Part shown: one piece after another, positions 1 to 64,000 of the stretch | How positions within the stretch are numbered: the stretch's first letter is position 1 | How the letters are laid out: each line of letters starts with the position of its first letter | Assembly: GCA_965178125.1 (NCBI GenBank) | Contig: OZ237761.1 | Coordinates: 434,001-498,000, forward strand | Length of the DNA stretch: 64,000 nucleotides | Origin: Bilabrum cf. latius | Taxonomy: Eukaryota | Direction: 5' to 3' | The notes under the pieces: model-generated | The model's database searches: none | What the model saw: only the letters and a program-made list of their open reading frames with translations | What the model was told of the DNA's origin: nothing | Position numbers and translations under genes: made by a program

Positions 1-2
1 GC

Positions 3-1913
3 ACTTGGGGCGCTGCCCACGGCGGCTCAGGGTCTAGTGCGACCGCATTTAGCCGCGGCAGCTGCGCTCGTAGCTTGGGCGGGATCGTGATACCTGAGTG
101 CAAAACCATGGGACAGAAGAAGGAGTTTCTGCAGCTTCGGTTTGGGCTGTCCGAAGACGATGCGCTAGAGGTTGTCTCCTGCGCTGGGTATGATATCCAT
201 GTTGCGGTGAAACTACTAGGGGATAAAGACGCCATGGAAACAATGGGCGTTACGGTTCCAGACTCCATGCGAATCAAGTCTCCAGAAGAGCTGGCACAGG
301 TGGATGCAGGCGAGAAGGTGCTTGAGCGGCTGACTCCCTTCGAGCATGATGCACTGGAATGGCTATGGGTTAGATGCACGCAGAAAATACCCGCGGCTGT
401 GATCACCCGATGGGCCTTCATAGCTGCCTACTCTCAGTTGGGCGGCGAGAGACTCTACGAGCTCATTAGCAACGACCAGGTCATCAACATCCTGGACGCG
501 TCCACCGCCGCACAGTCCTCTGCAGCTGCAAGTGCTGCCGGTGGGGCAGGATCCAAGGAGGAAGGGGTGCCAACAGCAGATAAGGCAAACGCAGCCAAGC
601 TAGCCGCTGTCCTCGCCGAGTAGTAGACGGAGCCATTCCTGACGACGTGGAACCCGCTCGCCAGCGTCTCTCTATTCTCGCTTCGGCTGCTTCGCAATGC
701 GAACAGGTGCTGCCTCAGCTGTGGGGTCCTTCTCCGTGTGAATGGTATGCGCCCTACTATGTGCGGTCGTTCGCAGTGTGCGCATCGGCACGCTTCGCTC
801 TGGCTTGGCAACGCGCTCCACAGCTTTGTGATGCGTCATCCACGGGTGATGGACTTGCTGATATCATTCTTCTATACCTTCGTACATTCCTGCCCAAGGG
901 TGCGAATGCCACTGCGGTGGCCGCACGGCTTGTCCAATAGGGGCCGGATGGGCGTGACGGCCGCCACGGAGGTCACCATCGGACCCGAGCCAAATGATGC
1001 AGACCTGGAAAAGCTCAAGAAGGCAATCGCAGCATGTCCCAGCGTGGACTCGATGCAACGGACGGGCAGGAGGGGCGGGACCGATGCACTCGAAGCAAGG
1101 CTGGACCGGATCAACACGCTGATCGTGCCGATCTTGCGGTCCCTGCTGGCCGAGACGCCGTCCTTCATTCACTGCATGAACGATGGCAGGGCGCCGAATC
1201 CGCTGAAAGGCACCAATGAGCACTGGTGCTTTGTGTTTCGCCAGGGCAATGCTGACAGGGAGGCGATCTTTCAGAACGATCGCCCTTCGAGGCCAAGCTT
1301 CTGGGCATGGCACGGATCGAGCTTCTTCAACTGGTGGGGCATTCTCAAGGGCGGCTTGCGGAACTTCAGCGGGACAAAGCTCATGTCTGCCGGTGCTGCA
1401 CTCGGTGCCGGCATATACTTCTCCGAGAACTGGTCCACCTCGACAGGCTATTCGCAGCCCGGGACTACCTGGCCCAAGACAGCACTCAAGCACTCGCCCG
1501 CCAAATTCCAGGAGCTGCGTCAGGCAGTCACGAAGCGAGCGCGTGAGCTCAAGGCAGCAGCCAGCGGTCCTCTTGGCCCAACGGATCTGGACAGGATCGA
1601 GCAGCAGGCCGAGGACGAAGTGATACCATCGGGAGGGGCCGATGTGCCTGTGTTTGCAGCGGCCATGTGCGAGCTACTGAGCAAGAAGGATGGGGACGGC
1701 AAGGGCTGCTACCAAAAGGGTGGTAACGCCGGTTAGGGGCATGGCGGCCACGTCCACGTGCTGCAGAAAGAGGACTGGTGCATGACTCGGTTCCTCATTG
1801 CGGGCGCGAGCAGCACCCGTGGTAGCCTCACCCTGGATCCAAAGACGGACAAGGAATTGCTTGGTCGGGTGACGAGTGGCATGGTGACGCGCGTGCACAA
1901 GACGATCGACTGA
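3..1913 (+). CDS. PARP6/8/16-like mono-ADP-ribosyltransferase (5' partial; in-frame TAG at 621, 624, 1734)
   Basis: ORFs 75..623 and 738..1736 share a frame and are separated only by TAGTAG. The frame is open from position 3 to TGA 1911-1913. Motifs: CCLSCG...RPTMCGRSQC (Zn-finger-like), WHGSSFFNWWGILKGGLRNFSGTKLMSAGAALGAGIYFS, and C-terminal VLQKEDWCMTRFLI, which lies after the TAG at 1734. Confidence 0.8.
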
Positions 1914-2013
1914 GCTACATGTTTACACGAAGTGCCGCACCGGCGTACCAAATTGCTTGCAAGGACATCCTGAAAACTCAGTTCAACTCGTAGGGCAAAT
2001 AGTTCAAGTGTAC

Positions 2014-5000
2014 TCAAAGGTAATTTCCTGTTTGCCCATCGCTACCCCCGGCTCCCTTGCCTTGGCCGTTGCCATCCACCGCACCTTCTTCTTCCTCCTC
2101 GTGCTCGTCCTCGTCATCCGGCGGCAGTCCCAGGGCCTCTCGCTCCGCCCGCACCTCCGCCGCCAGTTCTTCCGCGGCCTCTCTCTCCTCCCTCTCCAGC
2201 CTCAGGGCCTCTTCCTCTGCCTCGTCCTTGTCCTTGCCTTCCCAATCCACGCTCGACTCAGACCCGAAGCTGTAGCGACGTCTCGCTGCCAGTGGCGCGG
2301 GGAGGATCCCTAGCACAACCAGCTGGGTCTGCACCTTCTCAGCCAGCGGTCCCCCGTCCGAGTCGAAGCCAGCCAGCTTTGCGGCTTGATCCATCAGCTC
2401 GGCGGCGGTCATTTCGCCCTCTTCGGGCGGCTTGGACGCGCTACCACCAGCGGCCTGGTTGCTTGCCTTATCACCCGCCTGAGAATCATCGTCGCTGTCC
2501 TAGTCCTCGTCTCCATCCCCAGCTGCTCCGCTGGCAGCCGCTGGCTTGCTCAGCAGTTTGGCATCTTCTCTCTCCCTGTGCTCCTTCTCGGCCTTTAGCC
2601 TGAGCACGCCTTCCCTCATCGCGTGCATCTCGCGCACCTTGGCTCGCATCGCCTCCATCCCATCCTCTGGTCCGGCGCCCACGCCACCCTCCCCCGAAGG
2701 GTCGTCCAGCCCACCCGCCACCGCAATCGCGCCCTCGTGACTCGCAGACGGATCCAGCCCGCCTTGCACGTACCTCTACCTCTGAGCCTCCTCGGCCGCT
2801 GCAGCAGCCGCCGAAGTCCCGGCGATTCCGATCACCGCTGCTGGCTGATCTCTGGGCCCCGACACGGGCTCCCCGCGCACCCGCGCAGCTGCGAGCTCCT
2901 GCAACCGCTCCTCCTCAGCGCGCGCCTTGTCACTCGTCAGCAGATCCTCCAGCGCCACGTCGATGGCGCCATACTCCAGCTCGTCTGCGCCGGCCCGGCC
3001 CTTGGCACCGAAACCCCTGCCGCCTTCCTCGTCCTGCTGCTCGAAAAATCGCCTCCCCGTTGGATCCAGCACGAACTTCGTCTTCATAAGAGGTCTTACC
3101 CGCCTGGATATCTCGGTCGCCCTGTCGCGCAGCCTCTCCGCCTCCCCGCCCCAGCCCTCATGATCCTCGTCCTCATCACCATCCAGCATCGCGAGATCTG
3201 CATCCGCACTCATCACGCCTGTGCCGTGCTGCTGCTTGGACTTGCGCAGGTCGGGCGTGTCTTTCATGAGCCTGTACAGCAGCATCCTATCCTGGGCCTG
3301 CTTTCTGTCCACCCACTCCTTATAGTCCTCGCCTTGACCATCGTCCCCGTCCCACAACCTCCTCCAGCCGTGCCTGAAGGCCCGTCTCCTGTTCTTCTCA
3401 AATACGAGGTCCATCGCCCGGTCCCTCTGCTTCCTCTCCAGCTGCCGAAGCGCCGCAGACCGCCACTGCACCATGTTACGCGCGGCCCGCATCCTCTGCA
3501 CCTCCGCTTTGGAGTTCTTCCTGCGTAGACGGTCCTCTTCAAGCCGCAGGGCCACAGCCGCCTCCTCCATGTCAAGTTTGGTCTCATCGATCTGCACCTC
3601 GAGCTCGTGGTCGTATGCATTCGAAGCCTGCACCTTTCGATACGCCTCCTTTGTGGCCTTGTACGCTGCCGCTTTACCTGCAGCGGCAGTGCGCTTCGTC
3701 TCGACCAGCCGGACCTGCTCGCGCACCTCTGCCTGTGCCTGCGATGCCTTGAGGATGGCGCGGGCCCTGATTGCGTTGGCCCGCCTCTCGATCCTGCGCT
3801 TGCCCTGCGGCGTGACAGCCCAGGCCCTCATCAGGTGGATCATGCGCTGCGTCAGGGCGATGACCTCGCGCAGCTCTGTGCCTCGCCTGGATGCCTCCTC
3901 TCTCGTGAGCGTCCTCTGAGCGATCACGTAGCCAGGTCGCACGCAAGCCGGCTCGTGTCTGGCGGGCTTGTCAGGCAGCTCAACCACGCGCAGCCTTCGG
4001 CCGTCTGCGTCACGCCGTGGCCACCTGACGGCCTCGCCCACGTCGTCGTCCTCGCCGGGGTGCAAGCCGGTCCGAAGGGCATCCGCTGCTGCAAGCTGCG
4101 CGTTTCTGTTCTGCCTGCCGTTGGCGATCAGCTCGTTGGGGTCCCTAGCGCTGGACAACTTGGTGCGCAACGTACCCATCTGCAGCCGGGAATCCGGCGG
4201 AAGCTCTACAGGGCCGGCGTAGAGGTTGTCGTTACCGACGAGGGCGTCGCCGTCGGGGTCGATTACCCGCAACAGGGCACGACGACCCATGGCCGCGCCC
4301 TCGGGCTCGCAAGGAATCGCCGACCCGGCCTGACGCGCCTCTGCGTCATCGGCTGACGTCACCTTGCGCTCCATCGTGGACAAATTCGTCGCAAAGGAGG
4401 CAGACACGGGGTCTTCCAGTCGCTCCCCCACATCAGCTGCCACCCGAGCCGCCTCCTCCCTGGCGTGATCTCTGCGGAGCAACGCACTGCTGGTGGACTT
4501 CTTCTATGAATACCCGTCCTGCGCCCCTGCACCCTCTTCGCCTTTCTTCTTGGATTCCTTGGATTTCAGGGCCTCTTCTGCTTGCCTCACCTCGCGCTCT
4601 ACAACGGCTTGCTGCGGCAGCGGGCCCCACATAAGCCGTCCGCCCCGTTTGAGGGACCTATACGCAACCAGGTCCGAAACGTCGACGCCGGCCTTGCTGG
4701 CAAGCTCGGCACAAGGGCAGGTCGGGAAAGGAACGGCCGCTTCCGGTTCTGCCACCGGACCGTAAGGGCTCTAAAACCTCCGGAGCAACGCCTCCGTGTG
4801 CTCCCTGGGAAGGTCGAAGTTGTTCATGAACACGAGCGGGACGGCATGCCTCCGCTGTGACCTCCGCCTGGCTGCCTCCACCGGATGGTTCAGGTCAACC
4901 TTCTTTCCATTGCGGATGCGGATGTCCGGGGGACGGTAGTAGGGGTGCTTTTTGTTGAATTTCTCCCTTCGAGGCCGGCCACGGAGCGTGTACCGGTGCG

Positions 5001-8000
5001 GTGACTTGGTCGCAAGTTGGACGTGGTCGGCGTTCTCCGGATCCAGGTCATCTCCAGGCCCGGGACCCACGCCGGCATCCATTCGAGCCTCCCGCTCGAG
5101 GGCCATGGCCCGCTGCCTCTTCCTCCTCTGCTAGATGTCCACCGTTGCACCGACTGGCACGAGCTAGAGGAGGGCTGCTCGAGGCAGCTTGGGCCCGCCC
5201 TTGGCCTATTGCTCCTCTTTGGCGCGCCGCTCTGCGTCTCGCTGCCCCTGGCGCCGCAGCAAGCGTCGAGCTCGCCGTCGCTTTGCGGCCGTGATGGTAT
5301 CGCCAGCGTCTAGATCGTCTAGCCCATCGGTCACACCCGACAGCACCGTGAGCTGCCTCCCCATGCTGCCCCCACCATCCGAGGAGCTGTCGCCGCTCAG
5401 GTCACCGCCATCCACGTCGTTGTCGCTCTCGGATCCGCTCAGGTAGTAGTCGCCCGTGCCTGCGAGCACCATCTTTTCAACGTCTCCTGCCATGCGTCGG
5501 GCACCAGTCCCGGTCGCACCAGTACCTTCCACGTTGCTCTTGTCGCTTTTCTTATTTCGCCGGTGACGGCGCTTCCGACCACGGTCGGCTGCCTCGGGGT
5601 CCCGACCGCCCGCGTCGTCGGTTTTATTGCCAGAGTCAGCTGCACCGCCATCATCCTCGCCGCTCAAATCGTCCCCATCGTCCCAAATCTCCTCCACCTG
5701 CATGGCATCGCTTCCTTCCTCCCCCCCAGCGCCGTCAGGGTGGCGGTCGCGGTGGTACCGGGGTGAAGAAGCTCGCTATACGCCCTCCAGCTCACCCCTC
5801 TCGAGCAGAGCCAGCTCTTCGTCATCTTCATCATCGCTGAGATCCTCGGCATCCTCACGGGCGGCGGGTGCGTCCCACGCCAAGGCCGGTTCGATCTGCC
5901 ACATCCAGTCGCCGTCCCTGACCTCAGGCGCCTTAAGCCGCAGTTCAGCCACCTGTCTAGCGAGGTTGGGCCTGGGGTACTTGCCCTCCCTGGCTGCCGC
6001 CCGGATGTCGTCCAGTGTCATCGCACTCCCCTCGGCGATGTCTAGCAAGTCCGTCGAGGTCTGCTCGGCTAAGGTACCCGCTGCGAAGCGTACGCCCCCT
6101 GTCTTCTTTCCATCTGTCTGGTTGCCCGCGCCGCTAGAAGCACCGCCCTCGGCGGCCCCTATGCCCTTGTCCTCATCGGACGCATGGCCGTCCCTGATTG
6201 CAAGCCTGCTGCCGTTTCCTGTCCGTCTCGTCCCAGCTGCTGCATCCTCGTGCTCCAGCAACTGGCGAGCAGCTTCCTCTTCCGCTTCGCGCCGTTCTCT
6301 GGCAGCAGCCTCCCTCTCCTTCCTGGCCTTCTCTCGCTTGCCCTCCAGCCTTTCCTCCCAGTAAGAATCCTCTTCTTTGCCGAACACCGGCCATACAACC
6401 CGTCCTTCCACCTCCTGTTGCCGCAGACGAGCGGGCCCGCCCTTCACGAGCACCATGAGAGGGTACCGCTTGGGGTCTTGCCAGGCCCTAAGGTGCTCAA
6501 TGGGCAAACCACGGGGCACCATCTGCGAGCCGAAGACGCCGTCCAGATCCACTCCGTAGCACGGGATCATCTCCTCGTCTTCCCCCCACGGCCGCTTCAC
6601 GTCAGCGGTGATGAACGAGTCGGAGATGAGACTCTGCTGGAAGGCCACATCGATTAAGTCCTGGAACATCATGAGCTGTGACTGCATCCAGGCAAACCTG
6701 CGTCGGTCTACCAGCGCCTGCACAAAGTCGTGGAAGCTGTCCTTGCTTGCTACAACTCCGTAGAAATCTCCGTTCACCATGACATCTGCAGCGGCGTCGA
6801 TGGCAACGAGGTCCTCTGGAAGAAGCACCCTTCTCATCGCACCGCGAGCGACGATGTGCTGCCTCCTGCCGTAGAAGAGATAACCCGCTTCCTGCGACCC
6901 ATCTTTGGCCATCTGCCTCTGCCTGTTGGCAGCGTCCTGGACCGCCTTCTCGAGTGCGGCGCGCTCCACTCGCCCGCCCATGCCGAGCGCAATGCTCTCC
7001 CAGACGAGTTTCTCGCTCGCCGGCAAGCCTCGACCGTCCTTACCGCCAAGGCCGAGCCCACGGTCGGCCCAACCTGCCACAGGGGTGAGGTTCCTGGGGT
7101 CAATCTCTAGGCCGACCTGCTCTAGAACCGACTGCACATCGTGCAGCCGCTGCAGCCTTTCCTAGGAATAGTCCCTCATTACCTGCACACCGGCGTCCAG
7201 CAGTCGCTACGGGGGTGATCGCAGCCTGGGGTTGTGGTGCAGCTTGATTTCTCGAAGGGCTGGCATCCGCAGGAGAAGGTCTCCGAGGTCAGGGAGGTCG
7301 TTGCCCTGCAGCCACAGGCTCTCCAGCGCGTTAGACAGCGGGCTGTCCCCGTGGAGCGACCGCGGCAGCCTGCGAATACGGTTATAGGCGATTCGCAGCT
7401 GCTTCAACGAAGACAACAGTCCGAGGGAGTCGGGCAGGCCGCATCCATCGGGGGACTGACCAAGCGCGCATCGATTCGCATCCAGGCGAGCTAGGCTTCC
7501 ACACAGTGCCAGCGACTCGGGCAGTGCCTCAAGTTTCGGGTTGCTGTCCAACGTGAGGCGCTTCAGCGAGACCATCGCACCCATGCCTAGTGGCAGGTTC
7601 TCTAGCTGATTGCCTGAAAGGTCAAGCTGCTGCAAGTCTGGCAGCGCGTGCGGAAACGCGGCAGGCAGCTCTAGTAACCTGTTATGGGAGAGATCCATGA
7701 CCTCTAACTTCTGCAGGCACAATACACCTGGTGGAAATCCGACGATCTGATTCCTGGCGAGGTCGAGCACCTTCATGTGCTCGAGGTCCCGCAGCACCAC
7801 CTGGGGCAGCTGCCTCAGCTTGTTGCCACGGAGCGATAGGGCCTGCAACTTCGTCAGCTGCCGCAGGGCGCCAGGCACCTGCGTCATGCCGTTGAAGCCC
7901 AGCCGCAGCTCCTGCAGGCCCTTGTACTTGAAGATTGCGCCCTTGACGTGCGCTGGGACGGCATCGTATGATTCAAAGTACCGGTTGGCGTTGACGGCCC

Positions 8001-11000
8001 TCACATCGCCTGATCGTGCAGCCTCCACCATCTGAGTCAGCTGAGCGTGCATGGCCCCCTCAGAGGATACCAGCTCACCATCAGTGCCACCCCGCACCAG
8101 CTGCAGCTCAGGTGGCGCACCTCGCTGGTAAATGTGCTGAGCCTGCCTGCATGCCCATCGGATGCCCTCCGGGCCCCTTCTTACCGCATCGTCCGGCGGA
8201 AACTGCAGGGGGTTGCCGTGCAAGGCAATGCTCTTGAGCGCCTTGAGCCGGGCGAAAGAGAGAGGTAGCCGCTCGATCGCATTGTTCCCTATCCGGAGCC
8301 GAATGAGGGAAGAGAGATCGCCCATGCTTGGGGGCAGGTCCTGCAGTCGATTTCCCTCCAAATTAATGGCCTTCAGGCTCCTGCATGACCCAATGGAAGC
8401 TGGTACCGACTGGACATAGTTGTGCTGGAGGCTGAGTTCTTCCAGCGTGGTGCATTCACCCACGGTCTCGGGGATGGAACCCAGGATATTGTGGTCGGCG
8501 AGCACTCGCTTGAGCTTGGGGCACCTAAACAGCGAGGCGGGGAGGTGCGCCAGCCGGTTATTCCTCACGTTGAGCACCTCCAGGTTGACCAGCTGCTCCC
8601 ACCGGTCCGCTGATGGCGGCATGTGCACGGACACCAACCCACGATGCCTGTGCACGAACAGCAGCGCCCTTGCGGGCTGCCTCAGGCCCATGTTCTCTGC
8701 GACGCCGCCCAAAGGAGCAGTCTCTCCTGCTGCAGCAGGCATCAAACCTGTTCCCTCGCCAGGTAGCACCTGGCCGAGCGTATCGTCGAGCGTGGCACCA
8801 CCTGCAGCTGTCCTTGCAGCACTTGCACCCCTCGATGCATCCGTGTCTCTCTGGATATCCCGAGTGCGCAGCCCAAACACCACGGCAGGGTCCTGCTTGA
8901 TCAGCTGCCCACCACCACCCCTTCGCTACCCGAAGCCCGCACCTGTGCTTGCATGCGTCGCATCATCCCCACCGTATTGCACCCCACCGGCAGTGGCAGA
9001 CTGCTCACCACCTTCCTGCCAATGCCCTCGGTAGTACGTTGACCCGTCGTCATCGTACCCACCTTGCTCTGCCAATGCCGCCTGCTGCCCGCCATTGTAG
9101 CCCTGGCCCTACCCAGAGACCTCAGTTCCTGCCACGGACTGGTACTCGCTGTTGTAGGCAAACACCCCAGCACCCGGAGTGGAAGCCCCCATCGGCGTCG
9201 ATGCCCATGCCTGCGTGCCTGCCCCAGCCATGGGCGTCTGCTGCATGGGCCCGCCTCCCGACCAGTAGGACGCCTGGTCCGCGTCACTGTACCCTGTGCC
9301 ACCCTCGCTGGCACCCCACCGTGCCGTCACCTCAAGCTTCGGAGCTCCATCACCACCACCGATGTTGCCACCGCCGGCGGACGGGGACAGAGGCACCAGC
9401 TGCATGGCGCCACTTTGACCGCCATTGCCGCCCCCTGCTGCGTAGTCCGTCTGAGCGTCCCAGCTGGACCCCGCACCGTGCGTTAGATCTGCGCCCGGTG
9501 ACAACATACTCCCACCACCGGTGCCATTCCGTCCAGCACCCGACGCCACCACCAGTTGCCCGCCCGCACTGCCATCCGTCAAATCGCGTGTGCTGCCGCC
9601 AGCGCCGTGCAGAGTAGAAACCGTGCCTCCGGCTTGCCACGTCGTGCGCTGGGAGCGCAACGAGTCCTTCTCGTCAGGGAACACAACCGATTCCGAGTCC
9701 TGTCCATGCACGCTGGGGCCGGACGCGGGCCCTTTGACTGCCCCTGGCATCGAGGTGCTGAGCTTGGTCCCGCCCGCAACTGCTGCTGCTCCCGCCATCA
9801 TGGTGTGCACGGGTGGCAGCTCAGCCCAAGGGTCCAAGCCGTACCCTCCTGCGTCATCACCGGCGACTTCCACCGCGGCGTGAGCAGCATCGCCCGTGGC
9901 CAGCGTAAGATCCCAGCCCGGGCCCAGATCCACGTCAGCCGCGCCCATGTGCCTTAGGCCCGAGTTGAAGGGGTCCATCTCGTCCATTGCGGGCTCTTCC
10001 CGACGCACCATGCTCGGCTGGTGCAGCCCTTGCAGGCCTGTAGGACCGGTCGCATGGACTCCATCGGGGGCACCCCACCCTCCCTTTGGTGACCGCTCCG
10101 CGACTGCTGGTGGTGGAACACCATACACTGCTTCCCAGACCAGCACCCCTTCTTTCTCCGCCTCCTGCTTGCGTCTCTTGAGATCCTCGCTCTCTTCGTC
10201 TTGCCATCCTTCTGGTGCCTCCCACTGGCTCTCGCCCGAGGCCTCGTTGAAGTAGTAATACAGGCCGTTCTCCTCGTCCCAGCCCCGCTGCCAGGCCTGA
10301 TGGTACCTCTGCCACTCTTCTGCAGCAGCATCTGCTTCGTCATGCTCTTGTTCCGCAGCTGATGCAGCGGCTACACGACGAGCCAGAGCATCTGCAGCCT
10401 CCTGCTGCTTCTCCACCATCGCGGCTGCTTCCGCCCGAAGTGAAAGCGAGCCATGCGACGCACGTGCGGCTTGCAGTTCGGCCCCGGAAGCATGCTTGTC
10501 TTCAGGACCTTCTCGCGCACTGGCAGTGTGCACCGACGGGGCGAGTTCCTTCAGGATGCCCTGCCGCTGCAGGGACTCGTGCGCTCCCCTTACTTCATCA
10601 GCCTCATCGTCGAATCCCTCTGGCTTGTGCCGCTACATGGCACCTGTGCGCTTGTGGAAGTAGGCGACCTAGCCCGTCCTTGGGTCCTCCACGATCTTCC
10701 AGTCCATGCGGGTTTTCTGTCGCCGCCGGGCACGGGCTCTGGTAGCTTTGTCACCAGTGGTGCTCGCCTACTTTGGCTCGTCTGTTGTGGAGCCCTGGCT
10801 CTGCCCAGCAACAGCTACTCCCGCGTCTGGGCCTGCATTTGCTGCTGGCGTTGGCTACCCAGCCGCAGATCCTGAGCTCTTCAAGTCAGCCGCAGCCTAG
10901 GTAGCCTCGCTCTCAGGACCCCCACCCACATCGTTCGGAGCTGTGAAATTCGCCCCTGTCCAGTCAAGCCCGCGCTTTGCGTCCGATTCGCTGCTGCTGG

Positions 11001-13455
11001 CTCTATCCGCCGCCGGAGTGGCCGGAGGCAGCGCCAGCCAGCCGCTGACCTCCTCCCCTGCCCGTCGCCGGGGAGGGCTTGGAGGCGCGGGCAGCGGGCC
11101 GTCCGCGTCGCCCTCGGCAGCTGCTCCCGGCTTGGGCGGGGCAGTGTCTGCGCCGAGAAGTGCCAGGCTCAGCAGGTGGTTGCTCTGCAGGTCCAGCACC
11201 TTGAGGCTCTGCAGCCTGCGGAGGTGCCGCGGCAGCTTGATGAGCCTGTTGTCCGCTGCGCGCAGCGTTCGGAGCCTGTCGCACGCACCGAGGTTGCCGA
11301 TCCTGACCACCTAGTTCGCGCTCACGTCAAGGTCGACCAGGTTCCGCGCGTGCATGGGAGTCACCTCCCTCAGCATGTTGGATCGCATGTCCAAAGACGT
11401 CAGGGAGGTCTGCTGCCGCAGTGAGCGGGGCACTGCGCGGAACCGGTTGTTGCCAAGATGCACCCGCCTCGCAAAACGGAGGAGCAGCTGCTCCAGCGCG
11501 TGGTCTGGCCACACGGGAGCCAGAGCAGGGAGTGCCAGCGGCGCGCCCCTGGACTCGTGCTGGGCTCGCATCACGTCGTAGCTGCAAATGCTCGAAAGGC
11601 GGTTGTGTGGAACGACCAGCTCCGTCAGCACACGTCTGCGAAGGCAGGCATCAACGAATCGGGCAAACGTCACCGCAGCCACCGTGGGCGCGGCAACCCC
11701 TCCTGCGGGCGGGAGCGGTCGCGACACCTGCGCCTGCAGTACCCCAGCGCCCGAGCGCGGGACGAGGCCCCCCGCCGATTGCACCGCAGCGTCCACCCGC
11801 GAGCTGCCCCGGATTCCGTGGGAGCCTCGAGTGGCAAGAGCACCGCCCGTGAGTCCAGGAAGCAGCCTCCGCTGTTGCTGCGATACACCCACCACGCCCG
11901 CTCCCGTGTTGACCCCGTAGCCCTCCACGCCTCTGAGTGCAGGCAGGGCGGGCTTGGTCATGGAGCTAACGTCACGTTGGGTCTCCTTGGCAGCTAGTAG
12001 CCGCCCGCTGTACGTGTTGCCGAATGCATCAGGACCACCGAGGCCTGCCCCTACTGATTTCTTTGGCAGGACCTGCGGCTCCGGCTCGCCGCTTCCGCTG
12101 CGCCCGCCACGTCCACTGGCATCGGTCGACTGTCCCCTGCCAGAGCGCGCGAGCCCAGACCTGTCCAGGTACGCCGCAAGCTGCGTGGGGGGAAATAAGG
12201 CCGTAAGACCAACGCGCGGCAGCTGCAGAGACCCGCTCACTAGCGCGCCTCGGGCTGCCATGGTCACTGCGTCATCAGCCGCGTCATCGCTGATGATTGC
12301 GGCCCATCGGTCCCCGCGCGCATTGTACAGATTCGCGTGCGGGGGCAGTGCGGGGGCAGGGGGCGCGGCTGGCACCATCACCCCGCCGATCCCCTGCAAT
12401 TCTTCCTCGTTTTCCTCCTTGTCCTGGTCTGTATTCTCCGAAGTAGGTCCGGCCTGTCCATCAGCGCCGCTATCGGAGGCAGCCCCGGCTGACTAAACGC
12501 TGCTCCTGTGCTTGCTCTCGCCAGCCTCACTGGTCGCATTGCCTCCCAGTGTACCTTTACGTGTGTCCTCGTCCGTTGCAGCCATGGTAGCCCCGTGGGT
12601 ATCGTGCAGCTACGGTGCAACAGTCTCGCCGCCTTGCCCTCGCTGCCCAGCACCCCGGCCTGACCCGCTCTATCTTCGGCTGCCTGGCACATCTCCTGTC
12701 TTGCCCCTTCCAGCATCAAAGTCGGCCGTGTCATCGATGGGGATGGACAGCCCAGCGGCACATCCGGTCGTGCTGCCCAGCTCGCACGGAGCAGCACCTG
12801 CTCGCCCAAGCGATGCTCGCATGGCGTCGCGTGCTCGCTGCTGGTCTCCCACACCCAGCTGCAGCGGCTAGTTGTAGAAGAGACCGCGTCGCTGCGCCAG
12901 CAATGCGGCAGCAGACGCATTCAGGTGCTGGGCTGCCCCTGCGCTCGCTCCCCCCAACCTAACCTCCTTCAGTACCCGGTCGTCGCCAGCAGTGCCTGAC
13001 AGGCCCGCGGAAGTTGCAGACCCGCCGAATCGACGTGGTCGCTCAGCAGAAAGGTCATCAGACCCCGCAATGGCCTCCCCGCGGAGCGCGGCCTGAGCAA
13101 GCGCTGCAGCCTCTGCTGCAGTCGTGCCACCAGACTGGATTGCCGTTGCAAGCGCTCCGGCCTACGACGATCCCATGTACGCACCGCCGGTGATTCTAGC
13201 ATCGGGCCGCCCTAGATATCCTTCTTTGGGGGGATTTATGACTGGTTGTGCTGTGACATATCCACTTCTTGCCTCTTTTCGTTCTCCTGAGGCGGCTTTC
13301 TCTTGCAAGTACTGTCTAGCAGCCTTATGTGACCCAAGCCTTTTGACGAGGTTGGCATAACTATCCCGCGCTTGGGAAGCTTCCTACAAATTCAAAGCAC
13401 CAGGTGATTCTATTCGGTACCGATCGCGAGGCCTAGCGGCCATGGTTTCTGCCAT
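2014..13455 (-). CDS. Giant intronless LRR + WW-domain protein (~3813 aa; 24 in-frame TAG)
   Basis: Minus-strand ORFs 2014.., 2500.., 2776.., 4504.., 4771.., 5206.., 5776.., 7207.., 9109.., 10897.., 11311.. and 12670.. are all in one frame, broken only by TAG. No TAA/TGA from ATG 13455 (or 13443) to TGA 2014-2016. LRR blocks ~7210-8600 and ~11160-11600, WW-like motifs ~10213-10293 and ~10621-10701, charged coiled-coil C-terminus. Confidence 0.8.
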
Positions 13456-13567
13456 GAAAAATTCTCGAGTTGCCGGATACAATTGCACGCAACTATGCAT
13501 TTAAAAATCAGAACTGCGACAAAGTGCAATCGCAACCACGCAGACCTTCTGTACGAACCCAATCGTT

Positions 13568-15412
13568 ATGTCGACCCACACATTTGTGGCAACAGTAAGT
13601 CTCCTAGCAGCAATAGGCTTGGTTGCACCAGCAGGCTCCTCGCTCAGTGGTCCAGAGGCACAAACTGAATGCGGCCAAGTTTTGGGCGTTCGCAACTCCA
13701 CCCTGTTGGTTGATGCATATTTAGGAATCAAGTACGGCGCAAGTCCAACAGGAGCAAGGCGCTTTGCAGATGCCGTCCCGCTGCGTGATGCTGGGGAGTG
13801 TTGGGCCCCCCAAGTTTGGAATGCCACCTCTTTTCGAGACTATTGCGTCCAGTCTGGGCAGTTTCAGGAGGGCGGGAGCGAGGACTGCCTCTTCTTGAAT
13901 GTGTGGATGCCCATGAATGTACAAAATGCTCCAGTGATGGTGTATAGCTACGGTGGGGATCTCACTGACGGGCGGACCAACACGTATGATATGGGCATTC
14001 TTGCCAGCGAGACCGGCGCGGTGGTTGTATCCATGAATTACAGAGTAAACATATTCGGCTTCCTTGCTGCTGGTGCTCTGTCACGCACCAGCGCCAAGAA
14101 GGGCGGCCGCCCGTCCTCTGGCAACTACGGCTTCACGGACCAGATTCAGGCGCTCCGGTGGGTGCAGCGCAACATCCGGTCCTTTGGGGGCGATCCGTCC
14201 CGGGTCATGTTCTTTGGATAGAGCAGCGGAGGCACCTCCGCGTTCGCTCTGCTGGGCAGCCCGCAGGCAACGGGCCTCTTTCGAGCGGCGCTGAGCCTGA
14301 GTGGGAGCGCCAACTTGACCGCCGGGCTACCCGAAGCGGAGGAGTCCCATGCTGCCATAGTCGAGGCACTCGGGTGCGACAGCGGCAGCAATGGCGACGA
14401 AGAGGTCGTGGCGTGCCTCCGGAAAGCTTCCCCGGAGTCTATCGTGGCAGCCGTGCCCAAGGCCTGGGACACCTCCAAGGCGCTGTGGTCTTGGCCGCCC
14501 GCTTCTGCCGCCGCATCCGGGGCCATGGACTACAAGCCCATTGCGATCGTTGATGGGCACGTGGTCAAATACCCGCTTCTCGAGGCCCTGAATCCGCAGG
14601 TGAGGGCTCGGCTTCACCCGGGAGTCGCGGTGGTGATTCAGAGCATGGGGCAGGAGGCAGATGCCCAGCCGGGGACCGTGTTCGATGGCGTGTCCAGGGC
14701 CGAGTTCGAGCAACAGGCCAGGAAGGAGTTCGGACCATGGGGCGACAAGGCTGCTCCCATGATCTTGGAAGCGTACAACGCCTCACTGTAGGCGTAGGAC
14801 GGAGGGCCGCAGATGGCGTTTGCCGAGATCTTGGGGGGATACGGCATGCAGTGCGCCAACAATGCTCTCGGTATGGCTGGTATTGGCGCTGCTACAAGAG
14901 CACAGCTTAGCAGCCGGAGCGGTGTTGTTTCTGCAGCAGATCTAGTCGGCAGCAGCGAAAGCAGGGCGGGGGCTGCGCAGGCGGGCCCTCTGTACGTGGT
15001 GGAGGTGCAGGCCAGGCCCAGCCACCCGATCTGGGGGTTCGATCCGTCTTACCAGCCGCGTTACGCCTTCCATTCTTTCGATATCGTGGCCGGTTTGGGT
15101 CACTGGGACCTGTGGAGCAAGCAGCACGGCAAGCCTGCGTTTGTGCCGAACGTGGAAGACGAGGCATTCGGCCGGGCCATGCGGACCATGTTTGGTGCTT
15201 TGGCCGAGGAGGGCTCGCTGGAGGGACTCGATGGATTTAAACCGTTCGATAGTGAGTGTTCTCAGCGATTCGGTGGTGCTGGCAAATGCAATGGCACTGT
15301 GGTTGTGATCGGGCAGGGGGGCAAAGCCGCGCCTCTGGCGAGCGCTCACGCCAAGCAGTGCGACGCGTGGGCCGCCCTGGGATTTGGACAAGGCTACTGG
15401 TGGTGCAATTGA
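13568..15412 (+). CDS. Secreted type-B carboxylesterase (COesterase family; TAG at 14219, 14789, 14795)
   Basis: Signal-peptide-like N-terminus, SEDCLFLNVW, SMNYRVNIFGFL, GNYGFTDQIQALRWVQRNIRSFGGDP, nucleophile elbow FG*SSGG and YAFHSFD. Three ORF fragments share a frame; ends TGA. Confidence 0.9.
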
Positions 15413-15585
15413 GCTGTTTGGCAGTCTGGGGCAAGCATGCAAAATAGCTGCGTGATTCCAATCCGGAGTTGATATGGTCGAGTGACGTCGCGACGTTGGC
15501 TCCAGAACAACCGGATTCGGACTACGAAAGCAGCCAGGCCGCCGCTTGGTTTTACAAGTACTTTGCAAATTTTATCCAGAGAAGT

Positions 15586-17502
15586 ATGCAGGACGGTAAA
15601 GAGTCCGCAAAGCAACGTTTGCTGCACGAATACGACGGGAGTGACCAGGCCGCAGTTGCTCCAAAACTGGCTGATCAGAAGAGTGATAAGGCCAGTGTTA
15701 CAGCAGAAGCAAGTCCAGATTGCTGCATGTGCTGCTCCCCGTCCCTTGCCGGGTGGTTCCTGGGAGCTGATCCGCAGGAAAGTGACTAGGCACTCGTGGC
15801 ATTAGGCCAGTGGTTTGACCTATGGTGGCCGATTTCATTGAACACGGTCCTTCGGATGGGCTTCCTTGTCATTGATTTGTCGTTCCTGGGACATTTGGGC
15901 ACGAAAGAGTTGGCGGGGGCAGCGGTTGGCAACAGCTTCATCTTCTTGACTGCAGCGTCTCTGTGGCGGTCTGCCGGTGGTGCGACCGGCGTCCTGGCTT
16001 CGCAAAGCGTAGGAGCAGGCAACAAGCGACTCTCTGCTATATGGTTACAAACCGGCATATATGTGGGTTTCATGTTGTGCATTCCTGTCGCGCTCCTGTG
16101 GATCTTCAGCGAGCCAGTTCTCGTCGGCCTTGGGTACAAGGAGAGCGAAGCCGTTCTGGCGGCTCGATTCTGCCGCCTCTTTGCCATCGGACTGCCGCCC
16201 ACGGTCGTGTTCTACGCGGTGACAGCGTGGCTCCAATCCCTCAGCATCGTGCGCCTGTCGCTGATCGTCAGCGCCGTGATGGTGGGCCTCAACGTCGCCC
16301 TCAACATTTTGCTCATCCACGGCTTTAGGTTCTTTGACCCGTCCAACGAGTCCCTCTGGCCGGGGCTGGGCTTCGACGGCAGCCCAATCGCCACTGCGCT
16401 CGGGCGCTGGCTCTCCCTTGGTGTCATGTTCTTGCTGATGGCGCTGTGGGACGGGGACCACCACAAGGCCTGGAAGGAGTCGGGCATTCAGATCAGGGAG
16501 GCGCTGGACCCGTCCAAGCTGTGGGAATGGGGCGCAAAGCAGTTCCTCCCCATGGTGGGGGCTGGCCTCGTGTACGAGGTGTAGGTGCAGCTGCTGGCAT
16601 ACCTTGCAGCGAGGCTAGCACCCTCCGCGCTCTCGGCGCACACGAGCTTCCAGGACCTCTTCTACCTACTTACATCGGCGGTGTACGCGGGTTCCTCCGC
16701 CACCAGCACAAAGACGGGCCACTACCTGGGGGCAGGGCAGCCCGAATGGGCGAAACGGATCGCGTACTTCTCCATCAAATTCGCCGCGGCCGCTGCCTTG
16801 CCCGTGAGCGCCGTGCTTCTGGGGCTTCGGTGGAGAGTGGGGTATTTGTTCTCCACGGACGGGGATGTGCTGCCGTGGTTCGGCCAGATCGCGCTGATCG
16901 TGGGGTGCGGCTGGCCCGTGGTGTCTGCCAACTACACGCTGATGGGCATCATCGGGGGGCAGGGCAGAGCCACCATCCGGTCGTACGTCGGGCTCGCCGC
17001 GGGCTGGGGAGTGGTGGTCCCTTGTGCCCTGGTGGCCGAACTGGTGCTGCATTGGGAGGTGTACGGCCTGTGGGGATCCACAGCGGCGGGCTGGCTGGTG
17101 TCTGCAGTGCTGCTGACCGCGGCCTTTCTTTGGAGCGACTGGGAGGATCTGGCTCGGTAGGCCAAGGAACGTTCCTTAGGGAACAAAAATGCAGGCAGCG
17201 GGAAGGAAGCACCCCAAGTCGACGATGAACGAGGGGATGGGCACGGGAGTGGGCATCGGATGGGAGTGGCCTAGCGTGCCGACTGCGAGGCGGCCGGGAC
17301 CGTATCGGGGAGTGTTGGCGGTATGTACACGGTATCTGGAGGGGAAGGGATGGACAGCGGCGAGAATGGCGGGGCAAGAGCTGTGGGGAAGCACCAGGGG
17401 TGGTCTACCGGTGGGCGAGCGGGAGATAGCGAGCACCAGCGGTGGCCCGCTGACACGGGAGGCTCGCTGAACGATGCCGGGGGACAGTCACATGAAGTGT
17501 AA
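15586..17502 (+). CDS. MATE family efflux transporter (TAG at 15787, 16582, 17158, 17272)
   Basis: IDLSFLGHLGTKELAGAA, LASQSVGAGN, GLGFDGSPIAT, second repeat half starting after the TAG at 16582, C-terminal WSDWEDLAR. Many TM segments; ends TAA 17500-17502. Confidence 0.88.
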
Positions 17503-17633
17503 GATATCAAGGATCACTGGGTTTTTTTGGCCGAGTTGCCGCGCACGGTAGATATCAACGACTCCGATCGGCGGCCTTGGCGAGGCACAATAAATCCACG
17601 TCACGAGACCAGCTGCAGAATCTTCGCTTCGCA

Positions 17634-18732
17634 ATGTCTGATCCATTCGGCAAGGAGCCCATTTCTGGCCTGGTTGTGATGGATGCGGCTAAATTCAGCG
17701 AGTCTGGACCGGTGGTGCGACCGGGGGCCCGCAGGGCAAAGATTGGCGTGCTGGCACTGCAAGGCGCATTCAAGGAGCACGTTGCCCTCCTAAAAGCATG
17801 CGGAGCTGAAGCCATCGAGGTTCGCAAGGAAGCCGAATTGGATGAATGCGATGGTTTAGTATTACCGGGAGGAGAGAGTACGGCGATGACACTGATTGCA
17901 CAGCGCACTGGGATGGTAAGTGCACTTGCACTTTCCCTATGAAATGGCATGGCCGTGCTTGTCTGCACAACACTGCGCTGCAAATCGCTAATAAGGTTTG
18001 GTCGCTCTTATGATCTCGCAGTGGGAGCCCTTGAAGCGCTGGTTATCGACGACATCCAAGCCAACTTGGGGCACGTGTGCCGGCATGATCCTTCTGGCAG
18101 ACAGAGCAACAGGAACAAAGTCGGGTGGGCAGCCTCTTCTTGGCGGTCTAGACGTGACAGTGCATAGAAACTACTTTGGGTCACAAGCATAGAGTTTCGA
18201 GTCTCCTATTTTGGTGTCGGATGACGTTCGTGCTGGTTTGGGTGTATCCGCTTCGGAGAAGCTGCCAGGCGTGTTTATCCGAGCACCAGCGGTGCTCTCC
18301 GTCGGTCCATCCGCCACGCCCATAGCTACAGTAAAGGCTCGACCCGGGGACGCAAGCACCCCGGCATGGGCGCAGGGCAAGGGGCTGGAAGCCGGCATGG
18401 AGGGGGTGGAGGCAGTGGCAGCCAAGGCAGGGGAGGGTGCGGGCAGCGCGGGCAGCGCCGGGGATGCTGGCAGTGGAAGCGCAGCAGCAGGCTCCGGGCC
18501 GGCGAGCTTCCCAAGTGGCCTGGACAGCAGCGACATCGTGGTGGGCGTCAGGCAGGGTGACCGTTTCCTTGCGACCGCGTTCCACCCAGAGCTGACGTCA
18601 CACCTGGGCTGGCACCGAATGTTCGTGAACATGGTGGAGCAGCACGTTAGCAAGGCAGCGGGCGCTGCATCTGCCGCCAAGGTCCCATCGGGGCCTGAGT
18701 TGGCTGCTGCAGCCTCAGTCGGAGGAGACTGA
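17634..18732 (+). CDS. PDX2: Pyridoxal 5'-phosphate synthase glutaminase subunit (exons 17634-17915, 18022-18732; TAG at 18190)
   Basis: [61 protein letters not shown]. Intron GTAAG...CTCGCAG 17916-18021 joins the frames; ends TGA. Confidence 0.93.
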
Positions 18733-18974
18733 CTGGCGGGCAGTTGGCTGCTGCAGCCCCAGCGGATGATCAGCCTCGCTGCAGGCATGACCGCCAGATC
18801 GAGGCCGAAGGATGCGTTCGACTCGGTAGAGGACTAGTTTGGTTGCAAAACTGAGTCTTGCACAGCAAAAACACGATTATTGATTGCTTGACCCACATGT
18901 CGCACTTCCCTTCCCTCCCCCCATGCCCCTGTCAGACACTGGCACAGATCTCACGGCGCTGCCTCCCACTATGC

Positions 18975-21061
18975 TTAATCTTCAACGCGCACTGGCACCA
19001 TGAAACCCGTCTCCACCTCCTCGTTACAGATGGCTTCGTTGTTGTGGTACAGCGTGGAATCATTGGCGAAGTATGCGTTCATGGGTGGCGCCTTGGCCCC
19101 GTATACCTCCAGCCTCTGCTTGAGGGACTGAATCAGAGAGGCGTAGTTGGGATCACCGGCCAGGTCGTTGTGTTCCCCAGGATCGGCAGTCACGTTGTAG
19201 AGGCAGGCTGGGTGGCACGGGGGCGAGTCCGGCTGGTGCGCGTGGACGGAGCCGACCCTGCAGTGGTTGGTGCCTGGCTCCGTCTGCCCACCAGACTGGC
19301 CCCAGGGCACTGGCGAGTCACCCGGCTCCGGCCAAGCGAGCGTCCGCGGGTCGCCTGGCTTCCCGACGATGATTTTCATGTCTCCCTGCTGCATGGCAGT
19401 GACATTCTCCGTGAAGTGATTGTTCGAGACCTGGTGCACCACCTCGTTCCTTGGTGAGGGGGCGCCGTGCATGATGGCATCCCATTGGTTGAGCGAGTCC
19501 ACGGGCGTCGGGCCTGTATGGCTGGGAATGGTCCCGCCCACCACGCCCTCCACGATCGTCCGCTACCAGTCTGCCATGTGCATGAGGCCGCTGTACGTAG
19601 TCCCTCGCCGCTGCTCCGGCACCAGGCCCCCGGACGCGAAGGCAAACACCCTGACACCGCCATCCCAGAACGTGTGCTTGCCTCCCCGCAGTGGGGCGTT
19701 GGGGCAGTGGTCAAGCGGCCCCCCTGCGGGATACAAACCAGGAAAAGTACGGCTCAATATACATGTATGCAAGTGCAAGGAGGATCAGAACGGAGCGAAT
19801 CACCGATCGTGTGCTCGATGCCCTGGCGGTGCCTGGCGGACGAATGGACAGATGGTCAAGTGGACGAGCGGGCAAACACTGACAGGCGGACACGCGGACT
19901 CACCGTTGTCACTGGTCATTACGATCAGCGAGTCCTCGTACATGCCCTTCTGCTTCAGCGCACTCGTCACGTTCCCCACCAGGTAGTCGAGCTCCGTGGT
20001 CACCGCGGACTGGGCCTTGTACGTGTCGTTCTTGACGAAAGGGTACTCTTCCACGGTCTCGCAGGGACTCTGGATGCCCTGGGTGGACTTGTCCTTGCCG
20101 CAGGCGAGGTGGACGTTCTGCGCGTGTTGTGCTAAAGGAAGGACGGGACTTGGATTCACGATATATCCTCTCCTACACACCCGCAGAGATCGGGCATTGC
20201 TGCTCAGTGGCCCACGGGGGCACACACATCAAAGCTTGCTGCCAGTGGCGGTGGCATGCAGTGCCATGCAGTGCTATTCTCTCTTGTCTTCGGCTCACCT
20301 GGGGGGCGATGTACAGGTACAGGGGTGCATCTTTGCCTGGCTCATGCTTGTTGATGATGTCCAGGGCGTACCGAGTGAACTGGTGCGTTGAATACGTTCC
20401 GTTGGTCGGCTCGTCGTGGAACGTGGAGGCGCCGTGAATGCTGCGGTTGTGGGCCAACGAGAAGTCCTGCTCGAAGCCTGTCGAGTTGTGGCAACGGTCC
20501 GCCCCTGGGTCCGTATGAAAGAACAGATCTGCATTGCAGGCCTTGGAGTAATAAAATGCAGTGTCAAAGCCCTTGAAAGTGGGCTGGCACTCTTTTACTG
20601 CGTATCCAACGTCCCATTTGCCGATCATGTGCGACTGCATGCCAGACTGCCGGAGCAGCTCTGGCGTGAGGGCATAATCCTGCAAGCACTGATTCGGGCC
20701 ATTACTCATGTCATAGAACCCTACATTGAATGGATAGCGCCCTGACATGAGGGAGGCACGGCTTGGAGCGCAAATCTTGAAGGTAAAAAAGCGATCTAGC
20801 ACAACGCCAGAAGACATCAGCTCGTCGATTGCCGGTGTTTTTGTCAGCCCACCCGTCCTTAGACCAGTGTTACTCCAGCCTAGATCGTCGGCCATGATAT
20901 GCACGCTGCGGGACGGATCAGTGCATGCATGTAATACCTATGCTGAGTACTGTAATACTGTTCGATTTCTCGTGCGCATGCCTGAGCTTGCCTCACATTG
21001 TCGGGGAGGCTGCCAGTACACACGGAAGAAACATGACGATAGACTACTTCAAGAAAGACAT
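18975..21061 (-). CDS. Arylsulfatase B/I/J-like sulfatase (exons 21061-20997, 20905-20299, 20117-19904, 19723-18975; TAG at 21044, 19563)
   Basis: Spliced product has a signal peptide, PTIVHIMADDLGW, CAPSRASLMSGRY (CxPxR), GKWDVG, APQNVH, SDNGGP, NAPLRGGKHTFWDGGVR and LYNVTADPGEHNDLA. Three GTGAG..CGCAG introns; ends TAA. Confidence 0.9.
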
Positions 21062-21921
21062 GGCCGGTCAGCAGCTCCAGAGAGAGATACAGAGAGTAAA
21101 ATCAACGGAATCCGGAATCATCAAGTAACGCGCGGTTTCGCGGAGAGCGCACAGACGATATAGCAGGGCCGGCACGCACAAGGCACGACTGCACGTGCCT
21201 CATACTCGCGCCTGTGCACCGTAGCAGGCACCACTCTAGGGACGGACAATCCAAAGACGCCAATTTAGCACAAGAACTTTCGTGGCTTCCCAACGCGCGG
21301 GTATCCGGAATTCGGATTGCGGATGCCTCAGGCCTACATCCTGTACTCTCTATAAGGGCTTGATGCACCATGCATGCAAACGGTATGCGCTATCGCCGCA
21401 TCGTGGTTTCCGCAATGAGCAGCCGGGGGACAGCCACTGGCATGACCACATACCGTCACCACTGGCTCACCCACCAGGCCTGCCAGCCACCGCTGGCCCA
21501 CCCTCGCGCGTGCCAGATCGTAGAGCTGACCCGATTCAGAATACGACCGCTGCAGTGGCACTTGTAGCATTTGGCCTAGCAAACAATGGCCATGGCTCCA
21601 TCTTGGCTGTGGCAAGCATATGCTTGCCACCGGAAAGCGCCACGATCGCAGGCGTCCTGCACCAAACTGACCTACGGAGGAAAGGCACGGTTTGACTCTC
21701 GGTCACAAAATGAGTATTCCGGCCGCACCATCGCGCGGGCTGTTTCTACTTTGGAGGCCCCAGCACGGGCATCACATGCGCCCCGACCGCGCGAAGGGTA
21801 TGTGTCGTGCAGCCGCCGTGGCGCCCCATCGTCGAGCACCAAGTAAGGCCCTCGAAACACATCTGTTGAAATTGGTGCTAGCAACGAATGTGGGCATTTC
21901 CAAGAGCCCGGGAGCGACTAT

Positions 21922-22152
21922 TCAAGCCTTTTCGTTGTCTGAGGCCACCACGTCGCCCTTCGCGTCCTTCTGTACCGCAATTGCTTGACTAGCTCGACCA
22001 TTCTGCACTGGATCTTTGGTTGGAATGCTGGGCTTGGAAGCCTGTCCCTTCGGCTGTGGTCGAACATATTTCTCCCACCCTGCCCATGCGAGCCCAACTG
22101 CCAAACCCAATGCAACTAGCTACGACGCCTCTCCGACGGTCCGGGCACGCAT
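21922..22152 (-). CDS. Possible small single-TM protein (~76 aa; TAG at 22120)
   Basis: MRARTVGEAS*LVALGLAVGLAWAGWEKYVRP... ending TGA, with one hydrophobic segment. No recognised family. Confidence 0.35.
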
Positions 22153-22445
22153 CCCGCGTCGTGTATTTGTGCTAAGGAAGAATTCCTTTCTATTCGTAGA
22201 CCCCACTGAGACCAGTATCTTCTGAAACCACTGATGGCGTTGCGAGTGGCAGATTCCGGACGGCCAAATAAATTCAATTCGCCGGAGAGTCTCCGGCGGA
22301 GACGGAGTGCGTGAAACTACATGAACGGTGCGGAGACATTTTGAATTGCCGTCTTGTTGATTGGGGGAAAATGCCTTGAAATATCAGTCAACATGCCAAA
22401 CACTCCAGGGCATCGGCCCCCTACCTGAACGGCGGGCAATCGCGC

Positions 22446-23346
22446 TTACTTGGCCATCATCATGTCCACGAACTCCTCGTAGTTGATCTGGCCATCGCCA
22501 TCCACATCAGCCTCGCGGATCATCTCATCGACCTCCTCGTCAGTGAGCTTCTCACCGAGGTTGGTCATGATGTGGCGCAGCTCGGCGGCCGAGATGAACC
22601 CGTTGCCGTCCTTGTCGAACACCTTGAAGGCCTCCTTGATCTCCTCGGCGGAATCGGTGTCCTTCATCTTGCGGGCCATCATGGTCAGGAACTCGGGGAA
22701 GTCAATGGTTCCGTTGCCGTCGGCGTCGACCTCGTTGATCATGTCCATCAGCTCGGCCTCCGTGGGGTTCTGGCCCAGGGAGCGCATCACGGTGCCCAGC
22801 TCCTTGGTGGTGATGGTCCCATCACTGCGGACAAACAAAAAGAAACGAGACGCGCGGAATCAGGCGGTACATGTTGGATCCACAGACGGTGTAGGGCATG
22901 GCACCAACGGCTATTCGGACCGGTTCCTCACCCGTCCTTGTCGAACAGGGAGAAAGCCTCTGCGAAAGTTGGATTGAAGATGGATTTTGTTGGTTGCATT
23001 GTGAGACCGGCATTTGCCCTCATTGGAAGAGAAAGGAGGAGGCGTTGCCAACTTTAGGTGGCCGCTGGGTATCTCACCCTTGAACTCGGCGATCTGCTCC
23101 TCGGTCAACTGATCTGCGCGACATATTTAAGTTAGTTATATATATACGAAGGTCAGACTGCTCACGGTCGCACGCGACCGATACATCGAGCATGACAAGG
23201 TCCAAAATGTACGCGGTTGACGTCCGCGTGGAGAGTCATTGAAAGTCTGGTCATTTTGAGACTGTGCGCGGCATACACCACCCAAAATCGTCTGTTTGAT
23301 TTATTTGCCCCGCTATTCATCGGCTCAAATCATCCTCACCAGCCAT
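22446..23346 (-). CDS. CaM: Calmodulin (exons 23346-23340, 23113-23078, 22959-22932, 22824-22446)
   Basis: Splicing three GTGAG...CGCAG introns gives [56 protein letters not shown]...[10 protein letters not shown], followed by TAA. Confidence 0.98.
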
Positions 23347-23913
23347 ATTATACCTATTAAGTTAGTTATGAAAATGAACCTGGCGCCCAACAGAACAATA
23401 TTTTTGTCTCGAAGATCGATAGTACGGAACGTTCATGAATGGGAAGCTCAGCTGGCTGGGCTCACTCGGCCCAGTCTCCCCCAACCATCTGCTACAGTAA
23501 GCATATAAAGATCGATTGAGTAAGCCTGTTTGACACTCTAGTTTAACATGCTTCGATGCTATCCATTCTCGTGCTACGGTGGTGCTGTCGCGGTGAGCGT
23601 CAAGTGGGGCTGGTGTAGCTGCGGTGGTTCAGCCAAAAGCCCATGCTTGGTATCCCAGTGCCACCGGTCTAGGGCAGGATGGCACACCCTCCGGCTAGTC
23701 GTCCTCGTGGCGTATGGACCCACACTGCCGGGCCACCCTGAGGCCACCCGGTGGCCGCCGGCGCCACCGCAGGATCCGGATTTGTAGTGTGACGAGCGAA
23801 GTCTTCGGCGAATTAGACTGAGCCGAAACAGCTACAGCCTGATCCCAGCAGGGACAATACAGTGAATTCAATCAAGTTTTCCACTCTAGTTTTGCAGTCG
23901 TTAGCGGTGTAGG

Positions 23914-25449
23914 ATGGTATCAGCCGGACAAGTTGTGGTATTGGGCGGAATTTTCGTGTTTTTGGCGATCGCTGGGGTCGTTTCGTGCGGGGATCCAAGC
24001 CAGAACAACTTGCTGGGGCGGGCTGCCCGACTTCTTCGTTACTAGATTCCGTCAGCGCTGGATGCTTGCTTCTAGAGAATCGGCCTGGGATTCATTCCAT
24101 CGGGTGCGAGGGCTGTGTTTGTTTGCTGCTTCCTCAGGAGGAACCCAATCGTGGCAATAGGGTACATGATCTTGGTATGGGGGGGCTTTATACTGTTTGT
24201 AATTGTAGGATACCCGAAGTTTCCAAACCCCTACGTGCCAGAGTGGCACAAACCCATCGGATACTTCGTGATGGGTCTCTGCATCGTGTCGTTCCTGCTC
24301 GCGGCCCTGTCGGACCCGGGAATCGTCACAAAGGAGAACGTAGACACCTACTTGGAAGTGTATGGCAATGATGGAGTAGTTTACAAGGGCGGGCGGCTGT
24401 GCGAGACGTGTAGTATCGAGAAACCGGCCCGGTCCAAGCACGACAAGAGCCTGGGCAAGTGCGTTGCCAAGTTCGACCACTACTGCATTTGGTTGCACAA
24501 TGCCGTGGGGGAGCGCAACTATAGGTGGTTCCTCATGTTTCTCACGTCCCATTGCTGGATGTTGCTCTACTGCGCGTGGGCGGTCTCGATGCATTTTAGG
24601 CACGAGATTGAGACCAAGCAGCTGCTCACTCAGACTTTCAGGCACCGGGCGTCCGGCCGGGTGATCAAGGGCAGCTGGTCGGTTGTATTCCGCTACTTCA
24701 TGTACACGGAGCAGGAGCTCATGATGATCCTGGTGCTCTGCGGCGTCATGGGCGTGGTGGTGACCCTCTTTTTGCTCTACCACGTCTACCTCGCCTCGCA
24801 CAACCTTACCACCAACGAGACCATCAAGATCGGGTACCTGCGCTGGCTGCGGGAGGACGCCAAGCAGAGGAAGGAGAAGTCGCTGGAGCTCAGGGGAGAG
24901 GTGGGCGCGCAGCTGGTGGAGGCGGAGGCGAAGCTGCGGGAGCTGGAGAGGGAGGTGGCCAGGGAACAAGAGCAGCAAGGGGAAGGGGGCGGCGACCCGA
25001 GCCAGGGGCAGGGGCAGGGGCAGGAGGAACAAGGGTAGAGCGAGCGTCTCCGCGCCATGCGTGACGTGGTGGACAGGCTCAAGGGCATGCTCAGTGCACA
25101 GACGGACCCTCTCCCCCCTCGGCCTCACGTGCTCTGGTCAGGCTCGATGTGGGCGAACTGGAGGGACGCTCTGCTCCCGAGGGTGTGGTACGCCAAGCGA
25201 GACAAGAACATCCGGTATCGGGGTCCCTTGCGCTCCAGGTCCCAGGCGGACAGGGGGGTGTTCCAAGCCACCGGCAGAGAATCGGAAGGGACCAGCGCTG
25301 GGGCCGGGGCGGGCGATGGATCTGGAGGGGGCGCGGTGGGGGCAACGGGCAAGGAGAAGCAGCCGAAGGGAGCCAACACCAAGGATGGCAAGCTGACCAG
25401 GCGCAGGAGAAAGCAGCAGGGGTAGGGCAAGAGCAAGAGGAAGGGGTGA
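23914..25449 (+). CDS. DHHC-family (DHYC variant) protein S-palmitoyltransferase, Swf1/ZDHHC4-like (TAG at 24043, 24073, 25036, 25423)
   Basis: N-terminal TM, SDPG, CETCSIEKPARSKH...CVAKFDHYCIWLHNAVGERNYRWF, NLTTNE. Frame open from ATG 23914 to TGA 25447-25449 except for TAGs. Confidence 0.88.
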
Positions 25450-25885
25450 CCGTGCTCCGCAGCCGGTCTGCTTCTTCGTGGAGCACGCACTGAGGGGTAG
25501 AGTGGACGCACTCCCTGCACACACAGTCGCGGCGGCCATGATTTATCTCTATTACACAGTGACGAATCATGTCTACGTTCAAGCACGGTCCCTAACACAG
25601 TGCTGTCACCGGCTGGTCTGGACTGGCCTATGCATCACGAACGGCGCCGACGCAGCAGCCATGATGCGACCAAGTCTCACCAGTGATAGTGTGGCGACCA
25701 TGACTTAGATGCATACGTCCGCCGCCCAGTTGATTTATAGGCAGACTTATTTCTACTTGATACTGTTTTTGGAGAGGCTATCCATCGGTCCAGGTGCGCC
25801 GGCAGCGGCGCCGCGCAACGCCTGCCCGGCTCCGCATATCCGGTAACTCACCTCGACCCACTTGTGATTGGTCTCTCAGCGGTCG

Positions 25886-28800
25886 ATGTCGGCTGCAGCA
25901 GGCCACGATAAGTTCCCAGGAGCATCGCCCATAGCATTGTAGGGTCAACGTGGTGGCGGTGGTGGGAATTATGCCGATGCAGGAGGCTATGAAAGCAAAT
26001 CGCAGGGCATCGATGGATTTGGGCCGGAAACCACATCACGGCACGGCCAAGTGTCAAGCTTGGGATCGCGGGGAGGCTCTAGGATGCCTTCACAGGCACC
26101 AGATCGCCGCGGCTCTGTGGAAACCAGGCACAGGTTTGGAGTTGGATTTGCTGGGCACACGCTAATGAACCCGCATCCTGAGGCTGCAGCGATGCGAAGT
26201 GTTCGCTCGCCTGGGGGTCCTCGCCGCGGCAAATAGTCCCGTCCTCCTTGGCAACAAGACTTTAGAGATCCATCTCGCCTCAACGAACGCCAGTTTGGGT
26301 ACTTCAAGGAGCTTTTCGACAAGCCGAGCAGGTCGACCGATCGCAGGGTGTTTTCATCACCCAAAGCCGAGGTCGCAGGGACCAGAGGAAGGGCTCCAGG
26401 TGGAGCTGACCCTTACGATACAACTGCTCCAGGTGCTATGCCTGCCCTGGGCGCTACTGGACCGGAACGAATGTCTGTCGTGCCGCCGGTCGGTGCCCGA
26501 GCTCGTTCTCCTCGCGCGATCTAGAGGTACCTCGACGAAGTGGAGCGAGCCAAAGAGCTCGAAAAAGGTTGGAACGGCCGCGCTCACGTGACAGTTTCCA
26601 AGGACAACGGCCGGATCAGCCCTGTGTTTCGCGAGACTTTCGACCAGCCGCGAGATTTTGACGACGCCACGCCAGGCATCCGCCCCCGCCGCGTGGACGG
26701 GTACGTCCGCTCGCCCACGGGCGAGTACACGCCTACTGCGTTCGCGGAGCGCACGGCATCGCGCGGGGCCGAAGGAAACGCGGCGGGCTTCCCACCCGCG
26801 GGGGGCAGACAGTCTCCGCCAGCACTTGCGGGTGCGGGTGCTCGACACGACGGCCGCGGGAGGGGTGCAGCAGCCCGCCGGGGCGGACCGCGCGGCGCCC
26901 GCGGAGCGGTTCCGTAGCACTCTCCCATCCGCGGAGCGCCGAGTGGCAGCCGCAGCCGCAGCCGCAGGAGCAGGGGCAGAGGCGTACCCAGGGGGGGCAA
27001 GAGTAGGGGGCGGGCTCGTGGCGGCTCCCCTGCCGCCAGGGCGGCGCAGCGCCGGCTTTTACGATCGGAGCAGCGTCGCAGGGAACAACAGAGGGAGACT
27101 GCGGAGCAGCAGCGGCAGTGGCTCGAGCGATGGGATTCCCCCGCCTACCGCGCTCGCGAGGCAGAGTACCTCCGTCGCAGGGAACAAGGCTGGGACCCTC
27201 GACACTACGTCGTGGCAGCCAGGGGCAACGAGGAGGTGCACCACTCGCAGAAGGCTCTCTTCCGCCGCCCGTTTGAGGTGCAGCCCGATGGAACGGCCAG
27301 GAGGATGCCGACGCCTCCCGAAATCTCGCCGCTGGTGATGGTGCCTGACGCAGGCTTCGCTCCCAGACCCCCCTCGCGCCCAAGGTCGACCCGGTCTGCC
27401 AGGCATGGGCGCAGGGCCCAACAGGTCGGTGATGCTGGGGCTGGGGACGATGCTGAGCCTATTCCAAAGGTAGATGAGCAGGAGGAGGCTGCTGCCAAGA
27501 AGGCCGCCGAGGAGGAGGCCGCTGCCAAGAAGGCTGCCGAGGAGGAGGCCGCACACAAGAAGGCTGCTGAGGAGGAGGCTGCTGCCAAGAAGGCCGCCGA
27601 GGAGGAGGCTGCTGCGAAGAAGGCTGCCGAGGAGGAGGCTGCTGCCAAGAAGGCCGCCGAGGAGGAGGCTGCTGCGAAGAAGGCCGCTGAGGAGGAGGCC
27701 GCACACAAGAAGGCTGCTGAGGAGGAGGCTGCTGCCAAGAAGGCCGCCGAGGAGGAGGCTGCTGCCAAGAAGGCTGCCGAGGAGGAGGCTGCTGCCAAGA
27801 AGGCCGCCGAGGAGGAGGCTGCTGCCAAGAAGGCCGCCGAGGAGGAGGCTGCTGCCAAGAAGGCTGCTGAGGAGGAGGCCGCACGCAAGAAGGCTGCCGA
27901 GGAGGAGGCTGCTGCCAAGAAGGCTGCCGAGGAGGAGGCTGCTGCCAAGAAGGCTGCCGAGGAGGAGGCTGCTGCCAAGAAGGCCGCTGAGGAGGAGGCT
28001 GCTGCGAAGAAGGCTGCTGAGGAGGAGGCTGCTGCCAAGAAGGCTGCTGAGGAGGAGGCCGCCCGTTGGCCAAGCAAAGGCCCCATTGTGCGCCTGGAGT
28101 CGCTTGGATTGCCAGGACAGTACTTGCGCTCTACACCTCAGGGCACAATGGATTGCAAGGGTGATTCCGCTGAGAGAGGGGGTCTATGGCGCGTGCACTA
28201 CCTAGGAAAGGGCGTGGTGGGTCTGCAATCGCTGGATCTCGGCGAAAGGGTCAACGAAGGTGGCAGCGAGAAACCGGCTGGTGCAGCTGGTGCTGCTGCC
28301 GGTGCCCCTGGCAACTTCTTCATTGGCTCAGAAGAAGACCGTGATATTCTTCCACCTGCGACCACGACTCGCGACAACGTGGGTGCGCACTGGCAAGTAT
28401 ACTGGTGCGATGGGGACATGGGCGGGCCTCAGAGGGCCACAGACGGTAACGCGCTGGACATGGGCGGCGTGTACATGTTCATGAGCGAGGAGGGCGACAA
28501 GAATCTGTGCGCTGGAAGGGACGGTGGTGTTGGTGCCAATGGAGGGATTGGGAAATTCTCGCGCTTCGTGTCTCACGTGCAGAAGGAGAAGGACGCGATG
28601 GAAGCCGAGCCGATGAAGCTGGAGGAGTAGAAAAAAGAGCCCCCGAGGCCCAAGCGCGGCAAGCTGCACATCCGCCTGCACCACGCCAAGGGCCTGCCTG
28701 ACTCGGACACCATCGGCTCCTCGGACCCGTACGTCAAGTTCAACGTGGACGAGGACGGCTGCCCGTGGGTGACCTCCGAGAAGCGGGACAACACGCAGGA

Positions 28801-31393
28801 CCCCGAGTGGGACCAGGGCCAGCCCGCGCCGGAGTACGTGCTGCCCGTGAAGGACGTGACGAGTGCGCGGATGCGCGCCCAGGTGTACGACCACGACGGC
28901 TACACCGGGGACGACCAGCTGTGCGGGGCGGATCGCGAGCTGGGGTTCCTGTACGGCGAGGCGGCGGGTGAGTATGTGCCTGTGCAGCTGGATCTGTCCC
29001 ACGGGGGCAAGGCGAGCGGGACGCTGACTGTGGCGCTCCGGTTCGAGGCGGAGGGCGAGAGCGATGGAGCGGAGGAGGGGGCGGCGTCAGGTGCCGGTGC
29101 GGATGACAGCAAGGCAACTGCCGCTGCTGCCGCCGATGAGGCGGAGGCCGAGCCAAAGGAGAAGCAGCAGACCAAGGAGCCGCAAGAGCCCCCGAGGCCC
29201 AGGCGCGGCAAGCTGCACATCCGCCTGCACCACGCCAAGGGCCTGCCCGACTCGGACACCATCGGCTCCTCGGACCCGTACGTCAAGTTCAACGTGGACG
29301 AGGACGGCTGCCCGTGGGTGACCTCCGAGAAGCGGGACAACACGCAGGACCCCGAGTGGGACCAGGGCCAGCCCGCGCCGGAGTACGTGCTGCCCGTGAA
29401 GGACGTGACGAGTGCGCGGATGCGCGCCCAGGTGTACGACCACGACGGCTACACCGGGGACGACCAGCTGTGCGGGGCGGATCGCGAGCTGGGGTTCCTG
29501 TACGGCGAGGCGGCGGGTGAGTATGTGCCTGTGCAGCTGGATCTGTCCCACGGGGGCAAGGCGAGCGGGACGCTGACTGTGGCGCTCCGGTTCGAGGCGG
29601 AGGGCGAGAGCGATGGAGCGGAGGAGGGGGCGGCGTCAGGTGCCGGTGCGGATGACAGCAAGGCAACTGCCGCTGCTGCCGCCGATGAGGCGGAGGCCGA
29701 GCCAAAGGAGAAGCAGCAGACCAAGGAGCCGCAAGAGCCCCCGAGGCCCAGGCGCGGCAAGCTGCACATCCGCTTGCACCACGCCAAGGGCCTGCCCGAC
29801 TCGGACACCATCGGCTCCTCGGACCCGTACGTCAAGTTCAACGTGGACGAGGACGGCTGCCCGTGGGTGACCTCCGAGAAGCGGGACAACACGCAGGACC
29901 CCGAGTGGGACCAGGGCCAGCCCGCGCCGGAGTACGTGCTGCCCGTGAAGGACGTGACGAGTGCGCGGATGCGCGCCCAGGTGTACGACCACGACGGCTA
30001 CACCGGGGACGACCAGCTGTGCGGGGCGGATCGCGAGCTGGGGTTCCTGTACGGCGAGGCGGCGGGTGAGTATGTGCCTGTGCAGCTGGATCTGTCCCAC
30101 GGGGGCAAGGCGAGCGGGACGCTGACTGTGGCGCTCCGGTTCGAGGCGGAGGGCGAGAGCGATGGAGCGGAGGGGGGGGCGGCGTCAGGTGCCGGTGCGG
30201 ATGACAGCAAGGCAACTGCCGCTGCTGCCGCCGATGAGGCGGAGGCCGAGCCAAAGGAGAAGCAGCAGACCAAGGAGCCGCAAGAGCCCCCGAGGCCCAG
30301 GCGCGGCAAGCTGCACATCCGCTTGCACCACGCCAAGGGCCTGCCCGACTCGGACACCATCGGCTCCTCGGACCCGTACGTCAAGTTCAACGTGGACGAG
30401 GACGGCTGCCCGTGGGTGACCTCCGAGAAGCGGGACAACACGCAGGACCCCGAGTGGGACCAGGGCCAGCCCGCGCCGGAGTACGTGCTGCCCGTGAAGG
30501 ACGTGACGAGTGCGCGGATGCGCGCCCAGGTGTACGACCACGACGGCTACACCGGGGACGACCAGCTGTGCGGGGCGGATCGCGAGCTGGGGTTCCTGTA
30601 CGGCGAGGCGGCGGGTGAGTATGTGCCTGTGCAGCTGGATCTGTCCCACGGGGGCAAGGCGAGCGGGACGCTGACTGTGGCGCTTCGGTTCGAGGCGGAG
30701 GGCGAGAGCGATGGAGCGGAGGGGGGAGCGGCGCCAGGTGCCGGTGCTGGGAGCCCGGCCCCAGCACCAGCACCAGCACCAGCACCAGCACCAGCACCAG
30801 CACCAGCACCAGCACCAGCACCAGCACCAGCACCAGCACCAGCACCAGCACCAGCACCAGCACCAGCACCAGCACCAGCACCAGCACCAGCACCAGCACC
30901 AGCACCAGCACCAGCACCAGCACCAGCACCAGCACCAGCACCAGCGCCAGCTGCTGCGCCTGCACCTGCACCGGCACCTGCACCTGCATCTACGAGTGGC
31001 AAGCTGCACGTCCGCTTGCACAACGCCAAGGGCCTGCCCAGGGGAGACATGTTCGGCTCCGGGGACCCGTACGTGAAGTTCAAGCTCGATGAGGAAGGCA
31101 GCACTGAGATCCAGTCGGAGAGGCGGGACGGCACCACGGACCCCGAGTGGGACCAGGGCCAGCCTGCGCCGGAGTACGTGCTGCCCGTGAAGGACGTGAC
31201 GAGTGCGAAGCTGCTAGCGACCGTGTTCGATTACGACGGCATGTCTGGGGACGACGAGCTTTGTAAGGGCGAGCAGTTGCTGGCTCTCTACAGGAAGGGC
31301 GGGAGCGACTTCAATGTCGCTGCCATGCAGCTCTCGAATAGCTCGGGGAAGGCGGGCATGCTTACTATTGGTATTAGATTTGAGCCCAGCTGA
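25886..31393 (+). CDS. Large multi-C2-domain protein (~1835 aa): basic N-terminus, (KKAAEEEAAA)19 helix, beta-trefoil-like domain, 5 C2 domains, (PA)n linker
   Basis: ORFs 26051.., 26540.., 27212.. and 28745.. are in one frame joined by TAGs (25940, 26234, 26522, 26915, 28628). C2 signature GKLHIRLHHAKGLPDSDTIGSSDPYVKF...VYDHDGYTGDDQL; ends TGA. Start codon less certain. Confidence 0.8.
27481..28062 (+). repeat. Coding 30-nt tandem repeat, ~19 units (KKAAEEEAAA)
   Basis: Unit ggaggaggctgctgccaagaaggc(c/t)gc(c/t)ga, with synonymous variation and three H/R variant units. Confidence 0.97.
28637..30748 (+). repeat. Four near-identical 549-nt tandem repeats, each encoding a C2 domain plus linker (last linker truncated)
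   Basis: Units start at 28637, 29186, 29735 and 30284 and differ by only a handful of SNPs. Confidence 0.97.
30761..30940 (+). repeat. (CCAGCA)30 coding microsatellite, Pro-Ala linker
   Basis: Perfect hexamer array in frame between C2 domains 4 and 5. Confidence 0.97.
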
Positions 31394-31515
31394 GCCGAAG
31401 TGCTTCGGTGTGGACGCTTGGGTTCAACAAGTTACGTGCATTTTTTGAGAGGTCACGATGAATGGCAGCTCACGCCACTATCGTTCTGACAATGTCATAG
31501 AAACCAGCAGAAGAT

Positions 31516-33270
31516 ATGAGCACACAAGAAGCAGAAAAGGCCATCAGTGAAGCTGTAGAACCTGATGACCGCATTGAAGTGGACAACGAGCTGGGACTTC
31601 CAGTTGCACCAGCAGCTTCTGCAAGCAACGCTGACAATGTCCAAGTGCAGTGGTGTGATTGGACCGGAATTCACAACTTGCCTTACTCTGAAGGTGCCCT
31701 AATTTTGGACATCTCACCTGCGGGTGACCGCGCGCTTGACTTTGTTCTTGGCTCCTGCCCAGCATGGGGCAGAACGGGGATTCCAGAGGGGCTTGAGTCC
31801 AAGATGCGCTGCATCGAAAGCTCCATCGCGAATCATATGGACGAATTCATGCCAGAGGTGCGAAGCCGCATTGCGATAGTGTCAACAGCCGCTCAGGAGG
31901 CCGAAGGCTTGCTCAGTGCAATTGCACAAGAGGTGTCGAAGCGGCTGGCAAAGCCAGATAGCGAACTCCGCAAGCAGTTGAGGTGGTGCAAGGCTATTTT
32001 TATTCTACGAGGTGGGGTGAAGCGAATGGCTGAAGTCGCGCCACACCTGTGCGGCGGACGTACCGCAGCTGCGGTTCTGGGAAGAAGGTACGTGGGCCAG
32101 GCCAAGCGCGCAATGGAGATGCAGTATCCCGGAGTGGACGAAAAACGTAAGGATGGTGCTATTGAATTTGCCATGGGGTGTGCCAAGGCAGAAGTTGAAA
32201 AGTCCGCAGCCAGTGCTTCCCACGGCGGGACGCTCTCGTACCCCGGTGCCATTGAGCCTTGGCTTTTTCTTGGGAGCTTATGGCACGCAAAACAGACTAC
32301 TGCGCTCCTGCACCTGGGAATCACCCATGTGGTGAATGTCGCCTCGCAAGTGCCGTGCTATCACTGCGACAACGGACAGATGCTCGACGGTGGCATGAGC
32401 GAATTCTTGCAGGAGACGCACGGACTGAAGCCAAGTCTGCCCGAGGCAGCACCCGTGCCAGACGGATCTGACGTGGACACAGGCGACAAGAAAGCATCGG
32501 CTTCGTCTGAGCCCGAGCCATCGAGCAGAGCCGCGAGTGCCAAGTCAGGCAAAGGGGGCGAGGGGGCAGGATCTGGAGCACCTGCTCGGGCGAGGGCGAG
32601 CAGCAGAGATCCCCGCTGGCTGGGAATCCAGTACTTCCACGTAAAAGTCGAAGACGAGCCATCGCAGCAAATGCTAGGATGCTGGGAGGCCGCGAGTTCA
32701 TTCATAGCCAAGGCCTCGCTGCAGCCAGATGCACGGGTGCTCGTGCATTGCGCCGCGGGAGTGAGCCGAAGCACCAGCACGATCGTCCACTATTTGATGA
32801 AAAGAGAGATGGGGTTGCTGCCCGCAGCACGAGCAGGCAAGGCTACCGCCAGCAGACCAGGACCGGAATCAGCACCAGTGCCAGGATCGGGACCGTCCAC
32901 GATGCCTTCAAGTTCCCCGTCGAGGTCCACGCCAACGAGCGTGCCAGCTAGCGGTGCTGCTACCGGTGGCGCTTCCTCCCTTACCTCTGACAGCGCTGCC
33001 GCACCTGCGGACACAGAGGGGGCAAGATCACCGCGAGAAGCAGGGAAAGGTAATCCTGCCACAACTGTGGGAGCCATGCCAAAGAGACCGGAGGCGTGGG
33101 TGGAGCTGATCCGCAGGGCTAGGAAGCAGGCTAGGCCGAACATCGGCTTCATGCTCCAGCTGAGGGCACACCACCGCGGCATGAACCAGCTGCGGATCGC
33201 AAGGATCAAGCGGAGACAAAGGAAGGAATTTGGGGTGGAGCCTGCGGGCGAGTCCAAGAAGGGTCACTGA
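31516..33270 (+). CDS. Dual-specificity protein phosphatase (MKP-like, possible degenerate rhodanese domain)
   Basis: IEPWLFLGS, LGITHVVNV, VEDEP, VLVHCAAGVSRSTS, RPNIGFMLQL. Uninterrupted ORF ending TGA. Confidence 0.9.
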   Translation: MSTQEAEKAISEAVEPDDRIEVDNELGLPVAPAASASNADNVQVQWCDWTGIHNLPYSEGALILDISPAGDRALDFVLGSCPAWGRTGIPEGLESKMRCIESSIANHMDEFMPEVRSRIAIVSTAAQEAEGLLSAIAQEVSKRLAKPDSELRKQLRWCKAIFILRGGVKRMAEVAPHLCGGRTAAAVLGRRYVGQAKRAMEMQYPGVDEKRKDGAIEFAMGCAKAEVEKSAASASHGGTLSYPGAIEPWLFLGSLWHAKQTTALLHLGITHVVNVASQVPCYHCDNGQMLDGGMSEFLQETHGLKPSLPEAAPVPDGSDVDTGDKKASASSEPEPSSRAASAKSGKGGEGAGSGAPARARASSRDPRWLGIQYFHVKVEDEPSQQMLGCWEAASSFIAKASLQPDARVLVHCAAGVSRSTSTIVHYLMKREMGLLPAARAGKATASRPGPESAPVPGSGPSTMPSSSPSRSTPTSVPASGAATGGASSLTSDSAAAPADTEGARSPREAGKGNPATTVGAMPKRPEAWVELIRRARKQARPNIGFMLQLRAHHRGMNQLRIARIKRRQRKEFGVEPAGESKKGH

Positions 33271-33647
33271 TGCAGCGTGTACTGCCAGTGTACTGCCGGT
33301 GTACTGCCGGTGTGCTGTCGGTGCCTAGTGAAGGAGGCCGCTGGCAGCCACCACGCGCTGGAGCGAGCTGTTGATACTGATTGAAATAAAGCATTCATTT
33401 GATCCTTCGAAGCTAGCAAAGCAGTGTGCTGCGATCACTTCGGTTCCGCACTAGCTGAGGCAACGCCGAAAACTGCAAACCATCACACTTCACACCGGTC
33501 AACAAAAGCAACAGCCGCCGTCGTTCGGCTAGGCCTAGGCCAATAGATGCATCGTACGAAGCGGTGACTGCAGCTCCTGATTGCTCGGGAGCTGGCCCCG
33601 AACCACCTAGCAGCACCTGTACCGATTCAAACCGCAGCTCGACGTTG

Positions 33648-35133
33648 TCAGCACTGGATATAGCGGTCGCTCGGGAGGGTCACTTCGCCCGTCGCAACGT
33701 CCAGCTGGAACGTCTGCCAACCGTGACATGACGCCCCCGGTGCGTTGGGTGCACTCGGCGCAGGGAGGGCAAAGTTCTGCACGTGCCCGCCGCTGGAGAA
33801 GAGCTGTACCTTGGAGGCAGACGCCGACAGTGCACCGGAGTAGTAGCTGTACACCCACGCAACGAACGTCACGTTGCCGGTGGCACCGCTGGGGGCCGTG
33901 ATGGTGATCGTTTCAGGGCCGTACCCACTCGTTACATCGTGGTCGAGCGTGGCACTCAGTCCACCGGGCCCCGTGCAATGCCTGTTGTTGTAGATGACCG
34001 TGCAGCTGCCTCCAGGCATGACCAGGTGGGCATCCATGTCGCGTGGCTGAGCGGCCCACGCAAGAACAGCACGGTAGGTACCAGGCTGCAGGGTGGGGCT
34101 CAGGAATACGTCGGCGCTGGTGCCTGGCACGATGGGATCGGTGACGTTGAAGTCGTGGGAGCCGGGCTCGTAGCCAGCGGCTCCTGTCACGGTGAGGGTG
34201 TGCGGGCCCGGCGCGATGGACGAGTAAGAGTACACTCCATCCGAGTTCGTCTTGACTGCGTCCTCACCCTCGATCTGCACGGCAGCACCTGCAATCGGCC
34301 AGCCGGTGGTGGCATCGAGCACGTATCCCGATACGGGGTACGTGACCGGGGGCTTGGGTGGGGGGCACCCGAACTGGGCTGCGTCGAACGTGTCGGTCCC
34401 CTCGAAATCCTTCGGCACCACGTTCGAGAATTCGTAGGTAAAACCAAAGCCAAATGAATCTACCTTGGCTTTCAGTACCGTAGATAGCTGCTTTGGATCG
34501 TCAGCCAGCTTCACGTAATAGTCTGTCTGCGCGATGATGTAGTTTGCATTCCAATGCTCCACCGGCTGCCCAGACACGGTGGTGTTCTCTACGAATTTAG
34601 CTTCGGGTGGGACCTATGGCGGCCAAATTGCACCCTGGATATCGCTGCGCTTGCAATCCCATTGCCCCGGGCCAGATGCAGTGATAGCATAGGTGCTGTT
34701 GGTGTTGTAGTCGTTCAATGTGATGGCTTTCACGCCGAACACAGATTGATCCAACCTGCGAGGACGAATCATAATAATCAATGCATATCGCAAGAACATA
34801 GCTGATAACCCAGATTTGCACAAGAGGTGCCACATGCCCCGGTGTGAACCATGTCTGCCGTCTACCCCAACGCAATTGGACCTTACCTGTCGAATCCGAG
34901 AGGATACGAATACCTGCGTGCAAGTATCACGATAAATGAACATATATACGGCTAGGATGACCGGTCGTGGGCTATCAAACAGAACTAAATGTCTTCGATC
35001 CTCACGAGTAGTCGCCCTTGCCAACCAGGGGCGAGATCGTGGCTTGCGCCTCAAATGAATCCGCGGATTGCGGGCGTTGCTGGGCAAGCACGCATGCAGC
35101 TGATGTCACAATGATTGCGTAACACGACTGCAT
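33648..35133 (-). CDS. Secreted protein with carboxypeptidase-regulatory-like beta domain and YfaP/DUF2135-like C-terminal domain (exons 35133-35006, 34913-34887, 34755-33648; TAG at 34614)
   Basis: Signal peptide MQSCYAIIVTSAACVLA, VSGYVLDATTGWPIAGAAV, VLAWAAQPRDMDAHL, LDHDVTSGYGPETITI. Two GT..CGCAG introns keep the frame; ends TGA. Confidence 0.7.
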
Positions 35134-35348
35134 GCTCCTTGAGCTGTAGATATATTCTTTCGAGCTGTGAAGTGCTCGATCTGGAATGGCCCGTGGCCAA
35201 GCTTCGACTTCCGGTTTCCAGATACACTCGGCAAATTGTTTCTCCGTGCTATACATGTCTTGCTGTGCAACGCAAGTCGGCAGCTCAGCGCCAAACAGCC
35301 CACAATGGCGGGGTGTCACCGGACGCCTCTGCCCGTGCCTGCATTCAT

Positions 35349-37211
35349 TCACTGTCTCCCCTCCACGGCACTACCAGACCCGCGGTCCTGCGCCCCACTC
35401 CCAGTACTGCCAGCAGCACCAGATCCAGATCGAGCCCACCACGCGTCATACCCGAGTCCCTCACCTTTCCCTCTCGCGCTGGCGCCAGTGCCTCCTCCAC
35501 CCCCGACGCTCGTGTCCTCGTCACAAACAGGGGCACAGACCGTGGCCCCGTGAGCCACCGCCTGGAAGCAGCCCTCGGGCAAGCCCTCCAGCCGCAGCTT
35601 GCTCGCCAGCCGCATCGGGGGCTCGTCCACGGGTTCGCTGGTCAGAGGGAACGTTCCCCAATGGTGCCCGACGGCCTTTTTGCATCGGGTGTCCTTCATC
35701 ATATCCACCGCATCCTCTGGACTGGCATGGACCGTCGCCATAAACCACCTGGGGTGGTAAGCCCCTATGGGGAGTGAGCCGATGTCAAAGGGGCCGTGCA
35801 GGTCCCCGATTTGCTTGAAGGCAGGGCAGGGCACGTCCCCTTGTTCCCTGAGGTGCTGCTCCTCCGCCACTGCGGCTGCGGTAGGCTTGTCCTCATTCGC
35901 CACCCCGCTGCCTCCCGCTGCCGCCTGCCCTTGCTTGCCGGTAGCAGAAGAAGAAGCGCTCTCTTCCACCGACATTAGTTTTTTCTTCTGCTTAGGCGAT
36001 GACGATGCCGCACCCACTTCCTCCTTATAAACCTACAGAGCCTCCGCCTCCACTGGCAAGAGACCGTAGAAATTCTCCCCGGGGCGAGGAGCCTGGTAGC
36101 CGGTGTCTCCCGAGAAATAGTACCTCTTCCCCTGCCCCCGAATGACAAACCCGCCCCACAGCGACATGTCTCGGTCAAACAACGTCCTAGCGGTATTGTG
36201 CTAGGCTGGCACGAGGTGCACCATCGGCACCTCGCCCTCTGTCTCGCAGGCCCGAGCACTGGCTGCCGTAGACCCCACAACGCCCTCCCGCGCCCAAGCT
36301 TCCAGCTCCGTGTCTGAGCCCGGCACCAGCCCGTCCACCTCGGTGCCGGGCCGCAGGGCGCTCGCAAGCGGCTGCAGCAGACGGACCCCCGACTAGCGCA
36401 CTCGCTTGGCGAAGGCAGTCGGACCTGCCGATGGGCTGAATCCCGGCCTGGCCTTCTGGATCCTAAGCGCGGCCTCCTCGTCCTCCTCGCACGCCTCCAC
36501 CCACCGTGCTCGCCTCTCGTCAGTGGTCGCAAGGAACCGCTCCGACCTGTCGGTGGCGGGGTTGTCGTCCAGCAGCCTTCTCTGGTCTGCCGCCGCGCAC
36601 TCCCACCAGCTGAGCGATCTAATGTTGTGCTTTGGCACGTTGAAGAACCTGTGCAGCTGCTCGCCGCACCCAAGGGGCGCGAACCAGCGCGTCCGGTCGA
36701 ATCTCCTGCGAGTCGGCGCGCCCCGAGCGTCCGAGCCGATCACCTCTGACTGGCGCTTACGGTCCGTTTCTTCCTTCATCATCAGTCTAAATATCGAATT
36801 CTCGTCCATATGGTCGTAATGCGAATGCGACAGCACCACAGCGTCGATCGGCGGCAGGTCCTCGATCTCGCAAGCTAGCGGGGTGTATCGAGCGATGCCA
36901 AACATCTGAGTCGGTGAGCATCGATAGGATAGGGCTGGATCTGTCAATATGTTCCACCCCTCTATTTGCACGAGAAAGCATGCGTGGCCGAGCCAAGTCA
37001 CCTGAAGCGGAGAGCTTGGCGCCTCAATCGCATCTCTGTCAATGGCAGTGCTCGGCGCTGGTCTAATCTTCGCCTTCCTCAAGTCATCCCCATTCTCCCT
37101 GAGCAGCCTAACCAAGTCTTGATTCCTATGCCTATGAAAGGAGTGCCATTCTGGTGGGTTAGCGAACCGCCCGTCTGGCAATCGCACGGGACGTGTCAAG
37201 GTCGTTGACAT
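35349..37211 (-). CDS. NAPEPLD: NAPE-PLD-like metallo-beta-lactamase-fold hydrolase (TAG at 36393, 36201, 36033; start may extend to 37277/37292)
   Basis: VTWLGHACFL, ILTDP, LSHSHYDHMD, PA*H...RTLFDRDMSLWGGFV, YFSGDTGY, LPIGAYHPRWFM, HWGTFPLTSEP; ends TGA. Confidence 0.9.
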
Positions 37212-37496
37212 ATTCCTTACAATCTGGCCTCTTTGCTACCGTGCGTGCAACCTTGTCACGCGAACTATGTATTTCATGCTGTGAGATGGCATTAAACAGT
37301 GAATCGAATGATAGTCGCCGCGAAATCGTGCGCACTGCTGAGCGGGGAATTTTGTGCTGTTTGCGGAACCAGCAGCCTGAGCTCGCGGCGCCGCCACCGC
37401 GGCATTATTCTGATGGAAAACCTCTTGCAACGATCAAATCCTGTAGCGCAACGCGGCCGAACGAGCGAAGCGTGGCTCCACTTCACCTCCCAAGAA

Positions 37497-39204
37497 TCAC
37501 ATGTTGTCCACAGCCGGCAAAAAGGAAAGCTCCGCGCCCGTCATCTGGACGTTGGTGTAGGTCTTGCCAGCGAACCAGTACTCGAGTCCGTTCAGGCCTG
37601 CGATGCTGCTGTAGATGGCCCTGTACATGTCCTTGACCGGCGGCGGGGCGTCGTCATCATCCATCATCTTGGACACGACCATGGCCAGCAGCGGCTTGAT
37701 GGTGCCCGCCCCGCTGAAGCCCATCACCATGCCCTTGGCGAAGTCGCCCAGGCTCTCACTCATCTCACCCAGGTTCGCGGTGATGACCCGGAAGGTGATC
37801 TCCTTCATGCTCTGCAGGAAAGAAAGGCCCTTGCCCATCATGGCCATGCCCATGGCGGGGCCAAGCATCTGGGGCCCGAACGGAGTCATCACCATCTTGC
37901 CCCCGCCCATGCCCCCGGCCATGGCCCCGCCCACGGAATCCGCCAGCCGCGACCCCGCCGCGGAAGCCAGCGCCAGGGCGGTCCTCTGGATCTTGCCCCT
38001 CACGGAGAACTCCGCCGCCAGGTCCTGCAGGATGCCCTCGTCCCCTTCGATGACGTCAGCGGGAGTCACGCTCGCGGCGAACCGGATCTTGACCTGGTCC
38101 GCCATGGCGGCAATGTCAAAGTCGCCCTCTATGGCCTCCCGAATGGCCTCTGGGAATGGCTGGTCCACCGCGACAATGATCCTCACGCCACGCTTGTCCC
38201 CCGGCAGATCGTCGCAGGCCTCCGCGCGCACCGTCACGAACGGAGGGATGGCCCCAGGTGGGACCATCTCCATCAGGGACTCCACGGCGCCCACCACTAC
38301 GGCTAGGTCCTCGTCAGAGGCGCCCTCCTTGGCCACCAGACCCACGCTCATGCAGATGTTCCCGGCCTCCGGCTGCGCCGGCCCGTCCTCCAAATGAGAA
38401 CCGGTGATCTCGATCTGGAAGGGCGCGTCGTCACCTGGCTCGCCGCTGCGGGTGTGTGGAAATGGGGGAGATACGGCGGAAGAGCTGATGCGGTACGCAC
38501 CGTGACGCTTGACTACGACCAACTTGAAGGGCCAAGGGTGGCAGAACGCCACAGAGAGTATCACCGAATGTCGGGTCGTGCCGTGCACTCACACGCCGAA
38601 CGTAAGGTCCAGAGGCACGTATTCTGGGTCGTGCTTGACCTTGAATTCGCCGTCGCCGCCGCTCATGGCATCGCCAATGGCCTTGAACCGCTTCCTGAAG
38701 TAGTTGCCGGCCAGTCGGGCTTGGAGAAGGCGTCCCTTGTAGCCGGACTTGTCCTCTGCCTCGCGAGCAGGGTTGGACAGCCATGCATAAAACTCGGTGA
38801 AGTCCACGGTGCCGTCATGGTTGCTGCGGTGGGGGCAAGAAAGGCTAAGTTGGTATCGTTTGGTGCGCAGGCCAACGGTAGTACTGGCAGCGGATGTCAG
38901 CGACTGCACGCTTGGGCATGACAGTCACGCCTTTCGCAGGTGACTTGACAACATTCATTAGCATACGTCATTCATAAGGTCGCCTGTTCGTATCACCTCA
39001 CGTGTCGAGCTCGTCGAAGACCTTCTCGAGCTCCTCATCCGACAGCGCTTCACCCAGTTGGAACGCGAGATCGGCGAGGTCGTCCTTTGAGATTGTCGTG
39101 CCTCCAGAAGAGTACTCTGCAAAGATTGCATGTGCCTGATCTTCATCCACGACGGCCGAAGCTTGGCGTTCCATAGCGGGGGGACCTCCAGCGACGGCAG
39201 CCAT
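37497..39204 (-). CDS. EF-hand domain protein (exons 39204-39002, 38823-38593, 38445-37497)
   Basis: Splicing creates the EF-hand loop DTNHDGTVDFTEF across the first junction. Two GTGAG..CGCAG introns; ends TGA. Confidence 0.75.
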
Positions 39205-39653
39205 GTTCTGCAAGGGTAGTATGGGCATGGCAGCAGTGTACGAGAGCACGGTAACGCCTATTCGTTGAAAAGACGGATGTTATAAGAAAATCGCGTGTTC
39301 AAACCGAGAAATATCACAGCTAGGTCGGCAAATGCAACGTTGCAGAAAGATCGCGGACAACGCAAGAACGACTAGCCATGCCCTGTATAGACCACCGTAT
39401 TCGCTACTTAAGAATGAGCCACTAGAATTATGTGATTGAATACGAGATTAGGGATCAAAAGCAATGAAAACTCACATGCGGTTGAGAAATTAAAGTGTGT
39501 ATTGCATCCACTGTTGGGTCCGCAGGGCGCCGGCGCCGCGCAACAAAAGTGGGTGGTTCCGTAAGCGGACGATATTCCGGTGGCGTCCGTACAGAGTGGC
39601 TGTGACGTATTTTTCTCGCCCATGATAGCAGATGATCTTATTTTCTAATCAGC

Positions 39654-41144
39654 ATGCGCCGATTGCTGATTAATCTCTCATATTATGGGCCATCGTTTCG
39701 AGGTTGGGCGGCTTAGGGCAACTAGCCTGTGATGGGGTCCGTGCAAGCAGCGATGGAGGCTTGCTTGTCATCTACGTTTGGAGCACACCAGTTTAGCCCA
39801 CTACGAGGATCCAGTCGGACCGACGCTGGCGTGCATGCCTTGCAGCAGCTCGCGACAGTTGATTTGAATAACGAAGGGCTTGGTTCAGCTTCGCCTGACC
39901 ATCTTCGAGACCTATTTTGCCGCAAGCTGAGGTCTCAACGGTCGAATATTGCTGTAAATGAAGTAGCAGATGTTCCACTTGGGTTCTCAGCGAGAAGTGA
40001 TTCGGTTGGCAAGCAGTACGTGTATAGGATTATCGCGCCGCTGGGCTCCGCTGCTAAATTGGAGGCTACTGCGCAGCCCCCGGGCCATGGCTTGCGAACG
40101 ACTGCAGACTCGCTCTTAGTGAATGGAAGGCGCTGTCAACCAATGTGGACGACTCGCTGGATGGAGCATGTAGAGCAAGACAAGGCCTGGATCTGCCGTT
40201 GGCCGCTTAGCATGGGCTCGATGCAGAAGGCGGCGGAGCACATGACTGGCACGTTGGATTTTTCTTCTTTTCGAGCCGCTAGATGCACGGCGGCAGACGC
40301 GGTGCGCCGCATCTGGAGAGTAGATGTGTCAGCCCGTCCCTATGCACCGCCGTGCACAAGCGTCGGCAGTAGCGACACCATAAGCCATACGGACCTACAA
40401 CTACTAGATGAAGACGAAACAAGCACTGCCAGGGCGCTCGGTGCGACTTGCTCGAAGATGGGAGGCGCCCCGCCCTCGATGCACATTGGTAGCGATGACC
40501 GCCGGTGGAGGCCTGAGGGGGGGCAACTGTCACTGGCAGGCGACACAAGCCCACTAGCTCTAGACCTAGCGGCAGGGGCCTACCGAACGGATCGGCACTT
40601 CCCCAGCACCGCAACTTAGGCCGATTCAGGGGCATGGAGCAGCGATGAGTGGGTGAAGAGGCTGAGGCACGAAGCTAGCAAACAGGCTGGAGTGTCCGCA
40701 CAGGACGCACAGTGCCAGCAGAAGACAGATCGCCTAGCTCGACAGGACAGTGCGAGGGCCGCTGATGCCTCCCTGCCGCTGTCTGACATCCTCATCACGG
40801 TTGAGGGCGAGTCGTTCGTGTACAAAATGGTACGCAACATGGTGGGGGCCATCGTGTCGGCCGGTGCGGTGGGCTGCAAGCCTAATTTGCGGGGGTTTGA
40901 AAGGGGCTGGCTGCACTCCGACGACGTGCCTGGCCTCATTCAAGCCCAAGACAGGTCTATCTGCAGATATCCCACTGCTCCCGCCCACGGGCTGTGGCTC
41001 ACCCGCACCATGATTCCTTCCCTCGACCCCAGTTCGGATTTTATGCGGCAAGTGCAGGAGGATTGGCAGAAGTTCGCAGTTGAGATGGGGGAGCCAGCGC
41101 TAGCCGAGAGAGCGAGGGCGCTGAGGCGCATGGGGAGGCTGTAA
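39654..41144 (+). CDS. truA: tRNA pseudouridine synthase A family (TAG at 39714, 39723, 40617)
   Basis: MRRLLINLSYYGPSFRGWAA*...SVQ, GSSRTDAGVHALQQ (catalytic Asp), FSAR, YVYRI, GTLDFSSFR, GESFVYKMVRNMVG, TAPAHGLWL; ends TAA. Confidence 0.92.
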
Positions 41145-41277
41145 GCCAGGTTGGGAAACATACTAGGAGATCAGCCAAGCTACCAGAGCATCTATTTGGG
41201 GATTTAACAAATATATACAACATCCTCTCCCGTGATCAATCCAGAAGCAGCCTCGCAAATTTGCGAGCAGCACACAA

Positions 41278-44200
41278 TCAACGGTTTGACATCGGCATGA
41301 CTACCTGCGTGTTCGGGGCTCTCTTCGCCTCTGCCTCTAGCTCGGCTGCCTGCTGCTCTGCCGCCAGCATCTCGTGCATGAAGAAGTCTTCTTCTTCTTC
41401 GTCTGAATCGACGTAGCGAGGCACCTCTCCTCTGTCTGTCCCACCCTGCTTGCCTTCACCTGCACCCTCGCTCCCGGGTGTGCCAGCCAACCCCGATAGG
41501 CTGACGCCGGCAGCCTAAAGCTCTCGCGCGCCTGGTAGCTGCGAAAATGACGTGACCGAGGAATGGATTCCCTTCTACTGCCGGTCGTGGCGGCTCGACC
41601 CTTCACTCCCTGCCCCAACGGCACCCGAGATCAAACCGCTCAGGCCCTGTGCTAGCCGCACCTGCTGGCGTGCTGCAGCCACGTGGCCGAGGGACTCAAG
41701 GGAAGACTGCGTACCGAGCGAAGCAGCAGATGCGTGCAGCTGCTATCGACCACTGGCAGACAGCCCATGGACCCGCTTGCGTGCCGGCAGCGCGCCTGCT
41801 CCTCTTGGGGCGGGGACTCGCCGGCTCTGTGGCGGAATTGCCGGTCCACTGTGGGCCGCTTGGTGGCCTCTGGGCACAGGGTCTTGCATGAAGCTCGTGT
41901 GTACCCGTGCTTGTCCTCTGTCTTTCGATCCCGCGACAGATTCACCGGGCACGTCCTGTGGTGCCATGCCCAGCGCCTCATCGATGATTGAGGGGGGCGC
42001 CGCCGCGATAGCGAGCGAGGATTTCCGCCTAGACCTGTTTCTCTTGCTGTTCATTGGCGACGACAGAGTAGAACTCGTTCCATCCTTCTTGGTGCTCGCA
42101 TGCTTGAAGGGGCCCGGCTCAGCGATCCAACCAATGTCTGCGCTCGCGACCTGCTCCGCAACCCGGATGAGGGAGCTGTTGTCGCGAATACCAAACTAAA
42201 CCGCGGGAGATGCAACGACAGCATGTGTAGCACGCAAGGCGCTGTTCCGCCGCTTCGTCGGGCTGCCATTCCGCCTCCGAAGACCAGACAGGGACCCGGG
42301 CTTCGGCAAGGGCCGGCTCGAGGGCGACCCGTAGTCGACCGATTCCCTGCTTCGACCCCGGGTGCTGGCTGTTCCCCGATCGCCGCCCCACTGCGGCTTC
42401 AAGCTGCTCCCAGCCGAATCTGCGGTGCCTGTCCTAGTATTCTGCGAGTTTGTGTTCCCTGTGATAAGAAAACTCACTAGCTCCTCGTCAGTGGCCTTGC
42501 CGACTGCTTTCACGAGGCCGGCCGCATCGCCGCCTAGCCCGCTGCCGTGGATCAGCTCCAGTCTCGCCCTCTCCCTCGCTCGCTTCAGGTCCTTCTCTTC
42601 GATTCTGGCCTGCCTTGCCTCCTCCCGATCGCGCCGAATGTTTCTCCTGACCGTAGACAGGTGCAGGCCGGGCCCACCAAGCTTTTCCACCGCTTTGCGC
42701 AGCCTTGCCTTCTGTGTGCGCCGGCTGGCTGGCCTGTGCCTTGGGGGCCTCGGCGATTGCGGCTCGTCGGCCGAATCGCGCTGTAACCACGATGGTGTCG
42801 TGCCAATGAACCCGCGGCGCTCGGTCAGCTTGCCGCTGGGGAAGTGCTGCACCGGAACGTGCACGTTGCGAGGAGTCTCTGACGACGCCTGCAATGCCCT
42901 TGAGAAACCGAACGCCTAGCTGTCCACAGACTCCAAAGAGGCGTGCTCGTAGGACTGGGAGCCGTAGTCTCGACTAGTTGCAAGTGGGGATGCGACCCCC
43001 GAGCCAAAAGAAATGCGCCCTTTTTTACCATCATCCGCACTACTACCAGCTTGCAGGCCCACCCGGCCAGCTCGAGCAGTTTGCGAACCTGCTGCAACAG
43101 ACTTAATTTCCTTCATGCGATTCTTGGACGACTGGTTCAATCTCTCTCTCGCAGTGGTGCCTTCTGCCCACTACCTGCCCGCCAATCCCCATGCGTCTCC
43201 TTTCCGCAGCGTGCTATCCGCCACAGCCAGCTCCACGACGGGCGTGTCCCTGCCAATGGTTCCGAAAGGGTCCTTGAAGCCACCATGCGCATTAGTGGAT
43301 GACCTTCTAGGAGTCACGCCGGCTGCCAATATTCGGGCCTGGCTCGCCTGAATCGACGGGCGCCTGCCAGATCTACGCCCGTGGGCTGGCAACTCGGGAC
43401 TTGGGCCATGGCCATGCGCGGCCTCGCCGCCATCCTCCTCTTCGTCGCCAACCAACCGAATGCCGAGTCTCTGCCTCGCCGCTGCAAACAAGACGCTTTC
43501 CCTAGGCGAAGCAAAGTCCATACCGGTCAGAACGGGCTGCTGCTTCACGTCATCCAGCGCTGGTCCTTGACCTGACCCTGCCTGCAGAGCATCAGCAACG
43601 CTGTCCATCTGGGCAGTGCTTCCGATCCCGAGCGCATGAGCGAGTCGATCGGCCCCGCTGCTTCGCCGCCGCTGCCTCTTCCGGTTCCCTCGTTGCCCGC
43701 CAACGCCTGCTGGGCGGGCTGCGCCTGCGTGGCGCAGCAGAGCATGGGGCTCCAGGGTGGAGTGCCTCTGCCTCGACAGCTCAGCAACCGTGGCAGCGTG
43801 AGCTGCACTGCGAGCCGCGAGACCTTGTGCCGCATCCGCCAATGTAAACGTCCCTTCGTGCAGCTCAAATGCTCCGTCACCAGAGAGAAACGTGCCTTGT
43901 ACCTGAGGAGATGGCTGTGATAGTGGCGAGGCTCCCCCAGGGGCCTGACCTGACAGGGAAATTGAGCTGAGATCCAGCATCGGCACTGCCTTCCTACTCT
44001 TCTACTGGTCCGCAGTATTCTCCCCTGTGCGAATATCTCTTCTGGCGCGCCTGGAGCCACTGCCGCTGAGACCCATGCTACGCTTGTTAGTCGCCCTGGC
44101 TTCGTTCTCTCGATTTGCGACCAGGCTCTGCAGCCCAGCAGCACTCACAGATGCGCCATGGGAGAGAGGCAAAGAGGCTGCGTGCTGCGAGGCGACCGAG

Positions 44201-47200
44201 GCTGCAACCGCCAGCGCCTGCCTCGTCGTCGCAGGAGTACGGTGCCAAGGCGGCCTGCCGCCGTTTCTGGTTTGCAATCGTGGAGAAATACCCAATGTCC
44301 TCGCTGATCCTTGCTTGTAGCCATCAGCTATGGGCCTCCCGGCAGCCTGATGGTTCTGCAGAGTGGTCTGGCTGTTGCCATGCGGGAGCAGGGTTTCTGC
44401 AGAGGCGACGTGCGCGAAATCAAAGGGATTATTCGGCAAACCCTCTCCAACAGACCCGACACGCCCCTGCTCAGCGTGCTAGTCTGTCTCACTGCCCTGG
44501 CTGGAGGCAGTAGCGGCGGCAGGGCCAGCCAAAACCATTGCCTGGCCCAAACCACCTGCTTGTCCTTTGCCCGACGCTGAGCCAGCATCGTGCTAATAGG
44601 CTAGCTCATCCTCATGGGATGACAAGCTATCCCTGGATGCAGCTCGCTTCCTGTGCCCCGGCTGCTTGCCTTGCTGAGGACTCGTCCGCTCGGGGGGAGA
44701 AGGGAGCGTGCTGGGCTGACTCGCAGAGGTTCGAATGCGTGGGCGCCTGGCAGTGCCTCGTACCAGTGGGCGAGGGCTACGTCTACTCGCCTTGCCAGCC
44801 TTGGCTGTGCTCACAGCAGGCCGATGAAGATACTGGCGGAGCCCTACTCCGCCAGAGAGTGCCGCTGCCGACTTGTTTGCCACAGAGTCCAGGCTTTGCT
44901 CTTTGTGTGCGTCTGCAACCGTGACCAGCCTGTACGCCTGCCAGGCCATTTCCTGTGCTAGCCTTGCCGAGATCCAGTCGTCGTCCGGGGCTTCCTCGGC
45001 TGCGATCATGAGACCCGACCACGCGCCTTTCGGGTGCTTAAGTGCCGCGTCAGCGAATGCCTCTCTGGGGATCAGGAGCACCTCCGTGCGCTCAGACGCC
45101 TTGAGCCCAAAACTCCACCGTGCTAGTCCCCAGTCCATGCTTTTCCTCCGAGTGCGACCCCCTTTCGACGGCGAGGACACATCTTGCACGCTGCTGCCTT
45201 CCGCGTACACATCATGCGATCCCCCGTCAATGTGCGAAGCCAGCGACATCAGGGTCACCTTGGAGCCCCTCCGCCCGTGCGTAGGTCCCTGTCGAGAACT
45301 TGGCGACGCCTAGTGCGCACTGATGGAAGCAGCAGCTACCTCGACACCCTCAGCAGCAGTTCCGGGTGGATTCGAATCCATCTGCACAGAAGCTCCGCCC
45401 GGTGGAGGCAGGCACCTGCCGGCGAAGACAGCGAGGCAGTCTACTAGCCCGAGCCCTTCGCCCGCCCTCAGCTTCTTTACCTCAGCTGTCACCCTTGTCT
45501 CGTCCGGACCGAGGGACTCCTTCGAGTTCCTGCGCCTTCGAGGTGCCCTCCTCGCCGCATCTTCCGAGGGTTTGCCGGCCGAGCTGGCTTTTCTGTGTTC
45601 CTTGAGCGCCTCTTCGTGCGCAGACGACCTGGCGTCTTCCATGCCCGGCAATCCCCTGAGCCTCACGATGAGATCGTCAAGGCTAGTGCTGGCCTTCAAG
45701 CCGAGCTTTTGCTGCAGAGCTCTCGTGCGCGCGTCGATCTTGGAGGAAGATTGACTGCCGCTTGCCTTGCGTCGGGCGTGAAAACGGTGCTGCGACGGTC
45801 TGCTGGCGTGCTACCCCACCGACCGTCTTGAGCTCTACTGCGATCGACTGCTGCTATTTCGCGAACTGCCACCTGACTCTCTAACGCCGACGGCGCTACC
45901 GTAGCCCGACACCCCTCCCGTTTCATCGTCAGCCCCATCGTTGTCGTCATACCCCTCCACGTCGCTTTCGTCATCGCTTGAGGACGAAGACCCGCCATCT
46001 TCGTCTACTGCCAGCATTCGTATGGCGTGCTCTGCAGCGATCCGGTCACCCCTTGCTAGCGCTCGTAATGCCAGCTGACTGTGAGTATGAGCGTGTTTAA
46101 GGGCCTTAGGCACTGCAGGCACCTCTGCGACCGCATCCTCGGCCGGTTGCTCCGCATTCACGCCCTCATCCCCGGACACGAGTTCCTCGACCAGGCCGTC
46201 AATGGCCGTGCGACCAGAAATCTGTTTAAACTGGCTGGTGCCAGGCACTGGCGGTGACCTCGATCTCTTGCGACTTCCTGAGGCCAACTGGGTCCTCCCA
46301 GACGCGGCTGCCCCTGGGCTTCCTGCCTTGCCTGTCTGCCTTCGTCGGATGTCCTCCGAGCGTCGCGTGCTGCTCTGTCGCTGCAGCCCTAGGCGCCTGG
46401 CCGTCGATTTGCTGAGGGTCATAGAGTCCACTGATTGCAGCTTGCGGCCAGAGAATGCGGCCTTATTTTTCTTAACTTGTCGTCTCGTTTCTCCGGCATG
46501 CGCGTCCCTGCCAGAGATGGGTGGCTTGTGCGCATTTGCCTCGAATGGGGTGGCCCCCCCTAGACCGGCGAGCGTGCTAAGCCCAGTCCGGTCATTCCCC
46601 ACCATGATCCCATGCCTCTCTAGCCTGTCTTTGTTGGTAGTTCTCGCGTGCACCGCCCTCTCGTCTGCAGAGGGCGCAAGCAGGCCCCGCGCCGTGGGAA
46701 GTAGCTTAAGGCCCTCAGCAAGCAGCCTTGGCACAGTGAGCCGTCTCGTCATTTGTAGCCCGCCCTTAAGGACAAAGACCACACACTTGGCCTCGTCGCC
46801 CTGCTCGCACAGCCTCTCGCCACGCATGAGGATCTTCACCTCCGACCGGCGCGCCAGCATGTCAAGAGGTGCCGGCCCAAACACTTCCGCCCACCTGACC
46901 CGCTTTAGAGCGTCCAGTGATCTCCGCACGAGCCGCTTTTTGGCGTCTGCCAGGGCTTTCTTGAAGTCGCGACCGGTGATGCACATGAGAAGGCAGTCTT
47001 CACTCGCAATGATGCTGCTCTTTCGCAGGCTGTCGTCACTCAGCAATGCGCCCTCGCCAAACCCGGTCAGCGGGCCGAGGACGTTAATCGTGTGAACGAC
47101 ATGGTGCGTGTATCTCGCGGGTCGCTTGATCGACGCCTCCCCGCCGCCACCCTTGACATCCACGCCTGCCTTGGCAGCGTGGATGACATCGCGCACCGCC

Positions 47201-48819
47201 GACTGCAGCTTTCCAGCCGGCTTGTTCCGGTTTGCCTTGTTCCCTGCCTTGCCCAGGATGGCGGCCATCCCTGCAGCGTGGGCGATGGAGTGGATGGTAC
47301 CTGCCTCTGGCAGCTCCATCCCCTAGGTTGTCAGGTCAAGCAGCTCGCTTTGTGGACCCGAGGTCAGGAGCTGGCTCGCGGCCTGGACGGACTCTGGCAC
47401 GTGTGTTGCTGTGGCACCTGCCGTTGCGAGCGCGAGCTTGAGGTGCATGCCAGCCTTCTTGTGATCGATGCTCTGCCTCCGCTGCTGGGAGCCTCGCCGG
47501 TTCCGCGTCATCGACGAGGGTGATGAGGTGCTGTCCTGAGACCGTCTTCGCCTCGATAAGCTGCTGCCGCGGCCAAGCGGTGCAGAAGCAGGAGCTGGAC
47601 CGACCTACTGAATGCCTGACGAAGCCCAGGTGGCCGTGGGGAATCCATCCGCGTCATTGGTCGCACTGCTACCAGATGCCAGTGGGGCACCCGGTGAGTC
47701 ACGTGAGTCACGTGAGTCACGTGAGTCACCGCCGCTTAGCCTGCTCAGCCGTCTCTGCCTATTTCCAAACGAGGAAGGCCTTCTCATGTGGCCCTTACCA
47801 GCAGTCTGGGCATCGGTGGCGGCGCTATCTTCGCCGCGCTGCGGAGAGTTCCTTGGGTGCCCCTCCCCCTTCTCCTACTTCCCCTTATCATGGGCCTGGG
47901 CCTTTGCTGCCAGATGCTGGCCTGAGGGTGGTGATTTAAGTGTCCTCGCCACGATCGGTGCTGCCCTTTCGCCTGGTCTACCGGAAGGTGCAGATGGTCT
48001 AGGCTTATGGGGCGGCACCGGGAGCAATCGCTGCGGTGAAGCTGCATCCGAGCCTCCAAGAAGACAACTGCTGCCCTGTTCGGAGGAACTGCCGGCGGGC
48101 GATGGCGGTGCTTGTGCCGCTGATGCATGACCCCTGGGTGCTGACGTGGGCCGACTAACAATGGTTGGCGGGATCCCAAGAGACTGATCGAAGAATGCAT
48201 CCCCGATCTCGAGCGTCCCCGGGTTCATCTTTGCCAGGTCGTCCCTGTCTTTCGTCAGCTCGACCGCCACTTGAACCAGTACCATACCGCTCAGCAAGAC
48301 GTAAAACTCGTTACCAATCTCGCCCTGCTCGATGAGAACGTCTCCTTTCGGGATTGCCGCAAGCGTGGCTCTTCGAAGCAGTCCAAGTCGAATATCAAGG
48401 GGGAAGTCCTCCAGCTTCGTGGATCCTTCACGACAGATCGCAAGCTCCATTACCTTCAGATCCTCTTCTTTCCGAGCCGCTGGCGACTAGAGCAGGATTC
48501 TGCGCCAATCTGCCAGATCTGCGTCTGGCACTGGCCGTATGTTCGGCCTGAATCTCCTCCGATCGAACCGTATAGCATTTCGAAGCCCTCGTCGACCGGC
48601 ACGCCGCGTCGTCCCCCCGTGCTATAAACTTGGCGTTATATTACTGCTAGATTCATTCTGGTCACCTACAGTGTTTGTGGCTGCCGCTGGGCCGCCGGCA
48701 TACTGAACGCGCTCGTTTGCATCGGCAACTGCCCGTCTGAGCTCATCAAGACCGAGTGCAACCTCGACTTTGCCACCCTACACCTGTGGTGGTGGATCTG
48801 GCCTTCTCAAAGTTGCCAT
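41278..48819 (-). CDS. Large cyclic-nucleotide-binding-domain protein (~2513 aa; many in-frame TAG)
   Basis: Twelve listed minus-strand ORF fragments share one frame, broken only by TAG, from ATG 48819 to TGA 41278. CNBD motifs: LIEQGEIGNEFYVLLSG, GFGEGALLSDDSLRKSSIIASEDC, LCEQGDEAKCVVFVLKG. Confidence 0.78.
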
Positions 48820-48998
48820 TGACTGCTAATGATTTTGAAAAAGGAAGTGCTTGTTGCTGACAGAATTTTCGGCTGTGTCCGTTGCGGCGCCGCAATATAT
48901 TGGTTCCGCTAACTTGCCAGATCGCAAAGTTTGGTCGCTGATAAAAAATACCGCACTTCGTGCGCAATTTATCAATCATGAATAGTAGGCTGCACGAT

Positions 48999-51914
48999 TT
49001 ACCGCGGTCGACCGCCGCGCGGCGACTCAATCTCAACGCTCGCCGGCGGCCTTGCGTTGCGACCACCTCGCCGAGCACCTGCCCCCTCGCCCCTGGCGTA
49101 CGCGGCATACCCGCCCCTGCCCCCACCCATCCCGCCACCTCCATCCTCCCAGTCATCGTCATGCCCAACAACCGGAGGCATCGGTGGCGGCCCACCGTCG
49201 TCCAAGTCCTCTACCATCGACGGCCCATGGCCCCCACGGCCGTAACCCGCCAGCCCGAACCGGCTGCTCCCGCGCCTCACCCAGGCCTCCGAGTCCTCCC
49301 TGCGGCCGTCCGAAGAGTCCCCATGCCGCCCGTAGGCTCCACCCCTGCCACCACCCCTGCCACCTAGGCCGTACGCAGCCGAGCTCTCTCTTCGATCGAA
49401 CCCCCCGCCGCCGAGCAGATACCCGCTGGACTCTTCCGTCAGCATCATGGATCGCCTGGGATAGTTCCCCGAGGTCTGCCCCGTCCCGTTGCTGCTGGCT
49501 GTCCCTCTTCTGCCCTGGCTGGCTGCGTACATGTCGTCAGGGTGGCCAGGACGGCCGAGTGCACCGCCGGCGAATCGCCCCCTGGACTCCACTGATCCGA
49601 TCCCAAGCCCTCCGCCATGCTGCTGCTGCACGTACCCATGCCCGGAGGCGTCGCTCTCCCTCCCCAGGCTTCCCATCCCGCGACCCGACTCGTCCATCGA
49701 CTCAGCGATGTCACCCCTATCCATCGCGGCCTCCCTCCAACCATCCAAAGTGGAGCCGCGCTAGCCTCCTCTGCCGCTGTTCCCCGGGACCCTGTACTGG
49801 TGGAACCCGGGCAGGCTGCCTAGCCCGTGGCTGGCTGGCGTTCCGCTCCCGCTGCTCCCGGACGGTGCCTCTCCCTCCCCCTGTAGCTGCGCCACCCTGC
49901 CACCGACAGGCACTCCACGCAAGGAAGCGTGCCCAGTACCGGCCCCTGCACCGCCGCCGTCCCCCGTCCCAGATCGAAGAGCGCGGGATCGTGCGTCGAG
50001 GCTGGACTCGTCTGCAAGCGAGGTACCCGCAATGGAGGGCACATCCGACTACAGTCCCTGTCGTGCGTACGAGCTGGTGGCCGGGTGTCCATCCGGCTCC
50101 GCGGTGCGGCGGTTCGATGCCCGCCCCTGCTTCCGCCTGTTTCCATGCCCACCACTTCGGGACCCCGGATACCTCTGCAACCCGGGGGAGTGTGACTCCA
50201 CCACTCCCCCCTCCCTAAGAGCCCCAAGCATCCCGAAACCCGGGCCATCCTCAATACTCAGGGGCGTGGCCGCGGCGAGCAGCCCGTTGCCCTAGGACTG
50301 CGAGCTCTCGGGTTCGAGACCCAGGCCAACCTCACCCCCGTACAGACCCAGCTCGTCGTCGCAACACCCCCCGCAGCACACGAACCACACATCCTCCGCC
50401 GTCATCGCCCCCCAATCCGAGCAGCAGCTTGCGCAAAAGAGCGAGTGAACGCACCGGAAGCACCCGACCGCGCAGCCCCTGGCCCCGCACGGCCCTTTGT
50501 ACCCTGACCCTGGCGCCCCATCACCCTCGCTATCCGCAGATCCGACAGACTTGGCCCCGGCCCCGCCGCTATTCCACCTGCTGTCTGGGACCTGGGCTGG
50601 CGATGCGCCTGGATGCCCTCCCGGACGGGAGCCCTCCCTACCCTCCAACGAGTCGTATGTGCCACCCACGCCAGCCCCCGCCAGCAAGGACTCAGCCAAT
50701 CCCTCGTGTGACGAGTATCCGCCGATGCTGTCGCCCCCTGGGGACTGGCCCCTGGCGTGGCTTCCCCCCTGCCCGTACTACTGCCTGTGCTCGTCCTCGC
50801 TGTCGGTGGTGAGCAGGCTCATGCCATCGTCAGGTGATAGCAGTGCACCGTGCTCGCGGGCGGGCCGAGCACCTGCTTTGCGGCCTGTGCGGGCCTTCTT
50901 GGGACCGGCCCGCAATAGCCTCGCCGCGATGCTCGCGAATCTGGAGAGGGCCGGCCGCGGCGGGCCGACTGCCACTGTAGCGAGCAGCAGGAGCACCGGA
51001 GCAACCTCCCAGGTGACTGTGAAACTGAGCAGGACGGCCTCGCTCGCTACGCTCCGCGAGCCTATGTTGACGGTGATCGCTTTGCATGCCGACAGAATAT
51101 CGAACACGGACCTCGACAGGAAGACCACGGCAATCGCAAACAGTATGCTGCCGACACAGGCGGGCACTCGGCGATTCTGGAGCTCCGCCGCAGTGTATTG
51201 CTGCATGCTCCACACGATAAACAGGAGGCCACAAGCAAGAACAAGAAATGTCACCCCGGACAGAACCAGTTGAATATGCGAAACCAATTCTTCCTCCTTA
51301 ACAAAGAACTTGTCTGCAGGATGATGCGCCGATTTCTCGTTGAGTGCCCCGGCTGCTATCGCGAGCGCTGATGAGAACACAGCGTGGAAAATAGAAGTGC
51401 CAATGAAAATATTAACCGCTCTCTCCTTCAGGTGGCCGCGTTGCCAGTCCAATCTACGCAGCATTTTGATAAAGAAGAGCTGCAGGAAGGCGAACAGCGT
51501 CCACTGAATTGCTGTAGGCATCCAGAATAGGATCAGCACGCCACTGTTCCACTTCCCCTCGTCTTCAAGAACTCCCAGCGTGTCAATTAACCAAAATATT
51601 GCTCGAAAGACGCTTTCGAGCAGGGTCAGCAAGCAGAAGCCCATCTGAAACGACCAAACCTTCGATCTTGTGCGTCGAATGGCCATTACTTGGAACGAAA
51701 GGGCGGCAATGAGACAAATATATAGTATCAGCAGGACGGAACCTGCAGCCAAGGCTATCCTTGACCTCGCCATGCTGAGCTGAACCTTTTTTGTAGCATC
51801 CAGTGGATTGACGAGCGGCGCCGCGCATGATGACTCGTCAACGGAACAGGACGGCCCGCTCGCGTCGAGAGGTTGCTGAAGGCTGCATGAGCGGTGCGAA
51901 TTGGTACTATTCAT
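48999..51914 (-). CDS. 7TM GPR137/TOM1-like membrane protein with long Gly-rich cytoplasmic tail (TAG at 50778, 50292, 50049, 49761; alternative start 51773)
   Basis: About seven hydrophobic segments in 50980-51770 (FWMPTAIQWTLF, TWEVAP). Downstream fragments are in the same frame to TAA 48999-49001. Confidence 0.72.
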
Positions 51915-51926
51915 TCCATCTCCAAG

Positions 51927-54900
51927 TCACCAGCTCCCTTCTACCTCCCACCCCGACTGATTAGGCTTCTCGCCACCTCCCCCACCACGCTTGCTCGGTG
52001 TCCTCCTCATCCACGGCGGCAGCTTTTTGCCCTTCTTTTTGTTCTTTCCCTGGCTTCCGTGCTTCCCACCACCGCCTTTCTTTTCATTCTTCTTGTTTTG
52101 CCTGGACTTGCTCTTGTCGAAGAGCTGCGAGGCCATGTCAACCGCGTCGCCCCGTGTGGACCAGTCTGTAGGCCGGGTGCCGCTCGCGTCGAACGGCAGC
52201 ATCGGCGGGCGGATCGTCACGTCCGCCTTTTCCCCGCTGTGAACTCGGAAGGAAAATCCATCGACAGCTCTCCTCCACAGCGTTGTTCCCTCGATTTCGA
52301 TCGGAGCCACGCTCGCCCAGCCTACCCCCGCCACGGACACGTCGAAGAGCGCGCGCCGCTGCCTCCTCTGCCGCCTCGATCGGACCCGCGCGGGACTTCC
52401 GCGAAGCAGCTCCTGCGCATGATCATCCCCCTCCTGCGCAGCCTTCAGTCTGTGGTCCAGGTCTTTGGGAGAAACGGTCTGCTGCAGCTGCATGGGGCCA
52501 GCGGAGGGGACCAACAGAAGGTCGCTGGGGCCCAGCCCGGCGGGTGGACCACCACGCTGCTATTTGCCTTGGCTTGCTCCCCGCGCGACCGCCGCCGCGG
52601 AGGTTCTTGCTTCTCGTGCGTCACTTGCATTAAGTTCTTGCACGCTGGCATCGCCGTCTGATCCCGATCTATCTGCGTCTGACCAGTCCTCCTCCTCGTA
52701 CTGCGACCCCCAGTCGTCCTGTGGGTGTGGGTGTGGCTGTGAGTGAGTTTCAGGCTGCGGGCCGGTTTGAAGATCGTCCTCTAAAGCAAGGTCGTTCGGG
52801 TCAGCCCTCTTGTCAGACAAGTAGGATGGCACTTCTTGCGCCCCGACAGCTGAACGCTGCGCACCGGGCAAAGACCCGTCACCTGAATACCGAAGGACGT
52901 GCCTGTCAAAGACACCGTCAGCTGCATCGGTTCTCGAGATGTGGACCGGCACGCCTCCATACACGGTCACCAGCACGCTCGAGCCGTCGGGATGATCAAC
53001 ATCGATGCGGGTCATTCCACCGAGAAATAAAGATTTCCCAGCCGGCACTCGGAAATGACGGGGCCGCGTGCGCTTGGCCGGCACCGCTCGCAGCAACATC
53101 CTCCTGGCTTCTGTTTGTCCGAGCAGAATGGGCGCTTTCGATGCAACCTGTTTAGAAATAGAGCTAGCTCGTGGATTTGTGGCCTGCGACTCGTCGATTG
53201 GATGCAGCTCGCTTTGCCTCCACTCCACCGCCTTGTCCACCTGCTCCACTCTCGGCTAGCCCAGCGCAAGGGATCGCAGCAGCCCCGCCCTCGGCGTGTC
53301 CTCGCCCAGCCCTGGGCAATCGATTAGCCTGCCGTCCTTCTGCGGGCGCTGCCCTGTTTTGTCCTTGCGCTTGTCGGCATCCTTCTTCCCGATGTCCGAT
53401 CCGGGCAGCCCCACAGCCACCATGCCAAGCGTGGTGCCGGGCGCTGCGGACGTCGTCAGTGGTACCGGCATGGCAAGTCTAGCCCACGGCATTGCCCAGC
53501 GCATGCTTCCGTGGGTCAGTTCGGAGCTGCCTAGACGCTGGGCCGGGGTCACAGCAGGAAGTACCGCAGACGACTGCGCAACCCCGCCGGACCCGGACCC
53601 TCCATCCGGGTCGGCAGACAGACCCGCCCTTGCTTCCAGCCTGCCCAGCGCAGGGTCCTAGCCTCTTCCTGCCGACAGCCAGGCGGGTCCCCTGTTCCCT
53701 GGTCCTACCCGCCCGCTCGCATCTGCGACCATATGACGGGGGACTGGCGCACCTGGATCCTCTGGGACAGCAGATCGAGCCATCGATGCGGCTTGTTCCC
53801 TTAGAGCAAGCGCCTCAGAGGCCGCGCCAGCTGCCGATACGGAGTTGCCGTCCTTGCCCTGGGCCTTGTTTCCTGCTCCAAGCTGAGGCACGTCATCAAT
53901 TTCAAATGACACGGGGCTCTCCGATGCCTGCCACGCCTCCCGGTCTGCCTTGGCCTGAAATCGGCTGCTCGAATCGCCTCGGCCAGGTGGACCGCTGAAG
54001 CCTGCAGACACCGTGGCATCCTCCCATGCAGCAGCGGCCACTCGATTGATGAGCGTGCTCTTACCAACGTTGACAGACCCGATGACGAACACGTCTCTCC
54101 CAAATCTCCTCGACTGGATCCACTGCGCCACGTCCGATGCGCCCTCTCCGGTGCGGGCCGAGCAGAACAGCACGTCCCAAACGCTGACCTCCTCCCGGGC
54201 GCGACCATCGTGCGATGAATCTGATACACGTGATGAGGGCTGCTTGGAAGCTGCCACTGATACACTGCTGTCTTCCCAGCCCTCCTGGCTGGTGCTAGGA
54301 GACCCGTCCGTGTCGCGACCTGCCTCCGCCCGGCGAGCATGCCAGCTCTTGGCCACAGGGGCATCGTTGTCGTCCATGGCGGCCGCGGGATCCTTCACGG
54401 GGCTGGACGGGGTGTCTACGTTTCTAGCCGGCTTTCCAACGCGGATGCCAAGTTCTCGAAGCCGCGCCCGCACCCAGTCCCGGAGGCGAGAGAAGGACGT
54501 GCCTGGCGGGAGCAAGTCGCACTTGTTGACCACCACGACAACGTCTCTGCCATGACCGAGCAACTCAGGCAAGTTGCGCACGGTGGTTCCTTCTAAATCC
54601 ATTGCGTCAATTACTAGCATTGCCATCGCTCGGCTTCGCGGACGCGCACGGATGTGCTCAATCATGCCATCAACATCTGCTTCCACTGGGTCAACGCGCC
54701 CGTAGTGCTTCATCGCGAAACACCGCGCGCATACAACTGGTGCTGATGAATGCTAGGACCCAGATTGGCCTGATCCTTTGCTTTTACCACTCCCACCGCC
54801 TGTGGTCGCTCTATTCAACACATCGGGGTTGATGTAACCAACAGCAGCAGGGGCTGTAGTCTGCAAAGGGACGCCACAGCCCCTACAACGAGGGCCTTTT

Positions 54901-55100
54901 TGCTTAGTTACATGCGTAGGCTCCCTTGTTTCATTCGACAGATGACTTCCAATCGTTTCTCCCGCTCCCCGGGCCATCGGCACCGTAGAAGAACTGCGGC
55001 GAGATAGCAACACGCTTCCTGAACCCCCAACGCGTAGTACATGCTGAATGGTCCTACCAAAGCCTAGAAACAACTAGCGTTTTGTTATTGCAACTCGCAT
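51927..55100 (-). CDS. NOA1: NOA1/YqeH-like circularly permuted GTPase, probably mitochondrial (TAG at 55074, 54753, 53658, 53256, 52560)
   Basis: CRGCG...PAAVGY and CARC Zn-binding motifs, then G4 NKCD, G5 SARTG, G1 GSVNVGKST, G2 PGTT, G3 DCPG in permuted order. Also SLFLGGMTRID and DVSVAGVGW; ends TGA. Confidence 0.85.
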
Positions 55101-55651
55101 GAACCTCATGGAAGTCCAATTATACCATATTGAAGCCTATGCAGAATGAACCATGTGACGAAAGTAACTTGAACCCGCTTCTGCCTACACATAATGAATT
55201 GATTCATCTTGCTCTTGTGAAATGTAATGGAAGTTGATATCATTGATTGTATCTCTGAGTTTGAGGCGGTAAGTAGCTCATTGTAGCCGTGTGCGTCCGT
55301 ATCACAGTGTGTTGCAATTATGTAGGCTATCATTTGGTGCACATAGTCTCGCAGGAAGGATCTGGCTGGTCATTTCACGCTTTTGTGCGCCATTGGAACT
55401 TGAAACTTCTGCATGATGTGCACCTTCTGCTGGATGGCCCAATATTTTCGAGATCCGAGCAGGTCTCGAATGGCTTTCACTTCAGACGAATGAGGCTGTA
55501 CCAGCAGTGGTATAAGGCTTGTCTAAATGTGTTCATATCGGCTTCATCGATTCGCATGCGGATCGCGTCGTTCTATTGCATGTACATGGTGCTCGTGACG
55601 CAGCCAGGCTTGGAGCAGGCCAGATCCCCAGTCCCTGCGCGATGCAGCACC

Positions 55652-57892
55652 ATGGCATGGGAAGCTCTCACAGGGCTTGCCAGGGCCGTTTTGGCGGCAT
55701 TCGCCGAGCACAATACTGTTAGTCGAGCAAAGCAACCGCCTGGCCACAGCTGGTTGCTCGACTACGTGAGAGCACTCCGCCGCTCGGTGCACGCAGGGCT
55801 GCTCGTGCCATCGTGCTCGGATGGGTGCGCGGGCTCGATCGCAAGCATGGCGGCTCTGCTCGAGAGCGTGGAGCCCGGGCTGTCAGTGCCAGCGGCAGTA
55901 ACGTGCGCCGAAAGGCCATCCGCAATTGCGGTAGATGACTTCAGGCTGGCACAGGCACAGGCACAGTCACAGTCACAGCCATAGTCTCTGTCGCATGGCG
56001 GCGGCAAGTCCTCAAGCGGCCGGAATACAGCTGCAGGCGGCCCAATGCTAAGGGGTTGCCCTATTGACCTGACACCAGCTGCCTCGTAGACATGGCTTAA
56101 CTTGCAGCGCCGATTCGATAGGGCTATGCCAGCCGTCGGCGCATTACTTGGCTTGAACTAGCTGGCTGTTGCAGCAGTACCTACTGCTTCGACTGGGAGT
56201 TCTCCCCCCAGCCTTGAACGGTATGGTAGCAGCTCAAGTGGCGAACGGTATGGTAGCAGCTCAAGTGGCAAAACATCCGCCACGGCTGACCAAATAGCTG
56301 CTGCTGAGGACTCGCTTGGCAGCATTGGTAGAGCTCCAGCAGGTACAGAAAGAACACAGGCTTCCTCTGGACACCACCGGTCTAGCGATGCAGATTCTGG
56401 AGAGGACGAGTCCTGGCACGAGTCCGAAGAGGACGACCTGTCGGACTCGTCTATCGGTACTGATGAGGGGGACGAGGAGGAGGATGCCGAAAGCAGCTCA
56501 ACCTTGCGAGCTGCTGGAGATGGTTCCGTGCCAACGAGGACCCAAGCACGGGGCAGGCGAGCACGCGCGCGTGCACGGGTGGCCTCTCTTGCTCTTGCTC
56601 TGCTCACAGGAGTGCCCAGGGGAAGGCAGTCAGTGCGCGACGCAGTATCGTCGTCCTTGCGTGAGCGCCTAGGGCACGATGAGGTTCATGGTACTTTTCT
56701 GCAGGCAGCAGTGCAAAGGGCCCTGCGCCGGCACCAGGCCCGGCGAAAATGCTCGCTTGGTGCTGTGCTGGGCAACATCCCTCGGCAATCGCATGAGTAG
56801 CGCCATAACACGTAGTCGGCGGGGTAGCAAGCAAATGCTCAAAGCCGACGAACATTTGTTCCAGAGTAGTTCCTCGCCGTGCATACAGACACGCCACTTG
56901 ACGCCTTCGATCGAAGTACTCGATTCGATACCGAGCGCAGTATGGGCACCGCGGGCCCTGCTGTTGCCATGGACGGATCCAGGTATGACCCAGCGGGTGA
57001 TGGCGAGCTCACAGATCGCCTGCGACATGCGGCTCGCAGAGCGCTGGTTCGTCGCAATCAGGAGAAGAAGCGGGGGCATTCCGGAGATATGCTGGGCCGA
57101 GCGGTGCTGGAGCCACTAGGTGGCGCATACGCTCGACTCGAGACAGGCGGCGCCGGGATGCGCATGGCTCGAGTGGGAGAGCAGCCATCAGATCTGGTGC
57201 GAGGGCTGGCACTTGCGAGGCGCCGCGACGAGGACGAGGACGGAGACGCATCTCCCAGCTCCGATTGGTCGTCCAGCAGCTCGGACGAGGGTACCGATTC
57301 GGCTCGCGGCAATGCCCAGGCAAGTGAGGCCCTGAAACGGAGCCCAGCCTAGCGGGATGGTGCAACAGCTGTGGAGATGAATGGCGGTGGCAGGAGTGAA
57401 AGCATGTCAAGCTCAGAAGACGAAGCTATCCTGGCGGATGGTGGGAGGCGTCGATGGGAGGATCTACCGCTCGTGTCATCGAGCGGATAGCTGTAGCGGC
57501 CAAGCGCAGGGGCTGATGATCGCGGAGTTGCTGAAGGACAGCCCCCTCCCATTCACCGCGGGTCAAGAGCAAGCGGTGGCACCCATGCAGCATCGCCCGC
57601 GTTGTCCGGTTCACCAGCTGCCGTATCGATGGCTAATGAGTCGGGGAATCAAGATGAGCATGGGCTACAGCTTGACGAGCACGAGCTTTCAGATGCCAGA
57701 GGCGACTTGGAGGACGAGGCGGAGAGGTGGTCTTCAACTGTGCGGATTGTGTACGGCCCGCCGAACATCGGTGCGGCTGCGCACAGGTCCCAAGAGTCGC
57801 AAGGCTCCACTTCGAGCACAACAATGGACATAGCGTTGCGGATGTGGAGGGAGCAAGCTCGGCTAGCTGAGATCGCAGCGATGCACTCGTAA
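55652..57892 (+). CDS. Hypothetical protein (~746 aa, acidic/low complexity; ~10 in-frame TAG)
   Basis: ORFs 55289.., 56504.., 56879.. and 57602.. share a frame broken only by TAG; ends TAA. Start uncertain. Confidence 0.6.
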
Positions 57893-58143
57893 GCCACGCT
57901 GTGCGATCTCCGAAATGGACGTGGATCCTCGGATCCCGGAGACCAAACAAAACTTTTTTAGAAACCTTGTGCGGTGTGGTGACTAGTACTCAGATCCTTT
58001 GGGGGATTCTGAAATCCGGGCCAGATCCGGACGAGACACAATAAACAAAAAACGCTTAATTGAAATTATCAGGACAACCTTTGACACCAGCGTCTTACTT
58101 GAAACTGATGGGCTGTATCCAGAGTATGTGGGATCTCCCACGT

Positions 58144-61100
58144 TTAATCTGACCCGCTGCTTTCACCATCGTCCCCTGCATCTGCACCACCACTCGTTGC
58201 AGGCACCAATTCGCCCAGGTACTTCTTGCCATGCTTCCTCGCCAGCTCATTGCGAACGGCAGTTGCAGCTGCACCGTGCTGCGCGAGCGACTAGAACCCC
58301 CTGCCCTATGCTCGAGGAACCCCGCCGTCAGCCGAATCGCTTGGCCTCACGCATCCCTGTACCGCGGCATGAAGCGCTGCACGAGCACCAGGCCCGAGAC
58401 CTGCTGCCGCTGCGTCCAACAGCCCACTCGCTTTAAGCCCATCCCCACCTGCAGCCAGTGATGCCGCGTCGGTCGAGCCGCCTGCACCGGCCCCGCCGAG
58501 GTGCATCATCATGCCTAGCAGCGCGCCGCAGAAGTCGTGGCCCATGCACTCGAGCTGCCTGGAGTCAAAGTGCCCCAGGGCACGCTCTCCCTGGGTCATG
58601 CCCGCAAACGACGCCTCGATCGTGTACGAAAAAGCCAGTGGCAGGTCCCTTGCCATGGCGACACGGGCACAGTTGGCCTTGGCACGATTGACCTTAAAGC
58701 TGCACGAGCCGAACGCGAAGTCGGTTGTTGTTCTACTCAATAGGAAGGGAAACAGGCGACCAGGAGTGCCGTGCGCCCATCGGTCATCGCAGCCGAACAT
58801 AAAGACGTTGCGGCGCCTTGAGTGGCCGTGAAAGTCACAGAACAGCAGAGGCCCACGATTTTGCCTGCGCACAGACAGCAGCATGTGCCTCAGATGCCAG
58901 ATGGTGGGCGCTTGCCGCCTGGTTGGAGTGGTCCAGTGTCTGTTCAGGTCGAATCCAGCCATATTCACGCGGTGATGCCCCGAGATGACGCCATCAGGGT
59001 TGAGGAAAGGGACGACTTTGAAGACGGCAAGCCTCCTGAGTGCCTGCGCCTGCTCGCAGCTCGAGGTAAGGAAATCGACCGCCCCGCGCATCATCCACGA
59101 TGCGTTCGTCTCGCCCGGATGCACGCGCGCGCTCAGCACCACCACCGGCCTGGCATCAAGGGGCACCCACGGAACGCCGCTAACGTCAAAGGCAGCCGGC
59201 GCGATCTCGGTATCTGTGATTGTGAGCAGCGGGAGCGGGTTGCCCAGAATGGAGTGGCATAGCACCGACCTGCTCATGTACCTGGAATGGAACAAGGCGC
59301 CCACAGGCAGCAGTCGGGAGTCTCCAGCACCTTCTGGGGAGGCATCATCGCCTGGTCCTACTTGTACCGTAGAGGTCGGGAGGCTGGAGGAAATCGTCTG
59401 AACTGGTTCTCCGGTCCGCTGCAGCTTGAGAGCCATGGCTTTGGCAGCTCTTGGACTGGACACCCGAAGTGTCGGTGCCGCATCATCGAGGGTCCCGTCC
59501 GGCAGGGGGGAAGCAGACGGCGGTGGCCGTCTATCAGATGCAGCAGCGAAAGGCTCATGCGGGCGGATGCACTGCTCTGCGGCATCCAGGGGAGCCTCCA
59601 CCAAAGGCACCGTCCCGTCCTCCTCGAGCCCCTCAAGCCGCAGCGCGCGGTGTTCCCAGCGACGTACATCCCGAGCCATGTCAGAGTACGTGTAGGGGTA
59701 GCAGTAGCACATCCAGAAGCGGCGGGTACCTGGGGGCAGGCGCAGCGTCCATACCTCTGTCCACAGCTGCTAGGTGTCAGGGTGGGGCTGTCCGCTGCTG
59801 GGGGTATCATGTTTGACTGTGCCTTTGGCGTCCTCTCCGGCCTTAGACGACTTGCCCGGTGCATGCTGGAGGGCGGCCTTGATGTCAGCAACGGCCTGTT
59901 TCGCGCGAGCGACAGCCTCTCTGGCTGCTTCGGGTGAGGGTGCTTGGTAAGGATCTAGCACATCACCAAGCTGCGGGACTGCACCGGTGTCGCTCACGTC
60001 GATTTTTGATTCTCTGGCAGCCTATGATTTGCCTCCAGCGGGCGCAGCATTGTCTTCTTGACCCGCTGCCGGCTCGTGCGGCGTCGCTCCGGGAGTGGGC
60101 AGCTGAGACCTCATCCAGGGACTGTCCAGCTCTGGTGCCTGGCCTACTTGCCGCTTCTGCTTGCGCATGTGGCTTCGGAAATACGCCACATCGATCCCTA
60201 GCCTCCGCCACCCGTCGCCAGCGGGAGGATCTCGCCAGAGGATGGACGTGCTCGGCGCGTCGTGTGCGTCGGGATCCGCAGCACCGACTGTCGGTGGAAC
60301 CTCTCCGCCTTGCAACGCGGACTGCAGCGCCGACACGCAACCCTGGGCCAGCTACGCCCCGTGAGACCTCCAACACCTCTCTGGCAGCGGTGTCGATTCG
60401 CCCGTGGTGCCTTCCACGTACACGACTGGTCGCATGCCGTGGTTATAGCTGGAATCTGCCTTTTCCAGGTTAAGGGCAGCAAGGGTTACCTCGATTGGCT
60501 GGTGCATTGCACGCAGAGTACGCGGATCGGACGGGCCGTCGGACTCCTTGCCAGCTGATTTGTCCGCGCCTTCTTTCACGACGTCGCACTGGAAGTTGAA
60601 CCACTAGGTATGACCCCCGGTGTTGGTGTCGGGGTCCAGCAAAAGAGCGTACTGCGATGGACCGACCCTCACGGCCGCCCTCAGGTTGCCAGTCTCGTAC
60701 CTTGACTCGAACTCCAGCCGCACGTCGTGCGAGTTTTGAGGCAGCTGCGGAGTGCTCTTGCTGCCCCCGGGGGCTCCCTATCGGCCGGGCGGGGTGATAG
60801 CTTCGAGGGCAATGGCTCGCCTGGTCGTTTCCGACGAGACGGCAACGGCAGCGTGCGGATTGTCACCGCCTTTCGCGAAAGCGGATCCGGTACTCCTGAC
60901 TGGGCTAGCGTCCTCGAGCACGTCTGTACTCGCCTCGTGGGTCTTCGGATCGATAGCAACCGTATGGCCGGAACCGACGAACTGGCGGAGGAGCACATCA
61001 GCCAGGAGTTCGCCCCTCTTGACAGCCCCAGAGCTGCCAGGTCCGATTCCATCCTGCCCCTCGCGCTCAGTGCCATCTGCACCCTGTGGCCGGGGCGGAG

Positions 61101-64000
61101 CACCCAGCTCCCTGCGCCTGTCCGACCGCACGTCCGGACCCAACACCGCGGAGGCGATCCGCCACGCCTCTTCCGGATCATATCGTGCCAGTGTGTAGTA
61201 GGCGAGGGGCAGGGCGGGAGGCACACGCGGTATCGCCGGTCCCAGTCGCTGCTGCCTCGAGCGAGGGCTTGAGGCCTGGTGGATGGGATCCAGCAGCCAC
61301 CTTGGCACCTCCCCGTGCTTCGACGACGGGGGTGGCGCGAGGTCTAGGTGGTGCTCCGAGTGGGTATCTAGCGCAAGGAGGTGCACGCGTCTGTCGGCGC
61401 GCGTGCTGGCAGGCTCGAGGGCACGATCCGCCGACATGGGCGTGAGAGGCACCCGACCTGCAGCGCCTGGTCCTGGTGCTGGATGCGCGACACCTGTCCA
61501 CTCCGCCCTCATTGCGTCCCTTGCCCAGTCGCCCGAGAGACCAACCAGGGCTGCTGCTTGGCTCACACAATTGGCGAAGAAGCGCCGAGCCACTCGAGCC
61601 CTCGTGGCTCTGTTGGCTGGCGGCATCGCTTCCATTGCCACTGGGGGTGGGAGCGCGTGGCACGCGGTCGGGAGGGCAGAGCTTGGGCTGTACCAGGGAT
61701 GCGGGTGAGATATGCCCCATTCAGACACGTAGGCGTGGGGAGGTACCCGGCGAGGACCGGTGAGATTGGCGCGAGTAGTCTCGTCCAGCAGATGGACTCC
61801 GCACTGCTTTAGCATTTCCTTGGCAGACTGCCATGCAGGAAGCCAGGTCCTGCGTTGTTCCACGCCGTCTCCAATATCATCGGCTTGCTTTTGACCCTGT
61901 AAAGCGGCTGCGTTCCCCCGACTTGCGGCTCCTCTTGGCTTGCTGCCGATTCGTATTGCTTCCTGCTGCAGTTCCGGCCACCAGTGCGGCATGCCGACCC
62001 AGTCGGCTCCGCCAGCAAATGCGCCTTGCACGTCCTCCATAGCCTCGATTCGCTCCAGCACCTCCGTCCACTCCTCATCATTGGCTCGGGCCTGAACAGG
62101 GGCAGAGCCGAAGGCCCGGGGGTCTACGAGTTTCGGAGGCGAGCGAATCGCGTCGGGGAGCAGGCATTGGCAGGAGGTGCGGAGGGCGGACAGCGGCCCA
62201 GTACGGTCGCCCGGCTCAGCAGATCGACGCAGCGATGCACCAGCATCAGCTGCAAGCGAATCTCCACCCGTGGAACCGCCATCGCTGACCATGGGATGAG
62301 CAGTTGCCAAAGCCGCAGGCACCGAATCACCGGATCCACCCGAGCTGCCTCTACCCCTAGAGTGCGAAAACGACATGGATGCATCGTCCGGCAGGGGCTA
62401 CAGCCGCATGCTACCCGACGGAGCCCGCCTTCTCCGGTGAGCGGGCTTGCCTGCCGCTGGCCCGTGGGAGCCCTCGTCTGACGTGGAAGTGCCGACGGAG
62501 GAGCTAGAGACACCGGGTGACGAGACGCACGCCCCGAGACCGAGACTCGGCGAGGCTGCTTCCGCATCGCCGCGGGCTTGCCGCAGCTCAACGGATTCCT
62601 TTCTGCCTAGCCGTCGCACTGCGGCAGCGGTGGTCGTACCTTCCTGCATGGAGGGCGATGACGAAACACCTGCCGACTGCTGCGAGCCAGCAGATCCCGA
62701 GGAGACAGGTCTGCCACTCGTGAACCCGCTGCCAAGCCTAGGCTCAAGCTTGTCGTGGCGTGCAGGGCCCATGAGATCACGGAGTACGCCAGGACCGCGC
62801 CTCTCAGCATCGGCGTTTGCGCGAATCGGCCCGGCGTTGGAACCCAGGGCTCGAAGCGTGCTACGCTTCGACCTTGGCGAGGGCATCTGCTTTGCGACCG
62901 CAGGTGCCGGGCCCTTGGGGGGGCGCAGTCCGCGGCTCTCCTTGCTAGCCGTTGCGCTGCGACCGATGCTTAGTGGGAGCCCCCTGCGTGATCCCCGGGG
63001 ACTCGTCGGCGCAGACCTAGCAATGGGGCTCGAGGCAGGGCCAGAGCCGCTGCTCTTTACGGAGGAGTCTTCCCCGCTGGATGGTCTGCTCGCGGTCTTG
63101 CCGTCCCTTTGTCCCTGCCGCAGAGAGGCGGGCAGCCTTATGCGAGCACGAGCAGCTGCACGCCCAGCGCCGGACTGTGGGCTGCTGTCGGCAGATTTGG
63201 CACCGCTCGCAGGAGCACCACTCCTGATCCGGATCCGCTGGCCCAGGCCAGGCCGCCTGCCTCCAGGGTGTGCCTGGTTGAGAGGCGGAGAAGGGCGACC
63301 GGTCGGTCCAGCAATGCCGACATTGGAATGGTTGGCTTTGGGGGCTTCTGTGGCCGCCCCTGGCACCACCCCGCGGGCTCGCCTCGCGACCACGCGCCTC
63401 GCCCTCCTACCCGTCCTCTGCTCCGCGACAGAGGCGCTGTCGTCGCTGTCGTCAGAGGCGGCGCTCCCGCCTGCCATCGAGTCCGCGTCGTGATCGGACT
63501 GGTCTCTCCCAAGCCGCACTAGCACAGACTCTGCCTCCATGGCTGAGTCGGTCTCACCTGCTTCCGACTCCCCCCGGATGCCAACCAGATCCGGATCGAT
63601 TGGGGGTGAGGGTCCCGCAGCAGATGCCCCCCCTAGTGCAGGGGTTGCAGCTGCCTCGCGATCGCCACCGTCAGAATCGCCGTCATCTGCCATGTCCAAC
63701 GCGCCGTCTGCATCCTCTGCCGCACTCCTCGCCAGGCTGCTGAGGCTACTCTCTCCGCCCAGGCTACCTCCATCGTCACTGCCAGCCTCAACGTCCTCCC
63801 CATCCAGGGGGGGGGCGTCTGCATCTTCACCCGGCTCAGCCGCTTCGCCCTCAAGATCGATTGACTCACCGTCGTTGGTGTCGCCCGCGATAACGACCTC
63901 CTCGCCCTCCTGATCGACGGTGCCAGCGCCTGCCCCTGCCCCAGCACCGGCCTGATCGTCACCACTCGCGCCCTGGGGGCCACCTCCTATCGTTGCCGCA
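58144..64000 (-). CDS. Cytosolic carboxypeptidase (CCP/AGBL, M14D tubulin deglutamylase), 5' partial
   Basis: LEFESRYETGNL, GHT*WFNF, NLEKADSSYNHGMRP, CYCYPYTYSD, SARVHPGETNASW, NPDGVISGHHR, DLNRHW, DFHGHS, SYTIEAS. One frame open from the window end to TAA 58144 except for TAGs (62398, 60778, 60604, 60352, 60022, 59770, 58306, 58291). Confidence 0.9.

Follow-up and report, generated by a model that had tools for sequence, protein, structure and literature searches.

The window analysed here is a stretch of DNA of 64 kb in which we defined 18 gene models from Pfam matches and open reading frames (ORFs). For this purpose, ORFs were bounded by TAA or TGA and TAG was read through. A preceding sequence-only reading had assigned the window to a eukaryotic nuclear genome, and the encoded domains (C2, WW, LRR, DHHC, DSPc, PARP, cNMP-binding, cytosolic carboxypeptidase) together with spliceosomal GT-AG introns agree with this assignment.

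The window begins with a PARP-domain gene with an open 5' end (3-1913, plus strand; PF00644, E 7.4e-10), which carries three in-frame TAG codons and ends at TGA. On the minus strand follows an LRR/WW-domain ORF of 3,828 codons (2014-13500) with 24 in-frame TAGs and a TGA end. A type-B carboxylesterase gene (13568-15412, plus; PF00135, E 2.7e-74) has three in-frame TAGs and a TGA end, and a MATE transporter gene (15286-17502, plus; PF01554, E 2.2e-38) has four TAGs after the first ATG used and ends at TAA. The PDX2 (SNO glutaminase) gene (17634-18732, plus; PF01174; TGA end) consists of two exons (17634-17915 and 18022-18732), separated by one GT-AG intron (GTAAGT...CAG) at 17916-18021. The sulfatase gene (18975-20980, minus, start approximate; PF00884 and PF14707; TAA end) has three exons and two GT-AG introns with the donors GTGAGC and GTGAGT. 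It had been stated that the reading frames of this DNA continue without frameshifts; this is not strictly true because the introns of these two genes change the frame.

Further downstream we found a DHHC palmitoyltransferase gene (23914-25449, plus; PF01529, E 5.3e-31; four TAGs after the ATG; TGA end) and a gene for a protein with five C2 domains (25886-31393, plus; PF00168, E 1e-65; TGA end). The stop-to-stop frame of the latter (25868-31390) holds five TAGs, four of them after the ATG at 25886. This gene also contains an array of 30-bp repeats and a (CCAGCA)n run. A dual-specificity phosphatase gene (31462-33270, plus; PF00782) and a gene with a CarboxypepD_reg-like domain (33648-34943, minus; PF13620) each carry one TAG and end at TGA. 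The next gene (35349-37292, minus; PF12706) encodes a NAPE-PLD-like metallo-beta-lactamase, which matches human NAPE-PLD (4qn9) with an E-value of 1.2e-51; it has four TAGs and a TGA end. An ORF of 363 codons (37497-38588, minus; GC3 0.85) matches no Pfam family and carries no TAG.

The remainder of the window is occupied by a TruA-type pseudouridine synthase gene (39654-41144, plus; PF01416; three TAGs; TAA end), a cNMP-binding-domain gene of 2,513 codons (41278-48819, minus; PF00027; 18 TAGs after the ATG; TGA end), a membrane-protein gene without a Pfam family (48999-51914, minus; four TAGs; TAA end) and a NOA1/YqeH-like GTPase gene (51927-55154, minus; weak matches to PF01926 and PF03193; six TAGs; TGA end). 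The least certain model is a possible gene at 55490-57892 (plus; ten TAGs; TAA end) with a weak, sub-threshold match to SNAPC1. Finally, a gene for a cytosolic carboxypeptidase of the M14 family (58144-63999, minus; PF00246; eight TAGs; TAA end) has an open 5' end and 6,602 homologues.

When we counted stop codons in these models, TAG was found 103 times in 18,541 codons, a density similar to that of the other five frames (113-132 TAGs each). In-frame TAA and TGA were both absent from the 18,541 codons, as compared with 26-78 TAA and 133-364 TGA in the other frames (172-442 for both codons together per frame), but since the ORFs were bounded by TAA and TGA these zeros arise partly by construction. 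Within this limit, the counts are in line with the earlier statement that gene fragments are separated by TAG and never by TAA or TGA. At least one in-frame TAG was present in 17 of the 18 models, the exception being the ORF of 363 codons; the previous estimate had been about 16 of 19 genes. These 17 genes are broken under the standard code, as had been predicted for most genes of the window.

The non-circular evidence comes from an ORF-length control and from an independent metagenome relative (locus L001). With TAG as a sense codon, the longest ORF of the window grew from 920 to 3,828 amino acids, five ORFs reached at least 1,000 amino acids, and the number of residues in ORFs of 500 amino acids or more rose from 4,805 to 21,535. 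Five random sequences matched to the composition of the window by second-order Markov simulation yielded only 0-1,946 such residues when TAG was read through, and none came near the window's value. Reading TAA as sense barely lengthened the ORFs (6,020 residues), and reading TGA as sense gave 16,087 residues as compared with 3,718-8,558 in the random sequences. L001 has an open frame that spans its entire 1,114 codons and includes eight TAG, no TAA and no TGA; its longest ORF under the standard code comprises 394 codons.

Next to the internal TAGs, the gene ends are informative. TGA terminates 12 and TAA six of the 18 models; no other terminator was seen, and no gene of the window needs TAG as a stop. 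In 17 of the 18 models another TGA or TAA lies 7-59 codons downstream of the gene end, and the TGA of the esterase gene coincides with the conserved C-terminus (..WWCN) of the protein. TGA is retained as terminator, and so is TAA, without co-reassignment. If TAA followed the CAA:CAG ratio of the window (163:561), about 30 in-frame TAA would be expected, but none was observed, in counts that are partly circular as stated above. TAG makes up about 12% of the Gln codons of the window when it is counted among them.

To define the amino acid at the TAG sites, we compared the TAG positions with homologous proteins. For the esterase, 24 homologues from 120 listed matches were evaluated (P0013, P0021 and P0023, which were among the first 27, were dropped for low coverage), and for the carboxypeptidase the best 150 of the 6,602 matches were used, of which 149 were counted. 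Here, we found that the TAG in the nucleophile-elbow motif GxSSGG of the esterase (14219-14221, plus) occupies a column that is nearly invariant for Q (23 of 24 homologues), and the same applies to the TAG in the HTxWF motif of the carboxypeptidase (60604-60606, minus; Q in 145 of 149). E was found once in each of these columns of best-matching homologues (1/24 and 1/149). In TruA, the TAG at 39714-39716 (plus) corresponds to the second Q of the G-x-Q-x-Q motif of the E. coli and T. thermophilus enzymes (Q in both distinct solved sequences), and the TAG in the PAxH motif of the NAPE-PLD-like protein (36201-36203, minus) aligns with Q of human NAPE-PLD (PSQH). A family consensus of Gln at several TAG sites had been stated before.

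Other sites did not conform to this pattern. The PDX2 site in the motif FGSQAxSFE (18190-18192, plus) is E, E and D in three bacterial PdxT structures, and the sulfatase site in the motif DWxRT (19563-19565, minus) is L in human arylsulfatase B. In a transmembrane helix of the MATE protein, TAG (16582-16584, plus; site 433) matches L, G and L in three solved MATEs, yet Q in a relative of 98% identity (P0121), and site 625 of the same protein is K, Q and K. Distant cholinesterases show E at the esterase site, and the columns of three other carboxypeptidase TAG sites lack a consensus. Over 20 TAG sites, the majority residue was Q at 12, E at five and K, L and P at one each, and the summed BLOSUM62 support was 68.4 for Q, 45.4 for E and 17.0 for K. 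The TAG columns thus do show an amino acid preference, which is for Q. The claim that TAG falls inside conserved domains could be upheld for the esterase, the carboxypeptidase, MATE, PDX2, TruA and the NAPE-PLD-like protein; in the NOA1-like GTPase all six TAGs lie in variable inserts and not in conserved columns.

Protein fragments of close relatives are 89-98% identical to the window, and four of them (P0126-P0129) cover parts of the LRR ORF. At the 13 TAG sites visible in these fragments the relatives carry Q eight times, E four times and P once. Of two TAGs in the LRR gene (minus strand), codon 2098 (7207-7209) is Q and codon 2113 (7162-7164) is E in the same 98% identical relative (P0126). 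At ordinary Gln codons of the window the relatives differ at 4 of 103 positions, so that the non-Q share is higher at TAG sites, but this comparison is biased because a relative that keeps the TAG has a broken ORF and its site is invisible. Two ORFs of relatives terminate exactly at window TAGs: P0128 at codon 2910 of the LRR gene (4771-4773, minus) and P0121 at a MATE TAG (17158-17160, plus), beyond which the similarity to plant MATE runs on. Conversely, three ORFs of relatives terminate where the window has CAA, CAG and CAG; ends at non-TAG codons of the window thus fall on a Gln codon in three of four cases and never on GAG or GAA. In conserved context, a window TAG corresponds to CAG of L001 at three sites, among them the HTxWF motif (which is also Q in P0140), and a window CAG corresponds to TAG of L001 at one site. 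The carboxypeptidase codons 1410-1411 (59767-59772, minus) read TAG-CAG in the window and CAG-TAG in L001. In these alignments, TAG and CAG are exchanged between the window and its relatives, and the trait is shared by an environmental relative and several near-identical strains.

The comparisons with homologues and relatives also bear on glutamate as the meaning of TAG. UAG encodes glutamate in some ciliates and UAR does so in Blastocrithidia. The four E among 13 sites in the near-identical relatives, the acidic residues at the PDX2 site, the E of the cholinesterases and the second rank of E in the summed score (45.4 vs 68.4) are in its favor. However, the deep columns hold one E each against 23 and 145 Q in the best-matching homologues, CAG or Q is present at the well-aligned sites of L001 and the close relatives, and the ORF ends of the relatives never coincide with a GAG or GAA of the window. 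Moreover, with TAG as Glu all eight Q observations in the relatives would be non-synonymous and would outnumber the synonymous ones. We consider glutamate unlikely. A dual, context-dependent UAG, which is read as sense within genes and terminates at some gene ends, is improbable as well. Such dual meanings of stop codons occur in Condylostoma and in karyorelict ciliates, and in several genes of the window a TAG precedes the assumed TGA or TAA by between a few and some tens of codons, for example by 8 codons in the DHHC gene and by 49 codons in the carboxypeptidase gene. On the other hand, each of the 18 models runs into a TGA or TAA with dense further TGA or TAA behind it, the TGA of the esterase sits exactly at the conserved C-terminus, the plant MATE similarity extends beyond the last-but-one TAG of the MATE gene, and no gene requires TAG as a stop.

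With a standard code, U-to-C editing could convert TAG to CAG in the mRNA. Since editing also gives Gln, protein comparisons do not separate it from reassignment. However, editing that rescues stops would equally tolerate TAA (to CAA) and TGA (to CGA), both of which are absent from the 18,541 codons of the models and from the 1,114 codons of L001, and U-to-C editing on such a scale is known in plant organelles only and not in nuclear genes. We regard this scenario as very improbable. It is hardly credible that the TAGs go unread, as would be the case for pseudogenes, sequencing or assembly errors, or short in-frame introns. Introns do exist in two genes, but only one stop codon of three is affected, this in 17 of 18 unrelated genes with otherwise intact frames, and TAGs flanked without gaps by conserved residues (GxSSGG, HTxWF) are therefore not introns. 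As to errors, ORFs are interrupted at the same sites in the independent assemblies of the relatives, the unrelated metagenome contig with L001 has the same pattern, and the stretch, or at least half of its sampled words, is present in runs of three studies, none of which is recorded as RNA.

Taken together, these sequence comparisons support the view that TAG behaves as a sense codon with Gln as its best-supported meaning, which is also what the sequence-only reading had proposed; the two deep Q columns, the solved TruA and NAPE-PLD structures, the exchange of TAG and CAG and the summed BLOSUM62 scores all point this way. It is highly probable that UAG is an ordinary nuclear Gln codon, with UGA and UAA as terminators, in a GC-rich, intron-poor protist that probably belongs among the heterotrophic stramenopiles close to the bicosoecids. 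The term genome-wide, which had been used for the reassignment, is an extrapolation from 64 kb and the fragments of relatives. By analogy with other UAG-only reassignments (Panek et al. 2017, PMC5304391), UAG would be decoded by a tRNA-Gln with the anticodon CUA, which would be unable to pair with UAA, and the recognition of UAG by eRF1 would be lost or weakened. The 64-kb window contains neither tRNA genes (nor any Rfam match) nor an eRF1 gene.

The assignment to a lineage rests on the comparison of two genes (esterase, MATE) in a window without rRNA or marker gene. The best named match of the esterase is Cafeteria roenbergensis (45% identity), followed among the matches listed by Bicosoecida sp. 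CB-2014, Phalansterium and Salpingoeca; the best named MATE matches are Phytophthora and Albugo (24-25% identity). The base composition of the window is 62% GC.

It is rare for a nuclear genetic code to change, and rarer still for UAG to change while UAA is kept as a stop. NCBI translation table 15 lists TAG as Gln, and with TAA and TGA as stops it yields intact proteins from the window; the table is a bookkeeping device and is silent on lineage or mechanism. The fornicate Iotanema spirale uses UAG for Gln and terminates at UAA and UGA (Panek et al. 2017, PMC5304391). As in the window, UAG alone is reassigned there, to Gln, UAA still terminates, and the predicted mechanism (tRNA-Gln(CUA) and a change of eRF1) is the same. 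In contrast, Iotanema is an anaerobic metamonad, unrelated to a probable stramenopile, and its case was built on transcriptomes and a substitution in the GTS motif of eRF1, whereas ours is built on genomic and comparative evidence. The same variant, with several independent origins and without co-reassignment of UAA, is described for two phyllopharyngean ciliate lineages and for Protocruzia tuzeti (PMC11687900); these are alveolates, whereas the closest named homologues of the two window genes compared are stramenopile. UAR (UAA and UAG) is read as Gln (table 6 type) in many ciliates, hexamitid diplomonads, oxymonads, ulvophytes and Amoeboaphelidium, and some such organisms have a documented tRNA-Gln(CUA) (PMC5304391, PMC11687900). 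These codes share the change from stop to Gln with the window, in which, unlike in them, TAA is never in frame (0/18,541 codons; L001 0/1,114) and ends six of 18 genes. In the rhizarian exLh (UAG as Leu) and in Scotinosphaera (UAG as Ser), UAG and UAA have separate meanings as in the window (PMC5304391, PMC11687900), but the amino acid differs: the window has L at two distantly aligned sites only and S at no well-aligned site. The discussion of December 2024 names Iotanema, Protocruzia, some phyllopharyngean ciliates, a rhizarian and Scotinosphaera as cases with changed UAG and UAA as stop (PMC11687900).

In the literature searched, we found no report of a nuclear code change in stramenopiles. 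The window is a further case of a known UAG-to-Gln variant, which seems unreported for such organisms. Tentatively, and with somewhat less confidence than would favor the idea, it may be the first stramenopile nuclear code change, an independent and fairly recent one in a GC-rich group close to the bicosoecids. The relatives have an excess of E opposite the window TAGs, which suggests that both CAG and GAG continue to give rise to TAG codons. If this holds true, a codon that was freed only recently would here be caught in the act of spreading through a proteome. One more independent case, from a separate lineage at the supergroup level and with 62% GC, would be a data point on the co-evolution of eRF1 and tRNA-Gln and would bear on the question of whether base composition drives the capture of stop codons. 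Annotation, orthology and contamination screens of such assemblies need TAG to be translated as Q; several strains or species of the lineage have been sequenced already, at least one relative is known from the environment, and public protein collections already contain broken fragments from these relatives.

Under the standard code, the longest open reading frame of the window comprises 920 aa. When TAG was read through, we obtained ORFs of 3,828, 2,565, 1,951 and 1,841 aa, which carry 24, 19, 8 and 5 TAG codons, respectively, and are all closed by TGA or TAA. As length control, the residues were summed over ORFs of at least 500 aa. This sum amounted to 4,805 residues for the standard code and to 21,535 when TAG was treated as sense codon; the corresponding values were 6,020 for TAA and 16,087 for TGA. 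Second-order Markov simulations of the window (n = 5) yielded 0–1,946 residues for TAG-sense and 3,718–8,558 for TGA-sense reading. Because of this comparison of the length control with the simulations, TAG is a clear outlier among the three stops.

In the 18 gene models (18,541 codons), 103 in-frame TAG codons were counted, distributed over 17 models. The other five frames contained 113–132 TAG, so that this triplet is no rarer in frame. In-frame TAA and TGA were completely lacking (26–78 and 133–364 in the other frames), and these zeros arise partly by construction since the models are bounded by TAA or TGA. The non-circular evidence consists of the ORF-length control and a metagenome locus (L001). 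If TAA were used in line with the CAA:CAG ratio of 163:561, the 103 TAG should be accompanied by about 30 in-frame TAA; none was observed. Twelve models end with TGA and six with TAA, and in 17 of 18 the next TGA or TAA follows 7–59 codons further downstream. The TGA of the esterase gene stands directly after the conserved C-terminus (..WWCN). In the coding frames, the TAG:CAG ratio (103:561 = 0.18) was about half the TTG:CTG ratio (201:598 = 0.34), which fits with TAG being disfavoured as glutamine codon or not yet being at equilibrium.

The metagenome locus was retrieved with a 73%-identical fragment (P0139) as query, which returned 77 loci. L001 (3,343 bp, 59% GC) has a single frame that is open over all 1,114 codons and involves eight TAG and neither TAA nor TGA; its longest standard-code ORF covers 394 codons. 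The translated frame shares 62% identity with the carboxypeptidase of the window over 1,059 positions. At codons 1132, 1216 and 1410, the TAG of the window is replaced by CAG in L001 in a conserved context. At codon 1411 the situation is reversed (CAG in the window, TAG in L001; TxQLW vs. TQxLW). The remaining TAG sites of this alignment lie in poorly aligned stretches, where they face P, V, P, S, S, G, R and K. Among the 77 loci, only L001 exhibited the TAG-sense pattern, with the L028/L029 pair being judged from L029. This pair appeared suggestive by ORF length; the coding sequence of L029, however, shifts frames, as in an intron-bearing gene, and the pair was not classified as TAG-sense.

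For the identity of the amino acid, two deep alignment columns were available. In the carboxylesterase, the TAG at 14219–14221 (plus strand) encodes the residue preceding the nucleophilic Ser in GxSSGG. Here, we found Q in 23 and E in one of 24 aligned homologues (24 of the 120 matches listed, with three low-coverage matches left out); the more distant cholinesterases carry E at this position. The carboxypeptidase TAG at 60604–60606 (minus strand) is located within HTxWF, and the corresponding column consisted of Q 145, R 2, E 1 and H 1 (149 aligned among the best 150 of 6,602 matches). Solved structures gave Q at the TruA site (E. coli and T. thermophilus) and at the NAPE-PLD site (human enzyme). 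Other sites did not point to Q: the PDX2 site faces E, E and D in three bacterial PdxT structures, MATE-625 faces K, Q and K and MATE-433 L, G and L in solved MATE transporters, and the sulfatase site faces L in human ARSB. Carboxypeptidase sites 1074, 1216 and 1410 showed no consensus (19, 25 and 11 homologues aligned), and the TAG near the first C2 repeat falls in a linker that was unalignable to the other repeat copies. For MATE, five matches at E ≤1e-10, one of them a 98% relative, were too few for a deep column. Summed over 20 sites, BLOSUM62, which is a crude score, favoured Q (68.4) over E (45.4) and K (17.0).

Close relatives were represented by standard-code gene calls that are 89–98% identical to the window (P0121, P0126–P0129, P0140); 99 of the 2,590 aligned positions differed. 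Opposite 13 window TAGs, the relatives carry Q at eight, E at four and P at one. Two of their fragments end exactly at a window TAG, three others at window CAA, CAG and CAG and one at GGG. These ends at TAG or glutamine codons indicate that the relatives also have in-frame stops, which are either shared or located at glutamine-codon positions. Ordinary glutamine codons of the window were conserved in 99 of 103 cases, with two E; the E share was higher at TAG sites, and this share is biased since sites at which the relative retains TAG cannot be seen. The pattern fits with young TAG codons that originated from CAG (synonymous) and GAG (conservative change). The closest esterase homologue, P0001 (58% identity, metagenome), is a full-length standard-code ORF of 574 aa without internal stop, in which about three TAG would be expected at the density of the window. 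Possibly, its source does not belong to the recoded clade, or TAG is merely lacking in its esterase gene.

The sequence-only reading had proposed that TAG is a sense codon and encodes glutamine. The first part was borne out by the 103 in-frame TAG in 17 of 18 models, the ORF-length control and L001, and the esterase and carboxypeptidase columns support the second. Thus, UAG is a sense codon in the window organism and its relatives and is best read as glutamine. Among the other amino acids, only glutamate, which occurs opposite TAG in some relatives and in PdxT, is a serious contender, and we consider it improbable in view of both deep columns. A dual role of UAG, as stop as well as sense codon, is similarly improbable; none of the genes requires it.

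Editing of TAG in the mRNA from U to C would likewise yield glutamine. Such editing, however, leaves the in-frame absence of TAA and TGA unexplained, and we regard it as very unlikely. Least credible of all are sequencing or assembly errors and pseudogene formation, which would have to hit one stop codon alone in 17 unrelated genes and to recur in independent assemblies. If UAG is decoded as glutamine as in other lineages (PMC5304391), the window organism would employ a tRNA-Gln(CUA) that pairs with UAG and not with UAA. By the same analogy (PMC5304391), its eRF1 would have weakened UAG recognition.

Reassignment of UAG alone to glutamine has been described for Iotanema, Protocruzia and two phyllopharyngean lineages (PMC5304391, PMC11687900), and going by these descriptions the code of the window is the same variant. 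The best named homologues of the esterase (Cafeteria roenbergensis, 45%; Bicosoecida sp. CB-2014) and of MATE (the oomycetes Phytophthora and Albugo) tentatively point to a stramenopile near bicosoecids, as judged from the matches of these two genes. The best full-length carboxypeptidase matches (P0138 and P0145, 38% and 36% identity) come from records with firefly labels (Abscondita terminalis KAF5308101.1, 2,168 aa, 38%; Lamprigera yunnana KAF5302931.1). In the openly accessible main texts that were searched, an altered nuclear code was not reported for any stramenopile, and a term search of a 2024 stramenopile review gave no mention of one. A description may be in preparation since the underlying sequencing runs date from 2025. 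Among the ten runs listed, none is recorded as RNA, with three marked only as a guess.

Pfam scans of the long frames assigned PARP, LRR+WW, type-B carboxylesterase, MATE, PDX2/SNO, sulfatase, DHHC, five C2 domains, dual-specificity phosphatase, a CarboxypepD_reg domain, NAPE-PLD-like metallo-beta-lactamase, TruA, cNMP-binding domains, NOA1/YqeH-like GTPase and M14 cytosolic carboxypeptidase. This repertoire is eukaryotic. Neither a tRNA gene nor an Rfam match was found within the 64-kb window. Its GC content varies between 55 and 66%, and the spacers between genes are short. Three spliceosomal introns were detected, confined to PDX2 (17916–18021, GTAAGT...CAG; its removal leaves both exons in phase) and the sulfatase (minus strand, approximate bounds 19785–19903 and 20105–20298, GTGAG donors and CAG acceptors); the remaining models appear intronless.

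In the C2-domain gene (25868–31393, plus strand), 19.3 copies of a 30-bp unit (27480–28059) encode EEAAAKKAA-type repeats, and (CCAGCA)38 at 30761–30988 encodes an Ala-Pro run. A C2 module of about 183 aa is also present in near-identical copies in this gene, with minus-strand ORFs at a 549-bp period. The lowest GC content (0.553 for 20001–24000) coincides with a region at about 21000–23800 with ORFs without Pfam match, which may be intergenic or harbour fast-evolving genes. An ORF at 37497–38588 (minus strand, 363 codons, GC3 0.85) belongs to no Pfam family and is overlapped by a longer, less biased plus-strand ORF. It contains no TAG, which is not significant at about two expected by chance; it may represent a highly expressed, TAG-avoiding gene of unknown function.

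Follow-up and report, generated by a model that had tools for sequence, protein, structure and literature searches.

UAG as a probable glutamine codon, decoupled from the stop codons UAA and UGA, in a GC-rich eukaryotic locus

When UAG is read as a sense codon in a nuclear genome, does UAA have to change with it, and which amino acid does UAG come to specify? Both questions are raised by a 64-kb stretch of eukaryotic nuclear DNA (hereafter the window) of about 62% GC, which is densely packed with genes containing few introns and in which an ORF scan yields very long open frames once TAG is taken as sense. The sequence-only reading had proposed that UAG is decoupled from UAA in the window and that no in-frame TAA occurs inside any conserved domain. 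Both proposals hold: over 18,714 codons in 18 ORF segments there are 105 in-frame TAG against zero TAA and zero TGA, and two TAA are found at conserved C-termini. We conclude, with a probability of roughly 0.85, that in this nuclear code UAG specifies glutamine and that UAA and UGA are the only stops, which is the assignment of NCBI table 15.

Gene identities were obtained with Pfam, using ORFs translated with TAG as sense (Table 1). The genes are situated extremely close together: about 65 bp separate the LRR/WW frame from the divergent carboxylesterase frame (13500-13565), the C2-domain and phosphatase genes are separated by 68 bp (31393-31462), and the GTPase gene ends in a TGA behind which its neighbor's open frame starts immediately and in the same frame (51926-51929). 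Located between the MatE and sulfatase genes is the PdxT/SNO gene, which represents a pyridoxal phosphate synthase subunit and whose domain is interrupted by a long Ala/Gly/Ser-rich insert. The C2-domain gene encodes five C2 domains and several nearly identical repeat units; it further contains two tandem arrays, one with a unit of 30 bp (27480-28059, 19.3 copies) that codes for AAEEEAAAKK-type repeats and one with a unit of 6 bp (30761-30988, 38 copies) that corresponds to a Pro-Ala tract. For the large C-terminal exon of the EF-hand gene no usable match was obtained in the protein atlas (standard-code reading).

Table 1. Genes, informative TAG sites and gene ends in the 64-kb window. Positions are those of the window; CP, coding potential over 60 codons before and after the stop.
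Feature	Position	Strand	Remarks
PARP-domain protein			Pfam
LRR/WW giant ORF, 3828 codons	2014..13500	-	24 in-frame TAG, 0 TAA, 0 TGA; ends in TGA
Type-B carboxylesterase	TGA at 15410..15412	+	Pfam; ends ...GYWWCN, close homologs ...FWWSN or ...YWWAN in the same column
Carboxylesterase TAG before nucleophile serine (G-x-S-S-G-G)	14219..14221	+	Q in 15/15 closest homologs, Cafeteria included
MatE transporter	TAA at 17500..17502	+	Pfam; CP +0.235 before, -0.095 after; tail not conserved
PdxT/SNO glutamine amidotransferase, two exons	~17607-17942, 18079-18732	+	Pfam; ends in TGA
PdxT/SNO TAG	18190..18192	+	E or D in four bacterial PdxT structures
Arylsulfatase, three exons	TAA at 18975..18977	-	Exon structure by tblastn; ends ...TGFMVPVRVED, the ends of most of 19 homologs differ from this point by a few residues at most
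Sulfatase TAG (ADW-x-RT), contrary site	19563..19565	-	Y in 18/19 homologs, L in 1
Calmodulin	TAA at 22446..22448	-	Pfam, PDB match
Calmodulin last exon	22449..22824	-	Translation, PDB match
Calmodulin upstream exons	22932-22959, 23078-23113	-	Read by eye; first exon uncertain
DHHC palmitoyltransferase			Pfam; ends in TGA
Repetitive C2-domain protein	25868-31393	+	Pfam
Dual-specificity phosphatase			Pfam
CarboxypepD_reg-domain protein			Pfam
NAPE-PLD-like metallo-beta-lactamase		-	Pfam
NAPE-PLD-like TAG (VPA-x-HN)	36201..36203	-	Q in human 4qn9, V in distant TM_1162
EF-hand protein, at least 3 exons	38998-39279, 38589-38924, 37497-38588	-	No in-frame TAG
TruA-type pseudouridine synthase	39654-41144, TAA at 41142..41144	+	Pfam; CP +0.112 before, -0.066 after; tail not conserved
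TruA-type TAG, N-terminal motif	39714..39716	+	Q in 108/150 homologs
cNMP-binding protein			Pfam; 19 in-frame TAG
Multi-pass membrane protein ORF	TAA at 48999..49001	-	No Pfam match; more in-frame stops beyond (TGA 48972, TAA 48969)
YqeH/NOA1-like GTPase	TGA at 51927	-	Pfam
ORF with SNAPC1-like match	55265-57892, TAA at 57890..57892	+	Match weak, below Pfam cut-off; CP +0.186 before, -0.132 after
Cytosolic carboxypeptidase (M14)	TAA at 58144..58146	-	Pfam; CP +0.240 before, -0.271 after
Carboxypeptidase TAG, N-terminal domain (HT-x-WFNF)	60604..60606	-	Q in 3/3 (P0151, 3l2n, 4a37)
All TAA ends	17500 (+), 18975 (-), 22446 (-), 41142 (+), 48999 (-), 57890 (+), 58144 (-)	+ and -	
TGA ends, plus strand	1911, 15410, 18730, 25447, 31391, 33268	+	
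TGA ends, minus strand	2014, 33648, 35349, 37497, 41278, 51927	-	

In-frame TAG is widespread, being present in 17 of the 19 gene models, and several of the triplets sit within catalytic or otherwise conserved motifs. Because the six-frame average of the window amounts to about 125 TAG, 52 TAA and 225 TGA for 18,714 codons, TAG is roughly as frequent in the coding frame as elsewhere, with TAA and TGA being excluded. The LRR/WW frame (see Table 1 for its counts) is the best single piece of evidence for read-through of TAG but not of TAA and TGA. As the sequence-only reading had itself cautioned, the stop tally is partly circular (TAA and TGA delimit the ORFs themselves); scanning with all three stop triplets disregarded leads to an outcome that agrees with it, with TAG inside coding regions and TAA at their ends.

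The earlier tally of 12 genes ending in TGA and 7 in TAA is reproduced by our own 19 models. Homology fixes three of the 19 C-termini, namely those of calmodulin and the sulfatase (both TAA) and of the carboxylesterase (TGA), each at a position that is conserved in the family; none of these three ends in TAG. The remaining 16 tails are not conserved and their ends are defined by the ORF end together with coding potential, which for the five other TAA ends is the only basis.

One of these ends is that of calmodulin. At 22446-22448 the plus-strand triplet is TTA (TAA on the minus strand), and the codons ahead of it translate into ...EFVDMMMAK. In a PDB search, the last exon (its residues 6-130) matches calmodulins of 149 residues from residue 25 to residue 149 (E ~1e-74; an example is chain 10nk_B, with a sequence common to 163 entries). 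Since the alignment reaches residue 149, the TAA directly follows the canonical last lysine, and the earlier description of this gene as ending MMMAK-TAA at its canonical C-terminus is borne out by the alignment as well as by the TTA on the plus strand. If this TAA is ignored, the frame continues for 330 more codons until the next TAA or TGA. The introns of the gene are small and of the GT-AG type, with AG acceptors and GTGAG donors.

Coding potential, calculated as a codon-usage score that leaves out all three stop triplets, gives a similar picture for the gene ends in general. On average it is +0.29 ahead of a TAA and -0.09 behind it (n=7), and it falls from +0.27 to -0.12 at TGA (n=11), against +0.13 before and +0.15 after internal TAG (n=97). 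As a minor point, a purine follows all seven TAA stops (G 5, A 2), compared to 59% of the TAA triplets in the window; the bases after the TGA terminators (G 4, C 4, T 3, A 1) show no purine preference.

It might be argued that the code is context-dependent, with TAG being sense inside genes yet a terminator near some 3' ends, or with TAA sometimes being sense elsewhere. The sample comprises 19 genes and a non-conserved tail cannot fix the stop. In the DHHC gene one TAG lies 7 codons upstream of the TGA and could be the real terminator there, and in the carboxypeptidase gene two TAG are found 48-53 codons ahead of the TAA. Nonetheless, TAG terminates none of the three genes with a homology-fixed C-terminus, TAA is absent in frame from all 18,714 codons, and each model reaches a TAA or TGA at which coding potential drops. 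In Condylostoma, karyorelicts and Blastocrithidia the same codon serves as sense and as stop; such a dual use is not seen here in 19 models, where TAG is found only in frame, and TAA and TGA only as terminators. Overall, we consider a context-dependent code very unlikely, although a low level of dual use may have gone unseen in so small a sample.

Given TAG as a sense codon, its meaning can be read from alignment columns and from domain scores. Glutamine is dominant in four of the six informative columns: 15/15 in the carboxylesterase, 108/150 in the TruA-type protein, 3/3 in the carboxypeptidase (for which the homolog search yielded 1 protein among 8000 candidates scored) and 1/2 in the NAPE-PLD-like protein. 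Solved structures of TruA from E. coli and T. thermophilus have glutamine in this TruA column as well. In addition, we rescored the COesterase, PseudoU_synth_1, Lactamase_B_2, WW, LRR_4 and SNO families of Pfam with TAG translated as Q, E, Y, L or S. Glutamine ranks first in all six families and in the summed score (565.5 bits, against 555.8 for E, 553.3 for S, 550.4 for Y and 547.7 for L), though at a modest margin of 9.7 bits over E. The base following TAG (G 38, C 36, A 16, T 15) tracks the base following CAG (195, 186, 98, 86) rather than that following all codons, and TAG makes up 12.5% of the glutamine codons. Taken from these columns and scores, UAG most likely encodes glutamine.

The two other informative columns would be in favor of a different residue (Tyr, Glu, Leu or Ser) or of ambiguous decoding. 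Tyrosine occupies the sulfatase column in nearly all homologs, at what is the single in-frame TAG of that gene and the one conserved site that speaks against glutamine, and acidic residues occupy the PdxT column; furthermore, the column of the carboxylesterase TAG contains glutamate in the distant cholinesterases of the PDB. The SNO domain nevertheless scores slightly better with Q than with E (62.2 against 61.0 bits). At the sulfatase position human ARSB (1fsu) has a leucine, and TAC and TAG differ by one step, such that the site could represent a Tyr-to-Gln replacement; alternatively, it could be a hint of mixed decoding. With glutamine being invariant or dominant in four conserved columns and having the top score in 6/6 families, another residue or a mixture of residues appears highly improbable, and glutamine is retained as the meaning of UAG.

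The evidence presented here consists of DNA, which leaves room for the view that TAG is still a stop, either restored to CAG by U-to-C editing of the RNA or contained in ORFs that are pseudogenes. Pseudogene decay is unlikely because it would generate TGA and TAA too, whereas neither is found in frame beside the 105 TAG, and the domains score normally. Editing of UAG to CAG is disfavored by prior knowledge only: we are aware of no case in which U-to-C editing in nuclear genes is directed at one type of codon. We give this explanation hardly any credence in either of its forms.

UAA and UAG might also both encode glutamine (as in table 6), TAA then being missing in frame simply through GC richness. 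Indeed, no stop triplet is less frequent in the window than TAA (359, against 852 TAG and 1538 TGA on both strands). Other two-fold codons ending in A, however, reach 0.14-0.38 of their G-ending partners. With the CAA/CAG ratio of 168/567, about 31 in-frame TAA are expected if TAA encodes glutamine, and zero are seen (Poisson P = 3e-14); even the lowest ratio of A- to G-ending codons predicts about 14 (P = 6e-7). Because 14-31 TAA are expected and none is seen, GC bias is insufficient to explain their absence. A six-frame scan, which is noisy and also flags TGA triplets opposite long ORFs, detects TAA in best-frame coding regions at the annotated termini, at the tandem stop at 48969 and, at the loosest setting, once out of frame; the same regions contain 41-87 TAG. 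Moreover, calmodulin and the sulfatase end in TAA at conserved termini and coding potential collapses after 7/7 TAA. A code in which both UAA and UAG are glutamine is thus about as improbable as editing or pseudogenes. Selenocysteine or pyrrolysine at TAG was rejected, as to our knowledge the codon is the wrong one or such use is unknown in eukaryotes, and the glutamine columns fit.

How UAG could have been reassigned with UAA left in place may be sought in the tRNA and in the release factor. A glutamine tRNA with anticodon CUA would decode UAG, and this anticodon would pair with UAG and not with UAA. In published work, a suppressor tRNA(CUA) reads UAG only, and a UUA anticodon reads UAA and UAG (PMC11687900, PMC5304391). 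Because a CUA anticodon reads UAG alone, UAA would have remained unchanged while UAG changed. On the side of termination, recognition of UAG by eRF1 would have been lost or weakened, with that of UAA and UGA kept. The tRNA scan detects zero tRNA genes in the 64-kb window, which speaks neither for nor against such a tRNA, and with Pfam no eRF1 gene is found among the window ORFs. The loss of UAG as a stop is not readily explained by an AT-driven disappearance of the codon, because GC pressure should favor rather than deplete UAG and UGA is the main stop. Instead, UAG may have been captured by the tRNA(CUA) through an ambiguous intermediate.

Codes of this type are rare, as the sequence-only reading had stated with Iotanema, rhizarian exLh and phyllopharyngean ciliates as examples, which agrees with the text of PMC5304391 and PMC11687900. 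According to the same sources, UAG as glutamine with UAA and UGA as stops has previously been described in Iotanema spirale, Protocruzia tuzeti, Hartmannula sinica and Trochilia petrani. Where UAG is the only one of the two codons to have changed, it can also stand for leucine, as in rhizarian exLh and some ciliates, or for serine, as in Scotinosphaera (PMC5304391, PMC11687900).

One of the closest parallels in codon assignments is the fornicate Iotanema spirale (Panek et al. 2017, PMC5304391), for which the account of the code describes identical assignments, with UAA as a stop and no UAG terminators. Its code was detected in a similar way, from in-frame UAG at glutamine-dominated columns and from conserved C-termini (PMC5304391). 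Iotanema is an anaerobic metamonad known from its transcriptome, in which UAA is the main stop (104/119; PMC5304391), whereas the present data are genomic DNA with TGA ending 12/19 genes. Its eRF1 carries T32G in the GTS motif, which the authors propose as the cause of UAG non-recognition (PMC5304391).

In the ciliates Hartmannula sinica, Trochilia petrani and Protocruzia tuzeti (McGowan et al. 2024, PMC11687900) UAG alone has likewise become glutamine. Judging from the values given in that article, UAG accounts for 18.5-31.8% of their glutamine codons (12.5% here) and in-frame UAG occurs in 78-84% of their genes (17/19 here). These ciliates prefer UAA as a stop, use UGA least and have 27-54% GC, against about 62% in the window; they also belong to a lineage that is described as prone to code change (PMC11687900).

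In exLh and Scotinosphaera UAG and UAA are decoupled as well, with UAA and UGA as stops (as reported in PMC5304391 and PMC11687900). The residues leucine and serine differ from the situation here, where the Pfam scores of L and S are the lowest or near the lowest. The UAR = Gln codes of table 6 (many ciliates, diplomonads, some ulvophytes, Amoeboaphelidium) also capture a stop for glutamine, but in those codes UAA is sense; here TAA is absent from the 18,714 in-frame codons and ends 7/19 genes. What sets the present case apart from the known ones is the GC-rich genome and the use of TGA as the main stop (12/19).

The best named relatives of the carboxylesterase are found in Cafeteria roenbergensis (45-47% identity) and Bicosoecida sp. 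CB-2014. A FastTree phylogeny of this one gene, displayed with no support values, places the window protein together with one metagenome protein as sister to the clade that contains Cafeteria. Of the 80 loci that a metagenome scan with the carboxylesterase alignment yields, none is closely related, their identities being 31-43%. On the basis of this single gene we tentatively assign the DNA to a bicosoecid-like stramenopile. The genome of Cafeteria is described as compact, with about 70% GC, in the text of 10.1101/751586.

An indication that the code extends beyond a single organism comes from P0152, a Logan-derived protein of 288 aa. It is 85% identical to the TruA-type protein and covers residues 27-321, exactly filling the gap between two TAG codons of the window gene, at residues 24 and 322. 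This suggests that the relative from which P0152 stems carries stops at the same TAG sites, and that a caller applying the standard code cut the gene there. The same breaks suggest that a code with UAG alone reassigned may be common to at least a small clade.

In the literature full texts no report was found of a UAG-only code in a stramenopile or bicosoecid, although supplementary tables may list further taxa. At about even odds, the window may represent an independent and so far unreported origin of the code in which only UAG became glutamine. The host would then be a stramenopile related to the bicosoecids, Cafeteria-like and free-living, and its genome would be compact, with about 62% GC.

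It is rare for only one of UAA and UAG to change its meaning, and such exceptions allow the link between the two codons to be tested. Two links have been proposed, wobble pairing by a UUA anticodon and shared recognition of the codons by eRF1. Another exception outside the ciliates and metamonads would be an independent data point, for which genomic DNA is available and which is GC-rich and dominated by TGA. The eRF1 and the putative tRNA-Gln(CUA) of this organism could show which changes let a eukaryotic release factor reject UAG but keep UAA and UGA, and could also bear on whether mutational pressure is needed at all. Gene callers using the standard code fragment the genes at TAG, as P0152 appears to show; annotation of such a genome needs table 15.

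Follow-up and report, generated by a model that had tools for sequence, protein, structure and literature searches.

A probable UAG=glutamine nuclear code in a stramenopile that groups with the bicosoecids

UAG alone is known to encode glutamine (Gln) in Iotanema spirale, Protocruzia tuzeti, Hartmannula sinica and Trochilia petrani (PMC11687900), and stramenopiles do not figure in the searchable portions of that paper. The same portions describe the suppressor tRNA as undetected in H. sinica and T. petrani (PMC11687900). A tRNA reading UAG as Gln has been predicted to arise from tRNA-Gln(CUG) (PMC5304391), and ciliate suppressors most resemble the tRNAs of their own amino acid (PMC10553269). 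No nuclear code change in a stramenopile is reported in the accessible portions of PMC11412368, PMC12152300, PMC13768787 and PMC11008856, nor was one found in the literature searched, which lay outside subscription journals. We consider TAG=Gln in the lineage described here to be probably unreported so far; the first-pass annotation of this DNA had proposed an undescribed code change, and this stands as far as the searchable literature reaches.

We analyzed a window of 64,000 nucleotides, the whole stretch of DNA under study (positions 434,001-498,000 of contig OZ237761.1, here C27), from a 48.6-Mb assembly of 111 contigs. The contig is 923 kb long and has a TTAGGG telomere at its start. Pfam found ordinary domains in 14 of the 16 window frames scanned. 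The genes and frames considered here are listed by window position.

2014-13500, minus strand: LRR/WW protein, a single 3828-codon frame with 24 in-frame TAG, 143 CAG and 28 CAA codons, ending in TGA
13505-15412, plus strand: carboxylesterase with 3 TAG, ending in TGA
15256-17502, plus strand: MATE transporter frame with 5 TAG, ending in TAA
22446-23346, minus strand: calmodulin, 4 exons, 149 aa, no in-frame TAG, ending in TAA
23866-25449, plus strand: DHHC palmitoyltransferase frame with 6 TAG, ending in TGA
25868-31393, plus strand: C2-domain repeat protein, 1841 codons with 5 TAG, ending in TGA
35349-37433, minus strand: metallo-beta-lactamase-fold protein frame with 4 TAG, ending in TGA
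41278-48975, minus strand: cNMP-binding protein, a 2565-codon frame with 19 TAG
58306-59769, minus strand: peptidase M14 segment (Pfam E 4.4e-11, match from 58309)

Under the standard code the longest frame in the window is 920 codons. With TAG as sense it becomes 3828 codons, the second-longest being 2565, so gene prediction with the standard code would break up genes here. As controls, reading through TAA left the longest frame at 920 codons, and reading through TGA gave 1003. One TAG of the carboxylesterase directly precedes the catalytic serine, at the Glu position of cholinesterases. The C2-domain protein has five C2 domains, four of them near-identical, as well as two further repeats, one of lysine/alanine/glutamate and a long one of Pro-Ala. 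The M14 segment had been annotated as a CCP deglutamylase; Pfam confirms an M14 carboxypeptidase, which we take to be of the CCP subfamily.

The calmodulin gene runs from an ATG at 23346 to a TAA at 22446 through exons at 23346-23340, 23113-23078, 22959-22932 and 22824-22446. Its coding sequence of 450 nt (149 codons plus the stop) contains all three motifs quoted in the first-pass annotation, with RHIMTN, a possible stramenopile marker, among them, but because it has no in-frame TAG it is uninformative about the code. An A/T-rich stretch with a branch-point-like CTAAC lies just upstream of its start (window 23365, minus strand), and an identical stretch recurs at the 3' end of its first intron (window 23135, minus strand). 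The genes had been called intron-poor, which holds for the long ones, mostly single-exon, but not for calmodulin and eRF1, each of which has three introns.

We sought to establish which amino acid TAG encodes from conserved proteins across the genome. The 19 dynein segments contain 270 TAG codons. When the paralogs were aligned with each other, 22 of 32 TAG codons in columns at least 70% conserved fell at Gln columns, compared with 214 of 304 CAA/CAG codons, and the TAG residue profile over 201 well-filled columns had a cosine of 0.996 with that of Gln. The log-likelihood for TAG was +82.5 for Gln, followed by −87.2 for Glu. Against 120 outside dynein homologs, the 45 TAG codons in columns at least 90% conserved faced Gln in 30 cases, Glu in 7, Arg in 2, Lys in 2 and other residues in 4, and none faced Tyr or Trp. 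The fraction at Gln columns does not differ from that of CAR codons (375/556; Fisher p=1.0). In the single dynein used for tree building, 7 of 22 TAG codons lay in columns conserved to this degree, 6 of them Gln columns.

Other genes point the same way. Of 30 Ras-family loci fetched, 21 show the switch-II Gln site, and 8 of these have TAG there. Stops inside 65 Ras Pfam matches comprised 48 TAG, 1 TAA and 2 TGA, and those inside 28 dynein matches 20 TAG and no TAA or TGA. The eRF1 gene itself has two TAG codons. At one, position 44, Gln is found in 65 of the representatives covering the site; at the other, position 69, it is found in 43 of 133. The two alignable TAG sites in Prp8 look non-Gln against the human sequence and were left unscored. 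TAG accounts for 1-25% of the Gln codons of a gene, and its share climbs as GC3 drops, as a minor synonymous codon would show. Two other meanings were rejected: Tyr, raised by the body of the tRNA described below, on the absence of Tyr columns and a log-likelihood of −329, the lowest of the 20; and Glu as main meaning (p=2e-29). We conclude that nuclear TAG almost certainly specifies Gln, as judged from conservation. The dynein columns and the Ras switch-II site bear out the first-pass annotation on this point.

Stop codon use was read from 32 genes whose conserved C-termini fix their ends: 7 dyneins, Prp8, eRF1, two HSP90s, calmodulin and 20 Ras-family loci, the last being those of the 30 that end in a prenylation motif (the 10 with no clear motif were left out). 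In this sample of genes the terminator was TGA in 25, TAA in 7 and TAG in none. TAG was not enriched near the ends of 19 frames (2 of the last 570 codons, i.e., 30 per frame, vs 67 of 17723 elsewhere). As shown by conservation, UAA and UGA are the stops and UAG is a third, minor Gln codon.

A candidate decoder was found. One nuclear tRNA gene, single-copy, has a CUA anticodon (C23:907607-907679, 69.8 bits); the ARAGORN label ‘Pyl’ merely reflects this anticodon and was discarded. Over the acceptor and anticodon stems it shares 20 of 24 positions with tRNA-Tyr(GUA), 12 with tRNA-Gln(CUG), which was located among the Rfam matches and not by two pattern searches for tRNA genes, both of which came back empty (0 of 10 and 0 of 13 matches), and 6 with tRNA-Gln(UUG); across 203 pairs of tRNAs that carry different amino acids, no more than 16 positions are shared. 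Overall identity is likewise higher with tRNA-Tyr (68.5%) than with the two tRNA-Gln (62.7% and 60.8%), and its variable loop has 5 nt, as in Tyr, where Gln has 4. Its D-stem (8/8) and discriminator G73, in contrast, are those of tRNA-Gln(UUG). Eukaryotic tRNA-Tyr determinants are C1-G72, A73 and G34, and the accessible part of the same source gives no eukaryotic Gln determinants (PMC9976931). The tRNA retains C1-G72 but has G73 and C34 in place of A73 and G34, and so lacks the full Tyr identity set. Derivation from tRNA-Gln is not what the body indicates, tRNA-Gln(CUG) not being its closest relative. The simplest reading is that the gene represents a Tyr-derived amber suppressor that has switched to Gln. 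No Tyr-derived Gln suppressor was found in the literature searched.

Several features of the other tRNAs are recorded here in their own right. In the acceptor and anticodon stems, the two ordinary kinds of tRNA-Gln agree at only 9 of 24 positions; an A4-A69 mismatch and U73 are found in tRNA-Gln(CUG), and G73 in tRNA-Gln(UUG). This divergence suggests a lenient glutaminyl-tRNA synthetase (GlnRS). The Lys, Val, Asn and Arg elongator tRNAs have A, not T, at T-loop position 54.

The code could be as described and yet be read by something else: a tRNA-Gln(CUA) that escaped detection, is edited or contains an intron, or the near-cognate tRNA-Gln(CUG). Room for this is left by the coverage of tRNA scoring (63 of 780 Rfam candidates) and by the pattern search, which intron-containing genes escape, and the C1:G72 pair kept by the known tRNA is a eukaryotic Tyr determinant (PMC9976931). 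However, the pattern search for a second CUA tRNA gave 49 matches, and of the 40 fetched, once the known gene, a mitochondrial tRNA-Arg and seven repeat copies were set aside, none folds as a tRNA at default settings. The known gene has moreover lost two of the Tyr determinants and shares its D-stem and G73 with tRNA-Gln(UUG), and none of the 45 TAG codons in conserved dynein columns faces Tyr. We therefore consider a different decoder unlikely and retain the Tyr-like tRNA(CUA) as the candidate.

UAG might instead be ambiguous, meaning mainly Gln but sometimes Glu or Tyr, or stop near transcript ends. TAG is indeed enriched at Glu columns of dynein (7/37 vs 26/401 for CAR, p=0.014), the tRNA body is Tyr-like, and the GTS, E55, NIKS, S70 and YxCxxxF elements of eRF1 are intact. 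Against this stand the termini, with no TAG among 32 and no rise toward frame ends, and the exclusion of Glu as main meaning. The excess at Glu columns, like the carboxylesterase TAG at a Glu position, may reflect one-step changes of GAG to TAG at sites that tolerate Gln. Ambiguous decoding thus appears improbable, and a single Gln meaning is preferred. In a standard-code genome TAG would have to be eliminated ahead of translation, through either U-to-C editing or tiny introns. We regard this as barely credible, since the conserved columns that hold TAG are ungapped and show no insertion, and since TAG behaves as a minor synonymous codon and has a cognate tRNA gene; A-to-I editing does not fit, as there are no Trp columns.

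The first-pass annotation had placed the host among the stramenopiles, with a bicosoecid as one option. For a dynein on contig C33 the best named match was Cafeteria roenbergensis/burkhardae (1992 bits, 69% identity; a full-length NCBI protein of 4210 aa), followed by Cantina marsupialis (1743 bits), Ochromonas (1665), Hondaea (1600) and then oomycetes. Dynein trees were built with FastTree on 46 rows and with IQ-TREE on 24 of those over 1600 columns. In both, the query is sister to Cafeteria plus two further proteins (IQ-TREE support 100/100), together with Cantina they form a clade (Bikosia, 100/99), and this lies within stramenopiles (100/100). Constraining the query to the alveolate Vitrella was rejected (p-AU 0.0004). 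The Prp8 FastTree tree, built from 55 of the 120 matches listed plus one cluster member and omitting most plant rows, puts the query, on a long branch (0.4), among 23 rows that include oomycetes, Tribonema and Mallomonas (SH 99); Cafeteria is absent among the 120 Prp8 matches listed. EukProt rows labelled GECG01, which may be Halocafeteria, group with the query in both trees; the prefix was not found in PMC4987115 or PMC5447177. A fragment labelled Symbiodinium microadriaticum (P0374) falls into one 90% cluster with the Cafeteria dynein, and contamination of that record is the probable cause. An ESM Atlas search with HSP90 returned no useful taxa.

The mitochondrial genome (C111) is 38,401 bp long with 24.4% GC, has its genes on one strand, and encodes only 10 tRNAs, among which there is no tRNA-Thr. 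It uses UGA=Trp (code 4), has the order atp8-atp1-atp6 and carries an N-terminal-only nad11. Three very long ribosomal-protein frames of 1063, 808 and 419 aa are presumably rps4, rps3 and rps10, and a nad9-like frame continues into a hydrophobic nad2-like part. Of the 120 cox1 matches listed, just one is named (Saprolegnia), which does not suffice for placement. Two metagenome cox1 proteins, P0001 and P0002, are 94% and 89% identical to that of this organism and represent close relatives. Matching mitochondrial traits are described for Cafeteria and Cafileria in the accessible text of PMC6723347, but a second cluster common to those two, nad5-rps13-rpl2-rps19, is not kept in order here. The mitochondrial traits are compatible with Bicosoecida, without being unique to them.

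Taken together, the dynein tree, the Prp8 tree and the mitochondrial traits agree that the host is, in all probability, a bicosoecid stramenopile, as the first-pass annotation had suggested; more finely, a single dynein gene would place it on a branch sister to the Cafeteria clade. The phylogenetic check puts the dynein within Bikosia and not in a known UAG=Gln lineage. Cafeteria burkhardae (formerly roenbergensis) is the nearest named relative and shares mitochondrial UGA=Trp, atp8-atp1-atp6 and a compact GC-rich genome with the present organism, but a dynein identity of 66-69% marks a different taxon. Halocafeteria seosinensis (38.8 Mb and 46.8% GC in the accessible part of preprint 10.64898/2026.06.25.734631) differs from the present genome in both size and GC. 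Symbiomonas and Anoeca count among the neighbours of Cafeteria.

Within contig C12 (1.33 Mb) is a tandem array of rDNA whose 18S, 1700 nt long, is divergent. A single different 18S, 83% identical to this one and apparently dinoflagellate-like, lies at C95:6099-7900 on a 17.9-kb contig and probably belongs to a co-sequenced organism. This second 18S, and the fact that the trees use genes from outside the window, might suggest a ciliate or another lineage known for UAG=Gln as the source of the window, or else a mixed assembly. Such an origin is extremely unlikely given one Prp8, one eRF1 (plus a weaker two-exon match of the same Pfam family), three HSP90-family genes, one GlnRS (plus one related synthetase) and 19 dynein heavy chains, counts that fit one flagellate; given TAG-bearing frames on the rDNA, tRNA and eRF1 contigs as well; and given the length and telomere of C27 and the trees that put the genes in Bikosia.

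The code of relatives was examined in Cafeteria and in metagenomes. The accessible text of the Cafeteria genome paper mentions a non-standard code for the mitochondrion only (PMC6972860). A dynein survey of metagenomes kept 80 of 583 loci, of which 30 were placed on the tree. L131, the sole bikosian among the 30, is free of stops over 3220 aligned codons, 143 of them CAR, and none of the 30 is closer than Cafeteria. Thirteen TAG-bearing loci sit within one clade outside stramenopiles, which we take to be ciliates from its TAA/TAG pattern, in a tree with no named ciliate. Within this clade L203, L192 and L206 have 10, 3 and 2 in-frame TAG and no TAA, possibly further UAG-only codes. On the stramenopile side, L175 has 2 TAG, only in alignment gaps, and its dynein uses 4 CAG vs 118 CAA codons at 45% GC. 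The metagenome dyneins L172, L188 and L147 have all three stop codons in frame.

From one named genus and one metagenome locus, the relatives thus appear to use the standard code. Because these checkable relatives are standard, and because the known lineages with UAG alone as Gln are ciliates and a fornicate, TAG=Gln very probably arose independently here; the standard-code relatives and the tree position support the independent origin raised in the first-pass annotation. On the thinly sampled tree the change would map to the lineage of the present organism, later than its divergence from Cafeteria and separate from the changes in ciliates and Iotanema. With no placed locus closer than Cafeteria, the survey dates the switch no more finely than this.

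How might the change have come about? UAG may first have become rare as a stop in a GC-rich genome that prefers UGA. In eRF1, Val replaces Ser60 (TASNIKS), a state shared by 2 of 130 other representatives and by none of 73 close ones, and this Val60 may weaken recognition of UAG. The tRNA(CUA) would read UAG but not UAA and would be charged by GlnRS, and UAG could then have expanded into CAG and GAG sites of weakly biased genes. The GlnRS gene (C33, ~558-561 kb) encodes Gly at the position of E. coli Arg402, which is Arg in the human enzyme too. This Arg contacts anticodon base 36, and plants also have Gly. The replacement is only a lead, and if the tRNA is a converted Tyr suppressor it may represent a second enabling change. 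We find likely the overall explanation of a bicosoecid host, UAG=Gln, an origin after the Cafeteria split and a mechanism involving tRNA(CUA) and eRF1. More tentatively, and as a possible rather than probable account, this may be the first non-standard nuclear code in a stramenopile, in which a tRNA-Tyr(GUA) mutated to CUA acted as suppressor and turned to Gln by gaining a D-arm of Gln type and G73, after an earlier stage of Tyr readthrough, with eRF1 Ser60Val as an enabling change.

UAG and UAA are rarely uncoupled, and the present case adds a third eukaryotic lineage to those with UAG alone as Gln. The near-chromosome-level genome and a cultured relative with the standard code, Cafeteria, make the tRNA, eRF1 and GlnRS changes directly comparable. 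The genome also supplies a candidate for the cognate tRNA gene missing for Iotanema, Hartmannula and Trochilia, one that misfits the predicted origin from tRNA-Gln(CUG).

Among described systems, I. spirale (Fornicata) likewise has UAG=Gln, UAA and UGA as stops and an altered stop-recognition motif in eRF1, as far as the accessible text goes (PMC5304391). It belongs to another supergroup, however; its eRF1 change is T32G in GTS, whereas GTS is intact and Ser60 is Val here, and its tRNA was only predicted, from tRNA-Gln(CUG), whereas here the gene is in hand and has a Tyr-like body (PMC5304391, same text). The ciliates H. sinica, T. petrani and P. tuzeti also use UAG alone for Gln, but are alveolates (PMC11687900, searchable portions). 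According to the same portions, rhizarian exLh and the TARA phyllopharyngean ciliates (UAG=Leu) and Scotinosphaera (UAG=Ser) resemble the present organism in having UAG uncoupled from UAA and, where found, a CUA tRNA, but assign UAG to another amino acid. Tetrahymena, hexamitins and ulvophytes (UAR=Gln) also read UAG as Gln with tRNA-Gln(CUA), but there UAA is Gln as well, whereas here it ends 7 of 32 genes. This is a known kind of code in a new lineage, and the Tyr-derived tRNA is its most novel and least proven part.
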